This document shows positions 1 to 64,000 of a stretch of 64,000 nucleotides of DNA, in pieces (position 1 is the stretch's first letter; every line of letters begins with the position of its first letter). A program made the translations under genes and the position numbers. The stretch spans positions 960,001-1,024,000 of the forward strand of contig CAWBZI010000001.1 in the NCBI GenBank assembly GCA_963793265.1, read 5' to 3'. Source of the stretch: an uncultured cyanobacterium (GTDB lineage Bacteria > Cyanobacteriota > Cyanobacteriia > Phormidesmidales > Phormidesmidaceae). Below the pieces are notes generated by a model. That model was not told where the DNA came from. It did not search any database and saw nothing but the letters and a program-made list of their open reading frames with translations.

Positions 1-735
1 AGGAAGGGTTTTGTGTAGCTCAATAGCTTTGATAGCGGACTGGCCTTCTAGCTGACCGACGAGTACATAACCGATACCGTCTGAGCCTAGTGCCTCTGCA
101 AGTGCTTCAGTCGAATCTTCTGGGATCTGAGTAACTGTATCACCCGTTTTAAACTCAGCAGTCGTGAATACGGGATAGGGCTTGAGAGCCTGACGCGTTT
201 CACTGGTATCAGGGCGGTCAATCATCCGAATAGGGCCAGCGGTTCCACCAACCTCAGACCAATCCTTAATTTCGCCTCGGAAGATTTGGGCGAACTGGCT
301 ACCCGTAATACTTTGAGCGAAGGTATTATCTTCACCCACCACGATAGCAATCTTCTCACGCCGTACAGGAACAGCAATCAGACCTTTAGCTTCTTCCTCT
401 GCTGTTAAAGGACGGCTAATCGCCGCAACGTCGGCACTGTCATTAAGAACATCTTGAAGGGCAGCGTTAGCATCTTTAGTCGCAACCTCAACTTTGCCTG
501 AGTACTGGCTTTCAAATCCATCACCTAGCGCTTTGCTGATCGCGTTCATATTATCAGAGCTACTGCTGACGCGGACAGTCGTACCTTTAGCAACGGATTC
601 AGGGATCGAAAAGCTGGGAGCTTGCGCGACTATTTGCGCTGATGAGGCTTCAACAAAAGAGGCGGCTCTGGCGGGAATAGCACAGGCAAGAAGCGCTGCG
701 ATAGTGAGCGCTGAGGCCGTTTTACGGTTGACCAT
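1..735 (-). CDS. PstS-like periplasmic substrate-binding domain protein (3' end outside window)
   Basis: Manual reverse translation from ATG at 735: signal-like MVNRKTASALTIAALLACAIPA, then ADVAAISRPLT, IAIVVGEDN, IFRGEIKDWSEVGG, typical of phosphate-binding-like PBP domains. Absent from the ORF track because it runs off the edge. Confidence 0.75.
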   Translation of the reverse strand, partial: MVNRKTASALTIAALLACAIPARAASFVEASSAQIVAQAPSFSIPESVAKGTTVRVSSSSDNMNAISKALGDGFESQYSGKVEVATKDANAALQDVLNDSADVAAISRPLTAEEEAKGLIAVPVRREKIAIVVGEDNTFAQSITGSQFAQIFRGEIKDWSEVGGTAGPIRMIDRPDTSETRQALKPYPVFTTAEFKTGDTVTQIPEDSTEALAEALGSDGIGYVLVGQLEGQSAIKAIELHKTLP

Positions 736-1266
736 ATCCAATCTTTACACCTCTGGTAGGCGAGAACAATGTTTTCAAATGCTGCTAGGGCATAGCAACG
801 GACATATAAGCTCTGACGCTACCTAGCAAAATACACTAAGTAAAAACGTAGGTACAGTTATAGAATCTTGAGGATTCTAAGGTTCTTGTCACTAGCACTT
901 TATAAACAATCAATTAACGACTGATTTTGGAGCGCTCAGAGGATATTTGTGCCCCTACACGGTATGTCAGCTTTATCAAACTATTTATTGAATTTATCTT
1001 TTCTTTAACTATAGGGGGTTCTCGTTTTCACTTTTTTGAGGTAGAAAATGCGGCTATTCTACGGAGAAGCACGCTGTATGTAATAGATATACGTGTAGGT
1101 ACGCAGGCTCTATGTATCAACAAATTTGATGGTTTCGATACATTTATCCGCGCGCTATTTTCCCCGGAGCAATAGTGTTCTAAGATGACCAAGGCTTATG
1201 GCAGTCTTATGGATTGGTCTACGAGTAGCTTGAGTTTGGACAGTCGGCTCTAAAGGCGTTTTGCAA

Positions 1267-2160
1267 ATGGTTCCAGATTTTTCGTCATCGCAAAACGGTC
1301 AACCCGCTGATGGGATTGACTTTGATAATTTTATTTTAGAGATTGAGCCCGATCCGACTTCGACGACAGAGGAGGTGGTTCAGACAAAACCTGAAAGCAA
1401 CCCTAATCTACAGGTTCAGTTTAAAAGCGAGCGGGGACGACTGCTTTTGCTGCTGCCACCAGCGCCTGAAAAAAGTCGAAATCCGGTGCATTGGGAAGAG
1501 CTAAGACAGCAGTTAAAACGGCGGCTGAGTGGGGGCGAGCGGTTCTTACAGCCTCATACGCCAGTGCATTTGATTGCGCGTGATCGCCTCTTAGATGCGC
1601 AACAGGTACAGGCTATCGATACGCTGCTCAGCGAGGCTCAACTTCCCTTAAAGCGGATTTATACCAATCGTCGGCAGAGCGCGGTAGCAGCGGCTACTGC
1701 CGGATATTCAGTAGAGCAGCAGACAACCTTGGGCCATCTGGGTCAGGGGCAAGAAGCCTCTCGACAGGCAATGGATGAGCCACTTTATTTGCAAACGACA
1801 CTGAGATCAGGCGTGGAGGTGCGGCATCGAGGCACTGTGATTGTGCTGGGTGATGCCAATCCTGGCAGTTCGATTGTGGCAGAAGGAGACATCTTTATAT
1901 GGGGTAGATTGCGCGGGGTGGTTCATGCTGGAGCCGATGGGAACAGGCAGTGCCGTATCATGGCTCTGCATATGCAGCCGACCCAACTGCGGATTGCTGA
2001 CCAAGTTGCGCGATCGCCTGAAGACCCGCCTGCGCAGTATCAGCCCGAAGTAGCCTATATTGGCCCTGATGGGATTCGGATTGCGATCGCCGCCGAGTTT
2101 GCAGCTGCCGATTTAATGACAACCGAAACCAACCAAGAGAACCCCCACGAGAGCACATGA
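1267..2160 (+). CDS. minC: Septum site-determining protein MinC
   Basis: [42 protein letters not shown] beta-helix; overlaps minD by ATGA. Confidence 0.95.
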   Translation: [297 protein letters not shown]

Positions 2161-2954
2161 GCCGCATTATCGTTATGACCTCCGGTAAGGGAGGCGTTGG
2201 TAAAACTACCTGCACCGCAAATTTAGGAATGGCTCTAGCAAAAGCCGGGCAGCGCGTTGCTGTTGTTGATGCTGACTTTGGGCTGCGTAACTTAGACTTA
2301 TTACTAGGGCTCGAAAATCGCATTGTCTATACCGCGCTAGACGTACTAGCAGGCGAATGTCGATTGGATCAGGCACTCGTCAAAGACAAAAGGCAGCCCA
2401 ATCTAGCGCTGCTACCTGCTGCCCAAAATCGATCAAAAGAATCTATCAAGCCCGAGCAAATGAAGCGGCTGATTAAGGCGCTCACTAAGGTATACAACTT
2501 TATTTTGATCGACAGCCCAGCGGGCATCGAGATGGGATTTCGCAATTCGATTGCAGCGGCCAGAGAAGCCATTATTGTCACCACGCCAGAAATTTCAGCC
2601 GTTAGGGATGCCGATAGAGTTATTGGATTGTTAGAGGCTAATGACATTAAAGCCGTGCGCCTAGTCATCAATCGGCTCAGACCGGCCATGGTTGCTGCTG
2701 AACAAATGATGTCTGTTAAGGACGTTCAGGGGATACTATCTATTCCTCTGCTCGGTGTCATTCCTGATGATGAACAGGTGATAGTTTCGACGAATAAAGG
2801 GGAGCCCTTGGTACTAGAAGAGAAACTATCTCAGGCGGGAATTGCGTTTACAAACGTGTCACAGCGCTTGCAGGGCGAGAAAGTACCGCTTATGGATCTG
2901 AGCATTCCTCAAGAAAGTTTCTTTACCAGACTCAAGCGGCTATTTAGAGGGTAG
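2157..2954 (+). CDS. minD: Septum site-determining ATPase MinD
   Basis: SGKGGVGKTT deviant Walker A, DADFGLRNLD, C-terminal amphipathic FFTRLKRLF. Confidence 0.98.
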   Translation: MSRIIVMTSGKGGVGKTTCTANLGMALAKAGQRVAVVDADFGLRNLDLLLGLENRIVYTALDVLAGECRLDQALVKDKRQPNLALLPAAQNRSKESIKPEQMKRLIKALTKVYNFILIDSPAGIEMGFRNSIAAAREAIIVTTPEISAVRDADRVIGLLEANDIKAVRLVINRLRPAMVAAEQMMSVKDVQGILSIPLLGVIPDDEQVIVSTNKGEPLVLEEKLSQAGIAFTNVSQRLQGEKVPLMDLSIPQESFFTRLKRLFRG

Positions 2955-2987
2955 ACGTAGAATAGCTACATCACGGTGACTAACAAC

Positions 2988-3641
2988 ATGACAATTCCTA
3001 TCATCAGCGATCTTCTCGAAAGACTCTTTGGCCCTAGCGAAGATCCGCACAGCCGTGACGACGTAAAGCGTCGCTTGCAAATTGTGCTCGCCCACGACCG
3101 CCTAGCGCTCGATCCTCAAACATTAGAAATGATGCGGCAGGAAATTATTGCGGTGGTTTCTCGCTATGTAGAAGTTGACTTTGAGTCTCTAGAATTTTCG
3201 CTTGCCACTAACGAACGCGTCACCGCGCTGACGGCAAACCTACCCATTAGACGTATCCGGCCACTCGGTCGGGGGGCGGATGCTCCGATTGGCGCTGATG
3301 ATGAGGTGGAAAAAATTGAGCTAGCTTCTCCAGCAGAAGCCGTTGCCTTAGATGCTAAAGAAACAGAAGCCGCGCTAAGACGGTTTGAAGCAGACTCCCG
3401 CAACAACGACGCACACCCACCCCTAGATATTGACCGCTCAGGACTAGATGAAGCTGATGACCTAGAGGGCTCAGATAGCATAGTAGATGAAGCTGATTCT
3501 GAGCGTTCTAGCAACTTAAACTTTACGGATGACTCAGAAGCCGTTGATTTGCCTGAAGAACCTACACCTGATATCCCTGATATGTCGATTCCTGACGCTT
3601 CGGCTCAGACCTTTGGCTCTCCGCAATCAAAGTCTACATAG
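2988..3641 (+). CDS. minE: Cell division topological specificity factor MinE with long acidic C-terminal extension
   Basis: KRRLQIVLAHDR...RQEIIAVVSRYVE...ANLPIRRI; follows minD. Start could be 2976. Confidence 0.92.
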   Translation: MTIPIISDLLERLFGPSEDPHSRDDVKRRLQIVLAHDRLALDPQTLEMMRQEIIAVVSRYVEVDFESLEFSLATNERVTALTANLPIRRIRPLGRGADAPIGADDEVEKIELASPAEAVALDAKETEAALRRFEADSRNNDAHPPLDIDRSGLDEADDLEGSDSIVDEADSERSSNLNFTDDSEAVDLPEEPTPDIPDMSIPDASAQTFGSPQSKST

Positions 3642-3752
3642 ATTCTCAGAAAATTCTTAGCTTGTTCCTCCGAATACAGCAATCCATCGAATCATCGCGT
3701 ATACTTTCCTTAACGACGTTAAACAAATCTCAACAAAGCGGAAGCACTCGTT

Positions 3753-3956
3753 ATGGAAAATCAAAATCAAGTTGACGCTTCAAGCTCCGGTGCGGCGATA
3801 GAGAGCAAAACTTTGGGCGTGAACCCCAATCGCTATTATCGCCCTGAGCCTCGCTTGGGCTTTACGCCATTTGCAGAGCTATGGAACGGTCGGCTGGCAA
3901 TGGTCGGCATCATTGTAGCGCTGGCCTTCGAGATTATTTCTCACCACGCTTTTTAA
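3753..3956 (+). CDS. hli: High-light inducible protein (HLIP, one-helix CAB family)
   Basis: GFTPFAELWNGRLAMVG chlorophyll-binding motif. Confidence 0.93.
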   Translation: MENQNQVDASSSGAAIESKTLGVNPNRYYRPEPRLGFTPFAELWNGRLAMVGIIVALAFEIISHHAF

Positions 3957-4049
3957 GTGATCGCGCAAATTATGCTGATTACCGTCACGGTTCTTTTTTG
4001 GCCACAGGCTGTAAGGCACGTTTGAAAGCAGATTACATTTTTAGACGTT

Positions 4050-4089
4050 AAAAACCCTACTCGTTCTCTATGAATCAAGTAGGGTTTTT
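4050..4089. terminator. Bidirectional intrinsic terminator between convergent genes
   Basis: AAAAACCCTACT (4050-4061) / AGTAGGGTTTTT (4078-4089) perfect inverted repeat with A/T tails. Confidence 0.75.
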
Positions 4090-4123
4090 GTTTTTGTGTA
4101 TAGCCATGCTCGGGCGATATCGC

Positions 4124-4594
4124 TCAGGCAATGTCGGGTGGAATCGTTTGCGGCTTCATGTTTTGAGTGAGCTGGCTTTGGAACATAGCCTTGAGGTCGT
4201 TTCGTCGAACTTCGATGGCGCGATCACGAGCCTCTGTTTCCAAGAAAATAAGGCTGTCCACTGGGTCAATAGAAGGCAGTTGAAACAAAAGCCGGGCCAC
4301 TGGGATCGGCAACGCCATCAGTCCGGGATTGCTTTTGGCAAGCTTGTCGCCCGCTGCTGCTGCCAATGACGGGTAGGCATAGATGACGCGTTTGGGCTCA
4401 GTGGGATTGTCTTTATGAGCAACGGTGGCCTGGAGCCACTGCTTGCTGACTGATTGGAGAATGTAGTATTCCGAATGCTGAAGCTGTTTGGCAATCGACT
4501 GGATGACCGGCGAAACCGTTTCGATAGCCTGCTTAAGGCCAGCCTCAAGAGGTGCACCCTCGATAAGATCTTGAAGTTGCTGGTCGATGTCCAT
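4124..4594 (-). CDS. Conserved cyanobacterial hypothetical protein
   Basis: MDIDQQLQDLIEGAP...QLQHSEYYILQS...IPPDIA; divergent from hetZ. Confidence 0.75.
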   Translation of the reverse strand: MDIDQQLQDLIEGAPLEAGLKQAIETVSPVIQSIAKQLQHSEYYILQSVSKQWLQATVAHKDNPTEPKRVIYAYPSLAAAAGDKLAKSNPGLMALPIPVARLLFQLPSIDPVDSLIFLETEARDRAIEVRRNDLKAMFQSQLTQNMKPQTIPPDIA

Positions 4595-4786
4595 AGATGG
4601 TTTTGCCGAAAAACAAGGTATTGGAAGTGCAAGGATTGTACCTCTCAACTTTAATACTTCTGTGAATATCGCGTCAGATTGTTTAGAACGCTATCTAATT
4701 TGTCTATTCTCAAGTTGGTGCCTACCTGCTGCTTAACCTGAAAATCATCCTTTCTACTACTCACGGTTCAACCATCAGGGAATTAA

Positions 4787-5902
4787 TTGTTACTAGCTGT
4801 GGATACGCTTTTTGAACGACTGTTTCAAGAACTGAGTCGGGCCACACCAGCCTCAAAACGGAATTGCCGCGAAGTCGCTACTCGGATTGTCGAGGAAGTA
4901 CAGCGCATTTGCGTAGAAAGTCAGCGCATACAGAATTCGGGTGATGTTGATGGCTGGGCAAGCGAGCTGGCAAATCATCGACTAAAGCAGATTCTTCGGT
5001 ACGTAGACTTTGGCTCGACGAAAGGCCGCTTAGAGCTACACAGTAGCCTTAGTGCCATTGTGTATCGATACATGACGCCGCCGCAGGTGCAGTCTAGCTA
5101 TCAGGCCCGCGTCTCGTTAATTGAAGACTTTTTACAAAACTTCTACGTTGAGAGCATCAATGCCTTTCGTCGTGAGAATGAAGTTGCCGCTAGCTATCGG
5201 CCCCGGTCGTCTTTAGAACTAGCCGAGTATATGGCGTTTACGGAGCGCTATGCGAAACGACGCATTCCGCTTTCTAGAGGGCGCAGCCAGCAGCTTATTA
5301 TCTTGCGTACTCAAACGTTCTCAAAGCAGCAGCCGCCCGAGACGGCGATTGATATTCAGCAGGCGATCGAAGGGGGCGATTCGGAACAGCCCAGAGCGGC
5401 CCCATTGCAGCGACTGCGTGAAGAGCTGACCACAGGCGAAGACACAGGCGACTCTGAGAGCACTGTGCGCGAACGAGTGGTGGAGCAGCTTATGGATTAC
5501 TTAGTAGAAAAAGGCCAAAAAGATTGCGCTGACTACTTTAGCCTGCGGCTGATAGATTTGCCGACGCACGAAATCGAATCTATTTTAGGTATTGACCCTC
5601 GGGAGCGAGATTATTTGCAGCAGCGGTTTAAGTACCATCTACTGAAGTTTTCGTTTGCGCATAACTGGGAGCTAGTTCATGAGTGGCTTGGGGCAGAATT
5701 GGGACGGAACCTGGGTTTGACTCCTCAACAGTGGGAATATTTTCAGACGAAAATCAATCAAACTCAGACTAAAATACTCACACTCAAGCAGCAAAACCTC
5801 AGCGATTCAGAAATATCTAAAAACCTCGACCTGACGCCGACTCAGCTGCGAAAGCAATGGTCTAAACTACTAGAGCAGGCTTGGGACATTCGCAATATTT
5901 AG
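4787..5902 (+). CDS. hetZ: HetZ family regulator
   Basis: LIEDFLQNFY, LELAEYMAFTERYAKRRIPL, QQLIILRTQTFSKQQPPET, RERDYLQQRFKYHL motifs recalled from HetZ; followed by a patU-like gene. Start uncertain (4787 TTG or 4799 GTG). Confidence 0.85.
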   Translation: MLLAVDTLFERLFQELSRATPASKRNCREVATRIVEEVQRICVESQRIQNSGDVDGWASELANHRLKQILRYVDFGSTKGRLELHSSLSAIVYRYMTPPQVQSSYQARVSLIEDFLQNFYVESINAFRRENEVAASYRPRSSLELAEYMAFTERYAKRRIPLSRGRSQQLIILRTQTFSKQQPPETAIDIQQAIEGGDSEQPRAAPLQRLREELTTGEDTGDSESTVRERVVEQLMDYLVEKGQKDCADYFSLRLIDLPTHEIESILGIDPRERDYLQQRFKYHLLKFSFAHNWELVHEWLGAELGRNLGLTPQQWEYFQTKINQTQTKILTLKQQNLSDSEISKNLDLTPTQLRKQWSKLLEQAWDIRNI

Positions 5903-6026
5903 GCACGCTATTTGTAAAGTGCGCTTAAAGACGCATATTTGAGAAGCGCTTTTAAGCTTCGTGCGGTATTGCAATCGAGTGTTTATTAGCGAATATCTGG
6001 ATCTATCCGGACTGAGATATTCGTCT

Positions 6027-7205
6027 ATGAAGAATGATGCAGATAACATTCGGAACTCGCTTTTGTGGCTTCTTCACGAGTTTTGCGAAGATAACTTCAA
6101 AAAACTCGACCCGACATTTTCTCCACCATCAGGAAATGGGTCTACATTTGAAGCCAACCTAACAGAAGCGAGTGAGTTCGAAGTCGGGTCTGATGCAACG
6201 TCCATGAAGCCTGCCCAGCCAAAAGGGTCTGAGGAAATACCACCGGTATTGCCCTCTTATCCATCTACATCTGCTAGCGCATCGCTCGTCGGAGCATTGC
6301 GGCCTAGTTTTTCAGCGGCTTCGAGAGGTGTATTGTCTACAGATACATGCTCTCAGACGGCTCAGTCGTTTAACTTCGGAGAAATCCACGCTGTGCAAGA
6401 ACGTTTCCAAGCTTTGATAAAGCAACGTCTCCTTTCGGAGTACGAAAGCAATCCCCCTCTTTTCCCCTGGGAATCAGAAGTCAGCGAGTATCCTGCTGAA
6501 GTGACTGATTATGTGCCAGCGGCGGTGGTTTCACCGCTGTGGAGTGCTCATATGAGCGCGCTGAAGGTACCGGGGTTACTGCCTACTGCCTTGATGAATA
6601 CTTTGTTTGAGCGGTGTCAAGAGATCGCGAGATCGCCCATAAAACAAGGGGTTCGACTGGTCAGAGCCGTTGAGGATTTATTTCCTGAAAGCTCTGATAT
6701 GTTGGAGCCAATTGCCAATATGGTATTGGTGCCTGCCTACCGATCGAGTAGAGATACGCAAGATGCGGTGATTCAAGAACTTGCCAATGCGGCAGGTGGA
6801 TATAGTGCCGCCATGCCTGAACAACAAATAGCACTCTCGATGCTAGCTGCCCAAGAAATTTTAGGTGCCCTGACGTTTTCTTTGAGTGCCGATTGGCCCT
6901 CAGAAAAGCGAAGCTGGGTGACTACGCTGGGCGTGTTAGAAGTCACCGCTAGCTATCAGGGCGATCAGCTCATGGTTTTAGCTGTACTACCAGATGGCGG
7001 ACAGGTAAGGCTGTGTGATGGCGATGTTAAGAAGCAGGCTGTGCGATCGCAACCTGGCGCTCTAGACTTAACCTGGGCTCAGCCGACTCCTGGCAAGACC
7101 TACGTTTTAGAAGTCTCCCTGCGAGACGAAGAGCAGGCGCTAAACTTCGTTATCAACGTGGCTAACACCGCTAGCTCATCTGCTAGTTTGGCCAGTGGCT
7201 TGTAA
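6027..7205 (+). CDS. patU: PatU (PatU3-like) protein
   Basis: GEIHAVQERFQALIKQRL...NPPLFPWESE motif; directly downstream of hetZ. Confidence 0.75.
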   Translation: MKNDADNIRNSLLWLLHEFCEDNFKKLDPTFSPPSGNGSTFEANLTEASEFEVGSDATSMKPAQPKGSEEIPPVLPSYPSTSASASLVGALRPSFSAASRGVLSTDTCSQTAQSFNFGEIHAVQERFQALIKQRLLSEYESNPPLFPWESEVSEYPAEVTDYVPAAVVSPLWSAHMSALKVPGLLPTALMNTLFERCQEIARSPIKQGVRLVRAVEDLFPESSDMLEPIANMVLVPAYRSSRDTQDAVIQELANAAGGYSAAMPEQQIALSMLAAQEILGALTFSLSADWPSEKRSWVTTLGVLEVTASYQGDQLMVLAVLPDGGQVRLCDGDVKKQAVRSQPGALDLTWAQPTPGKTYVLEVSLRDEEQALNFVINVANTASSSASLASGL

Positions 7206-7342
7206 GCGCTGCTAAACCAGCAATAGCAACCAACTGCTCACGCGTCTATAGCTTTTGTTAGGCAACCTGCGAGTGCATCCGCACTTGCCATACATATAGG
7301 CTCTATATCCGGTCTTTGCCATGCGACCGACACTTCATCTTA

Positions 7343-7377
7343 AAGGCTAGCTCTCAACGGAGCTGGCCTTATTTATT
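7343..7377 (+). terminator. Putative intrinsic terminator after patU
   Basis: AAGGCTAGCTC-TCAACG-GAGCTGGCCTT hairpin followed by ATTTATT. Confidence 0.5.
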
Positions 7378-7605
7378 GGGCTGTTGAAATCAGGCCGCCA
7401 AGCTATTTCTTTAGATTGGGTGTGTTGATGAAATCAAAATTGGCACTTGGAAAGTTTTGATTTGCATACTTAACTTAGCAGCGAGTGGTGATTTCTCTGT
7501 AACAGTAGCGATACAATTAACACTTCTCACGCTGCTGAAATAGCCAACAACCTTCCAGAAGGCTCGCGCATTTTTCCAAAATTCTCCTCGTTTTTTTAAC
7601 TTCTT

Positions 7606-8895
7606 ATGGCCTCTCCAACTCTAATTCCTCAAACCCTGCCGACTGTTTCGCCTGAATCTGAAGCTGCACAGATACAGCAGACAGCAGATTTTCAACCAGA
7701 AGCTTTTGATCAGCACGTCATGGCAACGTATGGCCGCTTTCCGATTGCGCTAGAGCGTGGAGAAGGCTGTCGAGTTTGGGATTCTACAGGGCGCGAGTAT
7801 TTGGATTTTGTCGCCGGAATTGCGACCTGCACGCTCGGTCATGCTAATCCGGCAATGGTAGAAGCGGTGACAACGCAAATTAAGAAGCTGCACCACGTTT
7901 CTAATTTGTATTACATTCCTGAGCAGGGCGAACTGGCCCAGTGGTTGACCGAACGCTCATGCGCAGATCGCGTGTTTTTCTGTAATTCAGGTGCAGAGGC
8001 AAACGAAGGGGCGATTAAGCTGGCTCGTAAGTATGGCCACACCGAACTGGGCATAGAAGCGCCGATTATTATTACGGCAAACGCCAGCTTTCATGGGCGT
8101 ACGCTGGCGACGGTGACTGCAACCGGACAGCCTAAGTATCAGAAGAATTTCAACCCGCTGGTACCTGGCTTTCATTACGTGGATTATAACGACGTTGATG
8201 CGCTGCGCGAGGCGATTGAGACGCTAGACGCTGAGCGACGACAGGTTGCGGCGATTATGCTGGAGCCAATGCAGGGTGAAGGCGGCGTGTGCCCAGGGAA
8301 TCCGATTTACTTTAAGCAGGTGCGTAAGCTGTGCGATGAGAAAGGGATTTTGCTGATTTTAGATGAGGTACAGGTAGGGATGGGCCGTACGGGCAATCTT
8401 TGGGGCTATCAGACGGTGGGTGTGGAGCCGGATGTGTTTACCTCGGCTAAGGGATTAGGCGGTGGCGTTCCGATTGGGGCGATTTTGACGAAGCGCCATT
8501 GTGATGTGCTGAGGCCGGGTGAGCATGGCAGTACGTTTGGTGGCAACCCTTTTGTGTGTGGGGTGGCGCTGAAGGTGTGTGAGACGCTGGAGTCTGAGGG
8601 CTTGTTGGCGAATGTGCGATCGCGCGGTAAGCAGCTTAGAGAAGGCTTGAGGGCGATCGCTAAGAAATACCCAACTCTTTGCACAGGCGTACGCGGCTGG
8701 GGATTGATCAACGGCCTGGTGTTGAATGAAGGAACCGTCGCGCTAGATGTGGTGAAGGCGGCTTTAGCAGAAGGACTGCTGGTGATTCCGGCAGGGGCGA
8801 AAGTGGTTCGATTTGTGCCGCCGCTGATTGTGACCGAAGCGGATGTGAATGAGGCTCTGAGGCTAATTGATCAGACGTTGAGCAAGATGGCCTAA
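7606..8895 (+). CDS. argD: Acetylornithine aminotransferase
   Basis: YLDFVAGIA, FFCNSGAEANE, FHGRT, LILDEVQVGMGRTG, SAKGLGGG, HGSTFGGNP. Confidence 0.95.
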   Translation: MASPTLIPQTLPTVSPESEAAQIQQTADFQPEAFDQHVMATYGRFPIALERGEGCRVWDSTGREYLDFVAGIATCTLGHANPAMVEAVTTQIKKLHHVSNLYYIPEQGELAQWLTERSCADRVFFCNSGAEANEGAIKLARKYGHTELGIEAPIIITANASFHGRTLATVTATGQPKYQKNFNPLVPGFHYVDYNDVDALREAIETLDAERRQVAAIMLEPMQGEGGVCPGNPIYFKQVRKLCDEKGILLILDEVQVGMGRTGNLWGYQTVGVEPDVFTSAKGLGGGVPIGAILTKRHCDVLRPGEHGSTFGGNPFVCGVALKVCETLESEGLLANVRSRGKQLREGLRAIAKKYPTLCTGVRGWGLINGLVLNEGTVALDVVKAALAEGLLVIPAGAKVVRFVPPLIVTEADVNEALRLIDQTLSKMA

Positions 8896-8920
8896 AGGTA
8901 GCTATAAGAAGTAAGCGTCC

Positions 8921-8947
8921 AGAGGGCATAGCCTGCTATGCCCCTAC
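8921..8947 (-). repeat. GTAG-type REP-like palindrome between convergent argD and recF
   Basis: Minus strand reads GTAG-GGGCATAGC-AG-GCTATGCCC. Confidence 0.6.
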
Positions 8948-8958
8948 GGGTTTGCGGA

Positions 8959-10140
8959 TTATAAATCAGCGGTGGCAGTGGTCAAAGAGCCGTTGCGGAC
9001 GGTGAGAATCTGGGATTCTTTGAGCCACTGGGAGTCGAAAGAGCCTAAGTGGGTCGTGGTGATGATAGTTTGGAAGCGGTCTTGGATGGTTTCTAGGAGC
9101 TGGTTTTGACGCTTAAGATCGAGTTCGGCTAAGACATCATCGAGCAAAAGCAAAGGCGGCTCGCCAATGACGGCTTCGATCAGTTCTAACTCAGCAAGTT
9201 TGAGCGCGAGAACCAGGGTGCGCTGCTGCCCTTGAGAACCGTATTGCCGGGCGGGCGTTTGGTTAATTGAAAAATCGATGTCGTCGCGGTGAGGCCCAAC
9301 CAGCGAAGTACGCTGATGGTATTCGGCAACAGCACGAGACTGAATTTTGTCTAGAAAAGCCTGTTGGATGGTGAGCGGATCGTCTGTGGTGAGCGGATCT
9401 TCGGTGAGTGGGACGTTGGGCTGATATCGAATAAGAAGCTGTTCGGCGTCGCCGCTGATGGACTGGTGCCAGCCTTGCGCGAGGGGAATGAGCCGGTTGA
9501 GGACGCGCGATCGCCTGCGAATAACACGTGTGCCTGCGGTCGCTAGCTGAGCATCCCAAATGGCGATCTCAGCAGCGCTCGATTCAGTATCTTTTGGCTG
9601 GCGCGCGCTAGCGGTATCTATATCTTCGTCGTCAGTCCGCTGCTTAATAAAGGCGTTGCGCTGTTTGAGCACATGGTTGTACTGCTGCAAAATATAGGCG
9701 TAGACCGGCTCTAGCTGAGTGAGCAGCGTGTCTATCCAAATGCGGCGACCGCCGGGGCCACCGCGCACTAAATCGATATCAAGACTGGAAAACTGGACGG
9801 CGTTGAGATTGCCTAAAAAGTCTTGCTGGCGCTTGAGCGTTTCGCCATTGAGAATAGCCGCGCGGCGACCGCCGTTGCGCAGGACTAAATTGAGTTCGCT
9901 AATGCCGAGATCTTTTTGGAGCTGGGCTTTGATATGGCCGATACTAGCGCCTTCTTTGACCAGATCGCGATCGCGACTCGTTCGATGAGACTTTAGCGTA
10001 GCCAGCAGCTCCACCGCCTCTAACACATTAGATTTACCCTGGGCGTTATCTCCTAGCAGGATAGTTTTTGGCGCAGTAAACGCAACAGACTGGCTGCTGT
10101 AGTTGCGAAAATTTTGGAGGTGAAGATGCTGGAGAAACAT
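8959..10140 (-). CDS. recF: DNA replication/repair protein RecF
   Basis: [43 protein letters not shown]. Confidence 0.97.
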
Positions 10141-10222
10141 AGTCAACAGTTTAAGCTAGCGCCGCCTTAAACTAAGGCGAAGACGAATCGAGCAATGATT
10201 TTATGACACAGGCGCTATCTGA

Positions 10223-10558
10223 GGGGAGTATGTGCTGTTTTTGGATGCAGACGTGCGGTTAGAGAAAGGGGCGATCGCACTTCTGTTTGTCGTTCCCTGG
10301 TTGGGCCTAGCGATTGGATTAGGCATGTCATTCTTAGGCGCTTCAGCCGCGAAAACCACGCTGCTACTTGGCACCCTGGCAGTTGTCCTTCAGCTCTATA
10401 TGCGGCTTTCGGCAAGCGATGTGATTGAGCAGCCGTGGCGGTATTTGTGGCTTGGGTGGTTGGGTGGTGGGATTGTGAGTGTGATCGCGATTACTTCTTT
10501 GGTGAAAACAGAAACGGGATGGGGGTGAACCTGGCGAGGGCGATCGTTAGCGAGCTAA
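10223..10558 (+). pseudogene. Remnant of a family-2 glycosyltransferase (CruG-like), internally deleted, with a nonsense codon
   Basis: GEYVLFLDADVRL (DxD motif) fused directly to C-terminal TM helices; ends ETGWG*TWRGRSLAS with in-frame TGA at 10526-10528 where Trp is expected. Confidence 0.7.
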
Positions 10559-10631
10559 GAAGCATCAAAAAATCTTTTGAACCCTTGCAGCAAACCGCGC
10601 AGCCGGTGCTACAATATCTAGGCGAAAGCGT

Positions 10632-10703
10632 TGGGGTGTCGCCAAGTGGTAAGGCATCGGGTTTTGGTCTCGACATTCCTAGGTTCGAATCCTAGCACCC
10701 CAG
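10632..10703 (+). tRNA. trnQ: tRNA-Gln (anticodon TTG)
   Basis: TGGGGTG/CACCCCA acceptor stem, GCCAAGTGGTAAGGC D arm, TCGGG-TTTTGGT-CTCGA anticodon arm, GGTTCGAATCC T arm; no encoded CCA. Confidence 0.97.
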
Positions 10704-11138
10704 TTATTAACCAGTTATCAAATTCAATAGGTCTGGAGCTGTTGCAAGTCTGAATCTGTAGCTCAGTACGCATGTAATTTGCGAGATAATTGTTGCAGCT
10801 ATCAGCAGTTTCAACCATCTCATCGATATTTCTTAATCCTTACTTCACATACATCAAAGCGGTTTAAGCATCTTCAACAAGATAGCTAGACCGCTTTCTT
10901 TATGGGACTTTCAAGCCTGCACTCAAAGCCAATTAAGAACCACTAAGCAGAGCAAATCGATTGGAACTTCCAGAAAAATTGCTACGTCTCCCTATGTGTG
11001 TCAGTGAAATCACTGTCACCTTTATTGGCATCTTCATTGTTTTGCTTATCTATTTACCGCTTTCATCTATTGCCGCTTTCAAAAGCTTTAGATACCCACT
11101 ATTTTAATCTGCCTTTTGCCAGCAGCCTCTTCTCGAAC

Positions 11139-12005
11139 ATGACATACACAAAATCTGAGCTAAGCCCCTCATCAGAAAGCGAGCTGCCAAAAAATATGCC
11201 TTCTATAGAAACGTACGATAGCGATAGCTTGAGTAGGGGTGCAACCAGCACAGTACCTGCCAAAGTAGACCTATTTGGCATGGACTTTGACAACTTTTCT
11301 AAACAGGAACTACTTTCTAGCCTACAAAAAGGCGTCGTGTTCACGCCTAACGTAGACCACCTGATGAAGCTGCGCCGCGATCCAGATTTCGTATCGATTT
11401 ATCAAAAAGCCGACTTCAAGATCTGCGACAGCCAGGTTCTGATGTATGCCTCCAAGTTTTTGGGCAAGCCGCTCAAGGCAAAGCTTTCGGGTGCCGATTT
11501 ATTTCCGTGGTTTTGCGAATACCACAAGCACAACGAGCACATAAAAATATTTTTACTCGGCGGAGCCGAAGGGGTTGCCCGCGAAGCTCAAAGCCGAATT
11601 AATGCGCGAACAGGTCGAGAGATTGTTGTAGGCGAATATTCCCCCCCTTATGGTTTCGAGGCAGACCCCGCAGAGTGTGCCAAAATTATCAATCTTATTG
11701 AAAGCTCTCCGGCTAACGTATTAGTGGTTTGTTTGGGCGCACCTAAACAGGAGAAGTGGATTGCAACCCATCGCGACCTTTTGCCAAACGTAGATATCTT
11801 CATGGCAGTGGGCGCAGCCGTCGATTTTGAAGCAGGCTGTAAGCCAAGAGCCCCAAAATATGTTAGTGAGCTAGGGCTAGAGTGGATGTATCGCCTGGTT
11901 TGCGAGCCCAGACGGCTATGGCGGCGCTATTTGCTAGAGGGTATGCCCTTTGTCGGCCTGGTACTCGCGGAGAAATTTAGACAGGTGCGCCCCCGGAAAG
12001 CGTAG
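11139..12005 (+). CDS. WecB/TagA/CpsF family glycosyltransferase
   Basis: FTPNVDHL, LSGADLF, IFLLGG, LGAPKQEKWI, GLEWMYRL. Confidence 0.92.
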   Translation: MTYTKSELSPSSESELPKNMPSIETYDSDSLSRGATSTVPAKVDLFGMDFDNFSKQELLSSLQKGVVFTPNVDHLMKLRRDPDFVSIYQKADFKICDSQVLMYASKFLGKPLKAKLSGADLFPWFCEYHKHNEHIKIFLLGGAEGVAREAQSRINARTGREIVVGEYSPPYGFEADPAECAKIINLIESSPANVLVVCLGAPKQEKWIATHRDLLPNVDIFMAVGAAVDFEAGCKPRAPKYVSELGLEWMYRLVCEPRRLWRRYLLEGMPFVGLVLAEKFRQVRPRKA

Positions 12006-12084
12006 TGTTTAGTAAACTGTTGTCTTGTAAACTGTTTCGTTACAGACACCTGCAGCAAGTACCTGCAATCACGATATTGACGAA

Positions 12085-12519
12085 ATGATAGAAATGCCTC
12101 AGGCTGGCGATGCGAGCAGCCGCGAAAAAATGCTGCCCTATTCACCTAAGGCGGTTCAGCGTGCGGAACGTGCGGTGCGATGTTCGCCTTTTTACCTAAA
12201 ACTACTGGCCGAGATGCGCCTAACTAGCGTCAGCGTGCCAACGATTGCTGAAGACAGTGGTGCTATTAAGGGCTACACCCAGCAGCCGCTTTCTGAAGTT
12301 GCTGCCGAAACAGAGCTTATGTGGCTAGTTGACGTGGGCATTTTGCGTCGTGAAGTGGATGGGCAAGGACTTACGGACAGTTTTCGGCTGACACCGCTTG
12401 GTCGTCAGATTGTAGAGCGATGGCAATCTCAGGGCTGTCCGGATCGGCGGGCTAGCCTATCGGACTATGTAGAAAATGCGATGATTCGACGGTTGCGAAT
12501 ACCTGACTGGCTGATGTAG
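12085..12519 (+). CDS. Conserved cyanobacterial protein (Npun_F0494-like family)
   Basis: RAERAVRCSPF...WLVDVGILRREVDGQGLTDSFRLTPLGR. Confidence 0.75.
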   Translation: MIEMPQAGDASSREKMLPYSPKAVQRAERAVRCSPFYLKLLAEMRLTSVSVPTIAEDSGAIKGYTQQPLSEVAAETELMWLVDVGILRREVDGQGLTDSFRLTPLGRQIVERWQSQGCPDRRASLSDYVENAMIRRLRIPDWLM

Positions 12520-12711
12520 ATACGGTAGATCTTTATAAGGCTGAACGGCCAGATTTAGGTATTTGTACAGGAACTTTATGGTTCCATCAAGTTTTTTTGC
12601 TTCATATTTGACCAACTTTGGGTAATGTGAAGTGGGTAAAGCAAAGCAACAGACGCTATAAAGCCGTAAAGTAGGCGCTATAAACAGTTTGAGCCATAAA
12701 GGGGAGCAGCC

Positions 12712-14205
12712 GTGGTTAAGTCAATAATGGTCGTGGGAACAACTTCTCACGCAGGTAAATCCATGCTGGTGGCTGCGCTGTGTCGTATTTTGAGCCGCCG
12801 CGGCTGGCGAGTTTCGCCCTTTAAGGGGCAGAATATGGCCTTAAACTCGTACGTAAGTACCACCGGGGCAGAAATTGGCTACGCTCAGGCGGTGCAGGCT
12901 TGGGCAGCAGGCGTGCCGCCACAGGCCGAAATGAATCCGATTTTGCTTAAACCCCAAGGCGACCATACGTCTCAGGTGATTTTGAAGGGTCGGCCTATTG
13001 GCACAACGACCGCTGAAAAGTATTACGAAGAGTTTTTTAGCACGGGCTGGCAGGCTATTCAGGAAAGTTTGGCCCGGCTGAGTCAGGAGTTTGATCTGCT
13101 GATTTGCGAAGGGGCTGGGAGCCCGGCTGAAATTAATTTAAAGCACCGCGATTTAGCAAATATGCGAATTGCGACCTATCTAGAATCGCCAACTATTTTA
13201 ATTGCTGATATTGATCGCGGCGGCGTGTTTGCCCACATCGTCGGTACGCTAGAGCTACTAGAGCCTGAAGAAAGGGCGCTGATTAAAGGCATTGTGATTA
13301 ACAAGTTTCGTGGGCAGCGCTCGATTTTGCAGCCTGGGATTGACTGGCTAGAGGAGCGGACGGGGATTCCGGTTATTGGCGTAATTCCGTGGATTAATGA
13401 AGCCTTTCCGGCAGAAGATTCGCTCTCGCTGCTAGAGCGGCCTGCGGTAAAGTCTCAAGCTGAAATTACGGTTGCGGTGGTTCGCCTGCCTCGGATTTCT
13501 AACTTTACTGACTTTGACTCCTTAGAAGCTGAGCCGTCAGTAAACGTGAAGTATTTGAGCCCAACGGATGATTTGGGTTATCCAGACGCGGTGATATTAC
13601 CCGGTACTAAAACCACGATTGCCGATTTGCTGGTGCTGCAACAAACCGGGATGGCCGCAGCGATCAGTAACTATGCCGCAGCAGGTGGCACGGTGATGGG
13701 CATTTGCGGCGGGTTTCAAATAATGGGCCAAATGCTGGCTGACCCTGAAGGATTAGAAGGACAGGAGGGCCGATTTAATGGGCTAGGGCTGTTGCCATTG
13801 CGCACGGTAATCACGCAGCAGAAAGTGGCTAGGCAGCGAACGGTCAGCTCTAAGTATCCGCAAGAAGGCTTGCCGGTTGTGGGGTATGAGATTCATCAGG
13901 GGCGTACGCAGCTTGTGATGCCCACTAGCGGCGAAGGTGAGAGCGTACCTTCGTTTATGCCTATTTTCGATGACCGGAGTTTAGGGATTGTAGACGAGGC
14001 GCAATCGGTGTGGGGCACTTACCTGCACGGGATTTTTGACAACGGCCCTTGGCGCAGAGCGTGGCTCAATCGGTTGCGACAGCAGCGCGGGCTAAAGTCT
14101 ATGCCAACGGGAATTGCTAACTATCGTGAGCAGCGCGACAGCATGTTGAACAGCTTAGCGACTACGATTGAGGAGTACATAGATTTGACGCCGATTTTGT
14201 CTTAG
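12712..14205 (+). CDS. cobQ: Cobyric acid synthase
   Basis: GTTSHAGKS, PFKGQNMALN, EGAGSPAEINL, ISNFTDFD, GICGGFQ, GTYLHGIF. Confidence 0.97.
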   Translation: MVKSIMVVGTTSHAGKSMLVAALCRILSRRGWRVSPFKGQNMALNSYVSTTGAEIGYAQAVQAWAAGVPPQAEMNPILLKPQGDHTSQVILKGRPIGTTTAEKYYEEFFSTGWQAIQESLARLSQEFDLLICEGAGSPAEINLKHRDLANMRIATYLESPTILIADIDRGGVFAHIVGTLELLEPEERALIKGIVINKFRGQRSILQPGIDWLEERTGIPVIGVIPWINEAFPAEDSLSLLERPAVKSQAEITVAVVRLPRISNFTDFDSLEAEPSVNVKYLSPTDDLGYPDAVILPGTKTTIADLLVLQQTGMAAAISNYAAAGGTVMGICGGFQIMGQMLADPEGLEGQEGRFNGLGLLPLRTVITQQKVARQRTVSSKYPQEGLPVVGYEIHQGRTQLVMPTSGEGESVPSFMPIFDDRSLGIVDEAQSVWGTYLHGIFDNGPWRRAWLNRLRQQRGLKSMPTGIANYREQRDSMLNSLATTIEEYIDLTPILS

Positions 14206-14273
14206 GTTGCCGGTAGCAAGTTAGGTAGTCATTATAGACAGCGGGTTTTTTCGATTTATTTTCAGGTGAGAGT

Positions 14274-15074
14274 GTGACGCTCGGCGCGGTTATTCTTCTA
14301 TCTTTAACAGGCTTAGTTTCTGGCGTATTGGCTGGTTTTTTGGGCATTGGAGGCGGTACTTTGCTGGTGCCGGTGCTGGTGCAGCTTGGCTTCTTGCCAG
14401 TGCGGGCGACGGCGACGAGTTCGCTAGCTATATTAGTCACTTCTAGCGCGGGCAGCTTTCAGAACTGGCGAATGGGCTTTTTGGACGTTAGGCAAATTTT
14501 GCTGCTGGGTGCACCTGCGGTATTGACGGCTTTTGTGGGGGCTTTTGTGGGCGATCGCATCCCCTCATACGTCCTCCTCGCAGGCTTTGGCGTCCTGCTA
14601 CTGAGCAACCTATATCTTGTCTCACTCAAAAAACGCGTCATCCGCACGGCTCAGTTTCGAGAGGGGCGCACAGCCTCTACAGGGCCAGCCATTTCGCCGC
14701 TAACGGCCCGCATTATTACTGGAGCGACAGCGGGATTTATGGCCGGGCTCTTCGGTGTCGGCGGCGGTGTCATCTTAGTACCGCTACAAATTTTGCTACT
14801 GGGCGAACAGATTAAAACGGCCATTCGCACCAGTCTTGGCGTTATTGTCATCACCTCTGTCGCGGCGATTTCTGGACATGCGCTCAATGGCAATATTGAT
14901 TTGATTGCTGGTTTAATCTTGGGCCTCGGTGGCCTCGTCGGCGTACAGATCAGCACACGCTTTCTGCCTAAGCTGAGTGACAGCACAGTCACCCAGCTCT
15001 TTCGAGCCATGCTGATCGTGCTGTCAATTTTCATTTTTTGGCAGGCTTGGCAAACCTACAGAACGGTGAGCTAG
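14274..15074 (+). CDS. Sulfite exporter TauE/SafE family membrane protein
   Basis: Duplicated GFLGIGGG / GLFGVGGG motifs, multiple TM helices. Confidence 0.9.
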   Translation: MTLGAVILLSLTGLVSGVLAGFLGIGGGTLLVPVLVQLGFLPVRATATSSLAILVTSSAGSFQNWRMGFLDVRQILLLGAPAVLTAFVGAFVGDRIPSYVLLAGFGVLLLSNLYLVSLKKRVIRTAQFREGRTASTGPAISPLTARIITGATAGFMAGLFGVGGGVILVPLQILLLGEQIKTAIRTSLGVIVITSVAAISGHALNGNIDLIAGLILGLGGLVGVQISTRFLPKLSDSTVTQLFRAMLIVLSIFIFWQAWQTYRTVS

Positions 15075-15100
15075 AACAAAGCCAAAACGGCAAGCTGACG

Positions 15101-15871
15101 CTAGGCTTCACACAGAGCCTTTGCCAAAACAATATCAAAATATTTAGCCTCTCCTACCTGACCCGAAATCACTTCAAAGGGTGCGTTTGGTTCGCCAAAG
15201 TCGCTGATAACGAGCGTGGCTTTTGAGAAGTCTTGTTGGCGGGTGTAGTCATTGACGGTGACGACGGTTTTAAGTCCGGTTTGCGTCGCTGAGAGCAGGC
15301 CGTTGTTGGTATCTTCAAAGCCAAGGCAGTTTTCAGGCGGGAGCTGGAGGTGCTTGAGGGCGTATTCAAAAATGTCGGGGGCGGGCTTTTTGTGTGGCAC
15401 CATGTCGCCTGCGGCAATGACCTCGAACCAGTCGAGGCTTTGCGCGCCGAGGGTGTTTTCGAGTAGGGCTTGGACGTTTGCTGGGGTTGTTGTTGTTGCG
15501 ATCGCTAATCTCACTCCCTTTTCCCTCGCCTCATTCAGCAACCGCTCCACTCCAGGCCGCAAAGGAATCTTCCCTTCTGCCGCATACTGCTTGTAATACT
15601 TCGTCTTAGTCGCGTGCAGGTGCTTAATAAATTCCGTGAGATCGGCGTAGGCATCAGGCAGTACAAAATCCGGCTTGGACTGCTGCACAAACGCCTTCAT
15701 CCGCTCCTTACCGCCCGAGACTTCTAGCAGCTCGCCATAGCGCTCCTCAGACCAGTTCCAGTCCAGGCCGTTGTCGGCAAAAGCCTGGTTAAACGCGGGC
15801 CGATGGCCGTCACGCTCGGTTTCGGCCAGGGTGCCATCTACGTCAAAAATCAGTGCTTTTAGCTCGGCCAT
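15101..15871 (-). CDS. cbbY: HAD-IA hydrolase, CbbY-like
   Basis: LIFDVDGTLAETERDGHR, GGKERM, KKPAPDIF, FEDT. Confidence 0.85.
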   Translation of the reverse strand: MAELKALIFDVDGTLAETERDGHRPAFNQAFADNGLDWNWSEERYGELLEVSGGKERMKAFVQQSKPDFVLPDAYADLTEFIKHLHATKTKYYKQYAAEGKIPLRPGVERLLNEAREKGVRLAIATTTTPANVQALLENTLGAQSLDWFEVIAAGDMVPHKKPAPDIFEYALKHLQLPPENCLGFEDTNNGLLSATQTGLKTVVTVNDYTRQQDFSKATLVISDFGEPNAPFEVISGQVGEAKYFDIVLAKALCEA

Positions 15872-15954
15872 AAGTGCGTCTCGTGAAGTGGGATCGTCCG
15901 GGTTGATTTTACCGCTTTGGGAACACTCAAACTTGATGGAAGAGGGCCGCATTA

Positions 15955-17214
15955 GTGACAGCATCGGATATAGGAGAAAGAGCGTATTGGCTGGCGTGGT
16001 CGCAAATTAAAGGCGTTGGGCCTGTCACCATCAAGCATCTATGGGAGCACTTTGGGGCTTTGGCCCTGGCCTGGCAGGCACCAGCCGGTGAGCTGCTGAC
16101 GGTAGACGGTATCGGACTGCTAATTGCCGATAAAATTGTGTCGCTGCGCCGCAAAATAAATCCAGCAGAGCTACTAGCTCAGCATGAGAAGGCAAATAAA
16201 GCGTTTTGGACGCCTGCTGATCCTGACTATCCGGCGCTGCTGTTTGCCATTAACGATCCGCCACCGCTGCTTTACTATCGCGGTGCGCTGCGGCCCAATG
16301 ATATGCCCGATGCGCTGACGGTCGGTATTGTTGGCACGCGATTACCTTCTCCGTATGGTCAAAGGTGGACGCGCAGGCTGAGCAGTCGGCTGACCCAACA
16401 AGGAGCTATTATTGTTTCTGGGCTCGCAGCGGGAATTGATACCGAAGCGCATACGAGCTGTTTACAGCATCAAGGGCAAACCATCGCAGTCGTTGGAACG
16501 GGCGTGGATCAGGTGTATCCGGCAAGTAACAGAAGTCTGCACGCTCAGATTGCGACGGCTGGCCTAATTGTTAGCGAATATCCTGACGGAACGGGGCCAG
16601 ATAAAAAGCATTTTCCGCAGCGTAATCGGATTATTGCCGGGCTGAGTCGGGCAGTACTGGTGACAGAGGCTCCGGCAAGATCGGGGGCGCTGATTACCTC
16701 GCGGCTGGCAAATGAGTATTGCCGGGAGGTGTACGCGTTGCCCTGTGGGTTGGATAGCCTTCAGGGAGAGGGGTGTTTGAACCTGATTAATCAGGGCGGG
16801 CAGATGATTTTGGGTGAGCAGAGTTTGGTGGATGCGCTAGCAGAGATCCCGTCTGTGGAAGCGATCTTACCTGGGCGTTTGCCTGGGCGGAAGGTAGGGC
16901 AGGCAAACGCCCAGAGAGAAGGGGTGACTACGCAGGAAGGTCAAGCTTCGGATAGGACTGAAGGCGTTGAGACAAGAAGATCTTCTAGCTCGGCTGTTTT
17001 GGCAACCTCTGCTTCGGGGCCTTCTGTCCAGGTAGATAAGCTATCGCCTGTGCTGAAGCAGGTGCTAGAAGCTGTACCGATTGAGCCTACTGTGTTGGAT
17101 CAGATAGTGCACGGGTCACAGGTTGATATCGGAAAGGTGCTGGGGGCATTGTTAGAGCTGGAGCTATTGGGACTGATTACGCAGCTTCCAGGAATGCAGT
17201 ATCAAAGATGCTGA
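15955..17214 (+). CDS. dprA: DNA processing protein DprA
   Basis: DPPPLLYYRG, IVGTR, VSGLAAGIDT, FPQRNRIIAGLS, SGALIT, C-terminal LLELELLG winged helix. Confidence 0.96.
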   Translation: MTASDIGERAYWLAWSQIKGVGPVTIKHLWEHFGALALAWQAPAGELLTVDGIGLLIADKIVSLRRKINPAELLAQHEKANKAFWTPADPDYPALLFAINDPPPLLYYRGALRPNDMPDALTVGIVGTRLPSPYGQRWTRRLSSRLTQQGAIIVSGLAAGIDTEAHTSCLQHQGQTIAVVGTGVDQVYPASNRSLHAQIATAGLIVSEYPDGTGPDKKHFPQRNRIIAGLSRAVLVTEAPARSGALITSRLANEYCREVYALPCGLDSLQGEGCLNLINQGGQMILGEQSLVDALAEIPSVEAILPGRLPGRKVGQANAQREGVTTQEGQASDRTEGVETRRSSSSAVLATSASGPSVQVDKLSPVLKQVLEAVPIEPTVLDQIVHGSQVDIGKVLGALLELELLGLITQLPGMQYQRC

Positions 17215-17365
17215 ATATAGTTGGGAATGGGCGCGATCGCAAAGAATAACGAGCCAGAGGGAAGAAGTGGTACAAGCAATCCGTAACTAATCAGGGCAAT
17301 CTGATGTAAAGATCGAAACATAAGCGATCGCCTCGTCACTGATTCCATTACGACCCTTCTACGCC

Positions 17366-18772
17366 ATGCCATCTGTCACTAATCGCGCTCAGCCCGCCCT
17401 TAATTTTATTCCACCAAACTACAGCGACTGGGTGCGGCGGCTAATGCGACCGCTGATGCCTGCTTGGACGGCATGGAAAACAAACGTCGCTGAGGTAGAA
17501 ACGCAGAACATAGAGACACTGGCGAATGTGTACCAGGAATTTGCAGCGGGAAAGACGAGAGTGCTGCTGGCCTTTCGCCATCCAAACGCAGTCGATCCTT
17601 ACGTATTGAGTCACTTGCTTTGGCAAGAGCTACCCCGCACGGCGCGTCAAATGGGTCTGGATTTGGGGCCGACGCATTCTCACTTTATGTACGACCGGGG
17701 CATTCCACTGTGGGCAGGAAACTATATAACCTGGGTGTTTGCCCGGCTCGGCGGCGTACCCATTCAGCGAGGCAAGTTGGATTTGATGGCGCTAAAGACG
17801 GCGCGAAAGTTGCTATTGGACGGGCAGTTTCCGCTGGCAGTGGCTCCTGAAGGCGGCAATAACGGGCACAACGAAATTATCAGTCCGCTGGAGCCTGGGA
17901 TTGCACAGCTTGCTTTTTGGTGTGCAGAAGATTTGAAGGCAGCGCAGCGACCCGAGTCGGCAGTGGTTTTACCAATAGGCATTCAATATCGCTATGTGGA
18001 GGAGCCTTGGGCGCAGCTAGGCAAGCTGATTAGCCAGATGGAAACAGACAGTGGCATCGGTAAGCCGAACGCTGAAGAGACGGCGGCTTTGCAGGAGATG
18101 TTTGTAGGCTCTGAGGCACATGCTGACTTGTACCGGCGGCTGTACCGGCTAGCTGAGCATTTGCTGACGCTGATGGAAGGGTATTACACAGACTTTTATG
18201 GGATGAGTTTTGAGTCGCCGGAGGGCGGTGTGCTAGGTGTGGGGGACGCGGAACCGAATGTGCTGCTGGGCGATCGCCTCCAAATCCTCATGAATAAATC
18301 GCTACAGGTCGCAGAAAACTACTTCGGCATCCGGCCCAAAGGCAGCACTATCGATCGCTGCCGCAAGCTAGAGCAGGCGGGTTGGGATCGGATTTTTCGA
18401 GAAGATACGCTGGGACTATCGCCCGTTGAACTAGGGCTAGCCGACCGGGTTGCAGAAGAAGCCGACTTGAGAATGTGGCATATGCGCTTAGTTGAGAGTT
18501 TTGTCGCTGTCACCGGCTGCTATGTGAAAGAACACCCAAGCGTGGATCGCTTTGCTGAAACAGCGCTGTTGCTGCATGGCATGATAGCGAAGATAAAAGG
18601 AGAGCGAAAAATAAAGCCACAGCTCGGCTTGCAAAAGGCAGTTGTGACCATCGGTCAGCCGATTGAGGTGACCGAGCGGCTAGCGGGCTATAAGAAGAAA
18701 AGGAGAGGGGCGATCACACAGCTCACCCAAGACCTACAGTCTGAAATGGAATCACTCATCATCAACACTTAA
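17366..18772 (+). CDS. PlsC-like phospholipid/glycerol acyltransferase family protein
   Basis: RHPNAVD (HxxxxD), APEGG, LPIGIQY. Confidence 0.85.
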   Translation: MPSVTNRAQPALNFIPPNYSDWVRRLMRPLMPAWTAWKTNVAEVETQNIETLANVYQEFAAGKTRVLLAFRHPNAVDPYVLSHLLWQELPRTARQMGLDLGPTHSHFMYDRGIPLWAGNYITWVFARLGGVPIQRGKLDLMALKTARKLLLDGQFPLAVAPEGGNNGHNEIISPLEPGIAQLAFWCAEDLKAAQRPESAVVLPIGIQYRYVEEPWAQLGKLISQMETDSGIGKPNAEETAALQEMFVGSEAHADLYRRLYRLAEHLLTLMEGYYTDFYGMSFESPEGGVLGVGDAEPNVLLGDRLQILMNKSLQVAENYFGIRPKGSTIDRCRKLEQAGWDRIFREDTLGLSPVELGLADRVAEEADLRMWHMRLVESFVAVTGCYVKEHPSVDRFAETALLLHGMIAKIKGERKIKPQLGLQKAVVTIGQPIEVTERLAGYKKKRRGAITQLTQDLQSEMESLIINT

Positions 18773-18779
18773 TAACGGC

Positions 18780-19439
18780 CTACTTCACTAAAGGCTCCAT
18801 ACGTTCAGCAATAACTGCGTAAAACGGATCGCCACCACCCATACCGATCATCTGCATAATGGCAGGCGCTTCTGATTTTTTCGCGATCGTCTCAATATTG
18901 CCAAAGCCAGGCACAGACTCAAAGTAGCTTTTGACTAAGGCAACCCTGCTGGCTTCTGAACCTTCTCGCCAAGCTGCGATCGCCTTGTCATAAAACATCC
19001 GATTAGAAAAGCTAAAGATTGCGATTCCGCCCGGCTTTAGCACACGATACACCTCAGCAAAAATCTTCTCAGGATACTGAACATACTGCACTGAAACCGT
19101 GTTGACGACCGCATCGAAAGAACAATCCTCTAGCGGAAACGTTTGATTTTCGTTGAGATTTTGGACAAAGTAATGGTCTAGCTGTTTGTTACGCGATAAT
19201 TCTTCAGCATTCAGGCCGTGGCCCTCGACATGTTCATAAGTGACATCGGTCGGCAGGTGAGAAACCCAGCTACTCATAAAGTCAAAAACGCGGCTGTTTG
19301 CAGGAATGCGATCGCGATACAGGGCCGTAAGCTGACGAATAAAGCCCTCATCAACGTGGGTCACAAATCTGGGCGAACGGTAAAACAAGGTGTCGCTAGA
19401 CGTATCAAGCTTTGTTCTTTGACTGGCTTCAAGGGGCAT
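18780..19439 (-). CDS. Class I SAM-dependent methyltransferase
   Basis: PRFVTHVD, DFMSSWVSHLP, RVLKPGG, SFSNRMF. Confidence 0.88.
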   Translation of the reverse strand: MPLEASQRTKLDTSSDTLFYRSPRFVTHVDEGFIRQLTALYRDRIPANSRVFDFMSSWVSHLPTDVTYEHVEGHGLNAEELSRNKQLDHYFVQNLNENQTFPLEDCSFDAVVNTVSVQYVQYPEKIFAEVYRVLKPGGIAIFSFSNRMFYDKAIAAWREGSEASRVALVKSYFESVPGFGNIETIAKKSEAPAIMQMIGMGGGDPFYAVIAERMEPLVK

Positions 19440-19555
19440 AGGAAGTTAGCAAAAAGTCTTACTTAATCAGTTTATTTGTTAGCAGAGCATAAAAACAACG
19501 GTCGTAAAGGCGATAAAATCTTTAGCGGTCAACTTCACCGACACCCACCGCTTTT

Positions 19556-20746
19556 ATGACAGACCAACCCACTTTTCAAAGTCCTGACGGCGCTTCTAGC
19601 AACAAAACCGAGGCTGAATATGCTCTAGAGAAAGAGGCCCGACTGCCCCTGACCGGATGGCAGCAGGAAGTCGATCAGGGTTTGACGTTTGGCTTAGAAG
19701 CCGCAGAGAGTATACGCGATCGCACCATTCCCACCTTTTCGCGCGGCGAACTGCCTCACTACGCAGGCATCACCACCTTCATGAAAGCGCCCTACCTCGA
19801 AGACGTGCGCAAAGTGGGCAATTACGATGTTGCAATCGTCGGCGTTCCTCACGACTCAGGCACCACCTACCGCCCCGGCACCCGCTTTGGCCCCCAGGGC
19901 ATTCGCCGTATCTCCGCGCTCTATACGCCCTATAACTTCGAGCTAGGGGTTGACCTACGCGAACAAATTACGATGTGCGACGTAGGCGATATATTCACAA
20001 TCCCCGCCAACAACGAAAAATCTTTTGATCAAATCTCTAAAGGTATCGCCCACGTTTTCAGCTCGGGCGCATTTCCTATTATTCTCGGCGGGGATCACTC
20101 CATCGGCTTTCCTACCGTACGCGGCGTATGCCGTCACTTAGGCGATAAAAAAGTCGGCATCATTCACTTTGATCGCCACGTAGACACGCAAGAAACTGAC
20201 CTGGACGAACGGATGCACACCTGCCCGTGGTTCCACGCCACCAATATGGCTAACGCCCCAGCCAAAAACCTTGTACAGCTTGGGATTGGCGGCTGGCAGG
20301 TGCCCAGACCTGGGGTAAAAGTATGCCGTGAACGGGCTACCAACATCTTAACGGTGACTGACATTACCGAAATGGGGCTAGATGCGGCGGTAGACTTTGC
20401 GGTAGAGCGCGCGACTGATGGCACCGATTGCGTTTACATCAGTTTTGATATTGACTGCATCGACGCGGGCTTTGTTCCGGGTACAGGCTGGCCTGAACCC
20501 GGCGGTTTGTTGCCTAGAGAAGCACTTTATTTGCTCGGCAAGATTGTTGAGAAGGTGAACGTGTGCGGATTAGAGATTGTTGAAGTTTCGCCGCCGTACG
20601 ATGTCAGCGACATTACCTCACTGATGGCAACGCGAGTGATTTGCGACACGATGGCGCATTTGGTGCTCTCAGGCCAGCTTCCACGCGAGAAGCCAGACTA
20701 CGTTAATGAAGAAGCCAATATGGAACTTGGCAGCGGCTGGGAGTAG
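19556..20746 (+). CDS. gdmH: Ni-dependent guanidine hydrolase (arginase/agmatinase family, Sll1077-like)
   Basis: GGDHS, HFDRHVD, SFDIDCID, GTGWPEPGG and N-terminal RLPLTGWQQEVDQGL extension recalled from Synechocystis Sll1077; hypA/hypB/ABC context. Confidence 0.92.
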   Translation: MTDQPTFQSPDGASSNKTEAEYALEKEARLPLTGWQQEVDQGLTFGLEAAESIRDRTIPTFSRGELPHYAGITTFMKAPYLEDVRKVGNYDVAIVGVPHDSGTTYRPGTRFGPQGIRRISALYTPYNFELGVDLREQITMCDVGDIFTIPANNEKSFDQISKGIAHVFSSGAFPIILGGDHSIGFPTVRGVCRHLGDKKVGIIHFDRHVDTQETDLDERMHTCPWFHATNMANAPAKNLVQLGIGGWQVPRPGVKVCRERATNILTVTDITEMGLDAAVDFAVERATDGTDCVYISFDIDCIDAGFVPGTGWPEPGGLLPREALYLLGKIVEKVNVCGLEIVEVSPPYDVSDITSLMATRVICDTMAHLVLSGQLPREKPDYVNEEANMELGSGWE

Positions 20747-20772
20747 GGTGGAGACAGGTTGGAGATAGGGCT

Positions 20773-21135
20773 ATGCATGAAACCGATATGACCAAAGCAC
20801 TTATCTTTACCGTCAAAGACTGGCTGGCTGAGCAGCCCGGCCAGCCGAAGGTGGAGAAAGTGCATTTGGTGGTGGGCGAATTTACCTGTGTAGAACCGGA
20901 GAGTCTTCAGTTTGCTTTTAACGCGCAGACCAAAGGGACTTTTTTAGACGGCGTAGAGCTGGTGATTAAAGACATCCCATTAATCGCGTTCTGTGAGACT
21001 TGTAATCAGGAATACCGGCCCACCGTAGGGCTGCAATATGCCTGCCCCCAGTGCCGTGAGCCCATGGGTAATATCCGATCAGGGCGCGAGCTAAAAATTG
21101 ACAAAGTTGAGTTCTCTCATGCAGTTTCTACGTAG
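20773..21135 (+). CDS. hypA: HypA-type nickel chaperone (GhaA-like)
   Basis: MHE N-terminus, CETC...CPQC, SGRELKI. Confidence 0.93.
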   Translation: MHETDMTKALIFTVKDWLAEQPGQPKVEKVHLVVGEFTCVEPESLQFAFNAQTKGTFLDGVELVIKDIPLIAFCETCNQEYRPTVGLQYACPQCREPMGNIRSGRELKIDKVEFSHAVST

Positions 21136-21175
21136 AAACGTTGCGCTGTAATGTTATTGTTTTTTAAGGATCTGT

Positions 21176-21886
21176 ATGCACCAAACGTTTGACGCTGTGC
21201 TGGAAATGAATCTGCTACAGGCCAATCAGGACGGGGCTGATGCGAATCGCAAGCAGTTCGATAGCTGGGGGATTACCTGTCTGAACCTGATGAGTTCTCC
21301 GGGTTCTGGCAAAACTCAGCTATTAGAGAAAACGTTGCGATCGCTACAATCTGCGTTCCGAATGGCTGTTATTGAAGGAGATATGACCACGCAGCTTGAC
21401 GCCAACCGACTCCGCGAATGTGGGGTGCCTGTTGTTGCCATTAATACCGGCAGAGCGTGTCACCTCGACTCTAAGATGGTGGCTGGCGGACTGCACCAGT
21501 TTGAACACGAGGAAGATCCTGACTCGTTTGATCTGGTATTTGTAGAGAACGTGGGGAACTTGGTATGCCCGGCTGAATTTGAAGTGGGAGAACATGCCAA
21601 AGTCGCACTGTTGAGCATCACTGAAGGAGAAGACAAACCCCTCAAATATCCCATCATGTTTCGAGAAGCAGACTGCTTATTAATCACGAAGATGGACCTA
21701 GCGCCTCATCTAGACGTGAATATCGAAACTATCGTCGCTAACGTACGTCAGCTTAATTGCAACGTGAAAATCATCCCGGTATCCTCAAAGACCGACGAAG
21801 GGCTAGAGGATTGGTATAACTGGGTGCGTCAGCAGATCGCTGTGCGCACTGTGACTGCTAAAAAAACAGCTAAAGCAACTCGTTAG
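21176..21886 (+). CDS. hypB: HypB-type nickel insertion GTPase (GhaB-like)
   Basis: [35 protein letters not shown]. Confidence 0.95.
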
Positions 21887-22339
21887 AAAGCTGACACATA
21901 AAAACACGGTTTTTTATAGGCTTTAGCGTGTAATCGGGGGTTTACCTGAAAGTTCGGATTGTCTAAGGCGTGGCATCTACCGCTTTTGTAGCGAGGTTAA
22001 GCGTGCTTTCTTTCCCTCTACAAAAAACGTCAAATCATAGGCGCTATCAGTACACTACTCATTGATCTAGATTACATATGCTGTTTCTAATCAGACCCTT
22101 TATTCGTCGTCGGAAAGTATCTTACACCTGGCGCTATCGTGTAGAGCAACTGAGTTCTTACTCTATCTATGAGTGCTTTATGGACTAAGTAGAGACTCAG
22201 TAGTCGAATTTCGGTATCGAAGGGCGTAAGATCTTGCGCCCCTGCGTCCCCTGCGGCGTTTTGCAAGATAGTGAGTCTTATGCTTAACTATTGCTCAATC
22301 AATTGCGCTCAGTTACCTATCACCTCCTAAATCCTAAAT

Positions 22340-23380
22340 ATGAAAAGACGACAGTTACTTTCGCTTTGTCTAGCCTTTTTCTGTGCAATGTTTGTCACGG
22401 TAAGCTGCGGCTCTAGCGGGGATTCGGGCGGTGATGGGGCAACGACCAGCAGCGATACAGGGGGCGAGGTGATTGTGATTGGCTATAGCGCCTGGCCGGG
22501 ATGGTGGCCCTGGGCGATCGCTGAACAAGAAGGCTTGTTTGAAGCCAACGGTGTCAACGTAGAAATGAGATGGTTTGACGGCTACATAGAATCGATGGAA
22601 GCTCTCGCTGCTGGGCAAATCGATGGCAACTGTCAAACGCTTAACGATACGATTTCGTTTGCAGCCGATGCGGTGAATGGCGAAGTGGCCGTACTGGTGA
22701 ACGACAACTCGGCAGGCAATGACAAGATAATTGTGACTGAAGAAATTAATTCGGTGGCCGATCTTCAAGGGAAGAAAGTTGCGATAGAAGAAGGCGTGGT
22801 GGACGACTTTTTGCTGACGCTGGCGCTAGAAGAGGAAGGGCTTTCTCGTAGCGATGTAGAAATTGTGCCCCTAGAAACGGGCGAAGCTGCCGCCGCATTT
22901 GCAGCCGGTCAAGCCGATGCAGTTGGGGCCTTTCCGCCCTTCTGGTCTATTGCGCTAGAGCGAGAGGGCAGTAAAGAGCTGATTACCTCTAACGACTTTC
23001 CTGGTGCGATTCCTGACCTGCTGGTGATGAGCCAAAAGATTGTTGATGAGCGTCCAGACGACGTGCAGGCGATTGTGAACACTTGGTTCGATATATTGGA
23101 CTTTATGGAAGAGAACCCCGAGCGCGCTGACGAAATTATTGCAGAGCGCGCAGGTGTCTCGGCTGAAGAACTTCAGGAGCTAAAGTCTGGAACGCGCATG
23201 TTTACCATTGAAGATAACCTTGAAGCCTTCAGTGACGGCGAAGAGATTAAGCATATGCCTGCGGCGGCAAAAGAGATGGCTGAGTTTATGGTAAATGTTG
23301 GCTTCATTGAAGAAGTCCCTGATCTGAATGCCATTTTTGATGACCGTTTTGTTAGGGCTTATGCAGAAGCTCAGGAATAG
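22340..23380 (+). CDS. ABC transporter substrate-binding lipoprotein (SsuA/NMT1-like; probable guanidine-binding)
   Basis: Lipobox VTVSC, IGYSAWPGWWPW, NDNSAGNDKI; in the gdmH cluster. Confidence 0.88.
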   Translation: MKRRQLLSLCLAFFCAMFVTVSCGSSGDSGGDGATTSSDTGGEVIVIGYSAWPGWWPWAIAEQEGLFEANGVNVEMRWFDGYIESMEALAAGQIDGNCQTLNDTISFAADAVNGEVAVLVNDNSAGNDKIIVTEEINSVADLQGKKVAIEEGVVDDFLLTLALEEEGLSRSDVEIVPLETGEAAAAFAAGQADAVGAFPPFWSIALEREGSKELITSNDFPGAIPDLLVMSQKIVDERPDDVQAIVNTWFDILDFMEENPERADEIIAERAGVSAEELQELKSGTRMFTIEDNLEAFSDGEEIKHMPAAAKEMAEFMVNVGFIEEVPDLNAIFDDRFVRAYAEAQE

Positions 23381-23426
23381 TTACGTTATTGTCGGCTACA
23401 TAGTTTTGATTTGAAGATAGCTTTCT

Positions 23427-24290
23427 ATGCGAACTGATGTAGTCACGTCGAGCGCTGAATGGACGGGGGAATTAGAGGGGCGATCGCACCGGCAAAGCCT
23501 AAAGCCCATCGTATTTTGGCGGTTAGGGGAGCCCATTCCAGCCCGTTTAGACTGGACGCTGCGAGTGCTTTCTGTGGTCGTGCCGCTGGCGTTGTGGTGG
23601 GGCATCACAAGCACCGGGCTCGTTAATCCAAAGTATTTACCCTCTCCTGGCACCGTGTTAGCGGCTTTTATGAAGCTTGTTCGCGGCGGAGAGTTTGCAG
23701 AAGACCTTCAGTTCAGCCTTTTTAGAGTCGGCATCGGGTTCTTAGGTGCAGCAATTATTTCTGTTCCTTTGGGCATTGGCATGGGCGCTTTTGCCTCAGT
23801 AAGAGCAATATTTGAGCCCATCATTGGCATCGTTCGCTACATGCCTGCTCCGGCGTTTGCCCCGCTGCTGATTCTTTACTTAGGCATTGATGAAGCGCCT
23901 AAGATCACTCTGATTTTCATCGGCGTTATCTTTTTTAATACGCTGATGATTATGGACGCTGTGAAGTTTGTGCCTAAGCATTTACTAGAGGCGACATATA
24001 CGCTTGGTGGCTCGCGCAAGCAAGCACTTTTGCAGGTGATTACGCCTTACGTAACGCCTAAAATTATTGACGCTTTTCGGGTAAATATGGCAGCAGCATG
24101 GAACTTAGTGGTTGTCGCTGAGCTGATTGCGGCCAATGAAGGGCTTGGCAAGCGCATTGCCTTAGCCAGGCGTTTTTTCGATACAGAGACTATTTTTGCC
24201 TATTTGATTGTGCTAGGAATCATCGGCTTTTTACTCGATCTCTCTTTGCGCTGGCTGATGCGAGTGAGCTGTAAGTGGGCGGTAGATTAA
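23427..24290 (+). CDS. ABC transporter permease (SsuC/TauC type)
   Basis: LPSPGTV, RYMPAPAF, LLEATYTLGG, WNLVVVAELIAANEGLG. Confidence 0.92.
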   Translation: MRTDVVTSSAEWTGELEGRSHRQSLKPIVFWRLGEPIPARLDWTLRVLSVVVPLALWWGITSTGLVNPKYLPSPGTVLAAFMKLVRGGEFAEDLQFSLFRVGIGFLGAAIISVPLGIGMGAFASVRAIFEPIIGIVRYMPAPAFAPLLILYLGIDEAPKITLIFIGVIFFNTLMIMDAVKFVPKHLLEATYTLGGSRKQALLQVITPYVTPKIIDAFRVNMAAAWNLVVVAELIAANEGLGKRIALARRFFDTETIFAYLIVLGIIGFLLDLSLRWLMRVSCKWAVD

Positions 24291-25063
24291 TGCATTTAGA
24301 AGTCTCGAAGCTGCACAAGCAGTTTTCTACAAAAGAAGGGCCGGTCGTTGCGCTCAAAGATCTAAACTTGCATGTCGAGCAGGGAGAGTTTGTGTGCGTG
24401 GTGGGCGCTTCTGGCTCAGGCAAATCTACGCTGCTGCGACTGATAGCAGGACTCGAACAGCCGACAGCAGGAGACATTAGGGTAGATGCTCGATCCGTGA
24501 TGGGGCCGGGCGCTGATCGGGGAATGGTGTTTCAGAACTACACGCTGTATCCGTGGATGAGCGTGCAGCGGAATGTGGAGTTTGGGCTGAAGTTACAGGG
24601 GGTGGATAAGTCCAAGCGGCGAGAGCGGGCGTCTTATTACTTGGAGATGGTGGGCTTAAGTGAGTTTTCGCAGGTGTTGCCGAAGCAGCTTTCGGGGGGG
24701 ATGAAGCAAAGGGTTGCGATCGCCCGCGCGCTCACCAGCCAGCCTAAAATATTGCTAATGGACGAACCTTTCGGGGCGCTAGACGTGCAAACCAAAGAGA
24801 CAATGCAACAGTTTTTGCTAGAGCTATGGAATCGCACGGGCACGAGCATCTTGATGATTACGCACGATGTTCGCGAGGCTGTTTTTCTCTCACAGAGAAT
24901 CTATGTGATGACGGCGCGGCCTGGCACTGTTCAAGCTGAGCTTGAGATAGATTTGGGGGATGTGCGATCGCCTATCACCCGAGAAGATCCCCGCTTCAAA
25001 ACGTATCAAGATAGCGTAATGGGTTTTCTTCAAACAAAAGAACAGATTACGTCGTTACCATGA
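24290..25063 (+). CDS. ABC transporter ATP-binding protein (SsuB/TauB type)
   Basis: GASGSGKST, LSGGMKQRV, LLMDEPFGALD; ATG overlaps the permease stop. Confidence 0.95.
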   Translation: MHLEVSKLHKQFSTKEGPVVALKDLNLHVEQGEFVCVVGASGSGKSTLLRLIAGLEQPTAGDIRVDARSVMGPGADRGMVFQNYTLYPWMSVQRNVEFGLKLQGVDKSKRRERASYYLEMVGLSEFSQVLPKQLSGGMKQRVAIARALTSQPKILLMDEPFGALDVQTKETMQQFLLELWNRTGTSILMITHDVREAVFLSQRIYVMTARPGTVQAELEIDLGDVRSPITREDPRFKTYQDSVMGFLQTKEQITSLP

Positions 25064-25754
25064 CATCATCAGCGGCTTGCTGCTTGCGAGCATGGATGCG
25101 CCGAGCAATTTTCAAACAAGTATGTGCGGCAACAATTAAAAAGCCTTCTGAAATAAGCTTAAATCCTTCCTCTAAAACAAAGATCCAGCCCTGAATCTGT
25201 TCAGTCGCTTCTGCTGAAAATACTGTCAAGAGAATGTCGTCTCTGTTGGTAATCACGTCTATACCAACCATTGCGAACAAACAGATAAAGCCCGCGATCA
25301 CGTAGGGCGTAACGGCCCCGTATTTCTTTAGCTCATGGCGGCAGCGGATGAATATGCCAATTGCGATGAGTCCGTAGAGGCCAACGATTAGGTCGTCAAT
25401 GCGATCGCTCGCAGCCGTTTCTTGTGCCAGCCAAATCTTATGAATGGTCTTATCCAGAAACTCATGGATCATCAGCAAATCATCTAGGGCCAAAAAAGAA
25501 AAGCCCAGGCTGAAAATGCCCCAAACGGCGGCGGGCGATCGCCAGGGACGCCTAAAGCTTTGCCCTCGCAGCTTAAACATCTGATGCATGAAGTAGGACA
25601 GGATGAATAGCTGAATGACTGAGAAATAGGTGATGAATCCGCCATCTTCAAACTGCCGGTAGACCTTTTCAAAGGGGGCGCTGATGATGACGGTGGCGGC
25701 GATCGCTAACAAATTAAGCGAGAGCACCTTATAGAGTGTGTACTTGGCTGGCAT
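25047..25754 (-). CDS. Hypothetical integral membrane protein
   Basis: Several hydrophobic helices; FLALDD..MIHE and VLEEGFK motifs. Confidence 0.7.
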   Translation of the reverse strand: MPAKYTLYKVLSLNLLAIAATVIISAPFEKVYRQFEDGGFITYFSVIQLFILSYFMHQMFKLRGQSFRRPWRSPAAVWGIFSLGFSFLALDDLLMIHEFLDKTIHKIWLAQETAASDRIDDLIVGLYGLIAIGIFIRCRHELKKYGAVTPYVIAGFICLFAMVGIDVITNRDDILLTVFSAEATEQIQGWIFVLEEGFKLISEGFLIVAAHTCLKIARRIHARKQQAADDVMVTT

Positions 25755-25889
25755 TGGTAGCAAATGTATTTTGCAATACGTCTACCATAGCCGATTGTAT
25801 TCATTGGGAGTGCGCTATATCACATTCAGCTTCCTATCAAGGCGGCTTGTTGGTTATGGTGAAAGGAATATCTATGATTTTGCTGCTAT

Positions 25890-28800
25890 ATGAAGCGCTA
25901 TGGCCTGATTGTGGGGATTGACAAGTATAAGCCTGTCTCTCGTCTGCCGTATTACGGAAGTCCAACAAGCTTGAATAGGGCTAAAAGTGACGCTCAGGCG
26001 GTGTATGAGCTGCTGCGGGAGCATGGCGATTTTAACGATCTTTTGACTCTGTACGATAGTCAGGCGACTGAGGCTGAGCTGAAGAAGGCGCTAAAGCATG
26101 TGCTATTGGAGCAGGGCAAGCAGGCGGAGGTGCTGATTTATTTTGCGGGGCATGGGTTTACGGCGCAGCCGAGTGAGTTTGAGCGGCAGGGGTATTTGGC
26201 GACTTACGATTGCCAGGTTCGGGTGCAGGATGATGTGCCGGTAAATGTTGAGCAAGGGCTGTCGTTTGAGTTTTTGAACGGGGTGATTGGGAAGGCGCAG
26301 CGGGAAGGGCTGGCAGGGCTGGCTGTGTTTTTGGATTGCTGTGAGAGTGAGCTGATTATTGAGGATGCGCTGATAGGTCACAAGCTGAGCCGACTGACGC
26401 AGAAGGGCTGTTTTTTGAGTACGGCCTGTCGGAGCTTTGAGGTGGCGCGGGAGGATGCGCGGTATGGGCTGTATACCGGGGCTTTGGTGGCGGCGCTGAC
26501 GGATGAGGCGGATGTGAGTGCGGGCAATGAGATTACGGTTTCGGAGGCGCATAATCGGGTGGAAAGGGCGCTGAAGGAGTCGGGGCAGGAGCCGATTGCG
26601 TTTGGCTATGGCAGCAGTATGGTGATGGTGCGCTATCGGGGTGCGGGTGTTGCGCAGGCGGTGAGTGAGGTGTGCCCGTATCAGGGGTTGAATGAGTTTA
26701 CGCCGGAGACGGCGCAGTTCTTTTTTGGGCGGGATGATGAAGTTGCTGAGCTGTGTCAAAAGCTGAGGACGACTAATTTTGTGCCAGTGTTGGGGCCTTC
26801 GGGGAGTGGAAAGTCTTCGGTGGTGCGGGCGGGGCTGGTGAAGAGGCTGCAGACTGAGGGCTGGCAAACGGTGACGATGAAGCCGGATAAGCAGCCGATG
26901 GTGGAGTTGGAGCGGGTGCTACGGCAGTTTTTTGAGACGATGGGGTTTTCTACCGGGCGGGTGCGTGAGGTGATGGAGGGTTTGGGCTTTTGTGAGCTAG
27001 GTGAGGGCGATTTGAGTGGCGATGACCATAAAGCCTTCCCGAAAGAACTAGACCATCTGAAGCAATCCGACCTTAAGCTATTGCTCATCGTCGATCAGTT
27101 TGAGGAGGTGTTTACGCTATGTGAGGACAAAGCAGCGCAGCGGGCGTTTATTCGCAAGCTATTTCATCTGGGCGAGGTGGGAGCATCGCGGATAAAAGTG
27201 GTGATGACGATGCGGTCGGATTTTGTGGATGACTGGCTGGCGGCGGGACTGTCGCGGTCGGTGATTGGGGAGGATACGGTGTGGCTGGGGGCGTTGCAGG
27301 GAGAGAATTTGGCGGCGGTGATGGAGCAGCCTGCACGGAAGCAGGGCTATGCGTTTGAGGCGGGGCTGCTGAAGCTGTTGCTGACGGATGTGGACAAAGA
27401 AGAGAATTGTTTGCCGCTGTTGGAGTTTGCGCTGACGGCGCTGTGGGATAAGCGAGAGACGCAGACTAGAAAACTGACGGTGACGCTTATGAAGAGATGG
27501 AAGGGCTGACAGGGGCGCTGAATCGGCAGGCGATCACGGTGTATGAAGGCTTGCAGGACGTGGATAAGCCGTGGGCGAAGCGGATTTGTTTACAGCTTGT
27601 GCGGGTGGGGCGAGGGGATAAAGATACTCGGCAGCGGCAACCAAAAGCAATGTTGTTGAGTATGGGCGGTGTAGCTCAGCGACAGGTGATTGCTGATGTG
27701 ATTGCTGATTTGGTGAAGGGGCGATTGTTGGTGAGTGATGGAGGTGGTGTTGCAGAAACCGCTTATGTGGATGTTGCGCATGAAGCTCTGCTGAGCGGAT
27801 GGGAGCAGTTTGCCGCATGGCGGCTGGAGGATAGAGATCTGCTGCGGCTAGAGCAGCGGCTAAAGGATGCTTATGAAGATTGGCAAGCTAAGGAAGATAG
27901 TCAAGAAAGAGATAAGTATTTACTGACAGGTGGGCTGCTGGCGGAGGTAACAGAACAGCACGTGGCACTAGGCGAACGGCTGAGAGGTAATCGTCCCGCA
28001 TTGATGAAGTACCTCAATGACAGTAGCCGGAAAGCTGAAAAAGATGTAGAAGTATTAAAAAAAGCGCTTGCCAAGGCCAGCCTACAAGAGGAATCTCGTA
28101 AAGTCTTAGACAAATTCGAATCAACTTCAAGCCTCTCAGTAGAGGCTACTCTGTCAGTGATAGAAATTGCAGGGAGAAGTAAGCATACTTTGAATGAGTT
28201 GATTCCGCCTGTTCAGAATGCCTTGCACACAGCGCTATCAAGAAATCGAGAGCGATTGAGAATAGAGAATCAGATGAGTCTAGTTGATTCACTTGCTTTC
28301 AATCCCTCATGCGATATCTTTGCTGCCGGGAATGAGGATGGAACTCTTCGCTTGTGGGATATGCACGGAAACCCAGCCAGCCAGCCTTCTCCAAGTAGAC
28401 ATTGCGGTAGCATTTGGTCGTTAGCATTTAGTCCCAAGGGAGATCGAATCGTCTCTGGTGGAAGCGATGGCATGTTATATCTCTGGGACTCACAAGGTTC
28501 TCCGATTATATGTTCATTTGAGGGGCACACTAGCGAGTTCATGGATGTTGCTTTCAACCATAGAGGAAATCTCATCGTATCAGGCGATAGAGAGGGTATT
28601 CTACGCCTTTGGAATAGAGATGGAAAGATGATCGGGGACCCTTTCTTTGTAGAGAATTCAGGATCAGTTCTATCCTTATCTTTTAATAAAAAAGGAGATC
28701 ACATAGTCTCATGTCACGATAGCGGAGAAGTATTTTTGTGGAACTTAGCTGGCGAAATTGTTGGTAAACCTTCTTTTTTTGAGGCAACAGGATTCTCTGT

Positions 28801-30307
28801 TGTGGCAATTAGCGCCAGTCAGAATGCGTTTGTATGCGGGGATGAAGACGGCGCATTGAAATTGCAGAATATAGATGGCAATCCAATGACTGACTATTTT
28901 TGGTGCCAATCGCCTGTAGTCTCTATTGTAGGCTTTAGCCCGGACGGAGAGCGAATAGTTTCAGGTAGCAGCAATGGCCTTTTGCAAATATGGGATCTAA
29001 AGGGCAATTCTATTGGCAGACCTCTTGCAGGGCATACTGACGAGATTTTGTCACTGTCTTTCAATGCATCAGGGGATAAGATTATATCTAGTAGCAAAGA
29101 TGGCACTACGCGACTCTGGGATTTGACGGGTACTTTGATGAACAAGCCTTTCGCTGTCCATCATAATTATGGCGTCATACTTTCTGCTGACTTTAGTCCC
29201 GATGGCAAGCGGATTGTTGCTAGTGGGGGCTCTGGTATGATCTCTACTCCCGGCGTTTGCGTTTGAGATTTACAAGGCGTTCCTATTGGCTCAGCTTTCG
29301 CAGAGAATGCTGGATTTTCGGCTATCAGTCCAAAGAATAATCATATTGTTTGTTCTAAAGGTAGTAGCCTACAAGTCTGGGATTTAGAAGGTAATTGTAT
29401 GAGTCCATCCTTCGATGGACACAAGCACACCGTTTCGTCTGTAGCGTTCAGTCCGAACGGAGAGCAGATTGTCTCTGGTAGCTATGATGGCACCGTTCGA
29501 CTCTGGGAATTAGATGGAAGTCCTATTGGCAAGCCGTTTATAGGACATACACGAGCTATCTGGTCTGTAGCCTTCAGCCCAAAGGGGGACTGTATTGCGT
29601 CTGCTAGTGCTGATAGAACTCTGCGCTTATGGGATTTGGATGGGAATCTACTTGCTAAGCCTTTTGTTGGGCATACAGACGTCATTTCTACAGTGGTATT
29701 CAGTCCAGCAGGAGAAATTGCCTCTGGCAGCTTTGATCAAACAATACGGTTGTGGTCAGTAGATGGCCAGCCTATTTTAGAGCCTATGATTGGCCATGTT
29801 GGCGAAGTCAACTCACTAGCATTCAATCCAAGTGGGACACTGATTGCTTCAGGTGGTAGCGACAACACTGTAAGATTATGGGACGTAAAAGGAAATTCTG
29901 TTGGCGAACCTTTCTTAGGTCATACCGCTTCTGTCAATGCAGTAGCCTTTAGCCCTAAGGGTGACTTGATAGTCTCAGGTGATTCAAATCAGTCTATCAG
30001 GGTTTGGCCTGCCGGAAGTGGTAACGATTGGATTCTCCATTGCTGCAATACCCTTATGCACCATTCTACCTTCACTTCTCCCTCAGATGGATCAGCAGGC
30101 GTCACCGCTCATAATGCCTGTAGTGTATGCGAACAACTGTGGACAAAGCAGCTATTTTCTGAGTTTCTAGTAGCGCAGGGTAGCGCGTTAGCACGGCGAG
30201 GGGAGATAGATACAGCGATTGAAAAATTCAACCATGCAAAAGAACTGAACGCTGAGCTGACGTTAGATGCAGTGGCTCGGGCGAATGAGCTAGCAGAGTG
30301 GGGGTGA
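25890..30307 (+). pseudogene. Caspase (C14) - STAND ATPase - WD40 repeat protein, interrupted by a frameshift (~27483) and an in-frame TGA (29264-29266)
   Basis: YFAGHG / LDCC dyad; CPYQGL, FFGR, GPSGSGKSS, IVDQFEE, LPLLEFAL, AHEALL; many GH...VAFSP.G...SGS.D..VRLWD repeats. The three ORFs join into one frame with one added base and W for the stop. Confidence 0.85.
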
Positions 30308-30332
30308 GTAGTTCATCGCTTGATCTGGACAT

Positions 30333-30353
30333 TAATAACGGCAAGCGTTATTA
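30333..30353. promoter_or_regulatory. Palindromic operator upstream of higBA-1
   Basis: TAATAACG-GCAAG-CGTTATTA, a perfect 8-bp inverted repeat ending 7 bp before the higB ATG. Confidence 0.7.
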
Positions 30354-30360
30354 TTCATAG

Positions 30361-30642
30361 ATGATTGTTTCTTTCAAATGTAAGGAAACTGAAAAACTGT
30401 TTCGCGGTAGGTTCTCCCGTAAGCTGCCACAGAACATTCAGCGAATAGCAGCCCGTAAGTTGGAACAGCTTCATGCTGCCACCATTTTAGATACGCTGCG
30501 AGTACCCCCCGGCAATCGGCTCGAATCACTCAGCGGTGATAGAAAAGGGCAGCATAGTATTCGGATAAATGACCAGTGGAGACTTTGCTTCATTTGGCAC
30601 AACGGCAACGCAACTGATGTAGAAATAGTTGACTATCACTGA
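30361..30642 (+). CDS. higB: HigB (RelE family) toxin, copy 1
   Basis: MIVSFKCKETEKLF...LRVPPGNRLE.L.GDRKGQHSIRINDQWR...EIVDYH. Confidence 0.95.
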   Translation: MIVSFKCKETEKLFRGRFSRKLPQNIQRIAARKLEQLHAATILDTLRVPPGNRLESLSGDRKGQHSIRINDQWRLCFIWHNGNATDVEIVDYH

Positions 30643-30652
30643 GGTAACTTCG

Positions 30653-30979
30653 ATGAGCGATTCTCGAAACGAGAGGCTGAGCCAACGCGACTTTCCACCT
30701 ATACATCCCGGCGAGATACTGCTAGAAGACTTTCTTAAACCAATGGATCTCAGTCAGTATGCTTTATCTAAAGCTATTGGTGTTCCCCCTCGTCGGATCA
30801 ACGAAATTGCGCTTGGCAAAAGAGGCATCACTGCCGATACTGCTTTGCGGTTGGGTCATTTCTTCGGCATGGAAGCGCAGTTTTGGATGAACCTTCAAAC
30901 TCGGTACGATTTAGAAACAACGCGCGAACTCTTATCCGATCGATTGATCCAAGAAGTTCGCACTCGCTCAGCACTCTAA
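30653..30979 (+). CDS. higA: HigA antitoxin, copy 1
   Basis: PIHPGEILLEDFL, RRINEI..GKRGITADTALRL, FWMNLQ. Confidence 0.95.
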   Translation: MSDSRNERLSQRDFPPIHPGEILLEDFLKPMDLSQYALSKAIGVPPRRINEIALGKRGITADTALRLGHFFGMEAQFWMNLQTRYDLETTRELLSDRLIQEVRTRSAL

Positions 30980-31055
30980 ACGGATAGCAGAACGATAAGC
31001 CTCGCTGTATTATTAGCTCAGTGGATCTTCAGTTGCTTCCAAGCGCTTTCTCCAA

Positions 31056-31619
31056 ATGGTACAAACTCCAACCAAACCGCTTACCCTATCAGCGTTTCTA
31101 GAACTTCCAGAAACTAAACCTGCGAGCGAGTTTATAGATGGCAAAATTACACAGAAGCCAATGCCAAAAGGGAAGCACAGCAGGCTACAAACTAAGCTAT
31201 CTAGCGTCATCAACGACTTTCTAGAGCCTCAAAAAACGGGCCTAGCCTTTACAGAGCTACGGTGTAGTTTCGACGGCTCAGCTATCGTTCCAGATATTGT
31301 CGTCTTGCACAGCAGCCGAATTCCTCGCGACGAGGACGGCGACATCGCAGACATTGTAGAAGTAGCGCCCGATCTAACTGTAGAGATTTTGTCTCCTCAG
31401 CAAAGCCAGACCAAAGTCATTAAAAAGATTTATCGCTGTCTTGCGCACGGTAGTGAGCTGGGCTGGCTGATTGATCCAAAAGAGAGAACAGTTTTGGTGT
31501 TTCGGGCAGAGCGGGCGATCGCAATCCTAGACAAACCATCAGATAGCCTACCAGTGCCTAGCGTTCTAACCGGCTTCAAGCTAACGATAGATACTCTCTT
31601 TGGCTGGTTGCAGGTGTGA
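31056..31619 (+). CDS. Uma2 family (DUF820) endonuclease-like protein
   Basis: LPETKPASEFIDG, IVPDIVV, PDLTVEILSP, GWLIDP. Confidence 0.92.
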   Translation: MVQTPTKPLTLSAFLELPETKPASEFIDGKITQKPMPKGKHSRLQTKLSSVINDFLEPQKTGLAFTELRCSFDGSAIVPDIVVLHSSRIPRDEDGDIADIVEVAPDLTVEILSPQQSQTKVIKKIYRCLAHGSELGWLIDPKERTVLVFRAERAIAILDKPSDSLPVPSVLTGFKLTIDTLFGWLQV

Positions 31620-31671
31620 TTTGTCAGGTTGACTGCACGAGTATATCAATCAACCTGACAGCATTTCCCCC

Positions 31672-31998
31672 TTACAAAACGTTCAGTCGCTTCGTCAGCA
31701 CAACCATCACCTCATTATCGCGGTCAGTCGCAATAGGCCGACTCCAATCGTTAGGCTCCGCATAGCCAAGCTGGTGAAACTTTTTGATGGCGGCGCGTAC
31801 GGCGGGTAGAGTGCCGAAGACTAGGTGGCGAAGGTCTTCAGGCTGCGGCGATCGCCCACCACTCCCACCGGAACCCGAAGGCGGTACGGCAGCAAAATCA
31901 TCAGACGCCGCAGCGCCCGCATTAGCAGTCATAAACATGAGATCTGGTTTCCAAAGAGGGTGTACTGGAGAAAACCAGAACCCAAAATCCTTAGCCAC
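31672..31998 (-). CDS. Small cyanobacterial hypothetical protein (start uncertain)
   Basis: LRHLVFG...HQLGYAEPNDWSRP motif, which I recall from multicopy cyanobacterial small proteins. Confidence 0.65.
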   Translation of the reverse strand: MAKDFGFWFSPVHPLWKPDLMFMTANAGAAASDDFAAVPPSGSGGSGGRSPQPEDLRHLVFGTLPAVRAAIKKFHQLGYAEPNDWSRPIATDRDNEVMVVLTKRLNVL

Positions 31999-32149
31999 TC
32001 CGCAAAATGGGGTACAAATCGGGGGCGGCTAGGGTACAGTGACCTCAGCTTGTCCGAACTGCTTGTTTCAGTTTGGGGAAGTTAGCCATCGGTTAGATGC
32101 GGGAACATCTGATCGATGGTGCTAAGTCAATCGAGTTCTGAAGTAATAC

Positions 32150-32165
32150 TGTGATAAAAATCACA
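32150..32165. promoter_or_regulatory. CRP-family binding site
   Basis: TGTGA-TAAAAA-TCACA, an exact TGTGA-N6-TCACA consensus in an intergenic region. Confidence 0.6.
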
Positions 32166-32341
32166 GGCTTGACTACTGACGATAGGGCCATTGTCGCGCT
32201 GAGTCAAGTGTGAAAAGTTTGCATATCCTCACAACAAAAGCTTGAGTCAAGCGTCCCTAAAATTACTGTCAGCCGCAGGTACACCGAATTGCAGTTAGCG
32301 GTTAGCATGGGGAGTGCTTTTGGTGAGGGGATGGGGCACTT

Positions 32342-34216
32342 ATGCTAATTAATAACCGATATCATGTGATTCGCGCGCTGGGAGAAGGCGGCTTTGGCCA
32401 TGCCTATTTAGCCACTGACCAGCAAATGCCGTCGCAAAGAAAGTGCGCTATTAAGCAGCTTAAGCCGATGAATGATAGCCCGAAAACCTATGAGGTTGTG
32501 AAGGCACGGTTTCAGCGAGAGGCCGCTATTTTAGAAAAGCTGGGAGAGGATCATCCACAAATTCCCAGGTTGTATGCCTACTTCAGCGAGAATCATCAGT
32601 TCTATCTGGTGCAGGAGTGGGTGGATGGCATTACGCTAAACGCACTCGTCGCCCAGCAAGGCCCCCAGCCTGAAGCCGCAGTCCGTTCGATCTTAGCCGC
32701 GCTGCTGCCCGTGCTGACGTTTGTGCACAGTCAGGGCATTATTCACCGAGATATCAAGCCCGACAACATTATTTTAAGGGCCGGTTCACAGCAGCCCGTG
32801 CTGATCGATTTTGGCGCAGTCCGAGAGACGATGGCGACGATCATTGACAGTCAAAATAGCCCTCAAAGCTCAGTGGCTATTGGCACACCCGGCTTTATGC
32901 CACCAGAACAGGCCGCAGGACGACCGATTCCCTCTAGCGATTTGTATAGTCTTGGGCTGGTGGCTATTTTCTTACTGACGGGCCGGTTGCCTCACTCATT
33001 TGGCACTGACACGCAGACAGGTGAGATTATCTGGCAGTCGGCGGTGCAGCACGTGAGTTCTGGATTTGTGGCGGTGTTAGATAAGGCGGTGAGGTCGCAT
33101 CCACGCGATCGCTTCACCAGTGCCCAAGCCATGCTCAGTGCCCTATCCTCACTTCCCGAAGCCACCGAAGCGCCTGTATCACCCGTCATCCCAGCCAACA
33201 TTCATCCACCCAGCAACCATCTGGCCGTACCACAGCAGTACCATCCGCTTGCCGCCGATAGCACCCTGAAAACAGTTGCTGTTGCACCTGAGCGGAAAGA
33301 ACAGGTTGGCAACGGTTCTACTTCAACACTGCCAAAGGAGAATCTCGAAAAGACTGACATTGGCAATGTTCATACCGATAGCGCCTCAACCCATAATGAC
33401 AATAGCGAAACGCCTCGTAAACGGTTCTCTCCTTTAGTGATTGGGCTAGGCGTTTTGGTGATTGCAGGTGGTGCGATCGCTAGCGGACTCTCCCTAAACC
33501 AATCTCAAAACAGCCCGCCAGCGCCACAAGCAATAGAATCAGCGCCCATCAAAGAAAAGAAAGCGAAGAAACCTAACACAAAAGAGCCAAAGGAAGCCAA
33601 GGTCGCAACCGAAACACAACCCACACTTGATGAACTGCCAGCAGAAACAACAGAACCAGAAGCAACAGAATCCATTGCTGAGAACGCGCCTCAAGCAGCC
33701 GGAGGACAGTTGACGCTCGGCAGCTCCTCAGGCCAAATCCCGATATACAACAATCCTTCTTTCGCAGCCCAGTCGCCTCAATCTGGGGCAAGCGGCGATC
33801 GCGTCACCATATTGCAACAGTCTCAAGGCGCTGACGGCACCTGGTATCGGGTTCGCTTCCCTTCTGGCGCTGAAGGCTGGGTATCCGGGGCCTACGCTGA
33901 TTCATCCAGCTACTCAGCTACCGCTGCACCCACGCCCGCCGTTTCACCCTCAGCGCCCGCACCCGCGCCCAGTCCTGAAGCCTCGCCGCCGCCTGCTGAC
34001 ACCTCATCGGCGCAAATCGTCGGTGCAAATGGCGCTCAGGTAAATGTGTATTCGGCTCCGTCTAGTGATTCGGGGTCGCCTCATTATGGGGTGGCGGGCG
34101 ATCGCATCGACATCATCAACAGCGCACAAGGCGAAGATGGCCGCACCTGGTATGAGGTACAGTTCGACTCAGGCGCAAGCGGCTGGGTCAGCGGTGACTC
34201 GGTAAAAGCGCCTTAG
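32342..34216 (+). CDS. Hanks-type Ser/Thr kinase with TM helix and two C-terminal SH3b-like domains
   Basis: LGEGGFG, AIKQL, HRDIKPDN, DFG, GTPGFMPPE; TM LVIGLGVLVIAGGAIA; two GDR..I......DG.TWY.V.F.SGA.GWVSG repeats. Confidence 0.92.
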   Translation: MLINNRYHVIRALGEGGFGHAYLATDQQMPSQRKCAIKQLKPMNDSPKTYEVVKARFQREAAILEKLGEDHPQIPRLYAYFSENHQFYLVQEWVDGITLNALVAQQGPQPEAAVRSILAALLPVLTFVHSQGIIHRDIKPDNIILRAGSQQPVLIDFGAVRETMATIIDSQNSPQSSVAIGTPGFMPPEQAAGRPIPSSDLYSLGLVAIFLLTGRLPHSFGTDTQTGEIIWQSAVQHVSSGFVAVLDKAVRSHPRDRFTSAQAMLSALSSLPEATEAPVSPVIPANIHPPSNHLAVPQQYHPLAADSTLKTVAVAPERKEQVGNGSTSTLPKENLEKTDIGNVHTDSASTHNDNSETPRKRFSPLVIGLGVLVIAGGAIASGLSLNQSQNSPPAPQAIESAPIKEKKAKKPNTKEPKEAKVATETQPTLDELPAETTEPEATESIAENAPQAAGGQLTLGSSSGQIPIYNNPSFAAQSPQSGASGDRVTILQQSQGADGTWYRVRFPSGAEGWVSGAYADSSSYSATAAPTPAVSPSAPAPAPSPEASPPPADTSSAQIVGANGAQVNVYSAPSSDSGSPHYGVAGDRIDIINSAQGEDGRTWYEVQFDSGASGWVSGDSVKAP

Positions 34217-34723
34217 CTCAGGCGGGCATTCACCACCGCCAGATCAAACGCCTCTGGATCAAAATCGCCGTACTTATCCAACAGCTCCAAATAGTCAGGG
34301 TCGTCCGTGTCCTCCAACCGGCCCATCAGCTCATCAAAGCCCCATACGCCGCCTGTATTCTCTGGAGGACAGGCCGCAGCGCCATCTATGCAGATAGGTA
34401 GGGTTGCGGCCTCAGTTTCTGGAGTTTCTGGCTTAATTCGGTGTAGCCAGCCGCTTGCAAAGTCGTAGGTGTAGTAGAGTGGCTGGGATTTTAAGTGGGC
34501 GATCGCCTCGCCCAATCCAGTCTCAGACTCCATCATCTCACCGGTCACCGAAGCAAGCGCTAAACCGATAGTCGTGCAAATTCTCCCAGCCCATCACCTG
34601 CTGCACCACCGTATGCAACTGCGCCAAAGAAATCTGCATCGGGACTAAAACCCGTCGCCATACCTCCGGCTCACTGTCTACCAGCGTAATCTTTAGCTGA
34701 CACATCTCAGGTCGCTGCGCCAT
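34213..34723 (-). pseudogene. Plasmid pRiA4b ORF-3 family protein split by a frameshift near 34550
   Basis: QLKITLVDSEPEVWRRVLVP...LHTVVQQVMGWENLHDYRF in one frame; YTYDFASGWLHRI...ACPPENTGGVWG...FDPEAFD in the next. Confidence 0.8.
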
Positions 34724-34776
34724 CTAAAAGTCCTTTTTGTATGTTTGGATTTGCTATGGCTACAGCTTAGAGCAGC

Positions 34777-36174
34777 CTACAGCTCTTCGCCGTGCTCATT
34801 TAGCCAATCTTGACCAAGCTGAATCGTAATATCTGAGTCCAAATTGCCCGTGCTCTCTACGCGCACCTCGCCAATACCTAAAAACTGTTGAATAGAAGCC
34901 GCACTTTCTAAATCGCCACGCTGCGCCACAATTCGCGTGTCGTATAGCTCTCGTTCTATGCTACGACCGACCTGCACGTTGTAATAGCCCGTATCGTAGA
35001 GGCTGTTAAGCAAAGACTGAACCGCGACATCATCGTAAGTGCTGTCTTGAATAACCACTCGCAAATTAGAGGGATCGGTGCGCTCAGAAATATTAAAGAT
35101 ATTGCCCGAGCCAAAGTACTGCTCAGCAAGTATGTCAATCTCTGAGTAGTTAGGAATCCAGTAGCTCAGATCGTAGTCTTCGTAGCTGCTAAATTCGCCG
35201 GGCAGCATCAGCATTTGTACGTCAGAGCGATTAGACTGAGCGCCGTAGCCCACTAACGCCACTAGCTCTTCAACCGAAAGATTAGTGTCTACGTTTGACT
35301 GAATTACCGAAAGAATCTTAGGCAAGCGAGCAATTGTTGCCGGGTTTAGCGCCTGCTCTACCAGCGCGCTCATAAACATCTGCTGACGCTGCACCCGGCC
35401 GATATCGCCATTATCGTCGTAGCGAAAGCGCAGAAACTGAAGCGCCTTATCGCCGTCTAGCCGCTGCTCGCCTGCCTTGAGGTTGATATAAAGATGCTGG
35501 CTGTCGTCCTGGTACTTCATGTCCTTAGGCACATTCACCTTCACACCACCAATCGCGTCGATCAGCTTCTCCACGCCCTGAACGTTAATCCGAATGTAGC
35601 GATCAACGCCCACGCCGCCCATTAGCTCACTCACAGCTTTAGCACTCGAAGCAGGCCCGCCGTCTCGATTGGCCTCATTAATTTTGGTGACTTCACCATC
35701 AACATTGGTACGCGTGTCGCGAGGAATAGACATCACGGCAATTCGCTCATTGCGCGGATCGAAGCGCATCATCAGCATCGTGTCTGAAAGGCCCTCAAAG
35801 GAGTTGACGGTAGCGTCATAGCCCTGGCGGTCGATGGCGTCGTAGTCTTGAATGTCTGAGCTGAGGACTTTGACGCCGAGCAGCAGTACGTTGACGGGGC
35901 GTGTGAGGCGTGGCAGTTGGAGGCTGTTAGCGGTAGCGATCGCATCTTCGCTAAAGACAGCGGCTTCTGAAGCTGAGAGGCTGCTTTGCTGTAAAGGCTT
36001 AGCGCCTAGCGAAAGGGCAACAAAGGCTCCCGCTATGGCCGAGATACTCGCTACACCAGCGAGCAAAACGCTAACGCCGACCCATCTAGGGATGCGTGGC
36101 TTTGGCTTAGAGTAGTAGGGTTTGGGCACGGCGGATGTAGAACGTTTTTGGGGAGCACGATTGACAAACGACAC
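34777..36174 (-). CDS. LCP (LytR-CpsA-Psr) family protein with LytR C-terminal domain
   Basis: N-terminal TM, SDTMLM, MSIPRDT, KINEA, FLRFR..GDIGRVQRQQ, SDITIQLGQD. Confidence 0.93.
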   Translation of the reverse strand: MSFVNRAPQKRSTSAVPKPYYSKPKPRIPRWVGVSVLLAGVASISAIAGAFVALSLGAKPLQQSSLSASEAAVFSEDAIATANSLQLPRLTRPVNVLLLGVKVLSSDIQDYDAIDRQGYDATVNSFEGLSDTMLMMRFDPRNERIAVMSIPRDTRTNVDGEVTKINEANRDGGPASSAKAVSELMGGVGVDRYIRINVQGVEKLIDAIGGVKVNVPKDMKYQDDSQHLYINLKAGEQRLDGDKALQFLRFRYDDNGDIGRVQRQQMFMSALVEQALNPATIARLPKILSVIQSNVDTNLSVEELVALVGYGAQSNRSDVQMLMLPGEFSSYEDYDLSYWIPNYSEIDILAEQYFGSGNIFNISERTDPSNLRVVIQDSTYDDVAVQSLLNSLYDTGYYNVQVGRSIERELYDTRIVAQRGDLESAASIQQFLGIGEVRVESTGNLDSDITIQLGQDWLNEHGEEL

Positions 36175-36311
36175 AGATAATCTCAGGTTATGTGGGCGTG
36201 TTGAACTCGGTTAAACAAGTAAACTGAAATCCTTGCGGAGACACCCTTTCGCCAGATTCCATTTTGTTTTATCAGATGTTGGTGTCTTTTTTTATGAAGA
36301 GTGTGGCACTT

Positions 36312-36707
36312 TTACGGCAAGCGACGGCCAAGTTGACTGACGCCAGGGAGGCGAATCGACTGACCTTTGGCAACGCGGAACATCAGGCCGATGCTCAGCA
36401 AGAAGTAGCCTGAGCCGACGAAGCTACTGGCCAGCAAAAATCGCAGGCTGGCAACTTGAGAGGCTTGGGTAGTCGCTCCGGCCCCGAGCAGGGCGATCGC
36501 GCTGATACAGCCCAACCCAATCACCACCGACAACCGGCTTGCCGATCTCACCTGGGCTCCTTCTATATCTTCAGCACTAGCCTCCCCCTCTCCGTACAAA
36601 GTCCAAAGTGAAGGCAACATGCCAAACACAGGAATCAGGTGAAGATACAGGCGCATTCGCTGAAAGGACGATTGCTGAGAAGTTGGTGAAGCCATAGATT
36701 GCGGCAC
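36312..36707 (-). CDS. Hypothetical membrane protein
   Basis: LYLHLIPVFG..PSLWTLY and three hydrophobic segments; start uncertain. Confidence 0.65.
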   Translation of the reverse strand: MPQSMASPTSQQSSFQRMRLYLHLIPVFGMLPSLWTLYGEGEASAEDIEGAQVRSASRLSVVIGLGCISAIALLGAGATTQASQVASLRFLLASSFVGSGYFLLSIGLMFRVAKGQSIRLPGVSQLGRRLP

Positions 36708-36832
36708 TTTAAGGGCATTCCAAAGCAGCCTCAGCAGCCTTGTTGACTCATCAGCTTTTGGATTAGACCGAACCCCGACGTATCAAAAAAAATTAATACC
36801 GTAGGGATGGATTCATAAATCCCAAAAAAGTT

Positions 36833-36874
36833 AGCCCGATAACACGGCCCGATAACACAGCCCGTAACATAGCC
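36833..36874. repeat. Short 13-bp tandem repeat (about 3 copies) upstream of acnB
   Basis: AGCCCGATAACAC GGCCCGATAACAC AGCCCG-TAACAT AGCC. Confidence 0.75.
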
Positions 36875-37030
36875 GCTGGCTCGGTCATTAATCACTGGGT
36901 AGCAGCGCAGATTAATTCACATATTTCTCAGCGTTTAGTCAGCCTCGCTACGGGCAAGTTGCGTAAATTCGGTAGACTGGATAACTGAAAGATCCGCTAG
37001 TCGATTTTGTCTTTTCTAGAGAGTGACCCG

Positions 37031-39628
37031 ATGCTTGAGTCCTATCGCAAACACGTTGAAGAACGCGCAGCTTTGAATGTGCCTCCCCTGCCTTTAGATG
37101 CTGAGCAGGCGGCTGCCCTTTGCGATTTGCTCAAAAACCCTCCGGCGGGTGAGGAAGACTTTTTGATGTCGCTGCTGTGCGATCGCATTCCCCCCGGTGT
37201 TGACCCGGCTTCGTATGTAAAAGCTTCGTTTTTGAGTGCGATCGCCCAAGGTGAAACCCACAGCCCGCTGATCTCACCCAAAAAAGCCGTCGAACTCCTC
37301 GGTACTATGATGGGCGGCTACAACGTGGCTTCCCTAATCGCCCTGCTCAAAGACGAACGCCCCGAAATCGCTCAGCTTGCCGCAGATGCCCTGAAGAAAA
37401 CCCTCCTCATATACGACGCCTTTAATGACGTAATGGATCTGTCCGAGTCCAACGACTACGCTAAGCAAGTTGTAGACGCTTGGGCTGAGGCCGAATGGTT
37501 TACCAGCAAGCCAGAAGTGCCCGAAACCATTACCGTCACCGTCTTTAAGGTGCCCGGCGAAACGAACACCGACGATCTTTCACCCGCCCCCCACGCCACC
37601 ACTCGCCCCGATATTCCACTTCACGCTCAGGTGATGCTAGAGTCCACGATGGAAAAGCCGCTAGAGACGCTAGCTGAGCTGAAGCAAAAAGGACATCCGG
37701 TGGCCTACGTGGGCGATGTGGTCGGCACGGGCTCCTCGCGTAAGTCAGCGATGAACTCGGTGATTTGGCACATTGGTTCGGACATTCCCTTTGTGCCGAA
37801 TAAGCGGACGGGTGGGGTGATTTTGGGGGGTGCGATCGCGCCCATTTTCTTCAACACCGCCGAAGACTCCGGCGCACTGCCCATCGAGTGCGATGTCACC
37901 AAAATGAACACAGGTGACATCATTACCATCCATCCCTACCAGGGAAACATCACCAACGAAGCAGGCGAAGTCATTTCCACCTTCACCCTCACCCCCGAAA
38001 CCCTGCTTGACGAAGTACGCGCAGGCGGTCGCATCCCGCTCATCATCGGTCGCGCCCTCACCGACAAAACCCGCATCGCCCTCGGCCTCGAACCCTCCGA
38101 CATTTTCGTGCGCCCTTCTGCCCCCACCGACACTGGCAAAGGCTTCACCCTCGCCCAAAAAATGGTCGGCAAAGCCTGCGGCCTCACGGGCGTCCGTCCC
38201 GGCACCTCTTGCGAACCGCTTATGACCACCGTCGGCTCGCAAGACACAACCGGCCCTATGACCCGCGACGAAATGAAAGAACTCGCCTGCCTCGGCTTCA
38301 GCGCGGGCCTCGTCCTCCAGACCTTCTGCCACACCGCCGCCTACCCCAAACCCGTAGACGTACAAACCCACGCCACCCTCCCCGACTTCTTCGCCTCCCG
38401 TGGCGGCGTCGCCCTCGAACCCGGCGACGGCATCATCCACTCCTGGCTCAACCGAATGCTATTGCCCGACACCGTAGGCACTGGCGGCGACTCACACACC
38501 CGCTTCCCTCTCGGAATCTCCTTCCCCGCAGGCTCGGGCCTAGTTGCCTTTGCAGCCGCTATCGGCGCGATGCCACTAGACATGCCCGAATCTGTTCTCG
38601 TGCGCTTTAAAGGAGAACTTCAGCCCGGCATCACCCTTCGCGACGTGGTGAACGTCATCCCTTACGTCGCCATCCAAAAAGGTCTTCTCACCGTCGCCAA
38701 AGAGAACAAAAAGAACGTCTTCTCAGGCCGCATTCTCGAAATAGAAGGACTCCCCGACCTCAAGCTCGAACAAGCCTTTGAACTCACCGACGCCTCAGCC
38801 GAACGCTCCTGCGCAGGCTGCACCATCAAGCTCAGCGAAGAAACCACCGCCGAATACCTCCGCTCCAACGTCGCCCTGCTCAAAAACATGATCGCTCGCG
38901 GCTACCACGACGAACGTACCCTCGCCCGTCGCATCGCTGAAATGGAAAAGTGGCTAGAGAACCCCTCACTCATGAGCGCCGACGCCGACGCCGAGTACGC
39001 CGAAGTCCTTGAAATTGACCTCAACAACCTCAAAGAGCCCATCGTCGCCGCCCCCAACGACCCCGACAACGTAAAAACCCTCTCAGACGTAGTAGGCGAC
39101 AAAATCGATGAAGTCTTCATCGGCTCCTGCATGACCAACATCGGCCACTACCGCGCCGCCGCCAAAGTGTTAGAAAACGAAGGCGTCGTCAACGGTCGCC
39201 TCTGGATTTGCCCACCCACCCGCATGGACGAAAAACAGCTCCGCGCGGAAGGCTACTACGGCACCTTTGCCGCCGCAGGCGCTCGCACCGAAATGCCCGG
39301 CTGCTCTCTGTGCATGGGCAACCAGGCCCGCGTAGAAGATGGCGTCACCGTCTTCTCCACCTCCACCCGCAACTTCAACAACAGAATGGGCAAAGGTGCT
39401 CAGGTGTATTTAGGCTCTGCCGAACTCGCAGCAGCTTGTGCCTTATTGGGCCGCATTCCGGCAATGGATGAATATTTGGAGGTTGTTGCCAACAAAATTG
39501 ATCCATTTGCAGATGAGCTATACCGCTACCTCAACTTTAACGAGATTAAGGGCTTTGAAGATGAGGGTCGAGTTGTACCGAAAGAAGACGAAGAGAAAAT
39601 TGAGAAAGAGGCGGTGGCTGCTGGCTAA
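37031..39628 (+). CDS. acnB: Aconitate hydratase B
   Basis: [58 protein letters not shown]. Confidence 0.98.
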
Positions 39629-39716
39629 ATAGAACAAACATAATTGTTCTCTGCGGAATTATTTCGCGAGGAAATGGAGTGGTAAGTAGCATTGTTTTTT
39701 GTTACTTACCACTTTT

Positions 39717-40172
39717 ATGAAACTACGTGATATCAAACGCCGTGACCAAGTTCTGCGTACCTATTTTCATGGGCGCGATTGGAATGAGAATAGTGAATAC
39801 GGTCTAAAGCGTCAGCTTATTCAGAATAGCCAAGAGCTATTGCCTGACTATAAGTACGTTGTTGAAGATGAATGGGAAGTTGTTTCTAACCGGCCACAGC
39901 ATGGAAAAGGCGATCTAGTCTTTACCGATGGCAATGGTTGTTTTGCTGTTATTGAGGTGAAGTGGATTGATTTGATTGACTCAACTCGTAAAGGTACGAC
40001 AAGGAGAAATAGCAATACAAAGAAGCGACGGAAGGTTGAATCACAGGCTATAGAGTACGCAGAATGCTATGCGAATTCTGCTGGATTAGATGCAGACAGC
40101 AAAGTTGAGGCTTTCGTATTTACTAATGAGTACCCTTACCTCCGTAAAATAGACGCCTTAAACCAGATATAA
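39717..40172 (+). CDS. Hypothetical protein, possible PD-(D/E)XK nuclease fold
   Basis: EDEWEV...KGDLVF...AVIEVK...QAIEY pattern; fold assignment is inference. Confidence 0.55.
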   Translation: MKLRDIKRRDQVLRTYFHGRDWNENSEYGLKRQLIQNSQELLPDYKYVVEDEWEVVSNRPQHGKGDLVFTDGNGCFAVIEVKWIDLIDSTRKGTTRRNSNTKKRRKVESQAIEYAECYANSAGLDADSKVEAFVFTNEYPYLRKIDALNQI

Positions 40173-40194
40173 GTCGCCTTTGCTTAGAATTTGT

Positions 40195-40254
40195 GCAGAT
40201 AAAGTATAAAGTATAACGTACATCGTTAAACGCGGTACGTTATACTTTATCTGC
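40195..40254. promoter_or_regulatory. Long inverted repeat containing two operator-like sites upstream of higBA-2
   Basis: ATAAAGTATAACGTAC (40206-40221) / GTACGTTATACTTTAT (40235-40250); contains TAACG-TACAT-CGTTA and AAACG-CGGTA-CGTTA. Confidence 0.7.
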
Positions 40255-40280
40255 TGATATGAGATGGTTCTATTTAGGGT

Positions 40281-40562
40281 GTGATTCGGAGCTTTAAGGA
40301 TAAGGAAACTCAAAAAATATTTGAGCGAGTGCGATCGCGCAAGATTCCTTCGGATATTCAGCAAGTCGCCTTAAGGAAGCTAAGAATGCTCAACCGTGCA
40401 GAGACACTTCAAGACCTTCGTGTACCACCAGCTAATCGTCTAGAGCGTCTTGTTGGCAATCGAAAAGATCAATACAGCATCCGAATTAATAATCAATGGC
40501 GAGTCTGCTTTGAGTGGCAAGACGGTGATGCCTTTGATGTAGGGATAGTTGACTACCACTGA
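40281..40562 (+). CDS. higB: HigB (RelE family) toxin, copy 2
   Basis: IRSFKDKETQKIF...LRVPPANRLE...YSIRINNQWR...IVDYH. Confidence 0.95.
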   Translation: MIRSFKDKETQKIFERVRSRKIPSDIQQVALRKLRMLNRAETLQDLRVPPANRLERLVGNRKDQYSIRINNQWRVCFEWQDGDAFDVGIVDYH

Positions 40563-40572
40563 GGTTTTAACA

Positions 40573-40881
40573 ATGAGTGTAGATAAGTTGAGTCCTATTC
40601 ATCCTGGCGAAGTGCTTCTCGAAGAGTTCTTAAAGCCTATGAACCTTAGTCAAAACCAGATGGCGTTGGCTTTGCGGGTGCCAGCGCGGCGCATCAATGA
40701 GATTGTTCATGGAAAGCGTAGAGTCACAGCAGATACAGCGCTTCGATTAGCACGCTATTTTAATATGTCGCCTCGCTTTTGGTTAGGGTTGCAGATGGAC
40801 TACGATTTAGATATTACTGAAGATGCCGTAGGCGAACAGTTAGATAAAGAAGTTGCTGTTTTGACACCTGATGAGCGATAG
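40573..40881 (+). CDS. higA: HigA antitoxin, copy 2
   Basis: PIHPGEVLLEEFL, RRINEIVHGKRRVTADTALRL, FWLGLQ. Confidence 0.95.
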   Translation: MSVDKLSPIHPGEVLLEEFLKPMNLSQNQMALALRVPARRINEIVHGKRRVTADTALRLARYFNMSPRFWLGLQMDYDLDITEDAVGEQLDKEVAVLTPDER

Positions 40882-40942
40882 AAGTGGATTGACTAGGGTC
40901 TTTTCTGCAACGCTGATTTGATTTTCGTATTAGGCAAATCCG

Positions 40943-41422
40943 ATGACTGCAAAACTATCCACAGATAGCCTGACAGAATTGTATGATTGCGATGTCGCCC
41001 TCTGGTCGGAGCGGACGGTGGAGCTGTTGCGGCAGGGAAGGTTTGATGAACTGGATTTGGAGAATTTGATTGATGAGGTGGGTGACTTGGGTAGACGAGA
41101 GCGCGATCGCCTAATAAGCTCTATTCGCCTAATCATGCACCACCTCTTAAAGTGGGAACACCAGCCAGAAAAACGTTCTCGTAGCTGGATCAAGACCATT
41201 CAGCGCGAACGAATAAACGTTCAAAGCTATTTAGAGGATACGCCTAGCTTAGTAAGAATATTTGATGCTGAGTGGATGGATAAAGCCTATCGAACGGCTC
41301 GAAAGCAGGCTGCGGTTGAGACAGATTTGCCACTTGAGACGTTTCCACAGCAGTGCCCTTACCAGTGGGCGCAAGTGTTGGAAGACGGTTTTCCAGAAGA
41401 TTTGACTGATGAGCAAAGTTAA
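40943..41422 (+). CDS. DUF29 family protein
   Basis: LYDCDVALW...LDLENLIDEV.DLGR...HLLKWEHQP...PSL...FPQQCPY. Confidence 0.92.
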   Translation: MTAKLSTDSLTELYDCDVALWSERTVELLRQGRFDELDLENLIDEVGDLGRRERDRLISSIRLIMHHLLKWEHQPEKRSRSWIKTIQRERINVQSYLEDTPSLVRIFDAEWMDKAYRTARKQAAVETDLPLETFPQQCPYQWAQVLEDGFPEDLTDEQS

Positions 41423-41429
41423 AATTCAG

Positions 41430-42864
41430 CTACAGACTTTCAATCGCACTTCCTAGCTTTGCATGTTTGATGTCACCCCAACGTTGCCCGGACTTGCATT
41501 TTTTAGAGGCAAGTTGCTCAGCGATATCGGCTGAAATTACGACGCGAGCAGGGGCTAGCTGGTTGAGAGATCTGGCGAGTTGGTAGTGATGCGACTGGCA
41601 GAGTAGATTTTCGAGCCGTTGAGCGATTCTTCTTTGGATAGGCTTCGCCAGCTCACACCCCTCAGCCTTATCCAATAGCAAAACATAATGCGCCTTCGGC
41701 TTCATCACGGGCGTCAAGCTCTGAAACCCTGATGCAGGTAGATTCAAGCGATCTATCACATCGCTAACGAACTGAATGTGGAGCTTTTCACCGACCAAAT
41801 CACTGACATCTTTGCCACGTCCGACAAATTTGAGGCAGGGTGTTTTGAGAAAATAGTGCGTGACTTGTACGCGATCGCCCATCCGATACCGGTAGAGCCC
41901 ACCCATTTGAGAAACAATCATCTCATAAGTGTCTCTTTCATTAAGCTGGTGCAGCTCATAAATATCACCCTTTCTATCTTCAAACTCAAAGAAAATCTCG
42001 TCTAGTAAAGGCACCTGGCCCTTAGCGGCAATCAGTGGAACGGTCATCGGCGCTTCGGTAGCAAGAAGTCCCTTCCCTTGAATTAAAACATCGGGAAAGT
42101 GCTGTCGTAGGCTACCGGCACCATCGGCGGCGGTGGCACTGTCCCAACAGGAAATGAGCTTTAGGTGGGGCCATTGCTCGGCGTAGGGAATTTTGGATTG
42201 AATGTAGTCTAGCTGGGCGGTTAGAAAGCTAGGGCTCCAAACGGAGATGATTTCTAAGTCTTTGGTTTGTAGGAGGGTTTTGGCCAGATTTTCTTTGAAG
42301 GCTTTGGGCGATCGCGCAGTCGGCGCAATGACTAAAAACGGTTTTAGCAGCCAGCGTAACCAAGGATCAAGATAGTCAGCATCATCTGTTGTACCTGTAG
42401 AATTTGATTTACTAAAGCTGGGCGAAATAGAGAAATAGAGCTTACCTTTTGAAAACTTAGGGCCGTGCCTAATCAAATCGTGTGCCCATACGCAAAATAG
42501 ATGGTTGAATGAGCGGCGTAGGGAGCGAGTGTATGGAATTTGTTTTACAGGGCCGCTGCTGCCTGATGTGGGTTCGTAGAACAAAATGCGTTCCGGCGTA
42601 AGCGGGCTGGTGTGTGCCGTAGAGCGCTCGATCCAAGGTTGCAGGTCTTCATAGCTCACAATCGGTAGCCGGTGCCAGTCTTCGAGGCTACGCATGTTAA
42701 ACTGTTGGCCATATTCACAAGCTTTAAGCTGCTTGATTAAGCGCTGTTGTACCTTTTGCTGAGCCTGTTGAGGATTCGCTAGTGCTTTGTGAAATCGTTT
42801 GGAAGCAGGGGCTAGCAGGTAGGCGAAAGACTTTTATCCAGCTACGGATGAGGATGTTTCGCAT
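41430..42864 (-). CDS. GH3 family acyl-acid amido synthetase (apparent +1 frameshift near 42830)
   Basis: LPIVSYEDL, YEPTSGSSGPVKQIPYT, KGLLATEAP, GGLYRYRMGD, SDLVGEKL. The frame stays open upstream of 42695 (FAYLLAPASKRFHKALANPQQAQ) but reaches the ATG at 42864 only if one base is removed. Confidence 0.85.
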
Positions 42865-43511
42865 GGGGTTTCGCTTGCTTGAGGAGAGGGCTGAGGATTC
42901 TGTTGATTGGGGAATAGGTCGCTGGTGACGGGTACCCAGTCGCCTGCTGCGATGACAACGCCGGGGCCGAGGCGAGAGGCTGAGCCGATGAAAGCGCCTG
43001 CACCAATTTTGATGGGATTGATGTAGAGCATCAGGTCTTGGCGTTTGGGTTTGATGACGTGGGCGTATAGGCCGACCTGATGACCGATGATGGCGTGATC
43101 GCCCACCTCCAAAAGCCCCCGATCTGCAATCTCCAATCCCGGTGCCCAGTACACCTGCTGCCCTACTTTCGCGCCCCATAGCCGTAACCACGCTGAAAAT
43201 GCGCCCGGTATAAGCCGCAGGATCGTTTCAAGCATTGGGAAAGCAATATAAACGAGCTGAATTTGATGAGCGCCCCACCACGGAGAATAATCATCGCCCT
43301 GTAAATAGCTAATGCCTTTGATAACGGGATAGAACCGATTGTGTAGTCGATAGACAAACAGCGGAAAGCCGTAGAGAGAAAATAATAGGAGACTTAACCA
43401 TAATATAATTTCTAATACGCTATTAGCGAGGCACAACCGTAGTAAGGAAAGTCCTGTCAGTGTGATCGCGACTGTGGGAAATAGCGAGAGTAATCGGCTA
43501 AGTAGTGTCAT
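42834..43511 (-). CDS. Membrane-anchored hexapeptide-repeat (LbH) acyltransferase
   Basis: Two TM helices, then LRLWGAKVGQQV, EVGDHAIIG, IKIGAGAFIG, LGPGVVI repeats. Confidence 0.8.
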   Translation of the reverse strand: MTLLSRLLSLFPTVAITLTGLSLLRLCLANSVLEIILWLSLLLFSLYGFPLFVYRLHNRFYPVIKGISYLQGDDYSPWWGAHQIQLVYIAFPMLETILRLIPGAFSAWLRLWGAKVGQQVYWAPGLEIADRGLLEVGDHAIIGHQVGLYAHVIKPKRQDLMLYINPIKIGAGAFIGSASRLGPGVVIAAGDWVPVTSDLFPNQQNPQPSPQASETPCETSSSVAG

Positions 43512-44254
43512 GACAATTTAAAAGGGTAGAACAGCTTTTGCCACAAAGTCAGCGATGTTTTTATCCCTAGAACGGCTGGTAGACTAATAGTGTTTTGTGC
43601 CGTACCGTGCAGCCGATCCCACAGTTTGAGATTAGCGCCAAAATTGCAGTTGTGGTTTTGTTGTCCGTGGTGACCGGCATGGTCTTGAGGCAGTATGAGC
43701 CAGGGTGAGAGTAGGAAATAGAGAAAGCTGTTAGGATTTGGCCCTAACTGAGAGTGTCGCCACAGGTCAAGTACGGCGGTTAGAGTGATGCCCCATAGAT
43801 AGCCGCTTGGATCTTGGAGTAAGTACAGCATGAGCGCGTGAATCCATAGGTACAGGATAAAAAAGCTGCTCCACAGGCTGTTTCGAGAGGTGCCTAATAC
43901 GTCTAGCTGCGTTACGGTGTGGTGCACCTGATGGAGGGGCCAGCCTTTTGTGTGTAGCCAGCGGTGATTCCAGTAGTAGGCATAGTCTACGACAACAACG
44001 CAGAATAAAAAGCTGAATAGTGGCGGCAGCGTGAGGCGGTGAGCAACGTGAGGAAATAGAAAATGCAAAGTGGTGGACAACAATCCAATTTGTAGCGCTG
44101 GAATCAGTACACCTTGAATGATCAAGCCGCTAACGTCTAGAATCCATTCGGCTTTAGGCTTATGGCGTAGCCGTTGCCAGTTGCCAGATCGCTTTATGCT
44201 AAGACCTATTAATAGCCAAAAGGTGATGAATATAGGCAGATCGAAGGGTGTCAT
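43508..44254 (-). CDS. Sterol desaturase / fatty acid hydroxylase family protein
   Basis: His boxes YWNHRWLH, LHQVHH, HAGHH; NFGANLKLWDRLHGT. Confidence 0.9.
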   Translation of the reverse strand: MTPFDLPIFITFWLLIGLSIKRSGNWQRLRHKPKAEWILDVSGLIIQGVLIPALQIGLLSTTLHFLFPHVAHRLTLPPLFSFLFCVVVVDYAYYWNHRWLHTKGWPLHQVHHTVTQLDVLGTSRNSLWSSFFILYLWIHALMLYLLQDPSGYLWGITLTAVLDLWRHSQLGPNPNSFLYFLLSPWLILPQDHAGHHGQQNHNCNFGANLKLWDRLHGTAQNTISLPAVLGIKTSLTLWQKLFYPFKLS

Positions 44255-44257
44255 AGC

Positions 44258-45284
44258 TTATACCCAGAAGGTGATTTTGGCTGATTGGTTGGGAAGTTCG
44301 CGAGGGTCTTTGCCTTGAGCGATCGCATCTCGAATCGACTCCACAAACACGTGAATAGTGTCAGCAGGCGTATGCGTAAACCGTTCGCCATATTTGTTGA
44401 TTGTTTCACTTTGCAGCTTCAAAGCTGCGATGTCTTGGCTAATAATTTTTTGAGCCGTCCAGCGCACAAACGGGCGGGCCAACTGGTTCCAAATGCCGTA
44501 GTTGAAAGTTACGTCTGTGTAAACGAGGGTAGTAGTATCGCTTTCAGGAACGGATTGACTGGTGATGAAGCAGCGGCGCGGTTGTCCCAAAGTTTGGCCC
44601 ATGTCGTACTCTACGCTGGTGATGTTCGGCATTAGAAAACGGTCTACATGAACAATCTCTTTGCCCTGCGGATTTAAGAACCAGCCGAACCAACCAAGAT
44701 TGTCTGTCTCTTGGTGATAGGTAGCGGTGACGGTGCCATGACTTCTCTCTACGCTCATCTGTAGCGGCTGCTGCTTTGTCTGGCGAAAGATGCCGGGATG
44801 AACAGAGACAGTGTGAGGAATGTCGATGAAAGTTTTCAGCGCAGTTGGTGACCGTGTTTTGAAAGCGGTTAATGACGCGGACAGTTGACCAGTCTGGGGA
44901 CTGGTAGTGAGGCATGATGAAAGGGTCTGATGATGGTTGGGAGAGGCAAACGTAGATGTAGCCGTCTTGTTCTTTGGTGGCGTAGGCGATCGCCCCGCGA
45001 GATACTTTCGCACATGGGTTTTCCCCTTCAGCAGGAACCGCCACCACTTTGCCAGCGCGATCATATTGCCAGCCATGATAAGGGCACTGAACTTTACCCG
45101 CTTTGACTTTGCCAGCAGAAAGACGGCTGTTGCGATGAATGCAGCGATCTTGCAAGGCAACTGGTTTGTTGTTCTCATCACGAAAGATAACGAGCCACTC
45201 GTCTAAGATGGTTCGCGCTAAGGCTGTTTTTTCGGTGAGCTGTTCGCTTTGGGCCACGACATACCAAAAGTTTGAGAAGTTCAT
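44258..45284 (-). CDS. Rieske non-heme iron oxygenase 3 (apparent +1 frameshift near 44830)
   Basis: DRCIHRNS...CPYHGW Rieske motif; AENF joins IDIPHTVSVH (mononuclear Fe site) if one T is removed from AACTTTCATC. Confidence 0.85.
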
Positions 45285-45565
45285 GTCTTTAGCGGCGAAA
45301 GGGAAAGGTCGCCAGTCGCGTGAATTTGGCAGGCTAGACGGACAGCAGGATTTTGAGGTGCGAGAATGCTGAGGACTTCTTTTTCTTCGGAAGTCGGTGG
45401 CAGGAGTTCACCTGTAGCGGATACGAGACAAGTGCCACAGATACCAGTGCGACAGCCGAAAAGAATAGGTGAGTTTTGAAGCGTGAGCGCGATTGAAAGG
45501 GGCTGATTATTAATAGTGACGGCGGGATATTGGCTGTCAGGGAAGTGAACGATGTGAGAGTTCAT
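45281..45565 (-). CDS. 2Fe-2S ferredoxin
   Basis: FGCRTGICGTC...RLACQ; ATGA overlaps on both sides. Confidence 0.9.
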   Translation of the reverse strand: MNSHIVHFPDSQYPAVTINNQPLSIALTLQNSPILFGCRTGICGTCLVSATGELLPPTSEEKEVLSILAPQNPAVRLACQIHATGDLSLSPLKT

Positions 45566-46554
45566 GCTTGCTTTGACCATTGAGAGGGAATTAAGTCGTT
45601 TACGTATCTGATGTATTCCGTTAAGGGGCGGTCGATAGGCAACAGGTTTTGTGGATTGAACTGAATGTTGTCGTATATTTGGCCATCTTCACCACGTAGA
45701 GCGTAGTAACAGAGTTGAGTGAGGAGCAATAGCATTGTGTTTATCAGCCAGCCAATCGGGCCTTTGCGCTTACGGGTGACGTAGATCGGCTGTATGCGTG
45801 TGCCGCCTGAAGCGAGGGGAACGTAGGCATATAACAAATGGAGCGGCGGTAGGAAGCGCACGTTTTTCATCATGGTTAGCAGCCCTACGCAGCCATGTGA
45901 ATAGCGCATGGAATAGGTATAGGTGTGGCCCAGTATTTTTTGACCGATGCCTGTGGGTAAGTCTCCGGTGAGGGTGAAGTCAATCTGGCCCTTTTCATCT
46001 TCCCGATCTAAAGAGAGTGACATATCGACAGGCAGATTATGCACAGTCTGTAAATGCTGCACGTCGATGCCGTTCATCATACAGATGTGGTGATGGCATT
46101 TACGTTCCAGGGTTTTATCGGCGCGGGTGATGATTTCGTGGCCTTTGAGTTCGTCAAATTCGGGGAGGCTTGAGGGGGCGATCGCATCAGGATAAACCCA
46201 AACAAACCCATACTTCTCTTCGGTCGCATAAGCCTGAAGCCTCGCGTTCGCGGGTATGTGCGACTGACAGGGAATCTGTTGACAAACGCCCGACTCGTCA
46301 AAAGCCCAATGGTGAAAAAAGCAGCGGGCTTGATTACCCACCACGTCGCCAATGCCTAAATCTGTGCCCATGTGCGGACAGTAGGCGTCGAGCGATCGCA
46401 CCCTTCCATCCTCACCTCTAAACACCGCAATCCGCTGGCCGCACACATCGAAAGACTGAATGCTTTTAACAGGCAAAGCATCACTAGCACAAACGATATA
46501 CCAGCCTTTTACAACAACATCAGGATTATTGAAAATAGTCAGCCCCATAGTCAT
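45562..46554 (-). CDS. Rieske non-heme iron oxygenase 2
   Basis: DAYCPHMGT...CFFHHW; NGIDVQHLQTVH; EDGQIY. Confidence 0.9.
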   Translation of the reverse strand: MTMGLTIFNNPDVVVKGWYIVCASDALPVKSIQSFDVCGQRIAVFRGEDGRVRSLDAYCPHMGTDLGIGDVVGNQARCFFHHWAFDESGVCQQIPCQSHIPANARLQAYATEEKYGFVWVYPDAIAPSSLPEFDELKGHEIITRADKTLERKCHHHICMMNGIDVQHLQTVHNLPVDMSLSLDREDEKGQIDFTLTGDLPTGIGQKILGHTYTYSMRYSHGCVGLLTMMKNVRFLPPLHLLYAYVPLASGGTRIQPIYVTRKRKGPIGWLINTMLLLLTQLCYYALRGEDGQIYDNIQFNPQNLLPIDRPLTEYIRYVNDLIPSQWSKQA

Positions 46555-47720
46555 TCTCCTTTTGCTTTCAAAAATCTGGGCAAAGCTCGCCGTTGCACTG
46601 CTAGATAGCTTTCTACTGATGCTTTAGCCATAACAGCCATTTGTTGATTGCTCGGCCAAATGTAGGTAAGCGGTGCGATATACGCCCGGTAGGCGCTCAT
46701 TGCTTCGTAGTGAGTCTGATAGCTTTGATGCAGTCCTTCCGACTCTTGGGTAAAGCACTGCTGCATCATCTCCTTAGTTTGTTGTATGTCGAGTGCAAAA
46801 AGAGGCGATCGCAATAATCTATAAACCGTTTCATACAGGCCAGGATCGTGCCAAAAAATGCCGTTAATAACCACAGAAAACGTAGAATGGTCGCGCTGAC
46901 AACCACGAATGCCTAAGTTTGCAATCTGTCGCTCAAGCTTAGTTGGTGCATCCAAACAGTTAATGACCTCTTGAGAAATGAGCGTAGAGCTATTGAAGTG
47001 AAAGCTTTCGTCTAAGAAATGATAGTGAGAAACCTGGCTAGGAATCGGCGCAGAGTCAGCGTCATTAGCACAATATTGGCTGAGCTGATGCTGTACGAGC
47101 TTACCGTTTAGCGTACGCAGGCCGCGCACCGTAAAATACTGACAGGCGAGAAACGTGTTGCTTGCCGATACAAGTCCAAAAACCTGTAGCTGTAGCTGCT
47201 TCCATTTCTTTTTTAGCTCGCTAGTATCAGCAAATAGCATCGTTTCAGTAAACGGGCCGCGCATCGGATAGCTGAATAAAGGCGAATCAAACAGGGCGGC
47301 TTCTGTGCGACGGGCAATCGTTTGAAAGGCTTCAATATGCGTACGTTCCTGAACAGATTCGAGGTCTAACATATTGCAGATATCGCTAAAACCTGCATGG
47401 GCGTAGAGCCCGGTGGCACTGGTTTGATTGAAGTAGATAGTCGCAATTTCAGCGGAGATAATTTGGGAGTAGTAGGCAACCCAGTAAAGATGATTGAGGG
47501 TTCGGCGCTGGTCTTCGGTGGCTTGCTCCCATAGCGGCGTACCGTAGAGAAGAGAGAACTTTTCAGACTGCCAGTATTGATCTTTGCAGTCTTCATAGCA
47601 GAAGTCTCGTGCTGTTTCCTTCAGCTTTTCGGTTTGATCTTGCTGCTGGTTTCGTCGGTAGTTGAGCTGAATTTTTCGGTTTAATAAATCTGTTGTAGGA
47701 CGTGCTGCGGTGGCAATCAT
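46551..47720 (-). CDS. CylC/AurF-like dimetal-carboxylate enzyme (putative halogenase)
   Basis: LNHLYWVAYYSQIISAEIAT, LESVQERTH (ExxQExxH), HFLDESFH (HxxDExxH), RGLRTLNGKL. Confidence 0.75.
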   Translation of the reverse strand: MIATAARPTTDLLNRKIQLNYRRNQQQDQTEKLKETARDFCYEDCKDQYWQSEKFSLLYGTPLWEQATEDQRRTLNHLYWVAYYSQIISAEIATIYFNQTSATGLYAHAGFSDICNMLDLESVQERTHIEAFQTIARRTEAALFDSPLFSYPMRGPFTETMLFADTSELKKKWKQLQLQVFGLVSASNTFLACQYFTVRGLRTLNGKLVQHQLSQYCANDADSAPIPSQVSHYHFLDESFHFNSSTLISQEVINCLDAPTKLERQIANLGIRGCQRDHSTFSVVINGIFWHDPGLYETVYRLLRSPLFALDIQQTKEMMQQCFTQESEGLHQSYQTHYEAMSAYRAYIAPLTYIWPSNQQMAVMAKASVESYLAVQRRALPRFLKAKGE

Positions 47721-47721
47721 T

Positions 47722-48636
47722 TTATAAAGTGCCTTCGACTAGGCACTGAGAAGGGGGCAGTGGGGAAAATAAGCTTTTGCTGTCTAAGATTTCTGCGATA
47801 CTGGGGGCGGTTGGGGCGATGAGCGATCGCAACAAACTCAACCTTCGCCCACTATGCCTTTCTGTCTCTAACTCTGATAGCGTCGTGACAGCTTGAGTGC
47901 GAGAAAGTCCGCCTTTTGTAAGAGCGATCGCGCCCAAAACCCGCTGCGGCCCAACTCTCACCATCTGTAAAAAGGCCGCTAGCGTATCCACAATTGCATT
48001 CTGGCTAGCAGCAGTCAGCCTATCACTATCAAACAGCGTCACACCTGCGCTATGGTGCTTTGCCTCAGCCTGTAAAAAGCTATGGAACATTTTAGACAGC
48101 TCAGGATTGCAACAGCTTTTACTTAGCGAGCGGTAGTGGCTGAGTCCCCAGCCTTCTAATACGACTTGAATGACGAATATTAGAACTGTGCGATCGCTCT
48201 TTTCTAAAAGAGACTCTAGAATCTGTAAAAAAGGATCGTAGGTGCTTAAGTGATCGCGAATCAGCGGCTTTAACTGCGCCAAATGCATTGCCTCATCGGC
48301 GCTAAATAACGCATATAGCATTCTCTCCTCAGTCGTCTCAGCCATCAGCGTCATTTTCGACATGTAGCCAACGCCCGCCTTTTCAATAAAGCATGACTCA
48401 GACAAGAGCCCTTGACTGGCAATCTGCAAAATTTGGGTTTGTTCTTCAGCAGAAGACTCTTGAAAAAGAGACACTGAATTCAAACCAAAAGATTCCGCAT
48501 TCCAAGGCGGCTCGCATAGCGGATCTATTGCCTTCGTCTGCCTGTCTCTCAGCGCGGCATCTAGAATCTTATTAAGCTTGTGATTAGGTGTGATCGCCGG
48601 TAGATCTAATCCTGCAATAGAAGACATATTTTTCAT
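47722..48636 (-). CDS. Ferritin-like diiron protein
   Basis: FIEKAG, ADEAMH, VLEGWG, AEAKH: E / DExxH / E / ExxH ligand set. Confidence 0.8.
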   Translation of the reverse strand: MKNMSSIAGLDLPAITPNHKLNKILDAALRDRQTKAIDPLCEPPWNAESFGLNSVSLFQESSAEEQTQILQIASQGLLSESCFIEKAGVGYMSKMTLMAETTEERMLYALFSADEAMHLAQLKPLIRDHLSTYDPFLQILESLLEKSDRTVLIFVIQVVLEGWGLSHYRSLSKSCCNPELSKMFHSFLQAEAKHHSAGVTLFDSDRLTAASQNAIVDTLAAFLQMVRVGPQRVLGAIALTKGGLSRTQAVTTLSELETERHSGRRLSLLRSLIAPTAPSIAEILDSKSLFSPLPPSQCLVEGTL

Positions 48637-49635
48637 GTGACTCGGCTCCAGGTTTTCCAATTCAACGCAGGCTGTTGTTCTACGTGTTTTACAAACTCTA
48701 GAATGGACGCATCCGCTTGAATGGGCGCTTTGAAGTCAAACTTGATGCTATCGAAAACTTCGCGATCACCCTTCGCAAAATAACTCGCCACCCCTTTCGT
48801 AATCGCCAGCCGCACCCGATTAAACAACCAGCCACCGACTCCTCGACCGCTTAGGCGTCAACAATACCACCCATCCCTCAGTCATACCGCCTGCCGCCGG
48901 ACGCAGCGCAAACATCAAATAAAAGTTAAGGAAGTCTGGCCCCACCGTCACCGTGCCCGTACTGCCATACCAATAACAAAGCCGGTACGTCACCGCCTCA
49001 GGATACAGAGGCCGAATGAGTTTTACAAACTTAGAAGCCTCACCGCCCCGCGTCGTATTACGAAAGGTCAGTGCGCTTTCATTTAGCGCCTTTGTTTCAA
49101 ACCGAATCTCTAAGGGTAAATCGTGCACCGAATTAAAATGATGCGCGTCAATCGCGTTAATCAGCACGACATTAGGATGACAGTTGCGCTTAAAAAATCC
49201 GCTTAAAGCCGAATCGCACTCGCAGTTCTCAAGTTCAGGTACATACGGCAAAGGTAACTTCTCACTTTCTCCTACCCATACCCAAACCAAACCATAGCGC
49301 TCAGCAGTCGGCCAAGATTTCACCGTTCTATCCGGCAGTGAAGAGAACCCCGGCGCTGCCACACACTCACCACATTCATCGAATTTCCAACAGTGCAGCG
49401 GACAGCGAATCTGCCCCTTTTCTACCGTTCCTTGAGCCAGCGGCGCGCCTAAATGAGGACAGTAGGCATCCAGCGCAACCGGCTCATCTGTTTGGTTACG
49501 ATAGAGAACTAAATCCCTTCCCAACAAAGTTACAGCCTGCGGACGAGACTTTAACTCTTTTGAAGGAATTGCCCAATACCAGCCCTGAGCAAACCGTTCA
49601 GCCTGATTAAAAATCTTAGCTGATACCGTTTTCAT
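48633..49635 (-). CDS. Rieske non-heme iron oxygenase 1 (apparent +1 frameshift near 48846)
   Basis: DAYCPHLGA...CPLHCW; NAIDAHHFNSVH; the C-terminus GVGGWLFNR...FAKGDREVF...IQADASI lies in the shifted frame and ends in an ATGA overlap with the next gene. Confidence 0.85.
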
Positions 49636-49638
49636 AGG

Positions 49639-50391
49639 TCACGTCCTCGGGGTAGCTCGCAGAGGCAAAGCGGCCTCAGACGATTGCGACGAATCACCAA
49701 ACCACATTCGTCGCCCGGCCCGCGTCAAGTTATCTTCCGAAATCTCTGTCAAACACACCAACTCATCTCCCCGATCTGCCCCCGGATTCTGTTGTGCAAA
49801 AAATCGAACATGTGGATTACGCAATCGCTCGGGCGGAATGCCTTCCAAATGGCCTCTAAGCTGCTGAGGGGCGGGCAAGCGAACAACACCCGCCGCTTCG
49901 TCATACCATTCGCCAAACTGACGGCGACAGAGAAACTGCATAAGGCGGCGAGACTTTGATGGGATAGGCCGATCATGGCGAGGGTAAAAGGTTTGCCAAA
50001 ACGTCGGCATAAATCGGTAGGTGCGAAAGCCCGATGAAATCAAGAGCCAGTAGAGTTTGGCACCTTCGTATTGTTCTTTTAGCTGATTGACGGCGGCTAT
50101 CCAGGCTACAGACAGCGCTGAGCTTGACCACACGCTCGGATCAACAATCGTATCACCCGAATACACAACGGTAATCAGCTCGCCTTCAAAGGTGATGTCA
50201 TACATCAGTAACGTTGAGAATCCTTTTAGCGCCCGGCTTTCATCTTTTAGCAGCAGCACCCAATTTTTTAGGCCGAGATCGGTTTCAAACACCTCTGGCG
50301 TCGCCCCAGCAAAGTGAGCGTTCAACAAACCATACATAGCCGCTTTGTCTGTGGCTGTGAGCGCGGTGGTTTTGATCAGTTCGGTTTGCAT
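49639..50391 (-). CDS. Hypothetical protein, possible GNAT-like acyltransferase fold; first gene of the operon
   Basis: LKGFST, VYSGDTIVDP, YWLLISSGFRTYRF, NPG..RGDELVC; fold is inference. Start may be 50409. Confidence 0.7.
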   Translation of the reverse strand: MQTELIKTTALTATDKAAMYGLLNAHFAGATPEVFETDLGLKNWVLLLKDESRALKGFSTLLMYDITFEGELITVVYSGDTIVDPSVWSSSALSVAWIAAVNQLKEQYEGAKLYWLLISSGFRTYRFMPTFWQTFYPRHDRPIPSKSRRLMQFLCRRQFGEWYDEAAGVVRLPAPQQLRGHLEGIPPERLRNPHVRFFAQQNPGADRGDELVCLTEISEDNLTRAGRRMWFGDSSQSSEAALPLRATPRT

Positions 50392-50546
50392 AACGTGCGA
50401 TCGCCTCATTGCGTTGACCCCATTATGCAAGCCCAAGTCGTGAAGCCAAAAGGTTTAAACCGCAGGCCACTTTCTTAGCCTGAAACAGGGTGAAGTGCTA
50501 TGAATCAATCTTTCCCGTTTTGAGCCAGTCGCCTTTAGATGCTGCC

Positions 50547-50909
50547 CTAAATGTAATAAGACTGCTGCGCGACTACCCAGATTATCAGCGCCGCGATCGC
50601 CCCACCCAAACACAGAACCAAAGCCCAGATTAGCCAGCCCTCACGGCCAGTCGATTGCGCCTCAGCTTCAGCCGTTTCATTCTCAAGATGCTGCTTTACC
50701 AAGCCCGGCACCAAATGCGGCTGCACATGCAGACACCACGTTTTCTCAGGCACCATCAAAACCGTTGGCCCGCTACCGCACTGACCCAAACACCCAGAGG
50801 CTTCCACCTCAGTTCCTTCAGGCACAGTCTTCTCAAACGCCTTCAGCACCTTTTTAGCGCCCTGCTTTGTACAAGTTGTATTTTGGCAAACAAGTACCTT
50901 GTGATCCAT
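50547..50909 (-). CDS. Thioredoxin-like 2Fe-2S ferredoxin with C-terminal TM helix
   Basis: VLVCQNTTC...SGCLGQCGSGP. Confidence 0.85.
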   Translation of the reverse strand: MDHKVLVCQNTTCTKQGAKKVLKAFEKTVPEGTEVEASGCLGQCGSGPTVLMVPEKTWCLHVQPHLVPGLVKQHLENETAEAEAQSTGREGWLIWALVLCLGGAIAALIIWVVAQQSYYI

Positions 50910-50949
50910 TTAACCCGTCCGTTTAAGCAGTTTTGCAAAAGACAGCTCT

Positions 50950-51855
50950 CTAAGCGTCTGCCAATAGCTCCAAAAAGCCTTTGAGCGTCGCTGAGTTATA
51001 GTCTGCTCGCCAAACTGCCAGCATTTTTCGAGTTAAGTCTAGCCCAGAAATCTCTCGATAAACGACACCCTTACGATGCAAATTTAAAACGTTGCTGGGC
51101 AAAATAGCCAGCCCCACGCCCGCCGCCACCAGGCTCAAAATCGTCAGCATCCAGGTAGCATCTACAAGCTGAGGCTGAAATCCCGCCGTCTCACAAGCTT
51201 CTACAAACGCCTGATAAAAAGGGAATGCCTGAACGTTTGGCACAATCAAAGGCTCCTCTGCTAGCGCAACCAGTTCAACAGCGTTTTGACTAGCGAGCGG
51301 ATGATCCTCAGGGAGGGCTAAAACCAAAGTTTCTTCAGCGACCACCTGCCAGTGCAGTCCTCGATTGTCTAGCTGTAAGGGTGAAATTACCTCGAAGCCA
51401 ATGTCTAGCTGGCCCGTTGCGATCGCTTCAATTTGCGCCTCGGCAGTGAGTTCATTAAACGTAAAAGTGACTTGAGGATAGCGATCGCGAAACCGTCGCA
51501 ACAAATCAGGAAAAACACTATTCGCCGCCGAACTCGCTAGCCCTATCGTCAAATGCCCAATATCGCCCTGAGCCGCGCGTTTAGCCTGTGCCAGCGCCTG
51601 CTCAATCTGTTCCATCGCCCGCGTAGCCTCTGTCAAAAAGACTTTTCCCGCTGGCGTCAAATGCACCGGACGCTTACGCCGATCGAACAGTGTCACCTTC
51701 AGCTTTTTCTCCAAAGCCTTAATCCGCTGACTCAACGGCGGCTGTTCAATATGTAGCCGCTCCGCCGCCTGACTAAAGCTATTGTCACACTCTACCACCA
51801 TCAAAAAATAACAGATTTGCCGAATTTCTAGGCTGCTTAACTTTAGTAAGTCCAT
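50950..51855 (-). CDS. LysR family transcriptional regulator
   Basis: SFSQAAERLHIEQPPLSQRIKALE...LTPAG; divergent from the oxoprolinase. Confidence 0.95.
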   Translation of the reverse strand: MDLLKLSSLEIRQICYFLMVVECDNSFSQAAERLHIEQPPLSQRIKALEKKLKVTLFDRRKRPVHLTPAGKVFLTEATRAMEQIEQALAQAKRAAQGDIGHLTIGLASSAANSVFPDLLRRFRDRYPQVTFTFNELTAEAQIEAIATGQLDIGFEVISPLQLDNRGLHWQVVAEETLVLALPEDHPLASQNAVELVALAEEPLIVPNVQAFPFYQAFVEACETAGFQPQLVDATWMLTILSLVAAGVGLAILPSNVLNLHRKGVVYREISGLDLTRKMLAVWRADYNSATLKGFLELLADA

Positions 51856-51971
51856 AGTGTAAAACTAACTACAATATTTCAGATAGTATCTTAGATTGAG
51901 TAAATGACTATAGGCAGTATTCAAATAGCTTTGTAAGTTGAGATAGATTCACGAGTTCAAAGGAACATTCA

Positions 51972-54900
51972 ATGCCTAACACTTCTACTTCCAATGCCCA
52001 AACCGTAGGCCAGTGGCAGTTTTGGATCGACCGTGGCGGCACCTTTACCGATATTGTTGCGCAGCGCCCAGACGGATCTACCGTCGTTCACAAGCTGCTA
52101 TCTGAGAATCCTGAGCACTATGATGATGCACCGATTCAAGGAATTCGTGAGCTGTTAGAAGTAGAAGAAGGCGCGCCGATTCCTGCTGAGAAGATTTCGG
52201 TGGTGAAGATGGGAACAACGGTGGCGACAAATGCTTTGTTGGAGCGGAAGGGCGATCGCACCCTATTCATCACCACTAAAGGCTTCCGCGATGGTCTGCG
52301 CATTGGCTATCAAAACCGTCCTGATATCTTCGCTAGAGAGATTGTTCTACCTGAGATGCTTTATGAAAAAGTGATTGAGGTAGATGAGCGTGTGACCTCA
52401 GAAGGGGAAGTGCTTCAGGCGATTACGGCTGACGTTGAAAAGCAGGTTCGAGGAGATTTACAGGCTGCTTATGATGAAGGGATTCGGGCTTGTGCGATCG
52501 CCTTCATTCACGGCTACCGCTACCCCACTCACGAGCAACAGATCGCTGCCATAGCCCAGCAAATCGGCTTCACCCAAATCTCCGTATCCCACAAAGTTAG
52601 CCCGCTCATCAAATGGGTCAGTCGAGGCGACACAACCGTAGTAGACGCCTATCTTTCTCCCTTACTGCGGCGCTATGTTAATCGAATTGAACAGTCGCTC
52701 GGCGCAAACACAGCCCAGCCTCAGCTATTATTTATGCAGTCCAATGGCGGCCTTACCCCGGCTCAGTTTTTCCAGGGCAAAGATAGCATTCTTTCAGGCC
52801 CGGCAGGCGGTATTGTCGGCGCGGTTCAAACCAGCCGCATTGCAGGCTACAACAAAATTATCACCTTCGATATGGGCGGCACGTCTACCGATGTTGCTCA
52901 CTTCAATGGAGAGAATGATGGGACGTATGAGCGCGTTTTTGAAACAGAAGTTGCGGGCGTGCGGATGCGGGCTCCGATGATGGCGATTCATACGGTGGCG
53001 GCAGGTGGCGGTTCTGTATTGGGTTTTGATGGCGATCGCTTGCAAGTCGGCCCCGAATCAGCAGGCGCACACCCCGGCCCTACCTGCTATCGCAACAATG
53101 GCCCGCTCACGGTCACAGACTGCAACGTAATGGTCGGTAAAATTCAGCCGCAGTTTTTCCCTCAAGTGTTTGGGGCTCAAGGCGATCAGGCTTTAGATCG
53201 TGAAGGTGTGCAGATTAAGTTTACTGAACTAGCTGAGCAAATTAAGGCTTCGACAGGGGTGGAGAATTCGCCAGAGCAGGTGGCTGAGGGATTTTTAGCG
53301 ATCGCTATCGACAACATGGCAAACGCCATCAAAAAAATCTCCGTTCAAAAGGGCTATGACGTAGGCGACTATACACTTTGTTGCTTCGGTGCAGCGGGCG
53401 GACAACACGCCTGCCGTTTAGCTGAGAGTTTGGGTATGAAAACAATTCTCATTCATCCCTACGCAGGCGTACTGTCTGCGTATGGCATGGGCTTAGCAGA
53501 TAGACGTGTGCTCAAAGAGAGATCGATAGAAGCTGATATTGAAACGGATTTAACAAAACCGCTAGATGGCTTAGTAAGCGAGGCCACCGCAGAACTAGAA
53601 AAGCAAGGGAATCGTGATATTGATGCTATAGGGGTTTTGCGGCAGGTACATTTACGCTATCAGGGAACAGATTCTACTTTGGCAGTAGAGTTTGCTTCTC
53701 CAGCAACAATGCGGCAGCAGTTTGAGCAGCGCTATCAGCAGCAGTATGGCATCACGTTAGCTGATAAGGGTCTAGTGGTCGCAACAATTACAGCAGAAGT
53801 TGTGGGTAAAACAAAAGCGCCTGATGAGACTGTTCTAGCGACCAGTGAAATCAATTCAAAAGCCCCAACAGAGATTGCTCACGTACCGCTATTCTCAGCA
53901 AATGAATGGCACAATACACCCGTATTTCAGCGGCAGGCGTTACAGGCCGGACAGAAGATTGTTGGCCCTGCAATTGTGTTAGAGGCGACCGGGACTAATA
54001 TCGTTGAGCCAGGGTGGGAAGTAGCGGTAACCGAGCGCGGCGATTTGGTTTTGACTCAGATTTCTCAAGTGTCGTATGAGGCGCAACAGATTTCTGATGA
54101 GGGCAAGCCCGATCCAGTGCGGCTAGAGATTTTCAATAATTTGTTTCAGGCGATCGCAGAACAAATGGGCTTCACGCTCCAAAACACCAGCTCATCCGTC
54201 AACATCAAAGAACGCCTGGACTTCTCCTGCGCCATCTTTAACGGTCAAGGTCAGCTCGTCGCCAATGCACCCCACATTCCTGTCCATCTCGGCTCCATGG
54301 GCGAAAGCGTTCAAGCGCTGATTGCCGATCAGCAAAAGCCTTTCCAGCCAGGAGACGTGTTTATCTCCAACAATCCATACAACGGTGGCACACACCTACC
54401 AGATATTACAGCGATCACGCCTGTGTTCTCCGATAGCGACAAGCCACTGTTCTTTGTCGCTTCGCGAGGTCACCATGCCGATATTGGCGGTATTACGCCA
54501 GGGTCTATGCCGCCAAATAGTACGACGTTGGAGCAGGAAGGGGTTTTGTTGGATAACTTTTTGCTGGTAGAGCGCGGCGTGTTAGATGAGGATGGGTTGC
54601 GCGATTGTCTCACCACTGCCACCTATCCCGCCCGTAATCCTGACCAAAACCTGGCCGACCTCCAGGCCCAAATCGCTGCCAACAACAAAGGCGCTCAAGA
54701 ACTTCAGCGCATGGTCGCTCAATACGGTCTGCAAACCGTACAAGCCTACATGCAGCACGTACAAAACAACGCCGAACAAGCCGTCCGCAATGTCATCAGC
54801 CAGCTAGTCATCAGCCAGCTAGCCGCCCAGCACACACACACCACACACCTCACCGTCCCCATGGACTGCGGCGCACAAATAAAAGTCTCCATCACCCTAA

Positions 54901-55715
54901 ATCCCACCGACAACAGCGCTCTCATCGACTTCACCGGCACCTCACCCCAACAGTCCAACAACTTCAACGCCCCCCTCGCCGTCTGCAAAGCCGCCGTCCT
55001 CTATGTCTTCCGCACCCTCGTAGACGCCCCCATCCCCCTCAACGCCGGATGCCTCAAACCGCTAGACATCCGCGTCCCCACCCGCTCCATGCTCAACCCC
55101 ACCTATCCCGCCGCTGTCGTCGCGGGCAATGTCGAAACCTCCCAAGCCGTCACCGACGCTCTCTACGGAGCCCTCGGCATCCTCGCCGCCTCCCAAGGCA
55201 CCATGAACAACTTCACCTTCGGCAACGGCCAGTATCAATACTACGAAACCATCTGCGGCGGCTCGGGCGCTGGCAATGGCTTCCATGGTACGGATGCTGT
55301 GCAAACCCATATGACCAACTCTCGGCTCACCGATCCTGAGGTACTAGAGTTACGTTTTCCGGTATTGCTAAAAGAGTTTTCAATCCGACCAAACAGCGGC
55401 GGTAGTGGTCAATATCACGGCGGGAACGGTGTCGTTCGGCACCTTGTCTTCCACGAGACGATGACGGCTAATCTGCTATCAGGGCGGCGTAGCACTGAGC
55501 CCTTTGGTTTGTCAGGTGGAAAAGCTGGAAGACCAGGCAAAGCGGACGTTTGCCGTAAAGATGGCTCTGTTATGAAACTCTCAGCAACGGCCACCGTTGA
55601 GATGCAGCCGGGCGATGAGATTGTGATTGAAACGCCCGGCGGGGGTGGTTACGAATCCTTCAAGAATGCTTCAACATCGGCGGCAGTAGGCATCGAAGAC
55701 TGTGCGCCTGATTGA
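51972..55715 (+). CDS. Fused hydantoinase A/B, ATP-dependent 5-oxoprolinase family
   Basis: IDRGGTFTD, GTTVATNALLE, SGPAGG, DMGGTSTD, NIKERLDFSC, PHIPVHLGSM, GGTHLPD, ETPGGGG. Confidence 0.95.
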   Translation: MPNTSTSNAQTVGQWQFWIDRGGTFTDIVAQRPDGSTVVHKLLSENPEHYDDAPIQGIRELLEVEEGAPIPAEKISVVKMGTTVATNALLERKGDRTLFITTKGFRDGLRIGYQNRPDIFAREIVLPEMLYEKVIEVDERVTSEGEVLQAITADVEKQVRGDLQAAYDEGIRACAIAFIHGYRYPTHEQQIAAIAQQIGFTQISVSHKVSPLIKWVSRGDTTVVDAYLSPLLRRYVNRIEQSLGANTAQPQLLFMQSNGGLTPAQFFQGKDSILSGPAGGIVGAVQTSRIAGYNKIITFDMGGTSTDVAHFNGENDGTYERVFETEVAGVRMRAPMMAIHTVAAGGGSVLGFDGDRLQVGPESAGAHPGPTCYRNNGPLTVTDCNVMVGKIQPQFFPQVFGAQGDQALDREGVQIKFTELAEQIKASTGVENSPEQVAEGFLAIAIDNMANAIKKISVQKGYDVGDYTLCCFGAAGGQHACRLAESLGMKTILIHPYAGVLSAYGMGLADRRVLKERSIEADIETDLTKPLDGLVSEATAELEKQGNRDIDAIGVLRQVHLRYQGTDSTLAVEFASPATMRQQFEQRYQQQYGITLADKGLVVATITAEVVGKTKAPDETVLATSEINSKAPTEIAHVPLFSANEWHNTPVFQRQALQAGQKIVGPAIVLEATGTNIVEPGWEVAVTERGDLVLTQISQVSYEAQQISDEGKPDPVRLEIFNNLFQAIAEQMGFTLQNTSSSVNIKERLDFSCAIFNGQGQLVANAPHIPVHLGSMGESVQALIADQQKPFQPGDVFISNNPYNGGTHLPDITAITPVFSDSDKPLFFVASRGHHADIGGITPGSMPPNSTTLEQEGVLLDNFLLVERGVLDEDGLRDCLTTATYPARNPDQNLADLQAQIAANNKGAQELQRMVAQYGLQTVQAYMQHVQNNAEQAVRNVISQLVISQLAAQHTHTTHLTVPMDCGAQIKVSITLNPTDNSALIDFTGTSPQQSNNFNAPLAVCKAAVLYVFRTLVDAPIPLNAGCLKPLDIRVPTRSMLNPTYPAAVVAGNVETSQAVTDALYGALGILAASQGTMNNFTFGNGQYQYYETICGGSGAGNGFHGTDAVQTHMTNSRLTDPEVLELRFPVLLKEFSIRPNSGGSGQYHGGNGVVRHLVFHETMTANLLSGRRSTEPFGLSGGKAGRPGKADVCRKDGSVMKLSATATVEMQPGDEIVIETPGGGGYESFKNASTSAAVGIEDCAPD

Positions 55716-56626
55716 GTGACGGCTAGGGCCGCAACGGCGCTAGCGTAGTCAACAATAGGTCTGAGGAAGTCGTGACTAGACAGGTTAAGGGCGATATCAG
55801 CACGAGAAAAGCCGGTTTGGCAGAGGGCAGCGGCTAGGCCCCCATTAAAGGCGTCACCGGCTGCGATGGTGTCGGTGACTTCGACGGGAAAGGCTTGAGT
55901 GGCGAAGGTGCCGTTCTCTGTGGCGCAGATGCAGCCGAGTTCGCCCATTTTTACGATCACCACGGCTATGCCCCGGCGCTGAAGGGTTTCGGCAGCAGCG
56001 ATCGCACCCTTCACATCCAGCACATCCATCCCCGTAAGCTTCGCAGCCTCCGTCTGATTCGGCGTTAAAATCGAAATATACTCACAAAAATCTGCCGACA
56101 GCGATTCTTCCCAAGCGGGCACAGGAGCCGGATCAACAATCACCGTGAGGCCCGCTAAAGACGCTAGGGCGGCGGCTTTTTCAACAGTCGGCAGCGGAAT
56201 TTCAAACTGAAGTAGAAGCACCTGCGCCTGATTGAAATAGGGCGTGAGCCGGTCTAAATCTAGCTCGCTAATTTCGGCATTCGCGCCTGAGACAACAATA
56301 ATTTGATTATTCAGCGGTGAAAGGGTGATCAGGGCAGTGCCAGAAGGCGCTGTTTTGCTGGTGCCAAGTGCCGAGATAGTAATGTTTTCAGACTGGAGGC
56401 GATCGCGCAAAATCTTCCCAAAGCCATCATCCCCCACCCGGCCTACCATCGCCGTTTTCGCGCCCAAGCGAGCCGCCGCCACCGCCTGATTAGCACCCTT
56501 GCCGCCTGGCACCGTCGCAAAGCCTCTACCCGTCAGCGTTTCGCCCGGCTTTGGCAACCGATCTACCTGCGCCACCAAATCCATATTGACGCTGCCCAAC
56601 ACCACCACATCCACCGCATTCGCCAT
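55649..56626 (-). CDS. rbsK: Ribokinase
   Basis: GSVNMDL, PGGKGANQAVAAARLG, PNQTEA, DTIAAGDAF. Confidence 0.93.
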   Translation of the reverse strand: MANAVDVVVLGSVNMDLVAQVDRLPKPGETLTGRGFATVPGGKGANQAVAAARLGAKTAMVGRVGDDGFGKILRDRLQSENITISALGTSKTAPSGTALITLSPLNNQIIVVSGANAEISELDLDRLTPYFNQAQVLLLQFEIPLPTVEKAAALASLAGLTVIVDPAPVPAWEESLSADFCEYISILTPNQTEAAKLTGMDVLDVKGAIAAAETLQRRGIAVVIVKMGELGCICATENGTFATQAFPVEVTDTIAAGDAFNGGLAAALCQTGFSRADIALNLSSHDFLRPIVDYASAVAALAVTQSGAQSSMPTAADVEAFLKDS

Positions 56627-56633
56627 CGGATCT

Positions 56634-56894
56634 TTAGTCCTCGCCTTCTTCTGACTTCTTATCCCAATCTACCGGCGGCCTATCCGAACTCCAGCCCCAC
56701 CACACCGTATTGCACTCACACTGATAGAACTCTTGCCACTTACGCTTACGCCCTTCACCAAACACAGGCGCGCGGCGGTTGAGCCATACGGCTTTGGCCT
56801 CCCGGCTACCTTCGCCACACTTAGGACAGCTAAACGGCTGAGCGTGTACGGCATCTTTTGTCCAGTCGGGCGGAAACTGTGCGAATGCATCCAT
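56634..56894 (-). CDS. Small conserved cyanobacterial protein with Cys motifs
   Basis: MDAFAQFPPDW...CPKC...VWLNRRAPV...KWQEFYQCEC..WWGWSSDRPP. Confidence 0.75.
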   Translation of the reverse strand: MDAFAQFPPDWTKDAVHAQPFSCPKCGEGSREAKAVWLNRRAPVFGEGRKRKWQEFYQCECNTVWWGWSSDRPPVDWDKKSEEGED

Positions 56895-57003
56895 CGGGGC
56901 GATCGCTCCAGAAATAGCAGGAGGGTATAAACAGCTAGGCTCTATTATGGCGCGTCCTTGCTTGCCTGAACGAATGCGCCATCGGCTTACTATATAGTTA
57001 GGA

Positions 57004-58218
57004 ATGGCGAAAGCCAAAGAAAACATTACGGATGGTATCTTTCCTGTGAAAGCCATAACCTTGCTCGGTTCTACGGGTTCTATCGGCACCCAAACACTCG
57101 ATATTGTCGAGTCGAATCCCGATAAGTTTAGGCTGGTCGGCATCGCGGCGGGCAGTAACGTCACGCTGCTGGCTGAGCAGGTGATGCAGTTTAAGCCTGA
57201 GATTGTCGCTATTTGCGATAAGAGCAAGGTAGATGAGCTGAAAAGTGCGATCGCTGCTCTCGATCCTCAGCCAGTCATCCTAGCAGGCGAAGAAGGCGTG
57301 GTAGAAGTGGCCCGCTATGGCGACGCTGAAGCCGTGGTCACTGGCATTGTCGGCTGCGCAGGTCTATTACCTACGCTCGCGGCCATTGAAGCCGGTAAGG
57401 ATATTGCCCTAGCTAATAAAGAAACGCTAATTGCAGGTGGCCCGGTCGTGCTGCCTTTAGCCGAAAAGCATGGCGTTAAGCTGCTGCCAGCCGACTCTGA
57501 GCACTCCGCTATTTTCCAATGTTTGCAGGGTGTCCCTAAAGCAGGGCTACGCCGCATTTTACTTACTGCTTCAGGTGGCGCTTTCCGCGATTGGCCGGTA
57601 GAAGACTTGCCCAAGGTCACCATGGCCGATGCGATTAAGCATCCTAACTGGTCAATGGGTCGCAAGATTACCGTGGACTCTGCGACTCTGATGAACAAGG
57701 GGCTAGAGGTGATTGAAGCGCACTATCTCTTTGGCATGGACTACGACAATATTGATATTGTCATTCACCCGCAGAGCATTATTCATTCGCTCATTGAGCT
57801 ACAAGACACCTCAATGCTCGCGCAGCTAGGCTGGCCCGACATGCGTTTGCCGTTGCTCTATGCCCTCTCCTGGCCCGAGCGAATTTACACCGACTGGGAG
57901 CCGTTAGATTTAGTAAAATCAGGCGATCTGACGTTCCGAGAGCCCAATCATAAAAAGTATCCCTGTATGGATTTGGCCTACGCGGCAGGCAGGGCGGGCG
58001 GCACGATGACGGCGGTGCTGAATGCGGCCAATGAGCAGGCGGTGGCTTTGTTTTTAGAAGAGAAGATTCATTATCTGGATATTCCCAAGGTGATCGAGAA
58101 GGTGTGCGATCGCCACAGAAATGATCTCAACACAGCGCCTGGCCTGGAAGATATCCTCGCGGTAGACCAGTGGGCGCGCACGGCCATTCTCGAACTCGGT
58201 GCCGCTGTTGCCTCCTAA
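57004..58218 (+). CDS. dxr: 1-deoxy-D-xylulose-5-phosphate reductoisomerase
   Basis: [49 protein letters not shown]. Start may be the GTG at 57046. Confidence 0.98.
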
Positions 58219-58362
58219 AATTGGTTGCGCCTAGTCGGTAATACTGAAGTTCAGGCAGTCAGGAACCGGCGATCGCGATGCTGATGTAAACTACATGCGC
58301 CTAGTTCATTCTCTATGTAGCCTGGGCGTGTGCTTAAGATTAAGGAGCTAGAGGAAAATAAA

Positions 58363-58575
58363 ATGGAGATAGCCCTAACGTTAGGAGCGGTAGCGATCGC
58401 TGCCATGATATTTTTCTGGCTAGTCGGCGTGGTCAAAACCACCCTCAAAACCGCCTTCTTAGTCATGTTCTTTTTGCTCGGCCTGTGGCTCGCCTTCGGC
58501 ATTGGCCCGACTGACGTATGGGAAACCATTCGCAACTGGCTCCCCGACTTTTTCTTTCCAAACAATAATGGTTGA
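58363..58575 (+). CDS. Small membrane protein
   Basis: Two hydrophobic helices, VVKTTLKTAF, FGIGP. Confidence 0.7.
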   Translation: MEIALTLGAVAIAAMIFFWLVGVVKTTLKTAFLVMFFLLGLWLAFGIGPTDVWETIRNWLPDFFFPNNNG

Positions 58576-58584
58576 TGGGATTAG

Positions 58585-60012
58585 ATGTCTGCTCGTAGCA
58601 CTGCCAAAGCTTCTGTAGAAGGGCTTGAAAAAGTTAAGCGGGCGATCGCACAAAAAGGCTGGCGCAAAACCAGTCCCGTCCTCTTAGACGCAGCCTGCGT
58701 TAGCGCAGCGACCATCAAACGCTTTTGGCGCGGTATTCCCGTCAGCCAAGAAAGCTTTCAATCTATCTGCCGAGCGGTGAACCTTAGCATCGCTGAGGTA
58801 ATCGAAGTCGAAGAAGCTGAGCTTGAAGAGACAAATGCTAACGCTTATAGCGGTCTTTGGGTGGGGCGCGAGGCATTGGTTAACAAACTCAGCGCTCAGC
58901 TTAGGGGCGACACCCGGTTACTGTCGATTGTGGGCATTGCTGGAATCGGTAAAACTGAACTGGCCCGCTACCTCGCAGGCAGCTTGACCGCAGAGGGCTA
59001 CAACTGCATACATCTCAACTGCGACTCAACCACGCCACCAACGCTGGCTTCTATTGCCCACGCCTTATTAAAGCAGAGCAATCAGCCAGGTCTTAATCTC
59101 AGCATTCCTCGCCTTATTGAGCACTTACAGCAGCACAAGTATCTGTTCATTATTGATGCTTTAGAGAGTTTGCTTTTAGACGATGTAGTCACAGGCTACA
59201 GTCGCTTCAAGAATCCTCTGTGGCGAGTATTTTTTCAGTCTATATTGGCCGCCGATAGCTGCTCCAGTCGGTTTATATTCACCTCTCAGAGTATTCCTAA
59301 TGAGTTAGAGACTTTAGGAGAAAGTTGGCTCGGGCGATCGCACACCCAAGTCATCACCGGTCTATCCCCTACCGCACAGCTCGATCTCTTTGCTCAGCTA
59401 GGGCTTTTCCCACTGCCTAACTCAGCAGAGCACGGCTACCTCACTCAAATTGGGCTCGCCTATGACGGACACCCTCTGGCACTAAAGGCGATCGCTCAAG
59501 ATATTACAACAGACTTTGGCAACAATATCGCCGCCTACTGGAACGAATGCCAGTCGCACATTGACTCGCAACGCACTGAACAAATCACGACGTTGCACAG
59601 TCATAGTCGCGCGCTCCGACGACGCCTCCAGCCAAAGCTCGAACGCAGCTTGCTTAGACTCTCAACCCATATCCCACTGGCCTACCGGCTACTCTATGCA
59701 GGCTGCGTAGTCGGTGAAAGCTCAAAGCTCAGCCATCAGTGGGTGCAAATAGCTCAACAGGTTTGTGCTGAGTATAAAACAGGTCTTTTGAAAACAGAGT
59801 CGCCAGCATTATTAGCAGAAGCAGGCGCTTTGATAGATGTGCTGAGCGATCGCGCCCTCCTCACGCCTACCGTCATAGACAATCGCCTCTATTTCAGTAC
59901 CCACCCGCTCATACGCAGTCTGCTGTTGTCTCGTAAGGCCATGGCTCAAGACGGCTCAGATAGCTCAGATCTCCGTATTCTCTCTGGCATTTCTGCTCCA
60001 CCTAAAGACTGA
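58585..60012 (+). CDS. HTH - NB-ARC (STAND) ATPase without C-terminal sensor repeats
   Basis: N-terminal HTH-like VSAATIKRFWRG..V..ESFQSIC; VGRE, GIAGIGKT, FIIDALE, GHPLAL, HPLIR. Confidence 0.8.
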   Translation: MSARSTAKASVEGLEKVKRAIAQKGWRKTSPVLLDAACVSAATIKRFWRGIPVSQESFQSICRAVNLSIAEVIEVEEAELEETNANAYSGLWVGREALVNKLSAQLRGDTRLLSIVGIAGIGKTELARYLAGSLTAEGYNCIHLNCDSTTPPTLASIAHALLKQSNQPGLNLSIPRLIEHLQQHKYLFIIDALESLLLDDVVTGYSRFKNPLWRVFFQSILAADSCSSRFIFTSQSIPNELETLGESWLGRSHTQVITGLSPTAQLDLFAQLGLFPLPNSAEHGYLTQIGLAYDGHPLALKAIAQDITTDFGNNIAAYWNECQSHIDSQRTEQITTLHSHSRALRRRLQPKLERSLLRLSTHIPLAYRLLYAGCVVGESSKLSHQWVQIAQQVCAEYKTGLLKTESPALLAEAGALIDVLSDRALLTPTVIDNRLYFSTHPLIRSLLLSRKAMAQDGSDSSDLRILSGISAPPKD

Positions 60013-60259
60013 GAAAAGGCTTACCTTCACAGACAAAAGAATCGCCAAAAGCCTTTTGCGAAGAGGGCTGAACCAAAGCCTATTGTCTTCCATTTTCTCC
60101 TTTATGAATATCTTCTTAACCGGCTCTTCAAGGCGCTTCTAAGGAGCCTTACTGAGATACGTACGGAGTGTAAAAACGAACATAAAATGAGCCAATTCGA
60201 GCGGTTCGTTGCGCCACATTAATAAGCGTAGACCCTACTCGATTTGCCAAAATACTTTT

Positions 60260-61048
60260 ATGAAAAAGCTAGTCACTAACCTAAGCATCGCCGCCCTGTC
60301 CACCGCCTCTTTTCTTGCGATCGCACCTAACGCACAAGCCGCAGAACTCAACCTCAGAGGCGACCTACTCAGCCGATTCTCTAGCTATGTTCAAACTGAA
60401 GGTGTAGCCTTCGACGATCCATCGCTCAATAGGCTAGACACGACTGACCTTTACTGGGACGGCGTAGACCCCGTAGAAGTCTTCTTTGTTGATGAGGGTG
60501 CTGGATTTCAGAACCAGCTTCTTTTCCGCACTAACGACAATCCGATGGAGATGATTTTTGATAACGTCTCTGGCAGCGGCAGCATTATGGATCAAGGCAA
60601 CGCTGCACTGGCGCTTGGCGAAGGTAGAGGGCTCGGTACATTTGATGGGCCAACTCAGCTTTCTTTCTTTATCAACGCTGACGGCAATCGCGGCGGCACC
60701 AACCTCTTCGGTGCTGATGAACTGACTGGCACCATGGTTGATGGCAGAGAAGTCAACAGCGATGGACTCTCTCACATGATTGCCTACAACTACTTTGACG
60801 AAGTAGAGCAAGAGAACTACACCATCATCGGGTTTGAAGATCTTTGGGGTGAGCAAGGTACACGCAACAGCGCCATGAATAATGGCTACAACTACAAAGT
60901 TGATAGCGACTACAACGACGTTGTATTTGCCGTGAAAGGTCTTTCTCAAAGCCCAGCGGCGGAGGTGCCTGAGCCTTCTATGCTCCTCGGCTTGATAGGC
61001 GTCGCTGCGCTGGGTGCTAAAGGCGCTAAGCGTAAGCTCGCTGTCTAG
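60260..61048 (+). CDS. Secreted PEP-CTERM protein (DUF4114-like domain)
   Basis: Signal peptide ending AQAA, VFFVDEGAG, IGFEDL, SDYNDVVFAV, C-terminal VPEPS-TM-KRK. Confidence 0.9.
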   Translation: MKKLVTNLSIAALSTASFLAIAPNAQAAELNLRGDLLSRFSSYVQTEGVAFDDPSLNRLDTTDLYWDGVDPVEVFFVDEGAGFQNQLLFRTNDNPMEMIFDNVSGSGSIMDQGNAALALGEGRGLGTFDGPTQLSFFINADGNRGGTNLFGADELTGTMVDGREVNSDGLSHMIAYNYFDEVEQENYTIIGFEDLWGEQGTRNSAMNNGYNYKVDSDYNDVVFAVKGLSQSPAAEVPEPSMLLGLIGVAALGAKGAKRKLAV

Positions 61049-61061
61049 CTTTGGTCATACG

Positions 61062-61090
61062 TATCTGGCCAGGGTGCACTTGGCCAGATA
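61062..61090. repeat. Hairpin just after the PEP-CTERM gene
   Basis: TATCTGGCCA / TGGCCAGATA perfect 10-bp inverted repeat. Confidence 0.6.
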
Positions 61091-61139
61091 GCGCTTGATG
61101 AGATTGTGTCTGCTCCTTTATGTGAATTCTTATCTTTTC

Positions 61140-61186
61140 GGCATTACTTGATTCGCCTTTCACGGCTATTAAGTAATGCCTTTTTT
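61140..61186 (+). terminator. Intrinsic terminator
   Basis: GGCATTACTT...AAGTAATGCC followed by TTTTTT. Confidence 0.7.
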
Positions 61187-61203
61187 ACTTTTTAAAGCCA
61201 TCT

Positions 61204-61920
61204 TCAACAGCGACCCGTTGGCTGATAGCTTTCCATTACCCGACCAAAGCAGCGCAGCAGCGCGTGGTAGCTAGCACTCACCGGATGATCCAAATCATCA
61301 AGAGAGTCGATCCCAATCCCGTTGCGTCCCTTGTCTTTTCCTGAGCTGTGGATGTAGCGCCCTCCGCCAAGGTAGAGGGCTACGTGAGTAGTGCGCTCTG
61401 GGGTGCCAAAGAAAACAAGATCGCCGGGCTGTAGGTCAGCTCTTTCAATGCGCTGGGTGAAGTCTTCTTGCTGGTATGAGTCGCGGGGAAGCTGGATGCC
61501 TGCGGAGGCGAAGGCCGACTGTACTAAACCTGAGCAGTCGTAGTTGGGTGCGCTGGTGCCGCCCCATAAGTATTCGTTGGGTACGGCCATGGCGGCTTTG
61601 GCAAATTCGATCACCTGCGGTAGGCGCGACTGAATATCTTGAGCGGTGAGTTTGGGCGCTTTGTATCGGGTTTCGGCGGCGGTAAGATAGTGGGTGCTGG
61701 TAGCGGGAATCCAGCCTAAGTAATCGTCTTTGCAGATACAGACGCGGATGGCGTGCTGATTCTTGGCGATTTCTAAGACGTGTAGATAGTGGTGGGTGTC
61801 GGCCTGGGTAACAAGGCCCTGGCAGGTAGGTGAGCTGTATAGGTTGATGGGGCGATCGCACTGATAAAACTGGGCTCTGCCCCGGTAAATATCGTCTTGC
61901 AAAGTTTCTAGCGTCACCAT
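61204..61920 (-). CDS. NlpC/P60 (C40) peptidase
   Basis: YLWGG, YDCSGLVQ, LPRDS, PGDLVFF, HVALY, YIHS. Confidence 0.93.
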   Translation of the reverse strand: MVTLETLQDDIYRGRAQFYQCDRPINLYSSPTCQGLVTQADTHHYLHVLEIAKNQHAIRVCICKDDYLGWIPATSTHYLTAAETRYKAPKLTAQDIQSRLPQVIEFAKAAMAVPNEYLWGGTSAPNYDCSGLVQSAFASAGIQLPRDSYQQEDFTQRIERADLQPGDLVFFGTPERTTHVALYLGGGRYIHSSGKDKGRNGIGIDSLDDLDHPVSASYHALLRCFGRVMESYQPTGRC

Positions 61921-62104
61921 TTTTCCACGTCCTAATGCCCAATAGATGACCAACAGATACGTCACCATACCGCAAGAGCTTACGTGAACCAAGCCTTCAA
62001 AAATTAATTTTTCATAGCAATTTTGAGAGAAATTCTATTAAGTGCCCTATGAACGCACCCATAGAAACGGTAGGCTAATATACAGATTTTCTACTGTTTT
62101 CTTT

Positions 62105-63265
62105 ATGACGACTACGCTTTCAACCAACACCTACGGCATCGATAATACGCACCGCAAGTCACTTAATAAGCTCGACATTCCCTCTCGGCTGCTGCTTGGC
62201 CCTGGCCCTTCTAATGCCGATCCCGCTGTGCTCGCGGCGATGGATCGTCAGCCGATTGGCCACCTGGATAAGGCTTATTTGGGCCTGATGGATGAGGTGC
62301 AGGAGCTGATGCGCTATGCCTGGCAAACGGATAACCGGATGACGCTACCAATTAGTGGTACGGGCTCTGCGGCGATGGAGGCGACGCTGGCGAATACGGT
62401 GGAGCCGGGGGATAAGGTGCTGGTTTGTGTGAATGGCTATTTTGGTCATCGGCTGATGGATATGGCGGGTCGCTATGGCGCAGAGGTGGTTAATATTAAT
62501 CGCCCTTGGGGTGAGGTGTTTACGACGGCTGAGATACGCGCCGCATTGGAGACGCATCGTCCGGCGATTATGGCGATTGTTCACGCTGAAACATCTACGG
62601 GTGTGTGTCAGCCGATGGAGGGGATTGGCGATTTGTGCCGTGAATATGATTGTTTGTTGATATTGGATACGGTGACTAGCCTGGGTGGGGTGCCTCTGTT
62701 TTTAGATAAGTGGGGGGTGGATTTGGCCTATAGCTGTAGTCAAAAGGGGTTGAGCTGCCCGCCTGGTAGTTCACCGTTTACGATGAGCGATCGCGCGCTC
62801 GAAAAGCTTAATAATCGTAAGGGGAAGGTGGCTAACTGGTATCTTGATATGTCTTTGTTGGCTAACTACTGGGGTAAGGGCCGCACTTATCACCACACTG
62901 CGCCTGTGAATATGACTTACGCTATTCGCGAGGCGTTGCGTTTGCTTGCTGAAGAAGGGTTGGAGGCTAGGTGGGCGCGTCATCAGAATGCGGCTGAGCG
63001 GTTGTATGCAGGGCTTGCTGAGATGGGGCTTGAGTGTCATGTTCCTCGTGAGTACCGTTTGCATACGCTGACGACGGTTCGCATTCCTGAGGGTGTGGAT
63101 GGGAAGGCGGTTACGGCTAGGCTGATTGATGAGCACAATATGGAGCTGGGCGGAGGCTTGGGTGATTTGGCTGGGAAGGTTTGGCGTGTGGGGCTGATGG
63201 GCTACAACGCGACGCCTGAGAATGTGGATACGTTTTTAGCCGCGCTAAAGCAGGTGCTTGCATAG
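62105..63265 (+). CDS. Alanine-glyoxylate / serine-pyruvate aminotransferase (class V)
   Basis: LLLGPGPS, GTGSAAMEA, VHAETSTG, DTVTSLGG, SQKGL, YHHTAP, WRVGLMG. Confidence 0.93.
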   Translation: MTTTLSTNTYGIDNTHRKSLNKLDIPSRLLLGPGPSNADPAVLAAMDRQPIGHLDKAYLGLMDEVQELMRYAWQTDNRMTLPISGTGSAAMEATLANTVEPGDKVLVCVNGYFGHRLMDMAGRYGAEVVNINRPWGEVFTTAEIRAALETHRPAIMAIVHAETSTGVCQPMEGIGDLCREYDCLLILDTVTSLGGVPLFLDKWGVDLAYSCSQKGLSCPPGSSPFTMSDRALEKLNNRKGKVANWYLDMSLLANYWGKGRTYHHTAPVNMTYAIREALRLLAEEGLEARWARHQNAAERLYAGLAEMGLECHVPREYRLHTLTTVRIPEGVDGKAVTARLIDEHNMELGGGLGDLAGKVWRVGLMGYNATPENVDTFLAALKQVLA

Positions 63266-63281
63266 CCCAATTCGGGAACTG

Positions 63282-63309
63282 GTAGGGGCGTCACGGCTGT
63301 GCGCCCTCC
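63282..63309 (+). repeat. GTAG-type REP-like palindrome
   Basis: GTAG-GGGCGTCAC-GGCT-GTGCGCCC just after the aminotransferase stop. Confidence 0.55.
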
Positions 63310-63380
63310 GGCAAAATATCCTCTAACAGGTTCAATCTCTAAATCAATAAGAGAAGAGGCAAAACGCAAAGCCACAAGAT

Positions 63381-63462
63381 TAGGGGATTGCCTCCCCTAG
63401 ACCCCTCTTTTGCTTATTTCTTTAAACACTGCCTGGGGGCCGAACCCTCCCCCAGACCCCCC
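63381..63462. repeat. Two related G/C-tract hairpins ending CCCC(T/C)AGACCCC
   Basis: TAGGGGA-TTGCC-TCCCCTA-GACCCC and CTGGGGG-CCGAACCCT-CCCCCAG-ACCCCCC. Confidence 0.55.
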
Positions 63463-63505
63463 GAATGGTTTTCTAGCAGGGTATCGAGCAGTCCCTTTTT
63501 TAATG

Positions 63506-64000
63506 CTACTGATCTGTTGAAGGCGAGTTCTGATACAACATTCCAACAATTCCAATACCCGAAAGAATTGAAATTGCACCCCACGCCACCATCAGCCCCA
63601 CCACCTCACTTACAAACAAGTTGCTCGCCGCTCGTAATCCTCCTCCAATTAGCCAGCCAAAGGCGATCGCAACGCCCCAAATCCCAGTACTCAACGGAAC
63701 CCAGCGCCACGCCCGCACTACATCACGCCGCATAATCCACCACTGACCCACACCTAATATCACGCCGACATAGCCGCCATAAAACAAACCAAGTATGCCG
63801 CGCACCAACAGGTTAGGCGTATCGGGAGCCATCCAGCCAATCGCGCCAATATGCAACAGCGCTAACCCACCCCAGCTCAGAGCACTTACAACAATCCAAC
63901 GATAGGCTCTCTGCAAATGAGGCCGCAGCATTAGCCACTGCGCAAATCCAACAAAACAGCCACCAATCACGCCGTCTAACAGAGAAATATCGTTTCTTTC
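63506..64000 (-). CDS. Hypothetical membrane protein with G..QW..LR repeats (5' end outside window)
   Basis: GFAQWLMLR / GVGQWWIMR repeats; frame is open to base 64000. Confidence 0.7.
   Translation of the reverse strand, partial: ERNDISLLDGVIGGCFVGFAQWLMLRPHLQRAYRWIVVSALSWGGLALLHIGAIGWMAPDTPNLLVRGILGLFYGGYVGVILGVGQWWIMRRDVVRAWRWVPLSTGIWGVAIAFGWLIGGGLRAASNLFVSEVVGLMVAWGAISILSGIGIVGMLYQNSPSTDQ

Follow-up and report, generated by a model that had tools for sequence, protein, structure and literature searches.

The analysed window is a 64,000-nt stretch of the genome of an uncultured cyanobacterium of the family Phormidesmidaceae, and it carries 72 copies of HIP1 (GCGATCGC), against 1.84 expected. 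Genome-wide, there are 6,888 copies in 5.68 Mb, or about 1.2 per kb. Both features by which HIP1 is defined, hyper-abundance of the exact octamer and occurrence in a cyanobacterial genome, were found. The first-pass annotation had claimed that base composition flips from G/T-rich to C/A-rich at these octamers, and it cited eight copies. At all eight, GC skew at 12–100 bp was higher in the left flank of the octamer than in the right one, the difference ranging from 0.16 to 0.59. Plus-strand genes hold the copies at 14551..14558 (+0.30 left, −0.28 right), 18270..18277 (+0.47, −0.06) and 52252..52259 (+0.36, −0.07), as well as the copy at 37832..37839 in the aconitase B gene (37007–39628, plus strand; +0.18, −0.33). 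Two more lie in minus-strand genes, at 15498..15505 (+0.15, −0.45) and at 46392..46399 (−0.11, −0.32), the latter flipping modestly within C-rich surroundings, and the copy at 55998..56005 (+0.04, −0.30) is intergenic by our gene calls. The site near 62788 that had been called weak (62787..62794; +0.36, +0.20) indeed gave the smallest difference of the eight, 0.16. The strongest flip in the window, with a left minus right GC skew of 0.90, was observed at 33105..33112, followed by those at 41103 (0.87), 52494 (0.84) and 56399 (0.81).

We measured the flip as S_GC, the per-base (G minus C) of the left flank minus that of the right flank, at 12–100 bp from HIP1. Of the 71 sites in the window that could be tested, 61 were positive (binomial p = 2e-11 against the random rate of 0.477), with a mean S_GC of 0.077 (z = 9.1). 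Genome-wide, the left flank was G-rich and C-poor and the right flank the reverse at 80.7% of 6,887 sites, and the mean S_GC was 0.0585 ± 0.0008 (z = 73.5), compared with 0.0002 and 47.7% positive for 50,000 random positions. The whole per-site distribution was displaced rather than bimodal, and all 7 contigs displayed the flip. On either side of the octamer, it is the strand running 5'→3' towards HIP1 that is G-rich and C-poor, giving a mirror geometry. These results confirm that the G/C flip, present at about four in five copies, is real and far beyond chance. Our literature search found no description of a G-to-C flip at HIP1.

The flip was strongest close to the octamer. GC skew was +0.18 on the left and −0.19 on the right at 12–24 bp, +0.09 and −0.10 at 48–75 bp, and +0.04 and −0.05 at 100–150 bp, approaching baseline by 300–400 bp. 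The half-decay is about 50–75 bp, and isolated sites have a tail to about 1–1.5 kb. The kernel of the effect is heavy-tailed, and the contributions of adjacent sites add up. The average tail at 300–1000 bp is about −0.01 to −0.04, whereas downstream of 37832 the skew over this range was −0.27, much stronger than that average. The flip at 37832 stands, but the run of C-ending codons of over 1 kb, which had been ascribed to HIP1, is mostly peculiar to the aconitase B gene.

As had been claimed, the flip is independent of gene strand. Its amplitude was equal in plus-strand genes (3,201 sites), minus-strand genes (3,133 sites) and intergenic DNA (536 sites), which is not the pattern of a transcription- or codon-associated skew. 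Within genes, third-codon-position GC skew reached +0.42 and −0.36 at 12–24 nt, whereas positions 1 and 2 changed by 0.04–0.10. At fourfold sites 9–25 nt upstream of HIP1, G rose to.431 and C fell to.153 (baseline.275 and.286, respectively), and at the same distance downstream C was.444 and G.149. This shift was present in all eight fourfold codon boxes and in every neighbouring-base context. Third-position GC content near HIP1 was.52–.58 against a baseline of about.54, while the G:C odds changed about 2.7-fold. The flip is thus chiefly one of G versus C, with a weaker T versus A component (S_TA 0.022). A and T are almost constant at fourfold sites, and the T/A component stems from twofold sites, which corrects the original claim. 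At twofold sites, the T:C odds shifted 2.1-fold and the G:A odds 1.7-fold, and the fourfold-site equivalents were 1.85-fold and 1.75-fold. In view of this agreement, a single order of preference, G > T ~ A > C, accounts for both classes of site.

The first-pass annotation had proposed a check in which skew at fourfold sites is followed against distance from HIP1, alongside control octamers. The sign change extended past the immediate flanks, and none of 119 control palindromic octamers, each with at least 40 copies, flipped once overlap with HIP1 was allowed for. The sole control that scored, ATCGCGAT (z = 9), adjoins HIP1 in about half of its copies. CGATCG and GATC outside HIP1 showed no flip, and among 6-mers lying more than 300 bp from HIP1 none marked a positive junction (z at most 2.9, S ≤.007). 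Among the variants, only GTGATCGC/GCGATCAC retained the flip (+0.047 and −0.038, n = 764). GTGATCGC is also the commonest one-off variant in this genome, with 766 copies versus 168–466 for the others, and is likely to be the methyl-C deamination product of HIP1; its counts in 80-kb samples of relatives were too small for comparison. Two near-HIP1 words in the window had been suggested to be decayed sites that still flip. Locally, GCGATGAC at 27019..27026 is flip-like (+0.55, +0.07) and GCGATTGT at 54601..54608 flips (+0.42, −0.40). As classes, however, both have the same sign on the two sides, +0.032 and +0.033 for GCGATGAC (n = 309) and +0.023 and +0.034 for GCGATTGT (n = 384), and the suggestion was not borne out.

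We then compared orthologous sites between this genome and a relative. At 126 sites with HIP1 in this genome alone, S was.059 here but.013 in its relative. The two values were.050 and.022 at 124 sites where the relative alone has HIP1, and.074 and.052 at 169 sites where both have it. Where the orthologue lacked HIP1, S was.061 at one base off (n = 32), about.012 at 2–4 mismatches and.004 at 5–8. Judged from these alignments, the flip tracks the presence of HIP1. Third-position excess identity beside shared HIP1 was.33–.35 against a background of.33, indicating no raised substitution rate, at low power because of half-saturated third positions and BLAST-selected alignments. Since divergence there equals background, a bias in the direction of substitution fits better than added mutagenesis. 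Among lineages, the flip is strongest in this genus, declines with distance and is weak in most other families. One genome with 3 HIP1 per kb (G023) showed no flip (S.002 ±.0035, n = 240), implying that HIP1 alone is not sufficient and that the effect is not general to HIP1.

Taken together, the gene-strand, silent-site, octamer-specificity, hairpin, flank-motif and orthologue tests support the earlier suggestion that HIP1 nucleates a directional, strand-specific mutation or repair process, and none of them contradicted it. The evidence is compositional and correlational, and does not separate mutation or repair from biased gene conversion. We infer that a polar, strand-specific DNA transaction begins at HIP1 and biases which bases are fixed.

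Several known systems resemble this pattern in part. In replication-associated GC skew, too, one strand has G over C and T over A and the sign changes at a defined point, the polarity at HIP1 being that of the terminus, but it switches twice per replicon on a Mb scale. Here we found 6,887 local switches of one polarity, acting over 100 bp to 1 kb, with a sign independent of replication direction and alike in all 7 contigs. GC-biased gene conversion likewise acts as a fixation-like bias, clearest at silent sites, with the overall rate unchanged. However, it favours G/C over A/T on either strand, whereas HIP1 trades G for C strand-wise, and the rise in GC content that it entails was absent (.52–.58 versus about.54 at third positions). 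Chi, the site of RecBCD/AddAB, is comparable as an over-represented octamer proposed to stimulate recombination, and at Chi, as proposed below for HIP1, the preserved strand is the 3'-ending one on the 5' side. HIP1, unlike Chi, is a palindrome, not asymmetric and orientation-dependent, and we know of no flank skew at Chi. RecC (PF04257) was not found in any of 30 HIP1-bearing genomes, including this one; the single match among 31 genomes was in HIP1-poor G019. Human meiotic break hotspots show a mirror asymmetry on the resected strand reaching 1–2 kb (Hinch et al. 2023, PMC7615360). There, as at HIP1, the asymmetry is mirror-image and site-centred, with C and A lost on the strand ending 3' at the site; the hotspots, however, present a measured excess of new mutations, whereas HIP1 presents an equilibrium composition with no detectable rate rise, at a bacterial 8-bp palindrome that occurs about 1.2 times per kb. 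A close precedent is Elhai's proposal of G-methyl-C-directed mismatch repair (Life 2015, PMC4390886), which concerns the same octamer and strand-directed repair from methylated HIP1 over about 1 kb. In that paper, the flank skew is not described and the word 'skew' is absent, and the model explains the gain of HIP1, predicts no polar G/C footprint and relies on a hypothetical nicking enzyme.

Our preferred reading, at somewhat less than even confidence, is that gene conversion or recombinational repair has built up the flip over time as its footprint, a nick or break at HIP1 being followed by 5'→3' strand removal away from it. The palindrome would be nicked or cleaved by a putative nuclease directed to HIP1. 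After 5'→3' resection, the retained or invading strand would be the one with its 3' end at HIP1; RecJ is present in this genome and RecBCD was not found. The retained strand would pair with another chromosome copy, and the fate of the resulting mismatches would depend on their type. G-G and G-T mismatches are well recognised by MutS. Those with G on the retained strand (G-G, G-T) would be rejected, whereas those with C on it (C-C, C-A, C-T) would be poorly recognised and, we propose, for that reason tolerated and converted; the C-C mismatch is reported to escape MutS repair (PMC5416779). The net drive on the retained strand would then be G > A ~ T > C, and the outcome a strand-oriented biased gene conversion that alters the direction of substitution and not its total rate. 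The predicted sign depends on the assumed rule that recognised mismatches are rejected and unrecognised ones converted, and the opposite rule would reverse it. In strain PCC 7002, HIP1 is reported to raise homologous integration in a manner 'reminiscent of Chi' (bioRxiv 10.1101/2024.09.10.611283).

It is also possible, though rather unlikely in our estimate, that the flip arises from HIP1-directed post-replicative mismatch repair with one-way excision, a polar version of Elhai's G-methyl-C model. Where HIP1 is hemimethylated, the new strand would be nicked by a MutH-like enzyme and then excised in the 5'→3' direction only. Errors would be better corrected on a new strand running away from HIP1 than on one running towards it, and the less-corrected strand would retain polymerase errors of the G-T and G-G type and become G-rich. 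The geometry and distance scale match, Elhai citing a fall-off at about 1 kb in E. coli (PMC4390886). Methylation of the first C of CGATCG would be expected to produce the excess of GTGATCGC, the hierarchy G↔C > transitions > A↔T would fit asymmetric polymerase errors, and the process can be rate-neutral, compatible with the unchanged third-position divergence. MutS (PF00488, two matches), MutL (PF08676, one match) and at least seven C5-methyltransferase genes (PF00145, eight matches) are present in this genome. However, no match to MutH (PF02976) was found in it, although an unrelated analogue may be present, and none to Vsr (PF03852) in any of the 31 genomes, while control genomes were detected. 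We know of no nicking enzyme for HIP1 or G-methyl-C, and bacteria without MutH probably use the nuclease of MutL itself with the clamp. Moreover, if HIP1 were dense in order to serve this repair, a flip would be expected in G023, where none was seen. A further account, extra mutations in exposed single-stranded DNA, appears unlikely. Nicks or breaks at HIP1 would be resected 5'→3', and damage to the 3' tail or error-prone gap filling would cause C>N and A>N changes on the tail strand, as at human hotspots. Those hotspots (PMC7615360) agree with HIP1 in geometry and in sign, the 3'-ending strand losing C and A and gaining G, RecJ is present, and the heavy-tailed reach is similar to a resection-length distribution. 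But cytosine deamination predicts a gain of T, whereas fourfold T was unchanged and G was up 57%, with no dependence on TpC or CpG context. By our estimate, the roughly 2.7-fold shift in G:C odds should also speed up silent-site substitution by about 25% or more, and no rise was seen beside shared HIP1, at low power.

The remaining accounts appear still less probable. RecA prefers GT-rich DNA, and the flanks could be selected for HIP1 function, either as G-rich 3' tails that are better at loading RecA or through a protein that reads the G-rich/C-rich junction. Selection on HIP1 itself, and its conservation, have been reported (Xu et al. 2018, PMC5861425). We consider selection on the flanks improbable: it would have to act weakly at every one of 6,888 loci, on tens of silent sites apiece, and fade smoothly out to 1 kb. 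Base composition aside, no motif was enriched, genes and intergenic DNA are equal in amplitude, and the flip is missing in HIP1-dense G023. Scarcely more credit, and if anything slightly less, can be given to reverse causation, in which HIP1, with its halves GCGA and TCGC, is preferentially born at pre-existing G-rich/C-rich junctions. Orthologues one base off are already near the full flip (S.061, n = 32), and a skewed context makes the octamer about 1.4-fold likelier by our estimate. However, orthologous 8-mers at least three bases off gave S of.004–.012 versus.042–.055 with HIP1, 6-mers over 300 bp away from the octamer do not mark positive junctions, and we know of no process that creates such junctions independently. 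That the flip is a by-product of coding, of an extended palindrome or hairpin, or of a HIP1-carrying repeat family is almost certainly wrong. HIP1 does favour one reading frame (2,972, 2,101 and 1,264 copies by codon position of the first base), but intergenic DNA has the flip too, as do genes of either strand, and it is weakest at amino-acid-determining positions. Mirror positions were complementary no more than by chance, and complementarity was avoided at ±1 to 3, which rejects a hairpin; no common flank motif was found and the per-site distribution is not bimodal.

Returning to the reading in which strand replacement starts at HIP1, we speculate, with rather more doubt than assent, that HIP1 may be recognised by a cyanobacterial enzyme system, so far undescribed, which nicks or cleaves it and initiates one-way strand replacement. 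If so, the flip would be a readable footprint of the polarity (5'→3' away from HIP1) and the tract lengths (to about 1.5 kb) of this system. It would also report the activity of the system across lineages, with a very high level in the Phormidesmis clade and none in a Synechococcus-elongatus-like genome. Silent sites would then have been rewritten over at least a quarter of the genome, and protein composition measurably shifted.

The genome under study (G000; 5.68 Mb in 7 contigs, 50.7% GC) contains 6,888 copies of the octamer GCGATCGC, highly iterated palindrome 1 (HIP1), 72 of which lie in the window, G000:C1:960001-1024000, vs 1.84 expected from dinucleotide shuffles. According to the first-pass annotation, the strand is G/T-rich before HIP1 and C/A-rich after it. 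We quantified the G/C part of this flip as S_GC (S below): G minus C was counted per base over 12-100 bp on each side of the octamer, and the right-hand value was subtracted from the left-hand one. Since S_GC is invariant under reverse complementation, a mean that departs from zero is informative even though HIP1 is a palindrome. In the window, S_GC was positive at 61 of the 71 testable HIP1 sites (binomial p vs the random rate = 2e-11), and all eight HIP1 sites singled out earlier were positive. Genome-wide, the mean S_GC was 0.0585 ± 0.0008 (z = 73.5) with 80.7% of 6,887 sites positive, compared with 0.0002 and 47.7% at 50,000 random control positions. The distribution was shifted as a whole, not in a mere subset of sites, and the seven contigs behaved alike (S 0.052-0.063). 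The observation of a G/C flip at HIP1 is confirmed; the T/A flip claimed along with it is real but smaller (S_TA 0.0218).

The averaged GC skew left/right of HIP1 was +0.42/−0.42 at 0-3 bp, +0.18/−0.19 at 12-24 bp, +0.13/−0.15 at 24-48 bp and +0.09/−0.10 at 48-75 bp, falling to +0.04/−0.05 at 100-150 bp and to approximately baseline by 300-400 bp. At isolated HIP1 sites the kernel was heavy-tailed, with −0.055 at 200-400 bp, −0.036 at 400-800 bp and −0.012 at 800-1600 bp, and between neighbouring sites the profile was the sum of opposing kernels. The C-rich run noted after the HIP1 at 37832, in the aconitase B gene (37007-39628, + strand), indeed extends beyond 1 kb (−0.27 at 300-1000 bp), but it far exceeds the average HIP1 tail.

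Using our own crude gene calls (4,694 ORFs, 86% of the genome covered), we found the flip to be independent of gene strand, as had been proposed: it was equal in + genes (3,201 sites), − genes (3,133) and intergenic DNA (536), and within genes it was superposed on a small coding-strand baseline. By the same crude calls, HIP1 was scarcer in intergenic DNA (540 of 6,888 sites, 7.8%, vs 13.8% of bases), and its favoured reading frame was GCG-ATC-GCN (2,972, 2,101 and 1,264 sites by codon position of the first G).

Third-codon-position GC skew at 12-24 nt from HIP1 reached +0.42 upstream and −0.36 downstream against a baseline of +0.01, and was still +0.15/−0.09 at 100-150 nt. At codon positions 1 and 2 the shift was only 0.04-0.10 and had returned to baseline by ~75 nt. 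The signal is carried by silent sites. At fourfold-degenerate sites 9-25 nt upstream, G was.431 and C.153 (baseline.275 and.286), with A (.171) and T (.245) nearly static, and the downstream side mirrored this (C.444, G.149). Twofold pyrimidine sites reached T.71 upstream and C.60 downstream, and twofold purine sites G.66 upstream and A.63 downstream. Twofold sites (T:C odds x2.1, G:A odds x1.7) and fourfold sites (x1.85, x1.75) agreed in the size of the shift, so a single preference scale covers all of them: on the strand with its 3' end toward HIP1, it is G > T ~ A > C. None of the eight fourfold codon boxes lacked the shift, and it held whichever base lay next to the site; across contexts, the G:C odds ratio ranged from 2.1 to 3.5 upstream and from 0.33 to 0.46 downstream. 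The flip also shifts protein composition. The 8 codons upstream of HIP1 were enriched in E, M, V and G and the 8 downstream in T, I, N, P and H, with Glu at 7.3% before vs 5.1% after HIP1 and Thr at 5.0% vs 6.9%.

Control palindromes lack a flip of the HIP1 type. Of the 119 palindromic octamers used as controls, each present 40 times or more, only ATCGCGAT reached z = 9, and it overlaps HIP1, with 164 of its 298 copies adjoining one. Of 12 one-mismatch classes, the flip was kept only by GTGATCGC/GCGATCAC (n=764; +0.047/−0.038), which would be the expected deamination product if the first C of CGATCG were methylated. No flip was detected at CGATCG lacking the flanking G and C (n=484), at GATC outside CGATCG (n=8,892) or in any of 12 palindromic double variants. 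Two near-HIP1 words that had been cited as flip sites showed none as classes, and a scan of every 6-mer, restricted to DNA over 300 bp away from HIP1, yielded no further positive anchor (top z 2.9).

We aligned five 80-kb same-genus samples to G000 (~74% of aligned bases identical; two samples partly overlap the same G000 region, so that a few G000 sites are counted twice). Where HIP1 was present only in G000 (n=126), S was.059 in G000 and.013 in the relative; where it was present only in the relative (n=124), S was.022 and.050, respectively; and where both genomes had it (n=169), S was.074 and.052. At unshared sites, S in the genome without HIP1 was.061 when the orthologous 8-mer was 1 mismatch from HIP1 (n=32),.013 at 2 mismatches (n=50),.012 at 3-4 (n=131) and.004 at 5-8 (n=37). 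Taken together, gains and losses of the flip track those of the octamer, lagging by roughly one motif mutation. Next to shared HIP1 copies, third-position divergence was equal to background (excess identity.33-.35 vs.33), a comparison of low power with third positions half saturated.

The flip varied among lineages. The same-genus genomes (80 kb each) gave S of.047,.064,.052,.032 and.033 (z 4.8-9.6). Among genomes of other families, G027 had a moderate flip (S.036, z = 3.8), and G020, G022, G024, G026 and G029 had a weak one (S.013-.021). No flip was seen in G023, which has 240 HIP1 sites in 80 kb (S =.002 ±.0035), or in G025 and G028 (31 and 26 HIP1 sites), all three likewise from other families. 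In G021 (G021:C1:100001-180000), HIP1 was absent from the 80 kb examined, and 146 copies of an alternative iterated palindrome, GGGATCCC, showed no G/C flip (S.002). Eight other-family genomes pooled had a folded skew of.073 at 12-25 bp and.011 at 50-100 bp, vs.10-.26 and.04-.09 in the same genus. As an independent check, 80 aconitase B loci from named assemblies were binned by the identity of their AcnB protein to the one encoded in the window. S was.057 ±.003 at identities of at least 89% (20 loci, mostly Phormidesmis/Phormidesmidales, 467 HIP1 sites, 20/20 loci positive),.034 at 83-88% (14 loci, Leptothoe and Leptolyngbya groups, 90 sites),.018 at 80-82% (23 loci, mixed groups, 283 sites) and.007 at 74-79% (23 loci, Nostocales and others, 329 sites). 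This gradient indicates a quantitative trait that peaks in this clade, and HIP1 by itself is insufficient for the flip. The 7-mer variants NCGATCGC were very common in G023, G026 and G024 (30-52 copies each vs 55-241 HIP1) and rare in G000 (187-303 vs 6,888 HIP1), where the commonest variant was GTGATCGC; it seems that pressure does not act on the same unit in every lineage.

Several simple readings did not fit. Mirror positions around HIP1 were no more complementary than chance, and complementarity was avoided at ±1, which excludes hairpins and extended palindromes. At 6,872 HIP1 sites with full flanks, −1/+1 complementarity was 0.193 vs 0.267 expected (z = −13.7), and it was also low at ±2 and ±3. 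With base composition allowed for, enrichment in the flanks did not exceed 1.5-fold for any 2- to 6-mer, so there is no hidden Chi-like word. Ordinary GC-biased conversion does not apply either, since third-position GC content was steady at.52-.58. Simple cytosine deamination misfits because at fourfold sites G rises and T does not; nor did the fourfold-site shift carry a TpC or CpG signature when all neighbouring bases were compared.

What we observed is a process anchored on the full octamer, polar, strand-specific and lineage-variable, which reaches ~1 kb and acts mainly at sites free to vary. A directional, strand-specific process nucleated at HIP1, as the first-pass annotation had suggested, appears to be the best reading of these sequence patterns. 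On both sides of HIP1, the G-rich strand is the strand ending 3' at HIP1. A nick or break at HIP1 with 5'→3' removal of the other strand would keep that strand, and conversion, one-way mismatch repair and exposed-strand damage all share this geometry. Damage to the exposed strand, or its error-prone filling, has a parallel at human meiotic hotspots, where the resected strand is distinguished by C>N and A>N changes (Hinch et al., PMC7615360); against it stand the misfit of plain deamination and, by our own estimate, a required rate rise of at least ~25%, set against background-level divergence beside shared HIP1, a weak argument given its low power. Mismatch repair that acts after replication, is directed from HIP1 and excises one way only, that is, the Elhai model made polar (PMC4390886), is a close second choice for us; it would predict a flip in the HIP1-dense G023, which has none. 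Partly for this reason, we tentatively favour HIP1-initiated recombinational repair or gene conversion, at somewhat less than an even chance; tract lengths fit, and a preprint describes HIP1 as stimulating homologous integration in PCC 7002 in a Chi-like manner (bioRxiv 10.1101/2024.09.10.611283). The equal divergence beside shared HIP1 leaves mismatch repair and conversion unseparated.

We infer that the base hierarchy, in which G<->C shifts most, transitions less and A<->T not at all, is the output expected of a mismatch-recognition filter. G-G and G-T mismatches are well seen by MutS. The C-C mismatch is essentially invisible to it, according to PMC5416779. If recognised mismatches were rejected on the retained strand and unrecognised ones converted, an assumed rule on which the sign of the bias depends, G would beat C on that strand. 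G000 has MutS (2 matches), MutL and RecJ, and 8 cytosine-5 methyltransferase matches; one of the latter (G000:C1:809848-811017, outside the window) is interrupted in frame by one TGA and one TAG stop and is probably a pseudogene. MutH had no match in G000, Vsr none in the 31 genomes searched, and RecC (PF04257) none in G000 or the other HIP1-bearing genomes (0/30), leaving the canonical VSP, MutH and RecBCD/Chi routes unsupported. The single RecC match among 31 genomes was in G019 (G019:C3:70093-71124), which is HIP1-poor (6 in 80 kb) and has 61% GC.

To our knowledge, no function has been demonstrated for HIP1 in some 30 years. The openly accessible HIP1 literature searched, including the main text of Xu et al. 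2018, Elhai 2015 and the 2026 GBE paper, describes no compositional flip at the octamer; Elhai 2015 (PMC4390886) reports only short palindromic extensions of HIP1. The flip is a new, motif-anchored variant of strand-compositional asymmetry. About 25% of G000 is no more than 100 bp from a HIP1, and 58% is no more than 300 bp from HIP1 or its deamination product; codon-usage measures, GC-skew predictions (e.g. of replication origins) and substitution models are therefore confounded for such cyanobacteria. The flip provides a measurable trace of HIP1 activity: it shows which way that activity runs, how far it reaches, which bases it prefers and how strong it is in each lineage. By comparative genomics, this strength can be correlated with gene content to find the enzyme, which makes the old question of HIP1 function directly testable.

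Follow-up and report, generated by a model that had tools for sequence, protein, structure and literature searches.

What might be made by an operon in which six of the ten genes encode predicted iron oxygenases or oxidases, and which holds no carrier protein for their substrate? The operon occupies positions 41430..50391 of a 64,000-nucleotide stretch of DNA from an uncultured cyanobacterium (the window), with all genes on the minus strand. The ten co-oriented, tightly packed genes of the sequence-only reading are confirmed in the order it gave: a GNAT-fold acyltransferase, Rieske oxygenase 1, a second soluble diiron protein, a CylC-like diiron enzyme, Rieske oxygenase 2, a ferredoxin, Rieske oxygenase 3, a membrane hydroxylase, a left-handed beta-helix (LbH) acyltransferase and a GH3 amido synthetase. 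The genes are set apart by gaps of 3, 1 and 3 bp or joined by five 4-bp ATGA overlaps and one 31-bp overlap (LbH/GH3). Pfam matches comprise three Rieske domains, Fer2, FA_hydroxylase, three GH3 domains and AurF, with weak matches to Hexapep and Ferritin_2 under the cut-off; the earlier count of six iron enzymes (three Rieske, two soluble diiron, one membrane diiron) is correct. The claimed lack of carrier machinery is also borne out. With FAAL and KS of the same genome as queries, tblastn gives no match in the window, a scan of 36-56 kb for the ACP motif gives none, and no cognate ACP lies within the cluster; a housekeeping ACP may serve the CylC-like enzyme. Promoter and terminator scans yield chance-level signals only. 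An upstream thioredoxin-like ferredoxin, a LysR gene and a downstream DUF29 gene were considered and placed outside the unit, being present in 1, 1 and 0 of 39 related loci.

Operons of this composition have been catalogued before. Eusebio et al. 2021 list 36 'Rieske-containing' clusters with CylC homologues in cyanobacteria, the commonest context of such homologues in their survey and one to which its main text assigns no product (PMC8406957); the sequence-only reading had described such clusters rightly. As described there, the 'Rieske-containing' and 'PriA-containing' clusters share two to four Rieske genes, a sterol-desaturase-family gene and one CylC homologue, carry no carrier or activation protein, and form a separate, well-supported clade. 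The present operon, with three Rieske genes (two of them frameshifted here), a single CylC homologue, a sterol-desaturase-family gene and neither carrier nor FAAL, does not differ from them in kind. The type itself is not novel, and its carrier-free action on fatty-acid intermediates had been put forward in that survey (PMC8406957). The literature searched holds neither a product nor model-strain mutants for the type. The term 'GH3' has 0 occurrences in the main text of PMC8406957, while the supplement (Fig. S4, Table S4) may show the gene; relative to that main text, the apparent additions made here are a strict pairing of GNAT with GH3, co-occurrence in 31 of 31 genomes, and a glutamine at position 210 throughout the CylC-like clade.

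The distribution of the genes argues for a single unit of inheritance. Strong hits to the CylC-like gene (E<=1e-130) occur in 31 of 401 genomes, and every one of the 31 carries GH3, GNAT and the second diiron gene as well, including genomes in which the cluster is dispersed. Conservation of gene order is confirmed by a synteny comparison over 39 related loci: all ten genes are present in 18 and the exact order is kept in 7, so the ten-gene order is not a product of chance. Where clusters are split, the LbH, hydroxylase and Rieske 2 genes are found elsewhere in the genome (5/5 genomes tested). Co-occurrence thus sets the minimal gene set at ten. GNAT hits and strong GH3 hits fall in the same 41 of 401 genomes, at a GH3 cut-off (E<=1e-30) set after viewing the results, the next-best GH3 hit being 4e-23. 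Ten genomes carry GNAT and GH3 without the CylC-like gene, the pair lying within about 5 kb in eight of them and often next to further enzymes of lipid metabolism; the neighbours include fatty-acid desaturases (L066, L067, L070, L077), a P450 (L074), MMPL transporters (L069, L070, L074, L076) and radical-SAM genes (L072, L073). The 39 CylC-like loci add genes for an Mpo1-like 2-hydroxy-fatty-acid dioxygenase (9), an amidohydrolase (9), GT2 (6) and SDR (5), with a desaturase adjoining L047 and an MMPL gene adjoining L056; a single weak AMP-binding match lies at the edge of 1 of the 39. Such lipid-type accessory genes, like the two membrane proteins among the operon members, lean towards an amide lipid. 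Internal stops noted in hydroxylase genes were set aside as artefacts, since they fall close to the beginning of a query ORF that was too long.

The clue to the product comes from the GH3 gene (41430..42864; PF03321, PF23571, PF23572). The protein has three domains, with motif I (TSGSSGPVK) and motif III (GLYRYRMGD) as defined in PMC12493201 and a divergent motif II (GLLATE against YGSSE). A bacterial GH3, OlsH of Singulisphaera acidiphila, joins a free fatty acid to ornithine with ATP to give N-acyl-ornithine (PMC12493201). This is a direct precedent for the carrier-free acyl-amide formation by GH3 that the sequence-only reading had put forward. Because OlsH uses a free fatty acid, FAAL or ACP would not be needed, and because it amidates such acids, an oxidised amide lipid is the likeliest product. 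By description and motif definitions, on which the comparison is based, the two systems share a bacterial GH3 with motifs I and III and adjoining acyltransferases. They appear to differ in that OlsH works with an alpha/beta-hydrolase, OlsI, whereas the ten genes here contain none; GNAT and LbH stand in place of alpha/beta-hydrolase or N-methyltransferase partners, and six oxygenases are added. Ornithine lipids are described as not identified in cyanobacteria in the part of the literature consulted (PMC12971839), which, like the lack of OlsI, speaks against an amide lipid.

The first gene (49639..50391, 250 aa) has no Pfam match and belongs to an unnamed family. An AlphaFold2 model that draws on 36 aligned rows confirms its GNAT fold (pLDDT 91.8; the single-sequence fold, at pLDDT 37, is uninformative). 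Foldseek/VIA matches of the model are GNATs with no standout (best Z 12.2, LasI 11.2, FeeM 10.9; also aminoglycoside acetyltransferases), at Z 10-12 and rmsd about 3 A over 140-175 residues, a range in which a sub-family is not assignable, and in the Atlas it lies beside clusters that are either unnamed or of GNAT type. As these matches are generic, they do not establish a long-chain donor. The membrane-anchored LbH protein (42834..43511) has an invariant His151 in the alignment and an N-terminal hydrophobic segment; its profile matches galactoside and maltose O-acetyltransferases, with weak matches to Pls/PosA, WcaF and HpsU under the cut-off. Its nearest solved relatives are sugar O-acetyltransferases, and plant GH3s use small aryl or oxylipin acids; both observations lean away from an amide lipid. 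The membrane diiron enzyme of the fatty-acid hydroxylase/sterol-desaturase family (43508..44254; PF04116, 84.8 bits) displays His boxes and hydrophobic segments, and weakly matches the ornithine-lipid hydroxylase OlsE in NCBIfam (49 bits, where the cut-off is 475).

From the observed gene content, motifs, folds and co-occurrence we infer substrates, step order and product, and on balance slightly favour a single conserved pathway, encoded by all ten genes, that builds an oxidised, amide-linked lipid without a carrier protein of its own. In such a pathway GH3 would consume ATP in coupling a free fatty acid with an amine or amino acid, much as OlsH does; GNAT and the membrane-anchored LbH protein would attach further acyl groups, the probable donors being acyl-CoA or acyl-ACP drawn from primary metabolism; and oxidation of the chain or of the head group would fall to the six iron enzymes, with electrons from the ferredoxin. 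Among these the CylC-like protein would functionalise an unactivated C-H bond to leave chlorine, oxygen or a double bond.

The oxygenases themselves allow other products to be considered. Rieske 1 (48633..49635; PF00355) carries the Rieske box and mononuclear-iron motif and is about 30% identical to its paralogue Rieske 2 (45562..46554; intact, 330 aa, with PF00355 and the motifs), and Rieske 3 (44258..45284) has a VanA-type C-terminal domain, with PF00355 and PF19112 in two frames. The [2Fe-2S] ferredoxin (45281..45565; PF00111, C-x4-C-x2-C...C motif), encoded in 33 of the 39 loci, is likely the electron donor to the oxygenases. Among solved structures, Rieske 2 comes closest to GxtA/SxtT and KshA, at a modest E~1e-20, and the nearest ones to the Rieske enzymes also include dicamba and methylxanthine demethylases; the substrates of such relatives are small molecules or steroids, an observation that leans away from a lipid. 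They could indicate a small diffusible metabolite (a signal, pigment or siderophore-like compound) acylated on an aromatic or amino-acid scaffold, as could the aminoglycoside acetyltransferases and LasI among the GNAT matches and a patchy distribution within the genus (strong hits in 6 of 36 genomes). We consider this product unlikely: the Rieske matches are weak and fall mainly within the Rieske domain, two of the enzymes reside in the membrane, and desaturase, Mpo1-like and MMPL genes recur alongside. Degradation of an external lipid or sterol after its activation is the least probable of the readings considered, for all that Mpo1-like, amidohydrolase and SDR genes accompany some clusters and KshA appears among the Rieske matches. 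The acyl-transfer trio of GH3, GNAT and LbH forms the core, whereas the hydrolase and Mpo1-like genes are optional (9/39 loci); the scanned neighbours include no importer or beta-oxidation gene, and the hosts are often photoautotrophs.

Within the favoured amide-lipid pathway, the reaction of the CylC-like enzyme (46551..47720) deserves separate treatment. The protein has E91, Q124-E125-x-x-H128 and H234-x-x-D237-E238-x-x-H241, all invariant in 37 rows, which amount to the QExxH, HxxDExxH and helix-1 Glu of the CylC/NocO dimetal-carboxylate halogenases, with the same predicted 3-His/3-Glu site (PMC12101540). Eight of the nine essential residues are kept. The ninth, the Glu of helix 3, is replaced by Gln210 in 34 of 34 rows of the clade, against Glu in 27 and Asp in 1 of the remaining 28 rows. 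Gln210 corresponds to NocO E252 as mapped through L063 E284, which lies 30 residues before its Asp (cf. NocO E252/D282), rather than through the NocO sequence itself. The 34-row clade stands apart from PKS/ACP-linked homologues, excluding L061-L063 with an SH-aLRT of 99 in a quick tree free of AurF and PMC8406957 sequences; as both trees computed here are quick ones that contain no outgroup of known function, neither age nor the direction of transfer is read from them.

Glu252 is needed for chlorination by NocO, and the E252A variant does not chlorinate (PMC12101540); with Gln in its place across the clade, halogenation is unproven and the 'halogenating' label of the sequence-only reading is not supported. 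The predicted role of the enzyme is to act on an unactivated C-H bond and functionalise it; chlorine, as against oxygen or a double bond, is a tentative choice for the group it inserts. A similarly tentative account has the enzyme chlorinate a free or lipid-bound acyl chain, the chlorine being retained or serving cryptically before substitution or elimination. It draws on the halogenase-type ligand set, which lacks the fourth carboxylate of AurF, on clear homology to the genome's own FAAL/ACP/KS-linked CylC-type protein (29-38% identity, the present protein being about 80 residues shorter), and on the capacity of Gln to preserve the second-sphere hydrogen bond proposed for Glu252. Besides the glutamine, it has to contend with the fact that both assayed enzymes, CylC and NocO, use ACP-bound chains, while the cluster here has neither a cognate ACP nor FAAL. 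Chlorine isotope patterns are easily spotted, and yet the main text of PMC8406957 leaves all 36 such clusters without a product.

A diiron enzyme of the AurF kind would instead turn an amine into a hydroxylamine, nitro or related group. The AurF match in Pfam exceeds its cut-off (34.7 bits), databases name homologues 'AurF' (PF28091 is also listed on homologues), and the second diiron protein (47722..48636, 304 aa) has AurF-family members among its Atlas neighbours, which are ferritin-like or diiron oxygenase clusters. The resemblance to the arylamine N-oxygenase lies in the shared ferritin-like diiron family and the partial PF11583 match, confined to residues 47-149; the CylC-like protein differs in having QExxH where AurF has DExxH (Gln for Asp135) and in lacking the E196 carboxylate ligand, and neither the protein nor its profile recovers AurF or any other significant match in the PDB. 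The motifs thus agree with the earlier assignment to the CylC rather than the AurF type, and an N-oxidised product finds little support; we regard an N-oxygenase pathway as improbable. The second diiron protein has a full E/ExxH/E/ExxH ligand set (E85, E115, H118, E161, E191, H194), invariant in 29 rows. Its sequence finds weak, non-significant diiron matches in the PDB, and a profile comparison between the two diiron proteins gives no significant match. Its gene occurs in 3 genomes beyond the 31 with the CylC-like gene, where no partner genes adjoin it.

The copy in the window contains damage that the sequence-only reading missed. Three +1 frameshifts, each of one extra base, interrupt Rieske 1 (48840), Rieske 3 (44828-44832) and GH3 near its start (42825), and GH3 has a ~24-residue in-frame deletion relative to most relatives. 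An intact homologue aligns to Rieske 1 in two frames, and removal of the extra base opens frames of 333 aa in Rieske 1, 341 aa in Rieske 3 and 477 aa in GH3. Near-identical environmental contigs from up to three runs of two studies are intact at all three sites: the base is missing from contigs of runs X1 and X3 for Rieske 1, from X1 (in two different alleles), X2 and X3 for Rieske 3, and from an X1 contig for GH3, a site bridged in one run only. Since these contigs lack them, the frameshifts are probably assembly artefacts, that is, consensus errors from mixed strains rather than real decay. Run X1 shows both alleles of one frameshift site, and the window carries their union; all three sites are readable as two synonymous alleles merged into one. 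Chance produces this pattern in 44% of random insertions, and in 9% for three, which, like the single run that bridges the GH3 site, tells against the artefact reading. Real decay of this copy through the frameshifts and the GH3 deletion, whatever the intact pathway does, is the less probable alternative. It would account for the enrichment of frame changes in the operon (3/10, against 2/93 orthologous loci elsewhere in the genome; Fisher p 0.006, post hoc) and has parallels in a stop codon inside the CylC-like gene of G410 and an IS630 element inside Rieske 2 of G167. Against decay, no frameshifts occur among the 39 related loci, and the GH3 deletion is common to run X1 and recurs in a distant GH3 (L073) that also lacks the segment.

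The minimal ten-gene set and the OlsH precedent define the first reaction to be tested, that of GH3 with a free fatty acid, ATP and an amine, and the intact copies of the cluster (L001, L044, L102-L104, L106) are better experimental material than the frameshifted assembly. As Eusebio et al. point out, a CylC-type enzyme that needs no carrier would make a useful catalyst for C-H functionalisation (PMC8406957). More speculatively, and with rather less confidence, the clusters may make undescribed, heavily oxidised and possibly cryptically chlorinated amide lipids, by means of a portable GH3 and GNAT core joined to a tailoring module of six oxygenases and found in both oxygenic cyanobacteria and their non-photosynthetic sister classes. 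If this is true, the Gln210 clade would comprise the first carrier-independent CylC-type enzymes, and their pathway would yield an amide-lipid type so far unreported for cyanobacteria in the literature consulted.

The ten-gene operon lies on the minus strand and reads, from 50391 to 41430, GNAT (49639..50391), Rieske 1 (48633..49635), a ferritin-like second diiron protein (47722..48636), the CylC-like protein (46551..47720), Rieske 2 (45562..46554), ferredoxin (45281..45565), Rieske 3 (44258..45284), fatty-acid hydroxylase (43508..44254), LbH acyltransferase (42834..43511) and GH3 (41430..42864). Junctions between genes are overlaps or gaps of at most 3 bp, and the sequence-only reading described the order and tight packing of these co-oriented genes correctly. 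All three Rieske genes encode a Rieske box and a mononuclear-iron motif, and so do 28/28, 20/20 and 24/25 of their fetched relatives. The second diiron protein retains its complete ligand set. The LbH protein carries a membrane segment at its N-terminus, and its His151 is invariant. A confident structure model confirms a predicted GNAT fold for the GNAT gene product, with generic structural matches.

The sequence-only reading saw no FAAL or PKS here, and the genome's own FAAL and KS, used as queries, matched nothing in the window. A separate, conventional CylC-type cluster in the same genome (L063, G000:C6:683000-702999) served as a control. It encodes FAAL, ACP, a 468-aa halogenase, KS, a TubC_N-domain protein, two SDRs, an MGDG-synthase-like glycosyltransferase and a GMC oxidoreductase; about nine genomes of the genus have weaker matches of this kind. 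Elsewhere in the window, two alike small gene pairs on the plus strand (40281-40881 and 30361-30979) resemble HigBA-type toxin-antitoxin systems, and the former, together with a DUF29 gene, borders the 3' end of the operon. A caspase-nSTAND1-WD40 gene (25890-30307, plus strand) is divided into three ORFs, with its NTPase domain broken near 27500. Among sequencing runs with near-identical contigs (X1-X4), an additional base is present at 27483 in one X3 contig, and X1 and X2 agree with the window there.

We surveyed 401 genomes drawn from the phylum. The CylC-like protein has a match in 43 of them and a strong match (E<=1e-130; 51-66% identity outside the window's own genome) in 31, of which 21 belong to the window's class and 10 to other classes; these counts and those that follow are descriptive, related genomes not being independent. 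GH3, GNAT and second diiron genes are present in all 31. All ten genes were found in at least 18 of 39 cluster loci, some of which are cut at contig or extraction ends. Gene order, which the sequence-only reading had proposed to compare elsewhere, is exactly that of the window in seven loci and interrupted by an inserted SDR in two more. Where clusters are split, the LbH, hydroxylase and Rieske-2 genes were located elsewhere in the genome in five of five genomes tested, and within the genus a strong CylC-like match occurs in 6 of 36 genomes. The co-occurrence, the recovery of the split-off genes and this scattered presence together indicate an all-or-none, patchily distributed unit. Accessory genes in the 39 loci encode a Mpo1-like dioxygenase (9), an amidohydrolase (9), GT2 (6, one on the opposite strand), SDR (5) and SnoaL (2). 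At L109:6899-8881 (genome G167), an IS630-family element of ~0.95 kb splits the Rieske-2 orthologue, which is intact in the sister genome G105; the pathway may be dead in the G167 strain. One further locus (L105, G410:C21) has an internal stop in the CylC-like gene and the ferredoxin ~1.3 kb from Rieske 2. Three genomes (G127, G251, G261; L117-L119) have a solitary second diiron gene, 36-43% identical to the copy in L001, with the rest of the cluster absent.

GNAT matches occur in 41 of the 401 genomes. GH3 matches at E<=1e-30, a cut-off set after viewing at the gap before 4e-23, likewise occur in 41 of the 68 genomes with any match, and the two sets of genomes are identical. Ten of these lack the CylC-like gene, and in eight of the ten GNAT and GH3 lie within ~5 kb of each other. 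Their neighbours include fatty-acid desaturases, a P450, MMPL transporters, radical-SAM enzymes, Rieske proteins and a UnbU/UnbV-like fusion, and in a quick tree the GNATs of these loci do not form one group (4 changes). GNAT and GH3 thus appear to be a portable core. In L066 and L074 (G301, G055) the pair lies beside a large NQR2/RnfD-like, FG-GAP and ASPIC/UnbV fusion, with a Rieske protein plus desaturase, or P450 and MMPL; this arrangement is a second orphan system on the same core. In two small genomes (L072, L073; G114, G140) the pair accompanies radical-SAM enzymes (B12-binding in L072), with no oxygenase among the neighbours scanned; L073 additionally carries an LbH gene.

The available portion of Rivera-Najera et al. 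(2025, PMC12493201) shows that a bacterial GH3 enzyme, OlsH, links free fatty acids to ornithine in an ATP-dependent manner, and the window GH3 retains motifs I and III. In the part available, a 2026 review (PMC12971839) states that ornithine lipids are yet to be identified in cyanobacteria. From the observed gene content, motifs, folds and co-occurrence we infer substrates, step order and product as follows. GH3 would convert a free fatty acid into an N-acyl amide, GNAT and the LbH enzyme would add further acyl groups, and the three Rieske oxygenases, two soluble diiron enzymes and the membrane hydroxylase would oxidize the product, using the ferredoxin. This scheme is the most economical, and we hold it slightly more probable than its negation. 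A small diffusible metabolite as the product is unlikely, and a catabolic role for the cluster is the least probable reading.

Chlorination by the CylC-like enzyme would be a variant of the GH3-initiated scheme. Nine residues, each required for chlorination by NocO, are defined in the accessible text of Wang et al. (2025, PMC12101540), which also reports that a small minority of homologues have Gln in place of the helix-3 Glu. Eight of the nine are present in the window protein; the ninth, predicted to correspond to NocO E252, is Gln210, the one tested feature in which it departs from proven halogenases. The L063 halogenase has the helix-3 Glu. A quick tree of 62 rows, excluding representatives shorter than 330 residues and with AurF and NocO absent, contains a 34-row clade (SH-aLRT 99) with Gln in all rows; the remaining 28 have Glu (27) or Asp (1). 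The clade splits mostly by class, into 22 rows of the window's class, the f35 rows and the f38/f39 rows, which would fit either ancient inheritance of an oxygen-dependent pathway or its early transfer. The protein has QExxH where AurF has Asp, and lacks the fourth carboxylate of AurF, which makes it CylC-like rather than AurF-like; an N-oxygenation pathway is very improbable. The halogenating label of the sequence-only reading is weakened by Gln210, and chlorination is possible but less likely than not.

The window's copy has one extra base in each of Rieske 1, Rieske 3 and GH3, which the sequence-only reading overlooked. Comparison contigs of near-identical organisms come from four runs in two studies, X4 scarcely spanning the sites. 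The base at 48840 (Rieske 1) is missing from X1 and X3, that at 44828 or 44832 (Rieske 3) from X1, X2 and X3, and that at 42825 (GH3) from X1, the sole run there. Their removal yields open frames of 333, 341 and 477 residues, respectively. Frame changes occur in none of 39 related cluster loci and in 2 of 93 orthologous loci elsewhere in the window's genome, and the only two among 75 hit loci fall within this cluster; the breaks are therefore concentrated here (p 0.006, post hoc). Taken alone, this concentration would suggest decay. X1 holds two differing alleles at the Rieske-3 site, whose union the window carries. Each of the three sites is in fact readable as two synonymous alleles merged into one, the outcome expected of a consensus built from mixed strains. 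The pattern is expected by chance at 44% per site and 9% for all three, and therefore lends modest support to an artefact. We consider the frameshifts probably an assembly artefact; decay of this copy is the less probable reading and a question separate from the function of the pathway. The window GH3 also lacks ~24 internal residues, and an X1 contig spans this place with no insertion listed.

The sequence-only reading referred to cyanobacterial CylC clusters with Rieske proteins and a sterol desaturase; these are indeed listed, in the available text of Eusebio et al. (2021, PMC8406957), as 36 'Rieske-containing' clusters in which two to four Rieske proteins accompany a sterol desaturase and a single CylC homologue, with a carrier protein lacking and no product assigned. 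The same text reports homologues in deltaproteobacteria and Melainabacteria, and proposes action on fatty-acid intermediates. The window cluster agrees with this description in each feature tested. The literature searched, with most subscription journals outside its reach, contains no later product assignment. The cluster is real, conserved and still orphan, and belongs to an already catalogued type, to which we add a defined ten-gene unit, the GH3 and GNAT core and a concrete first assay.
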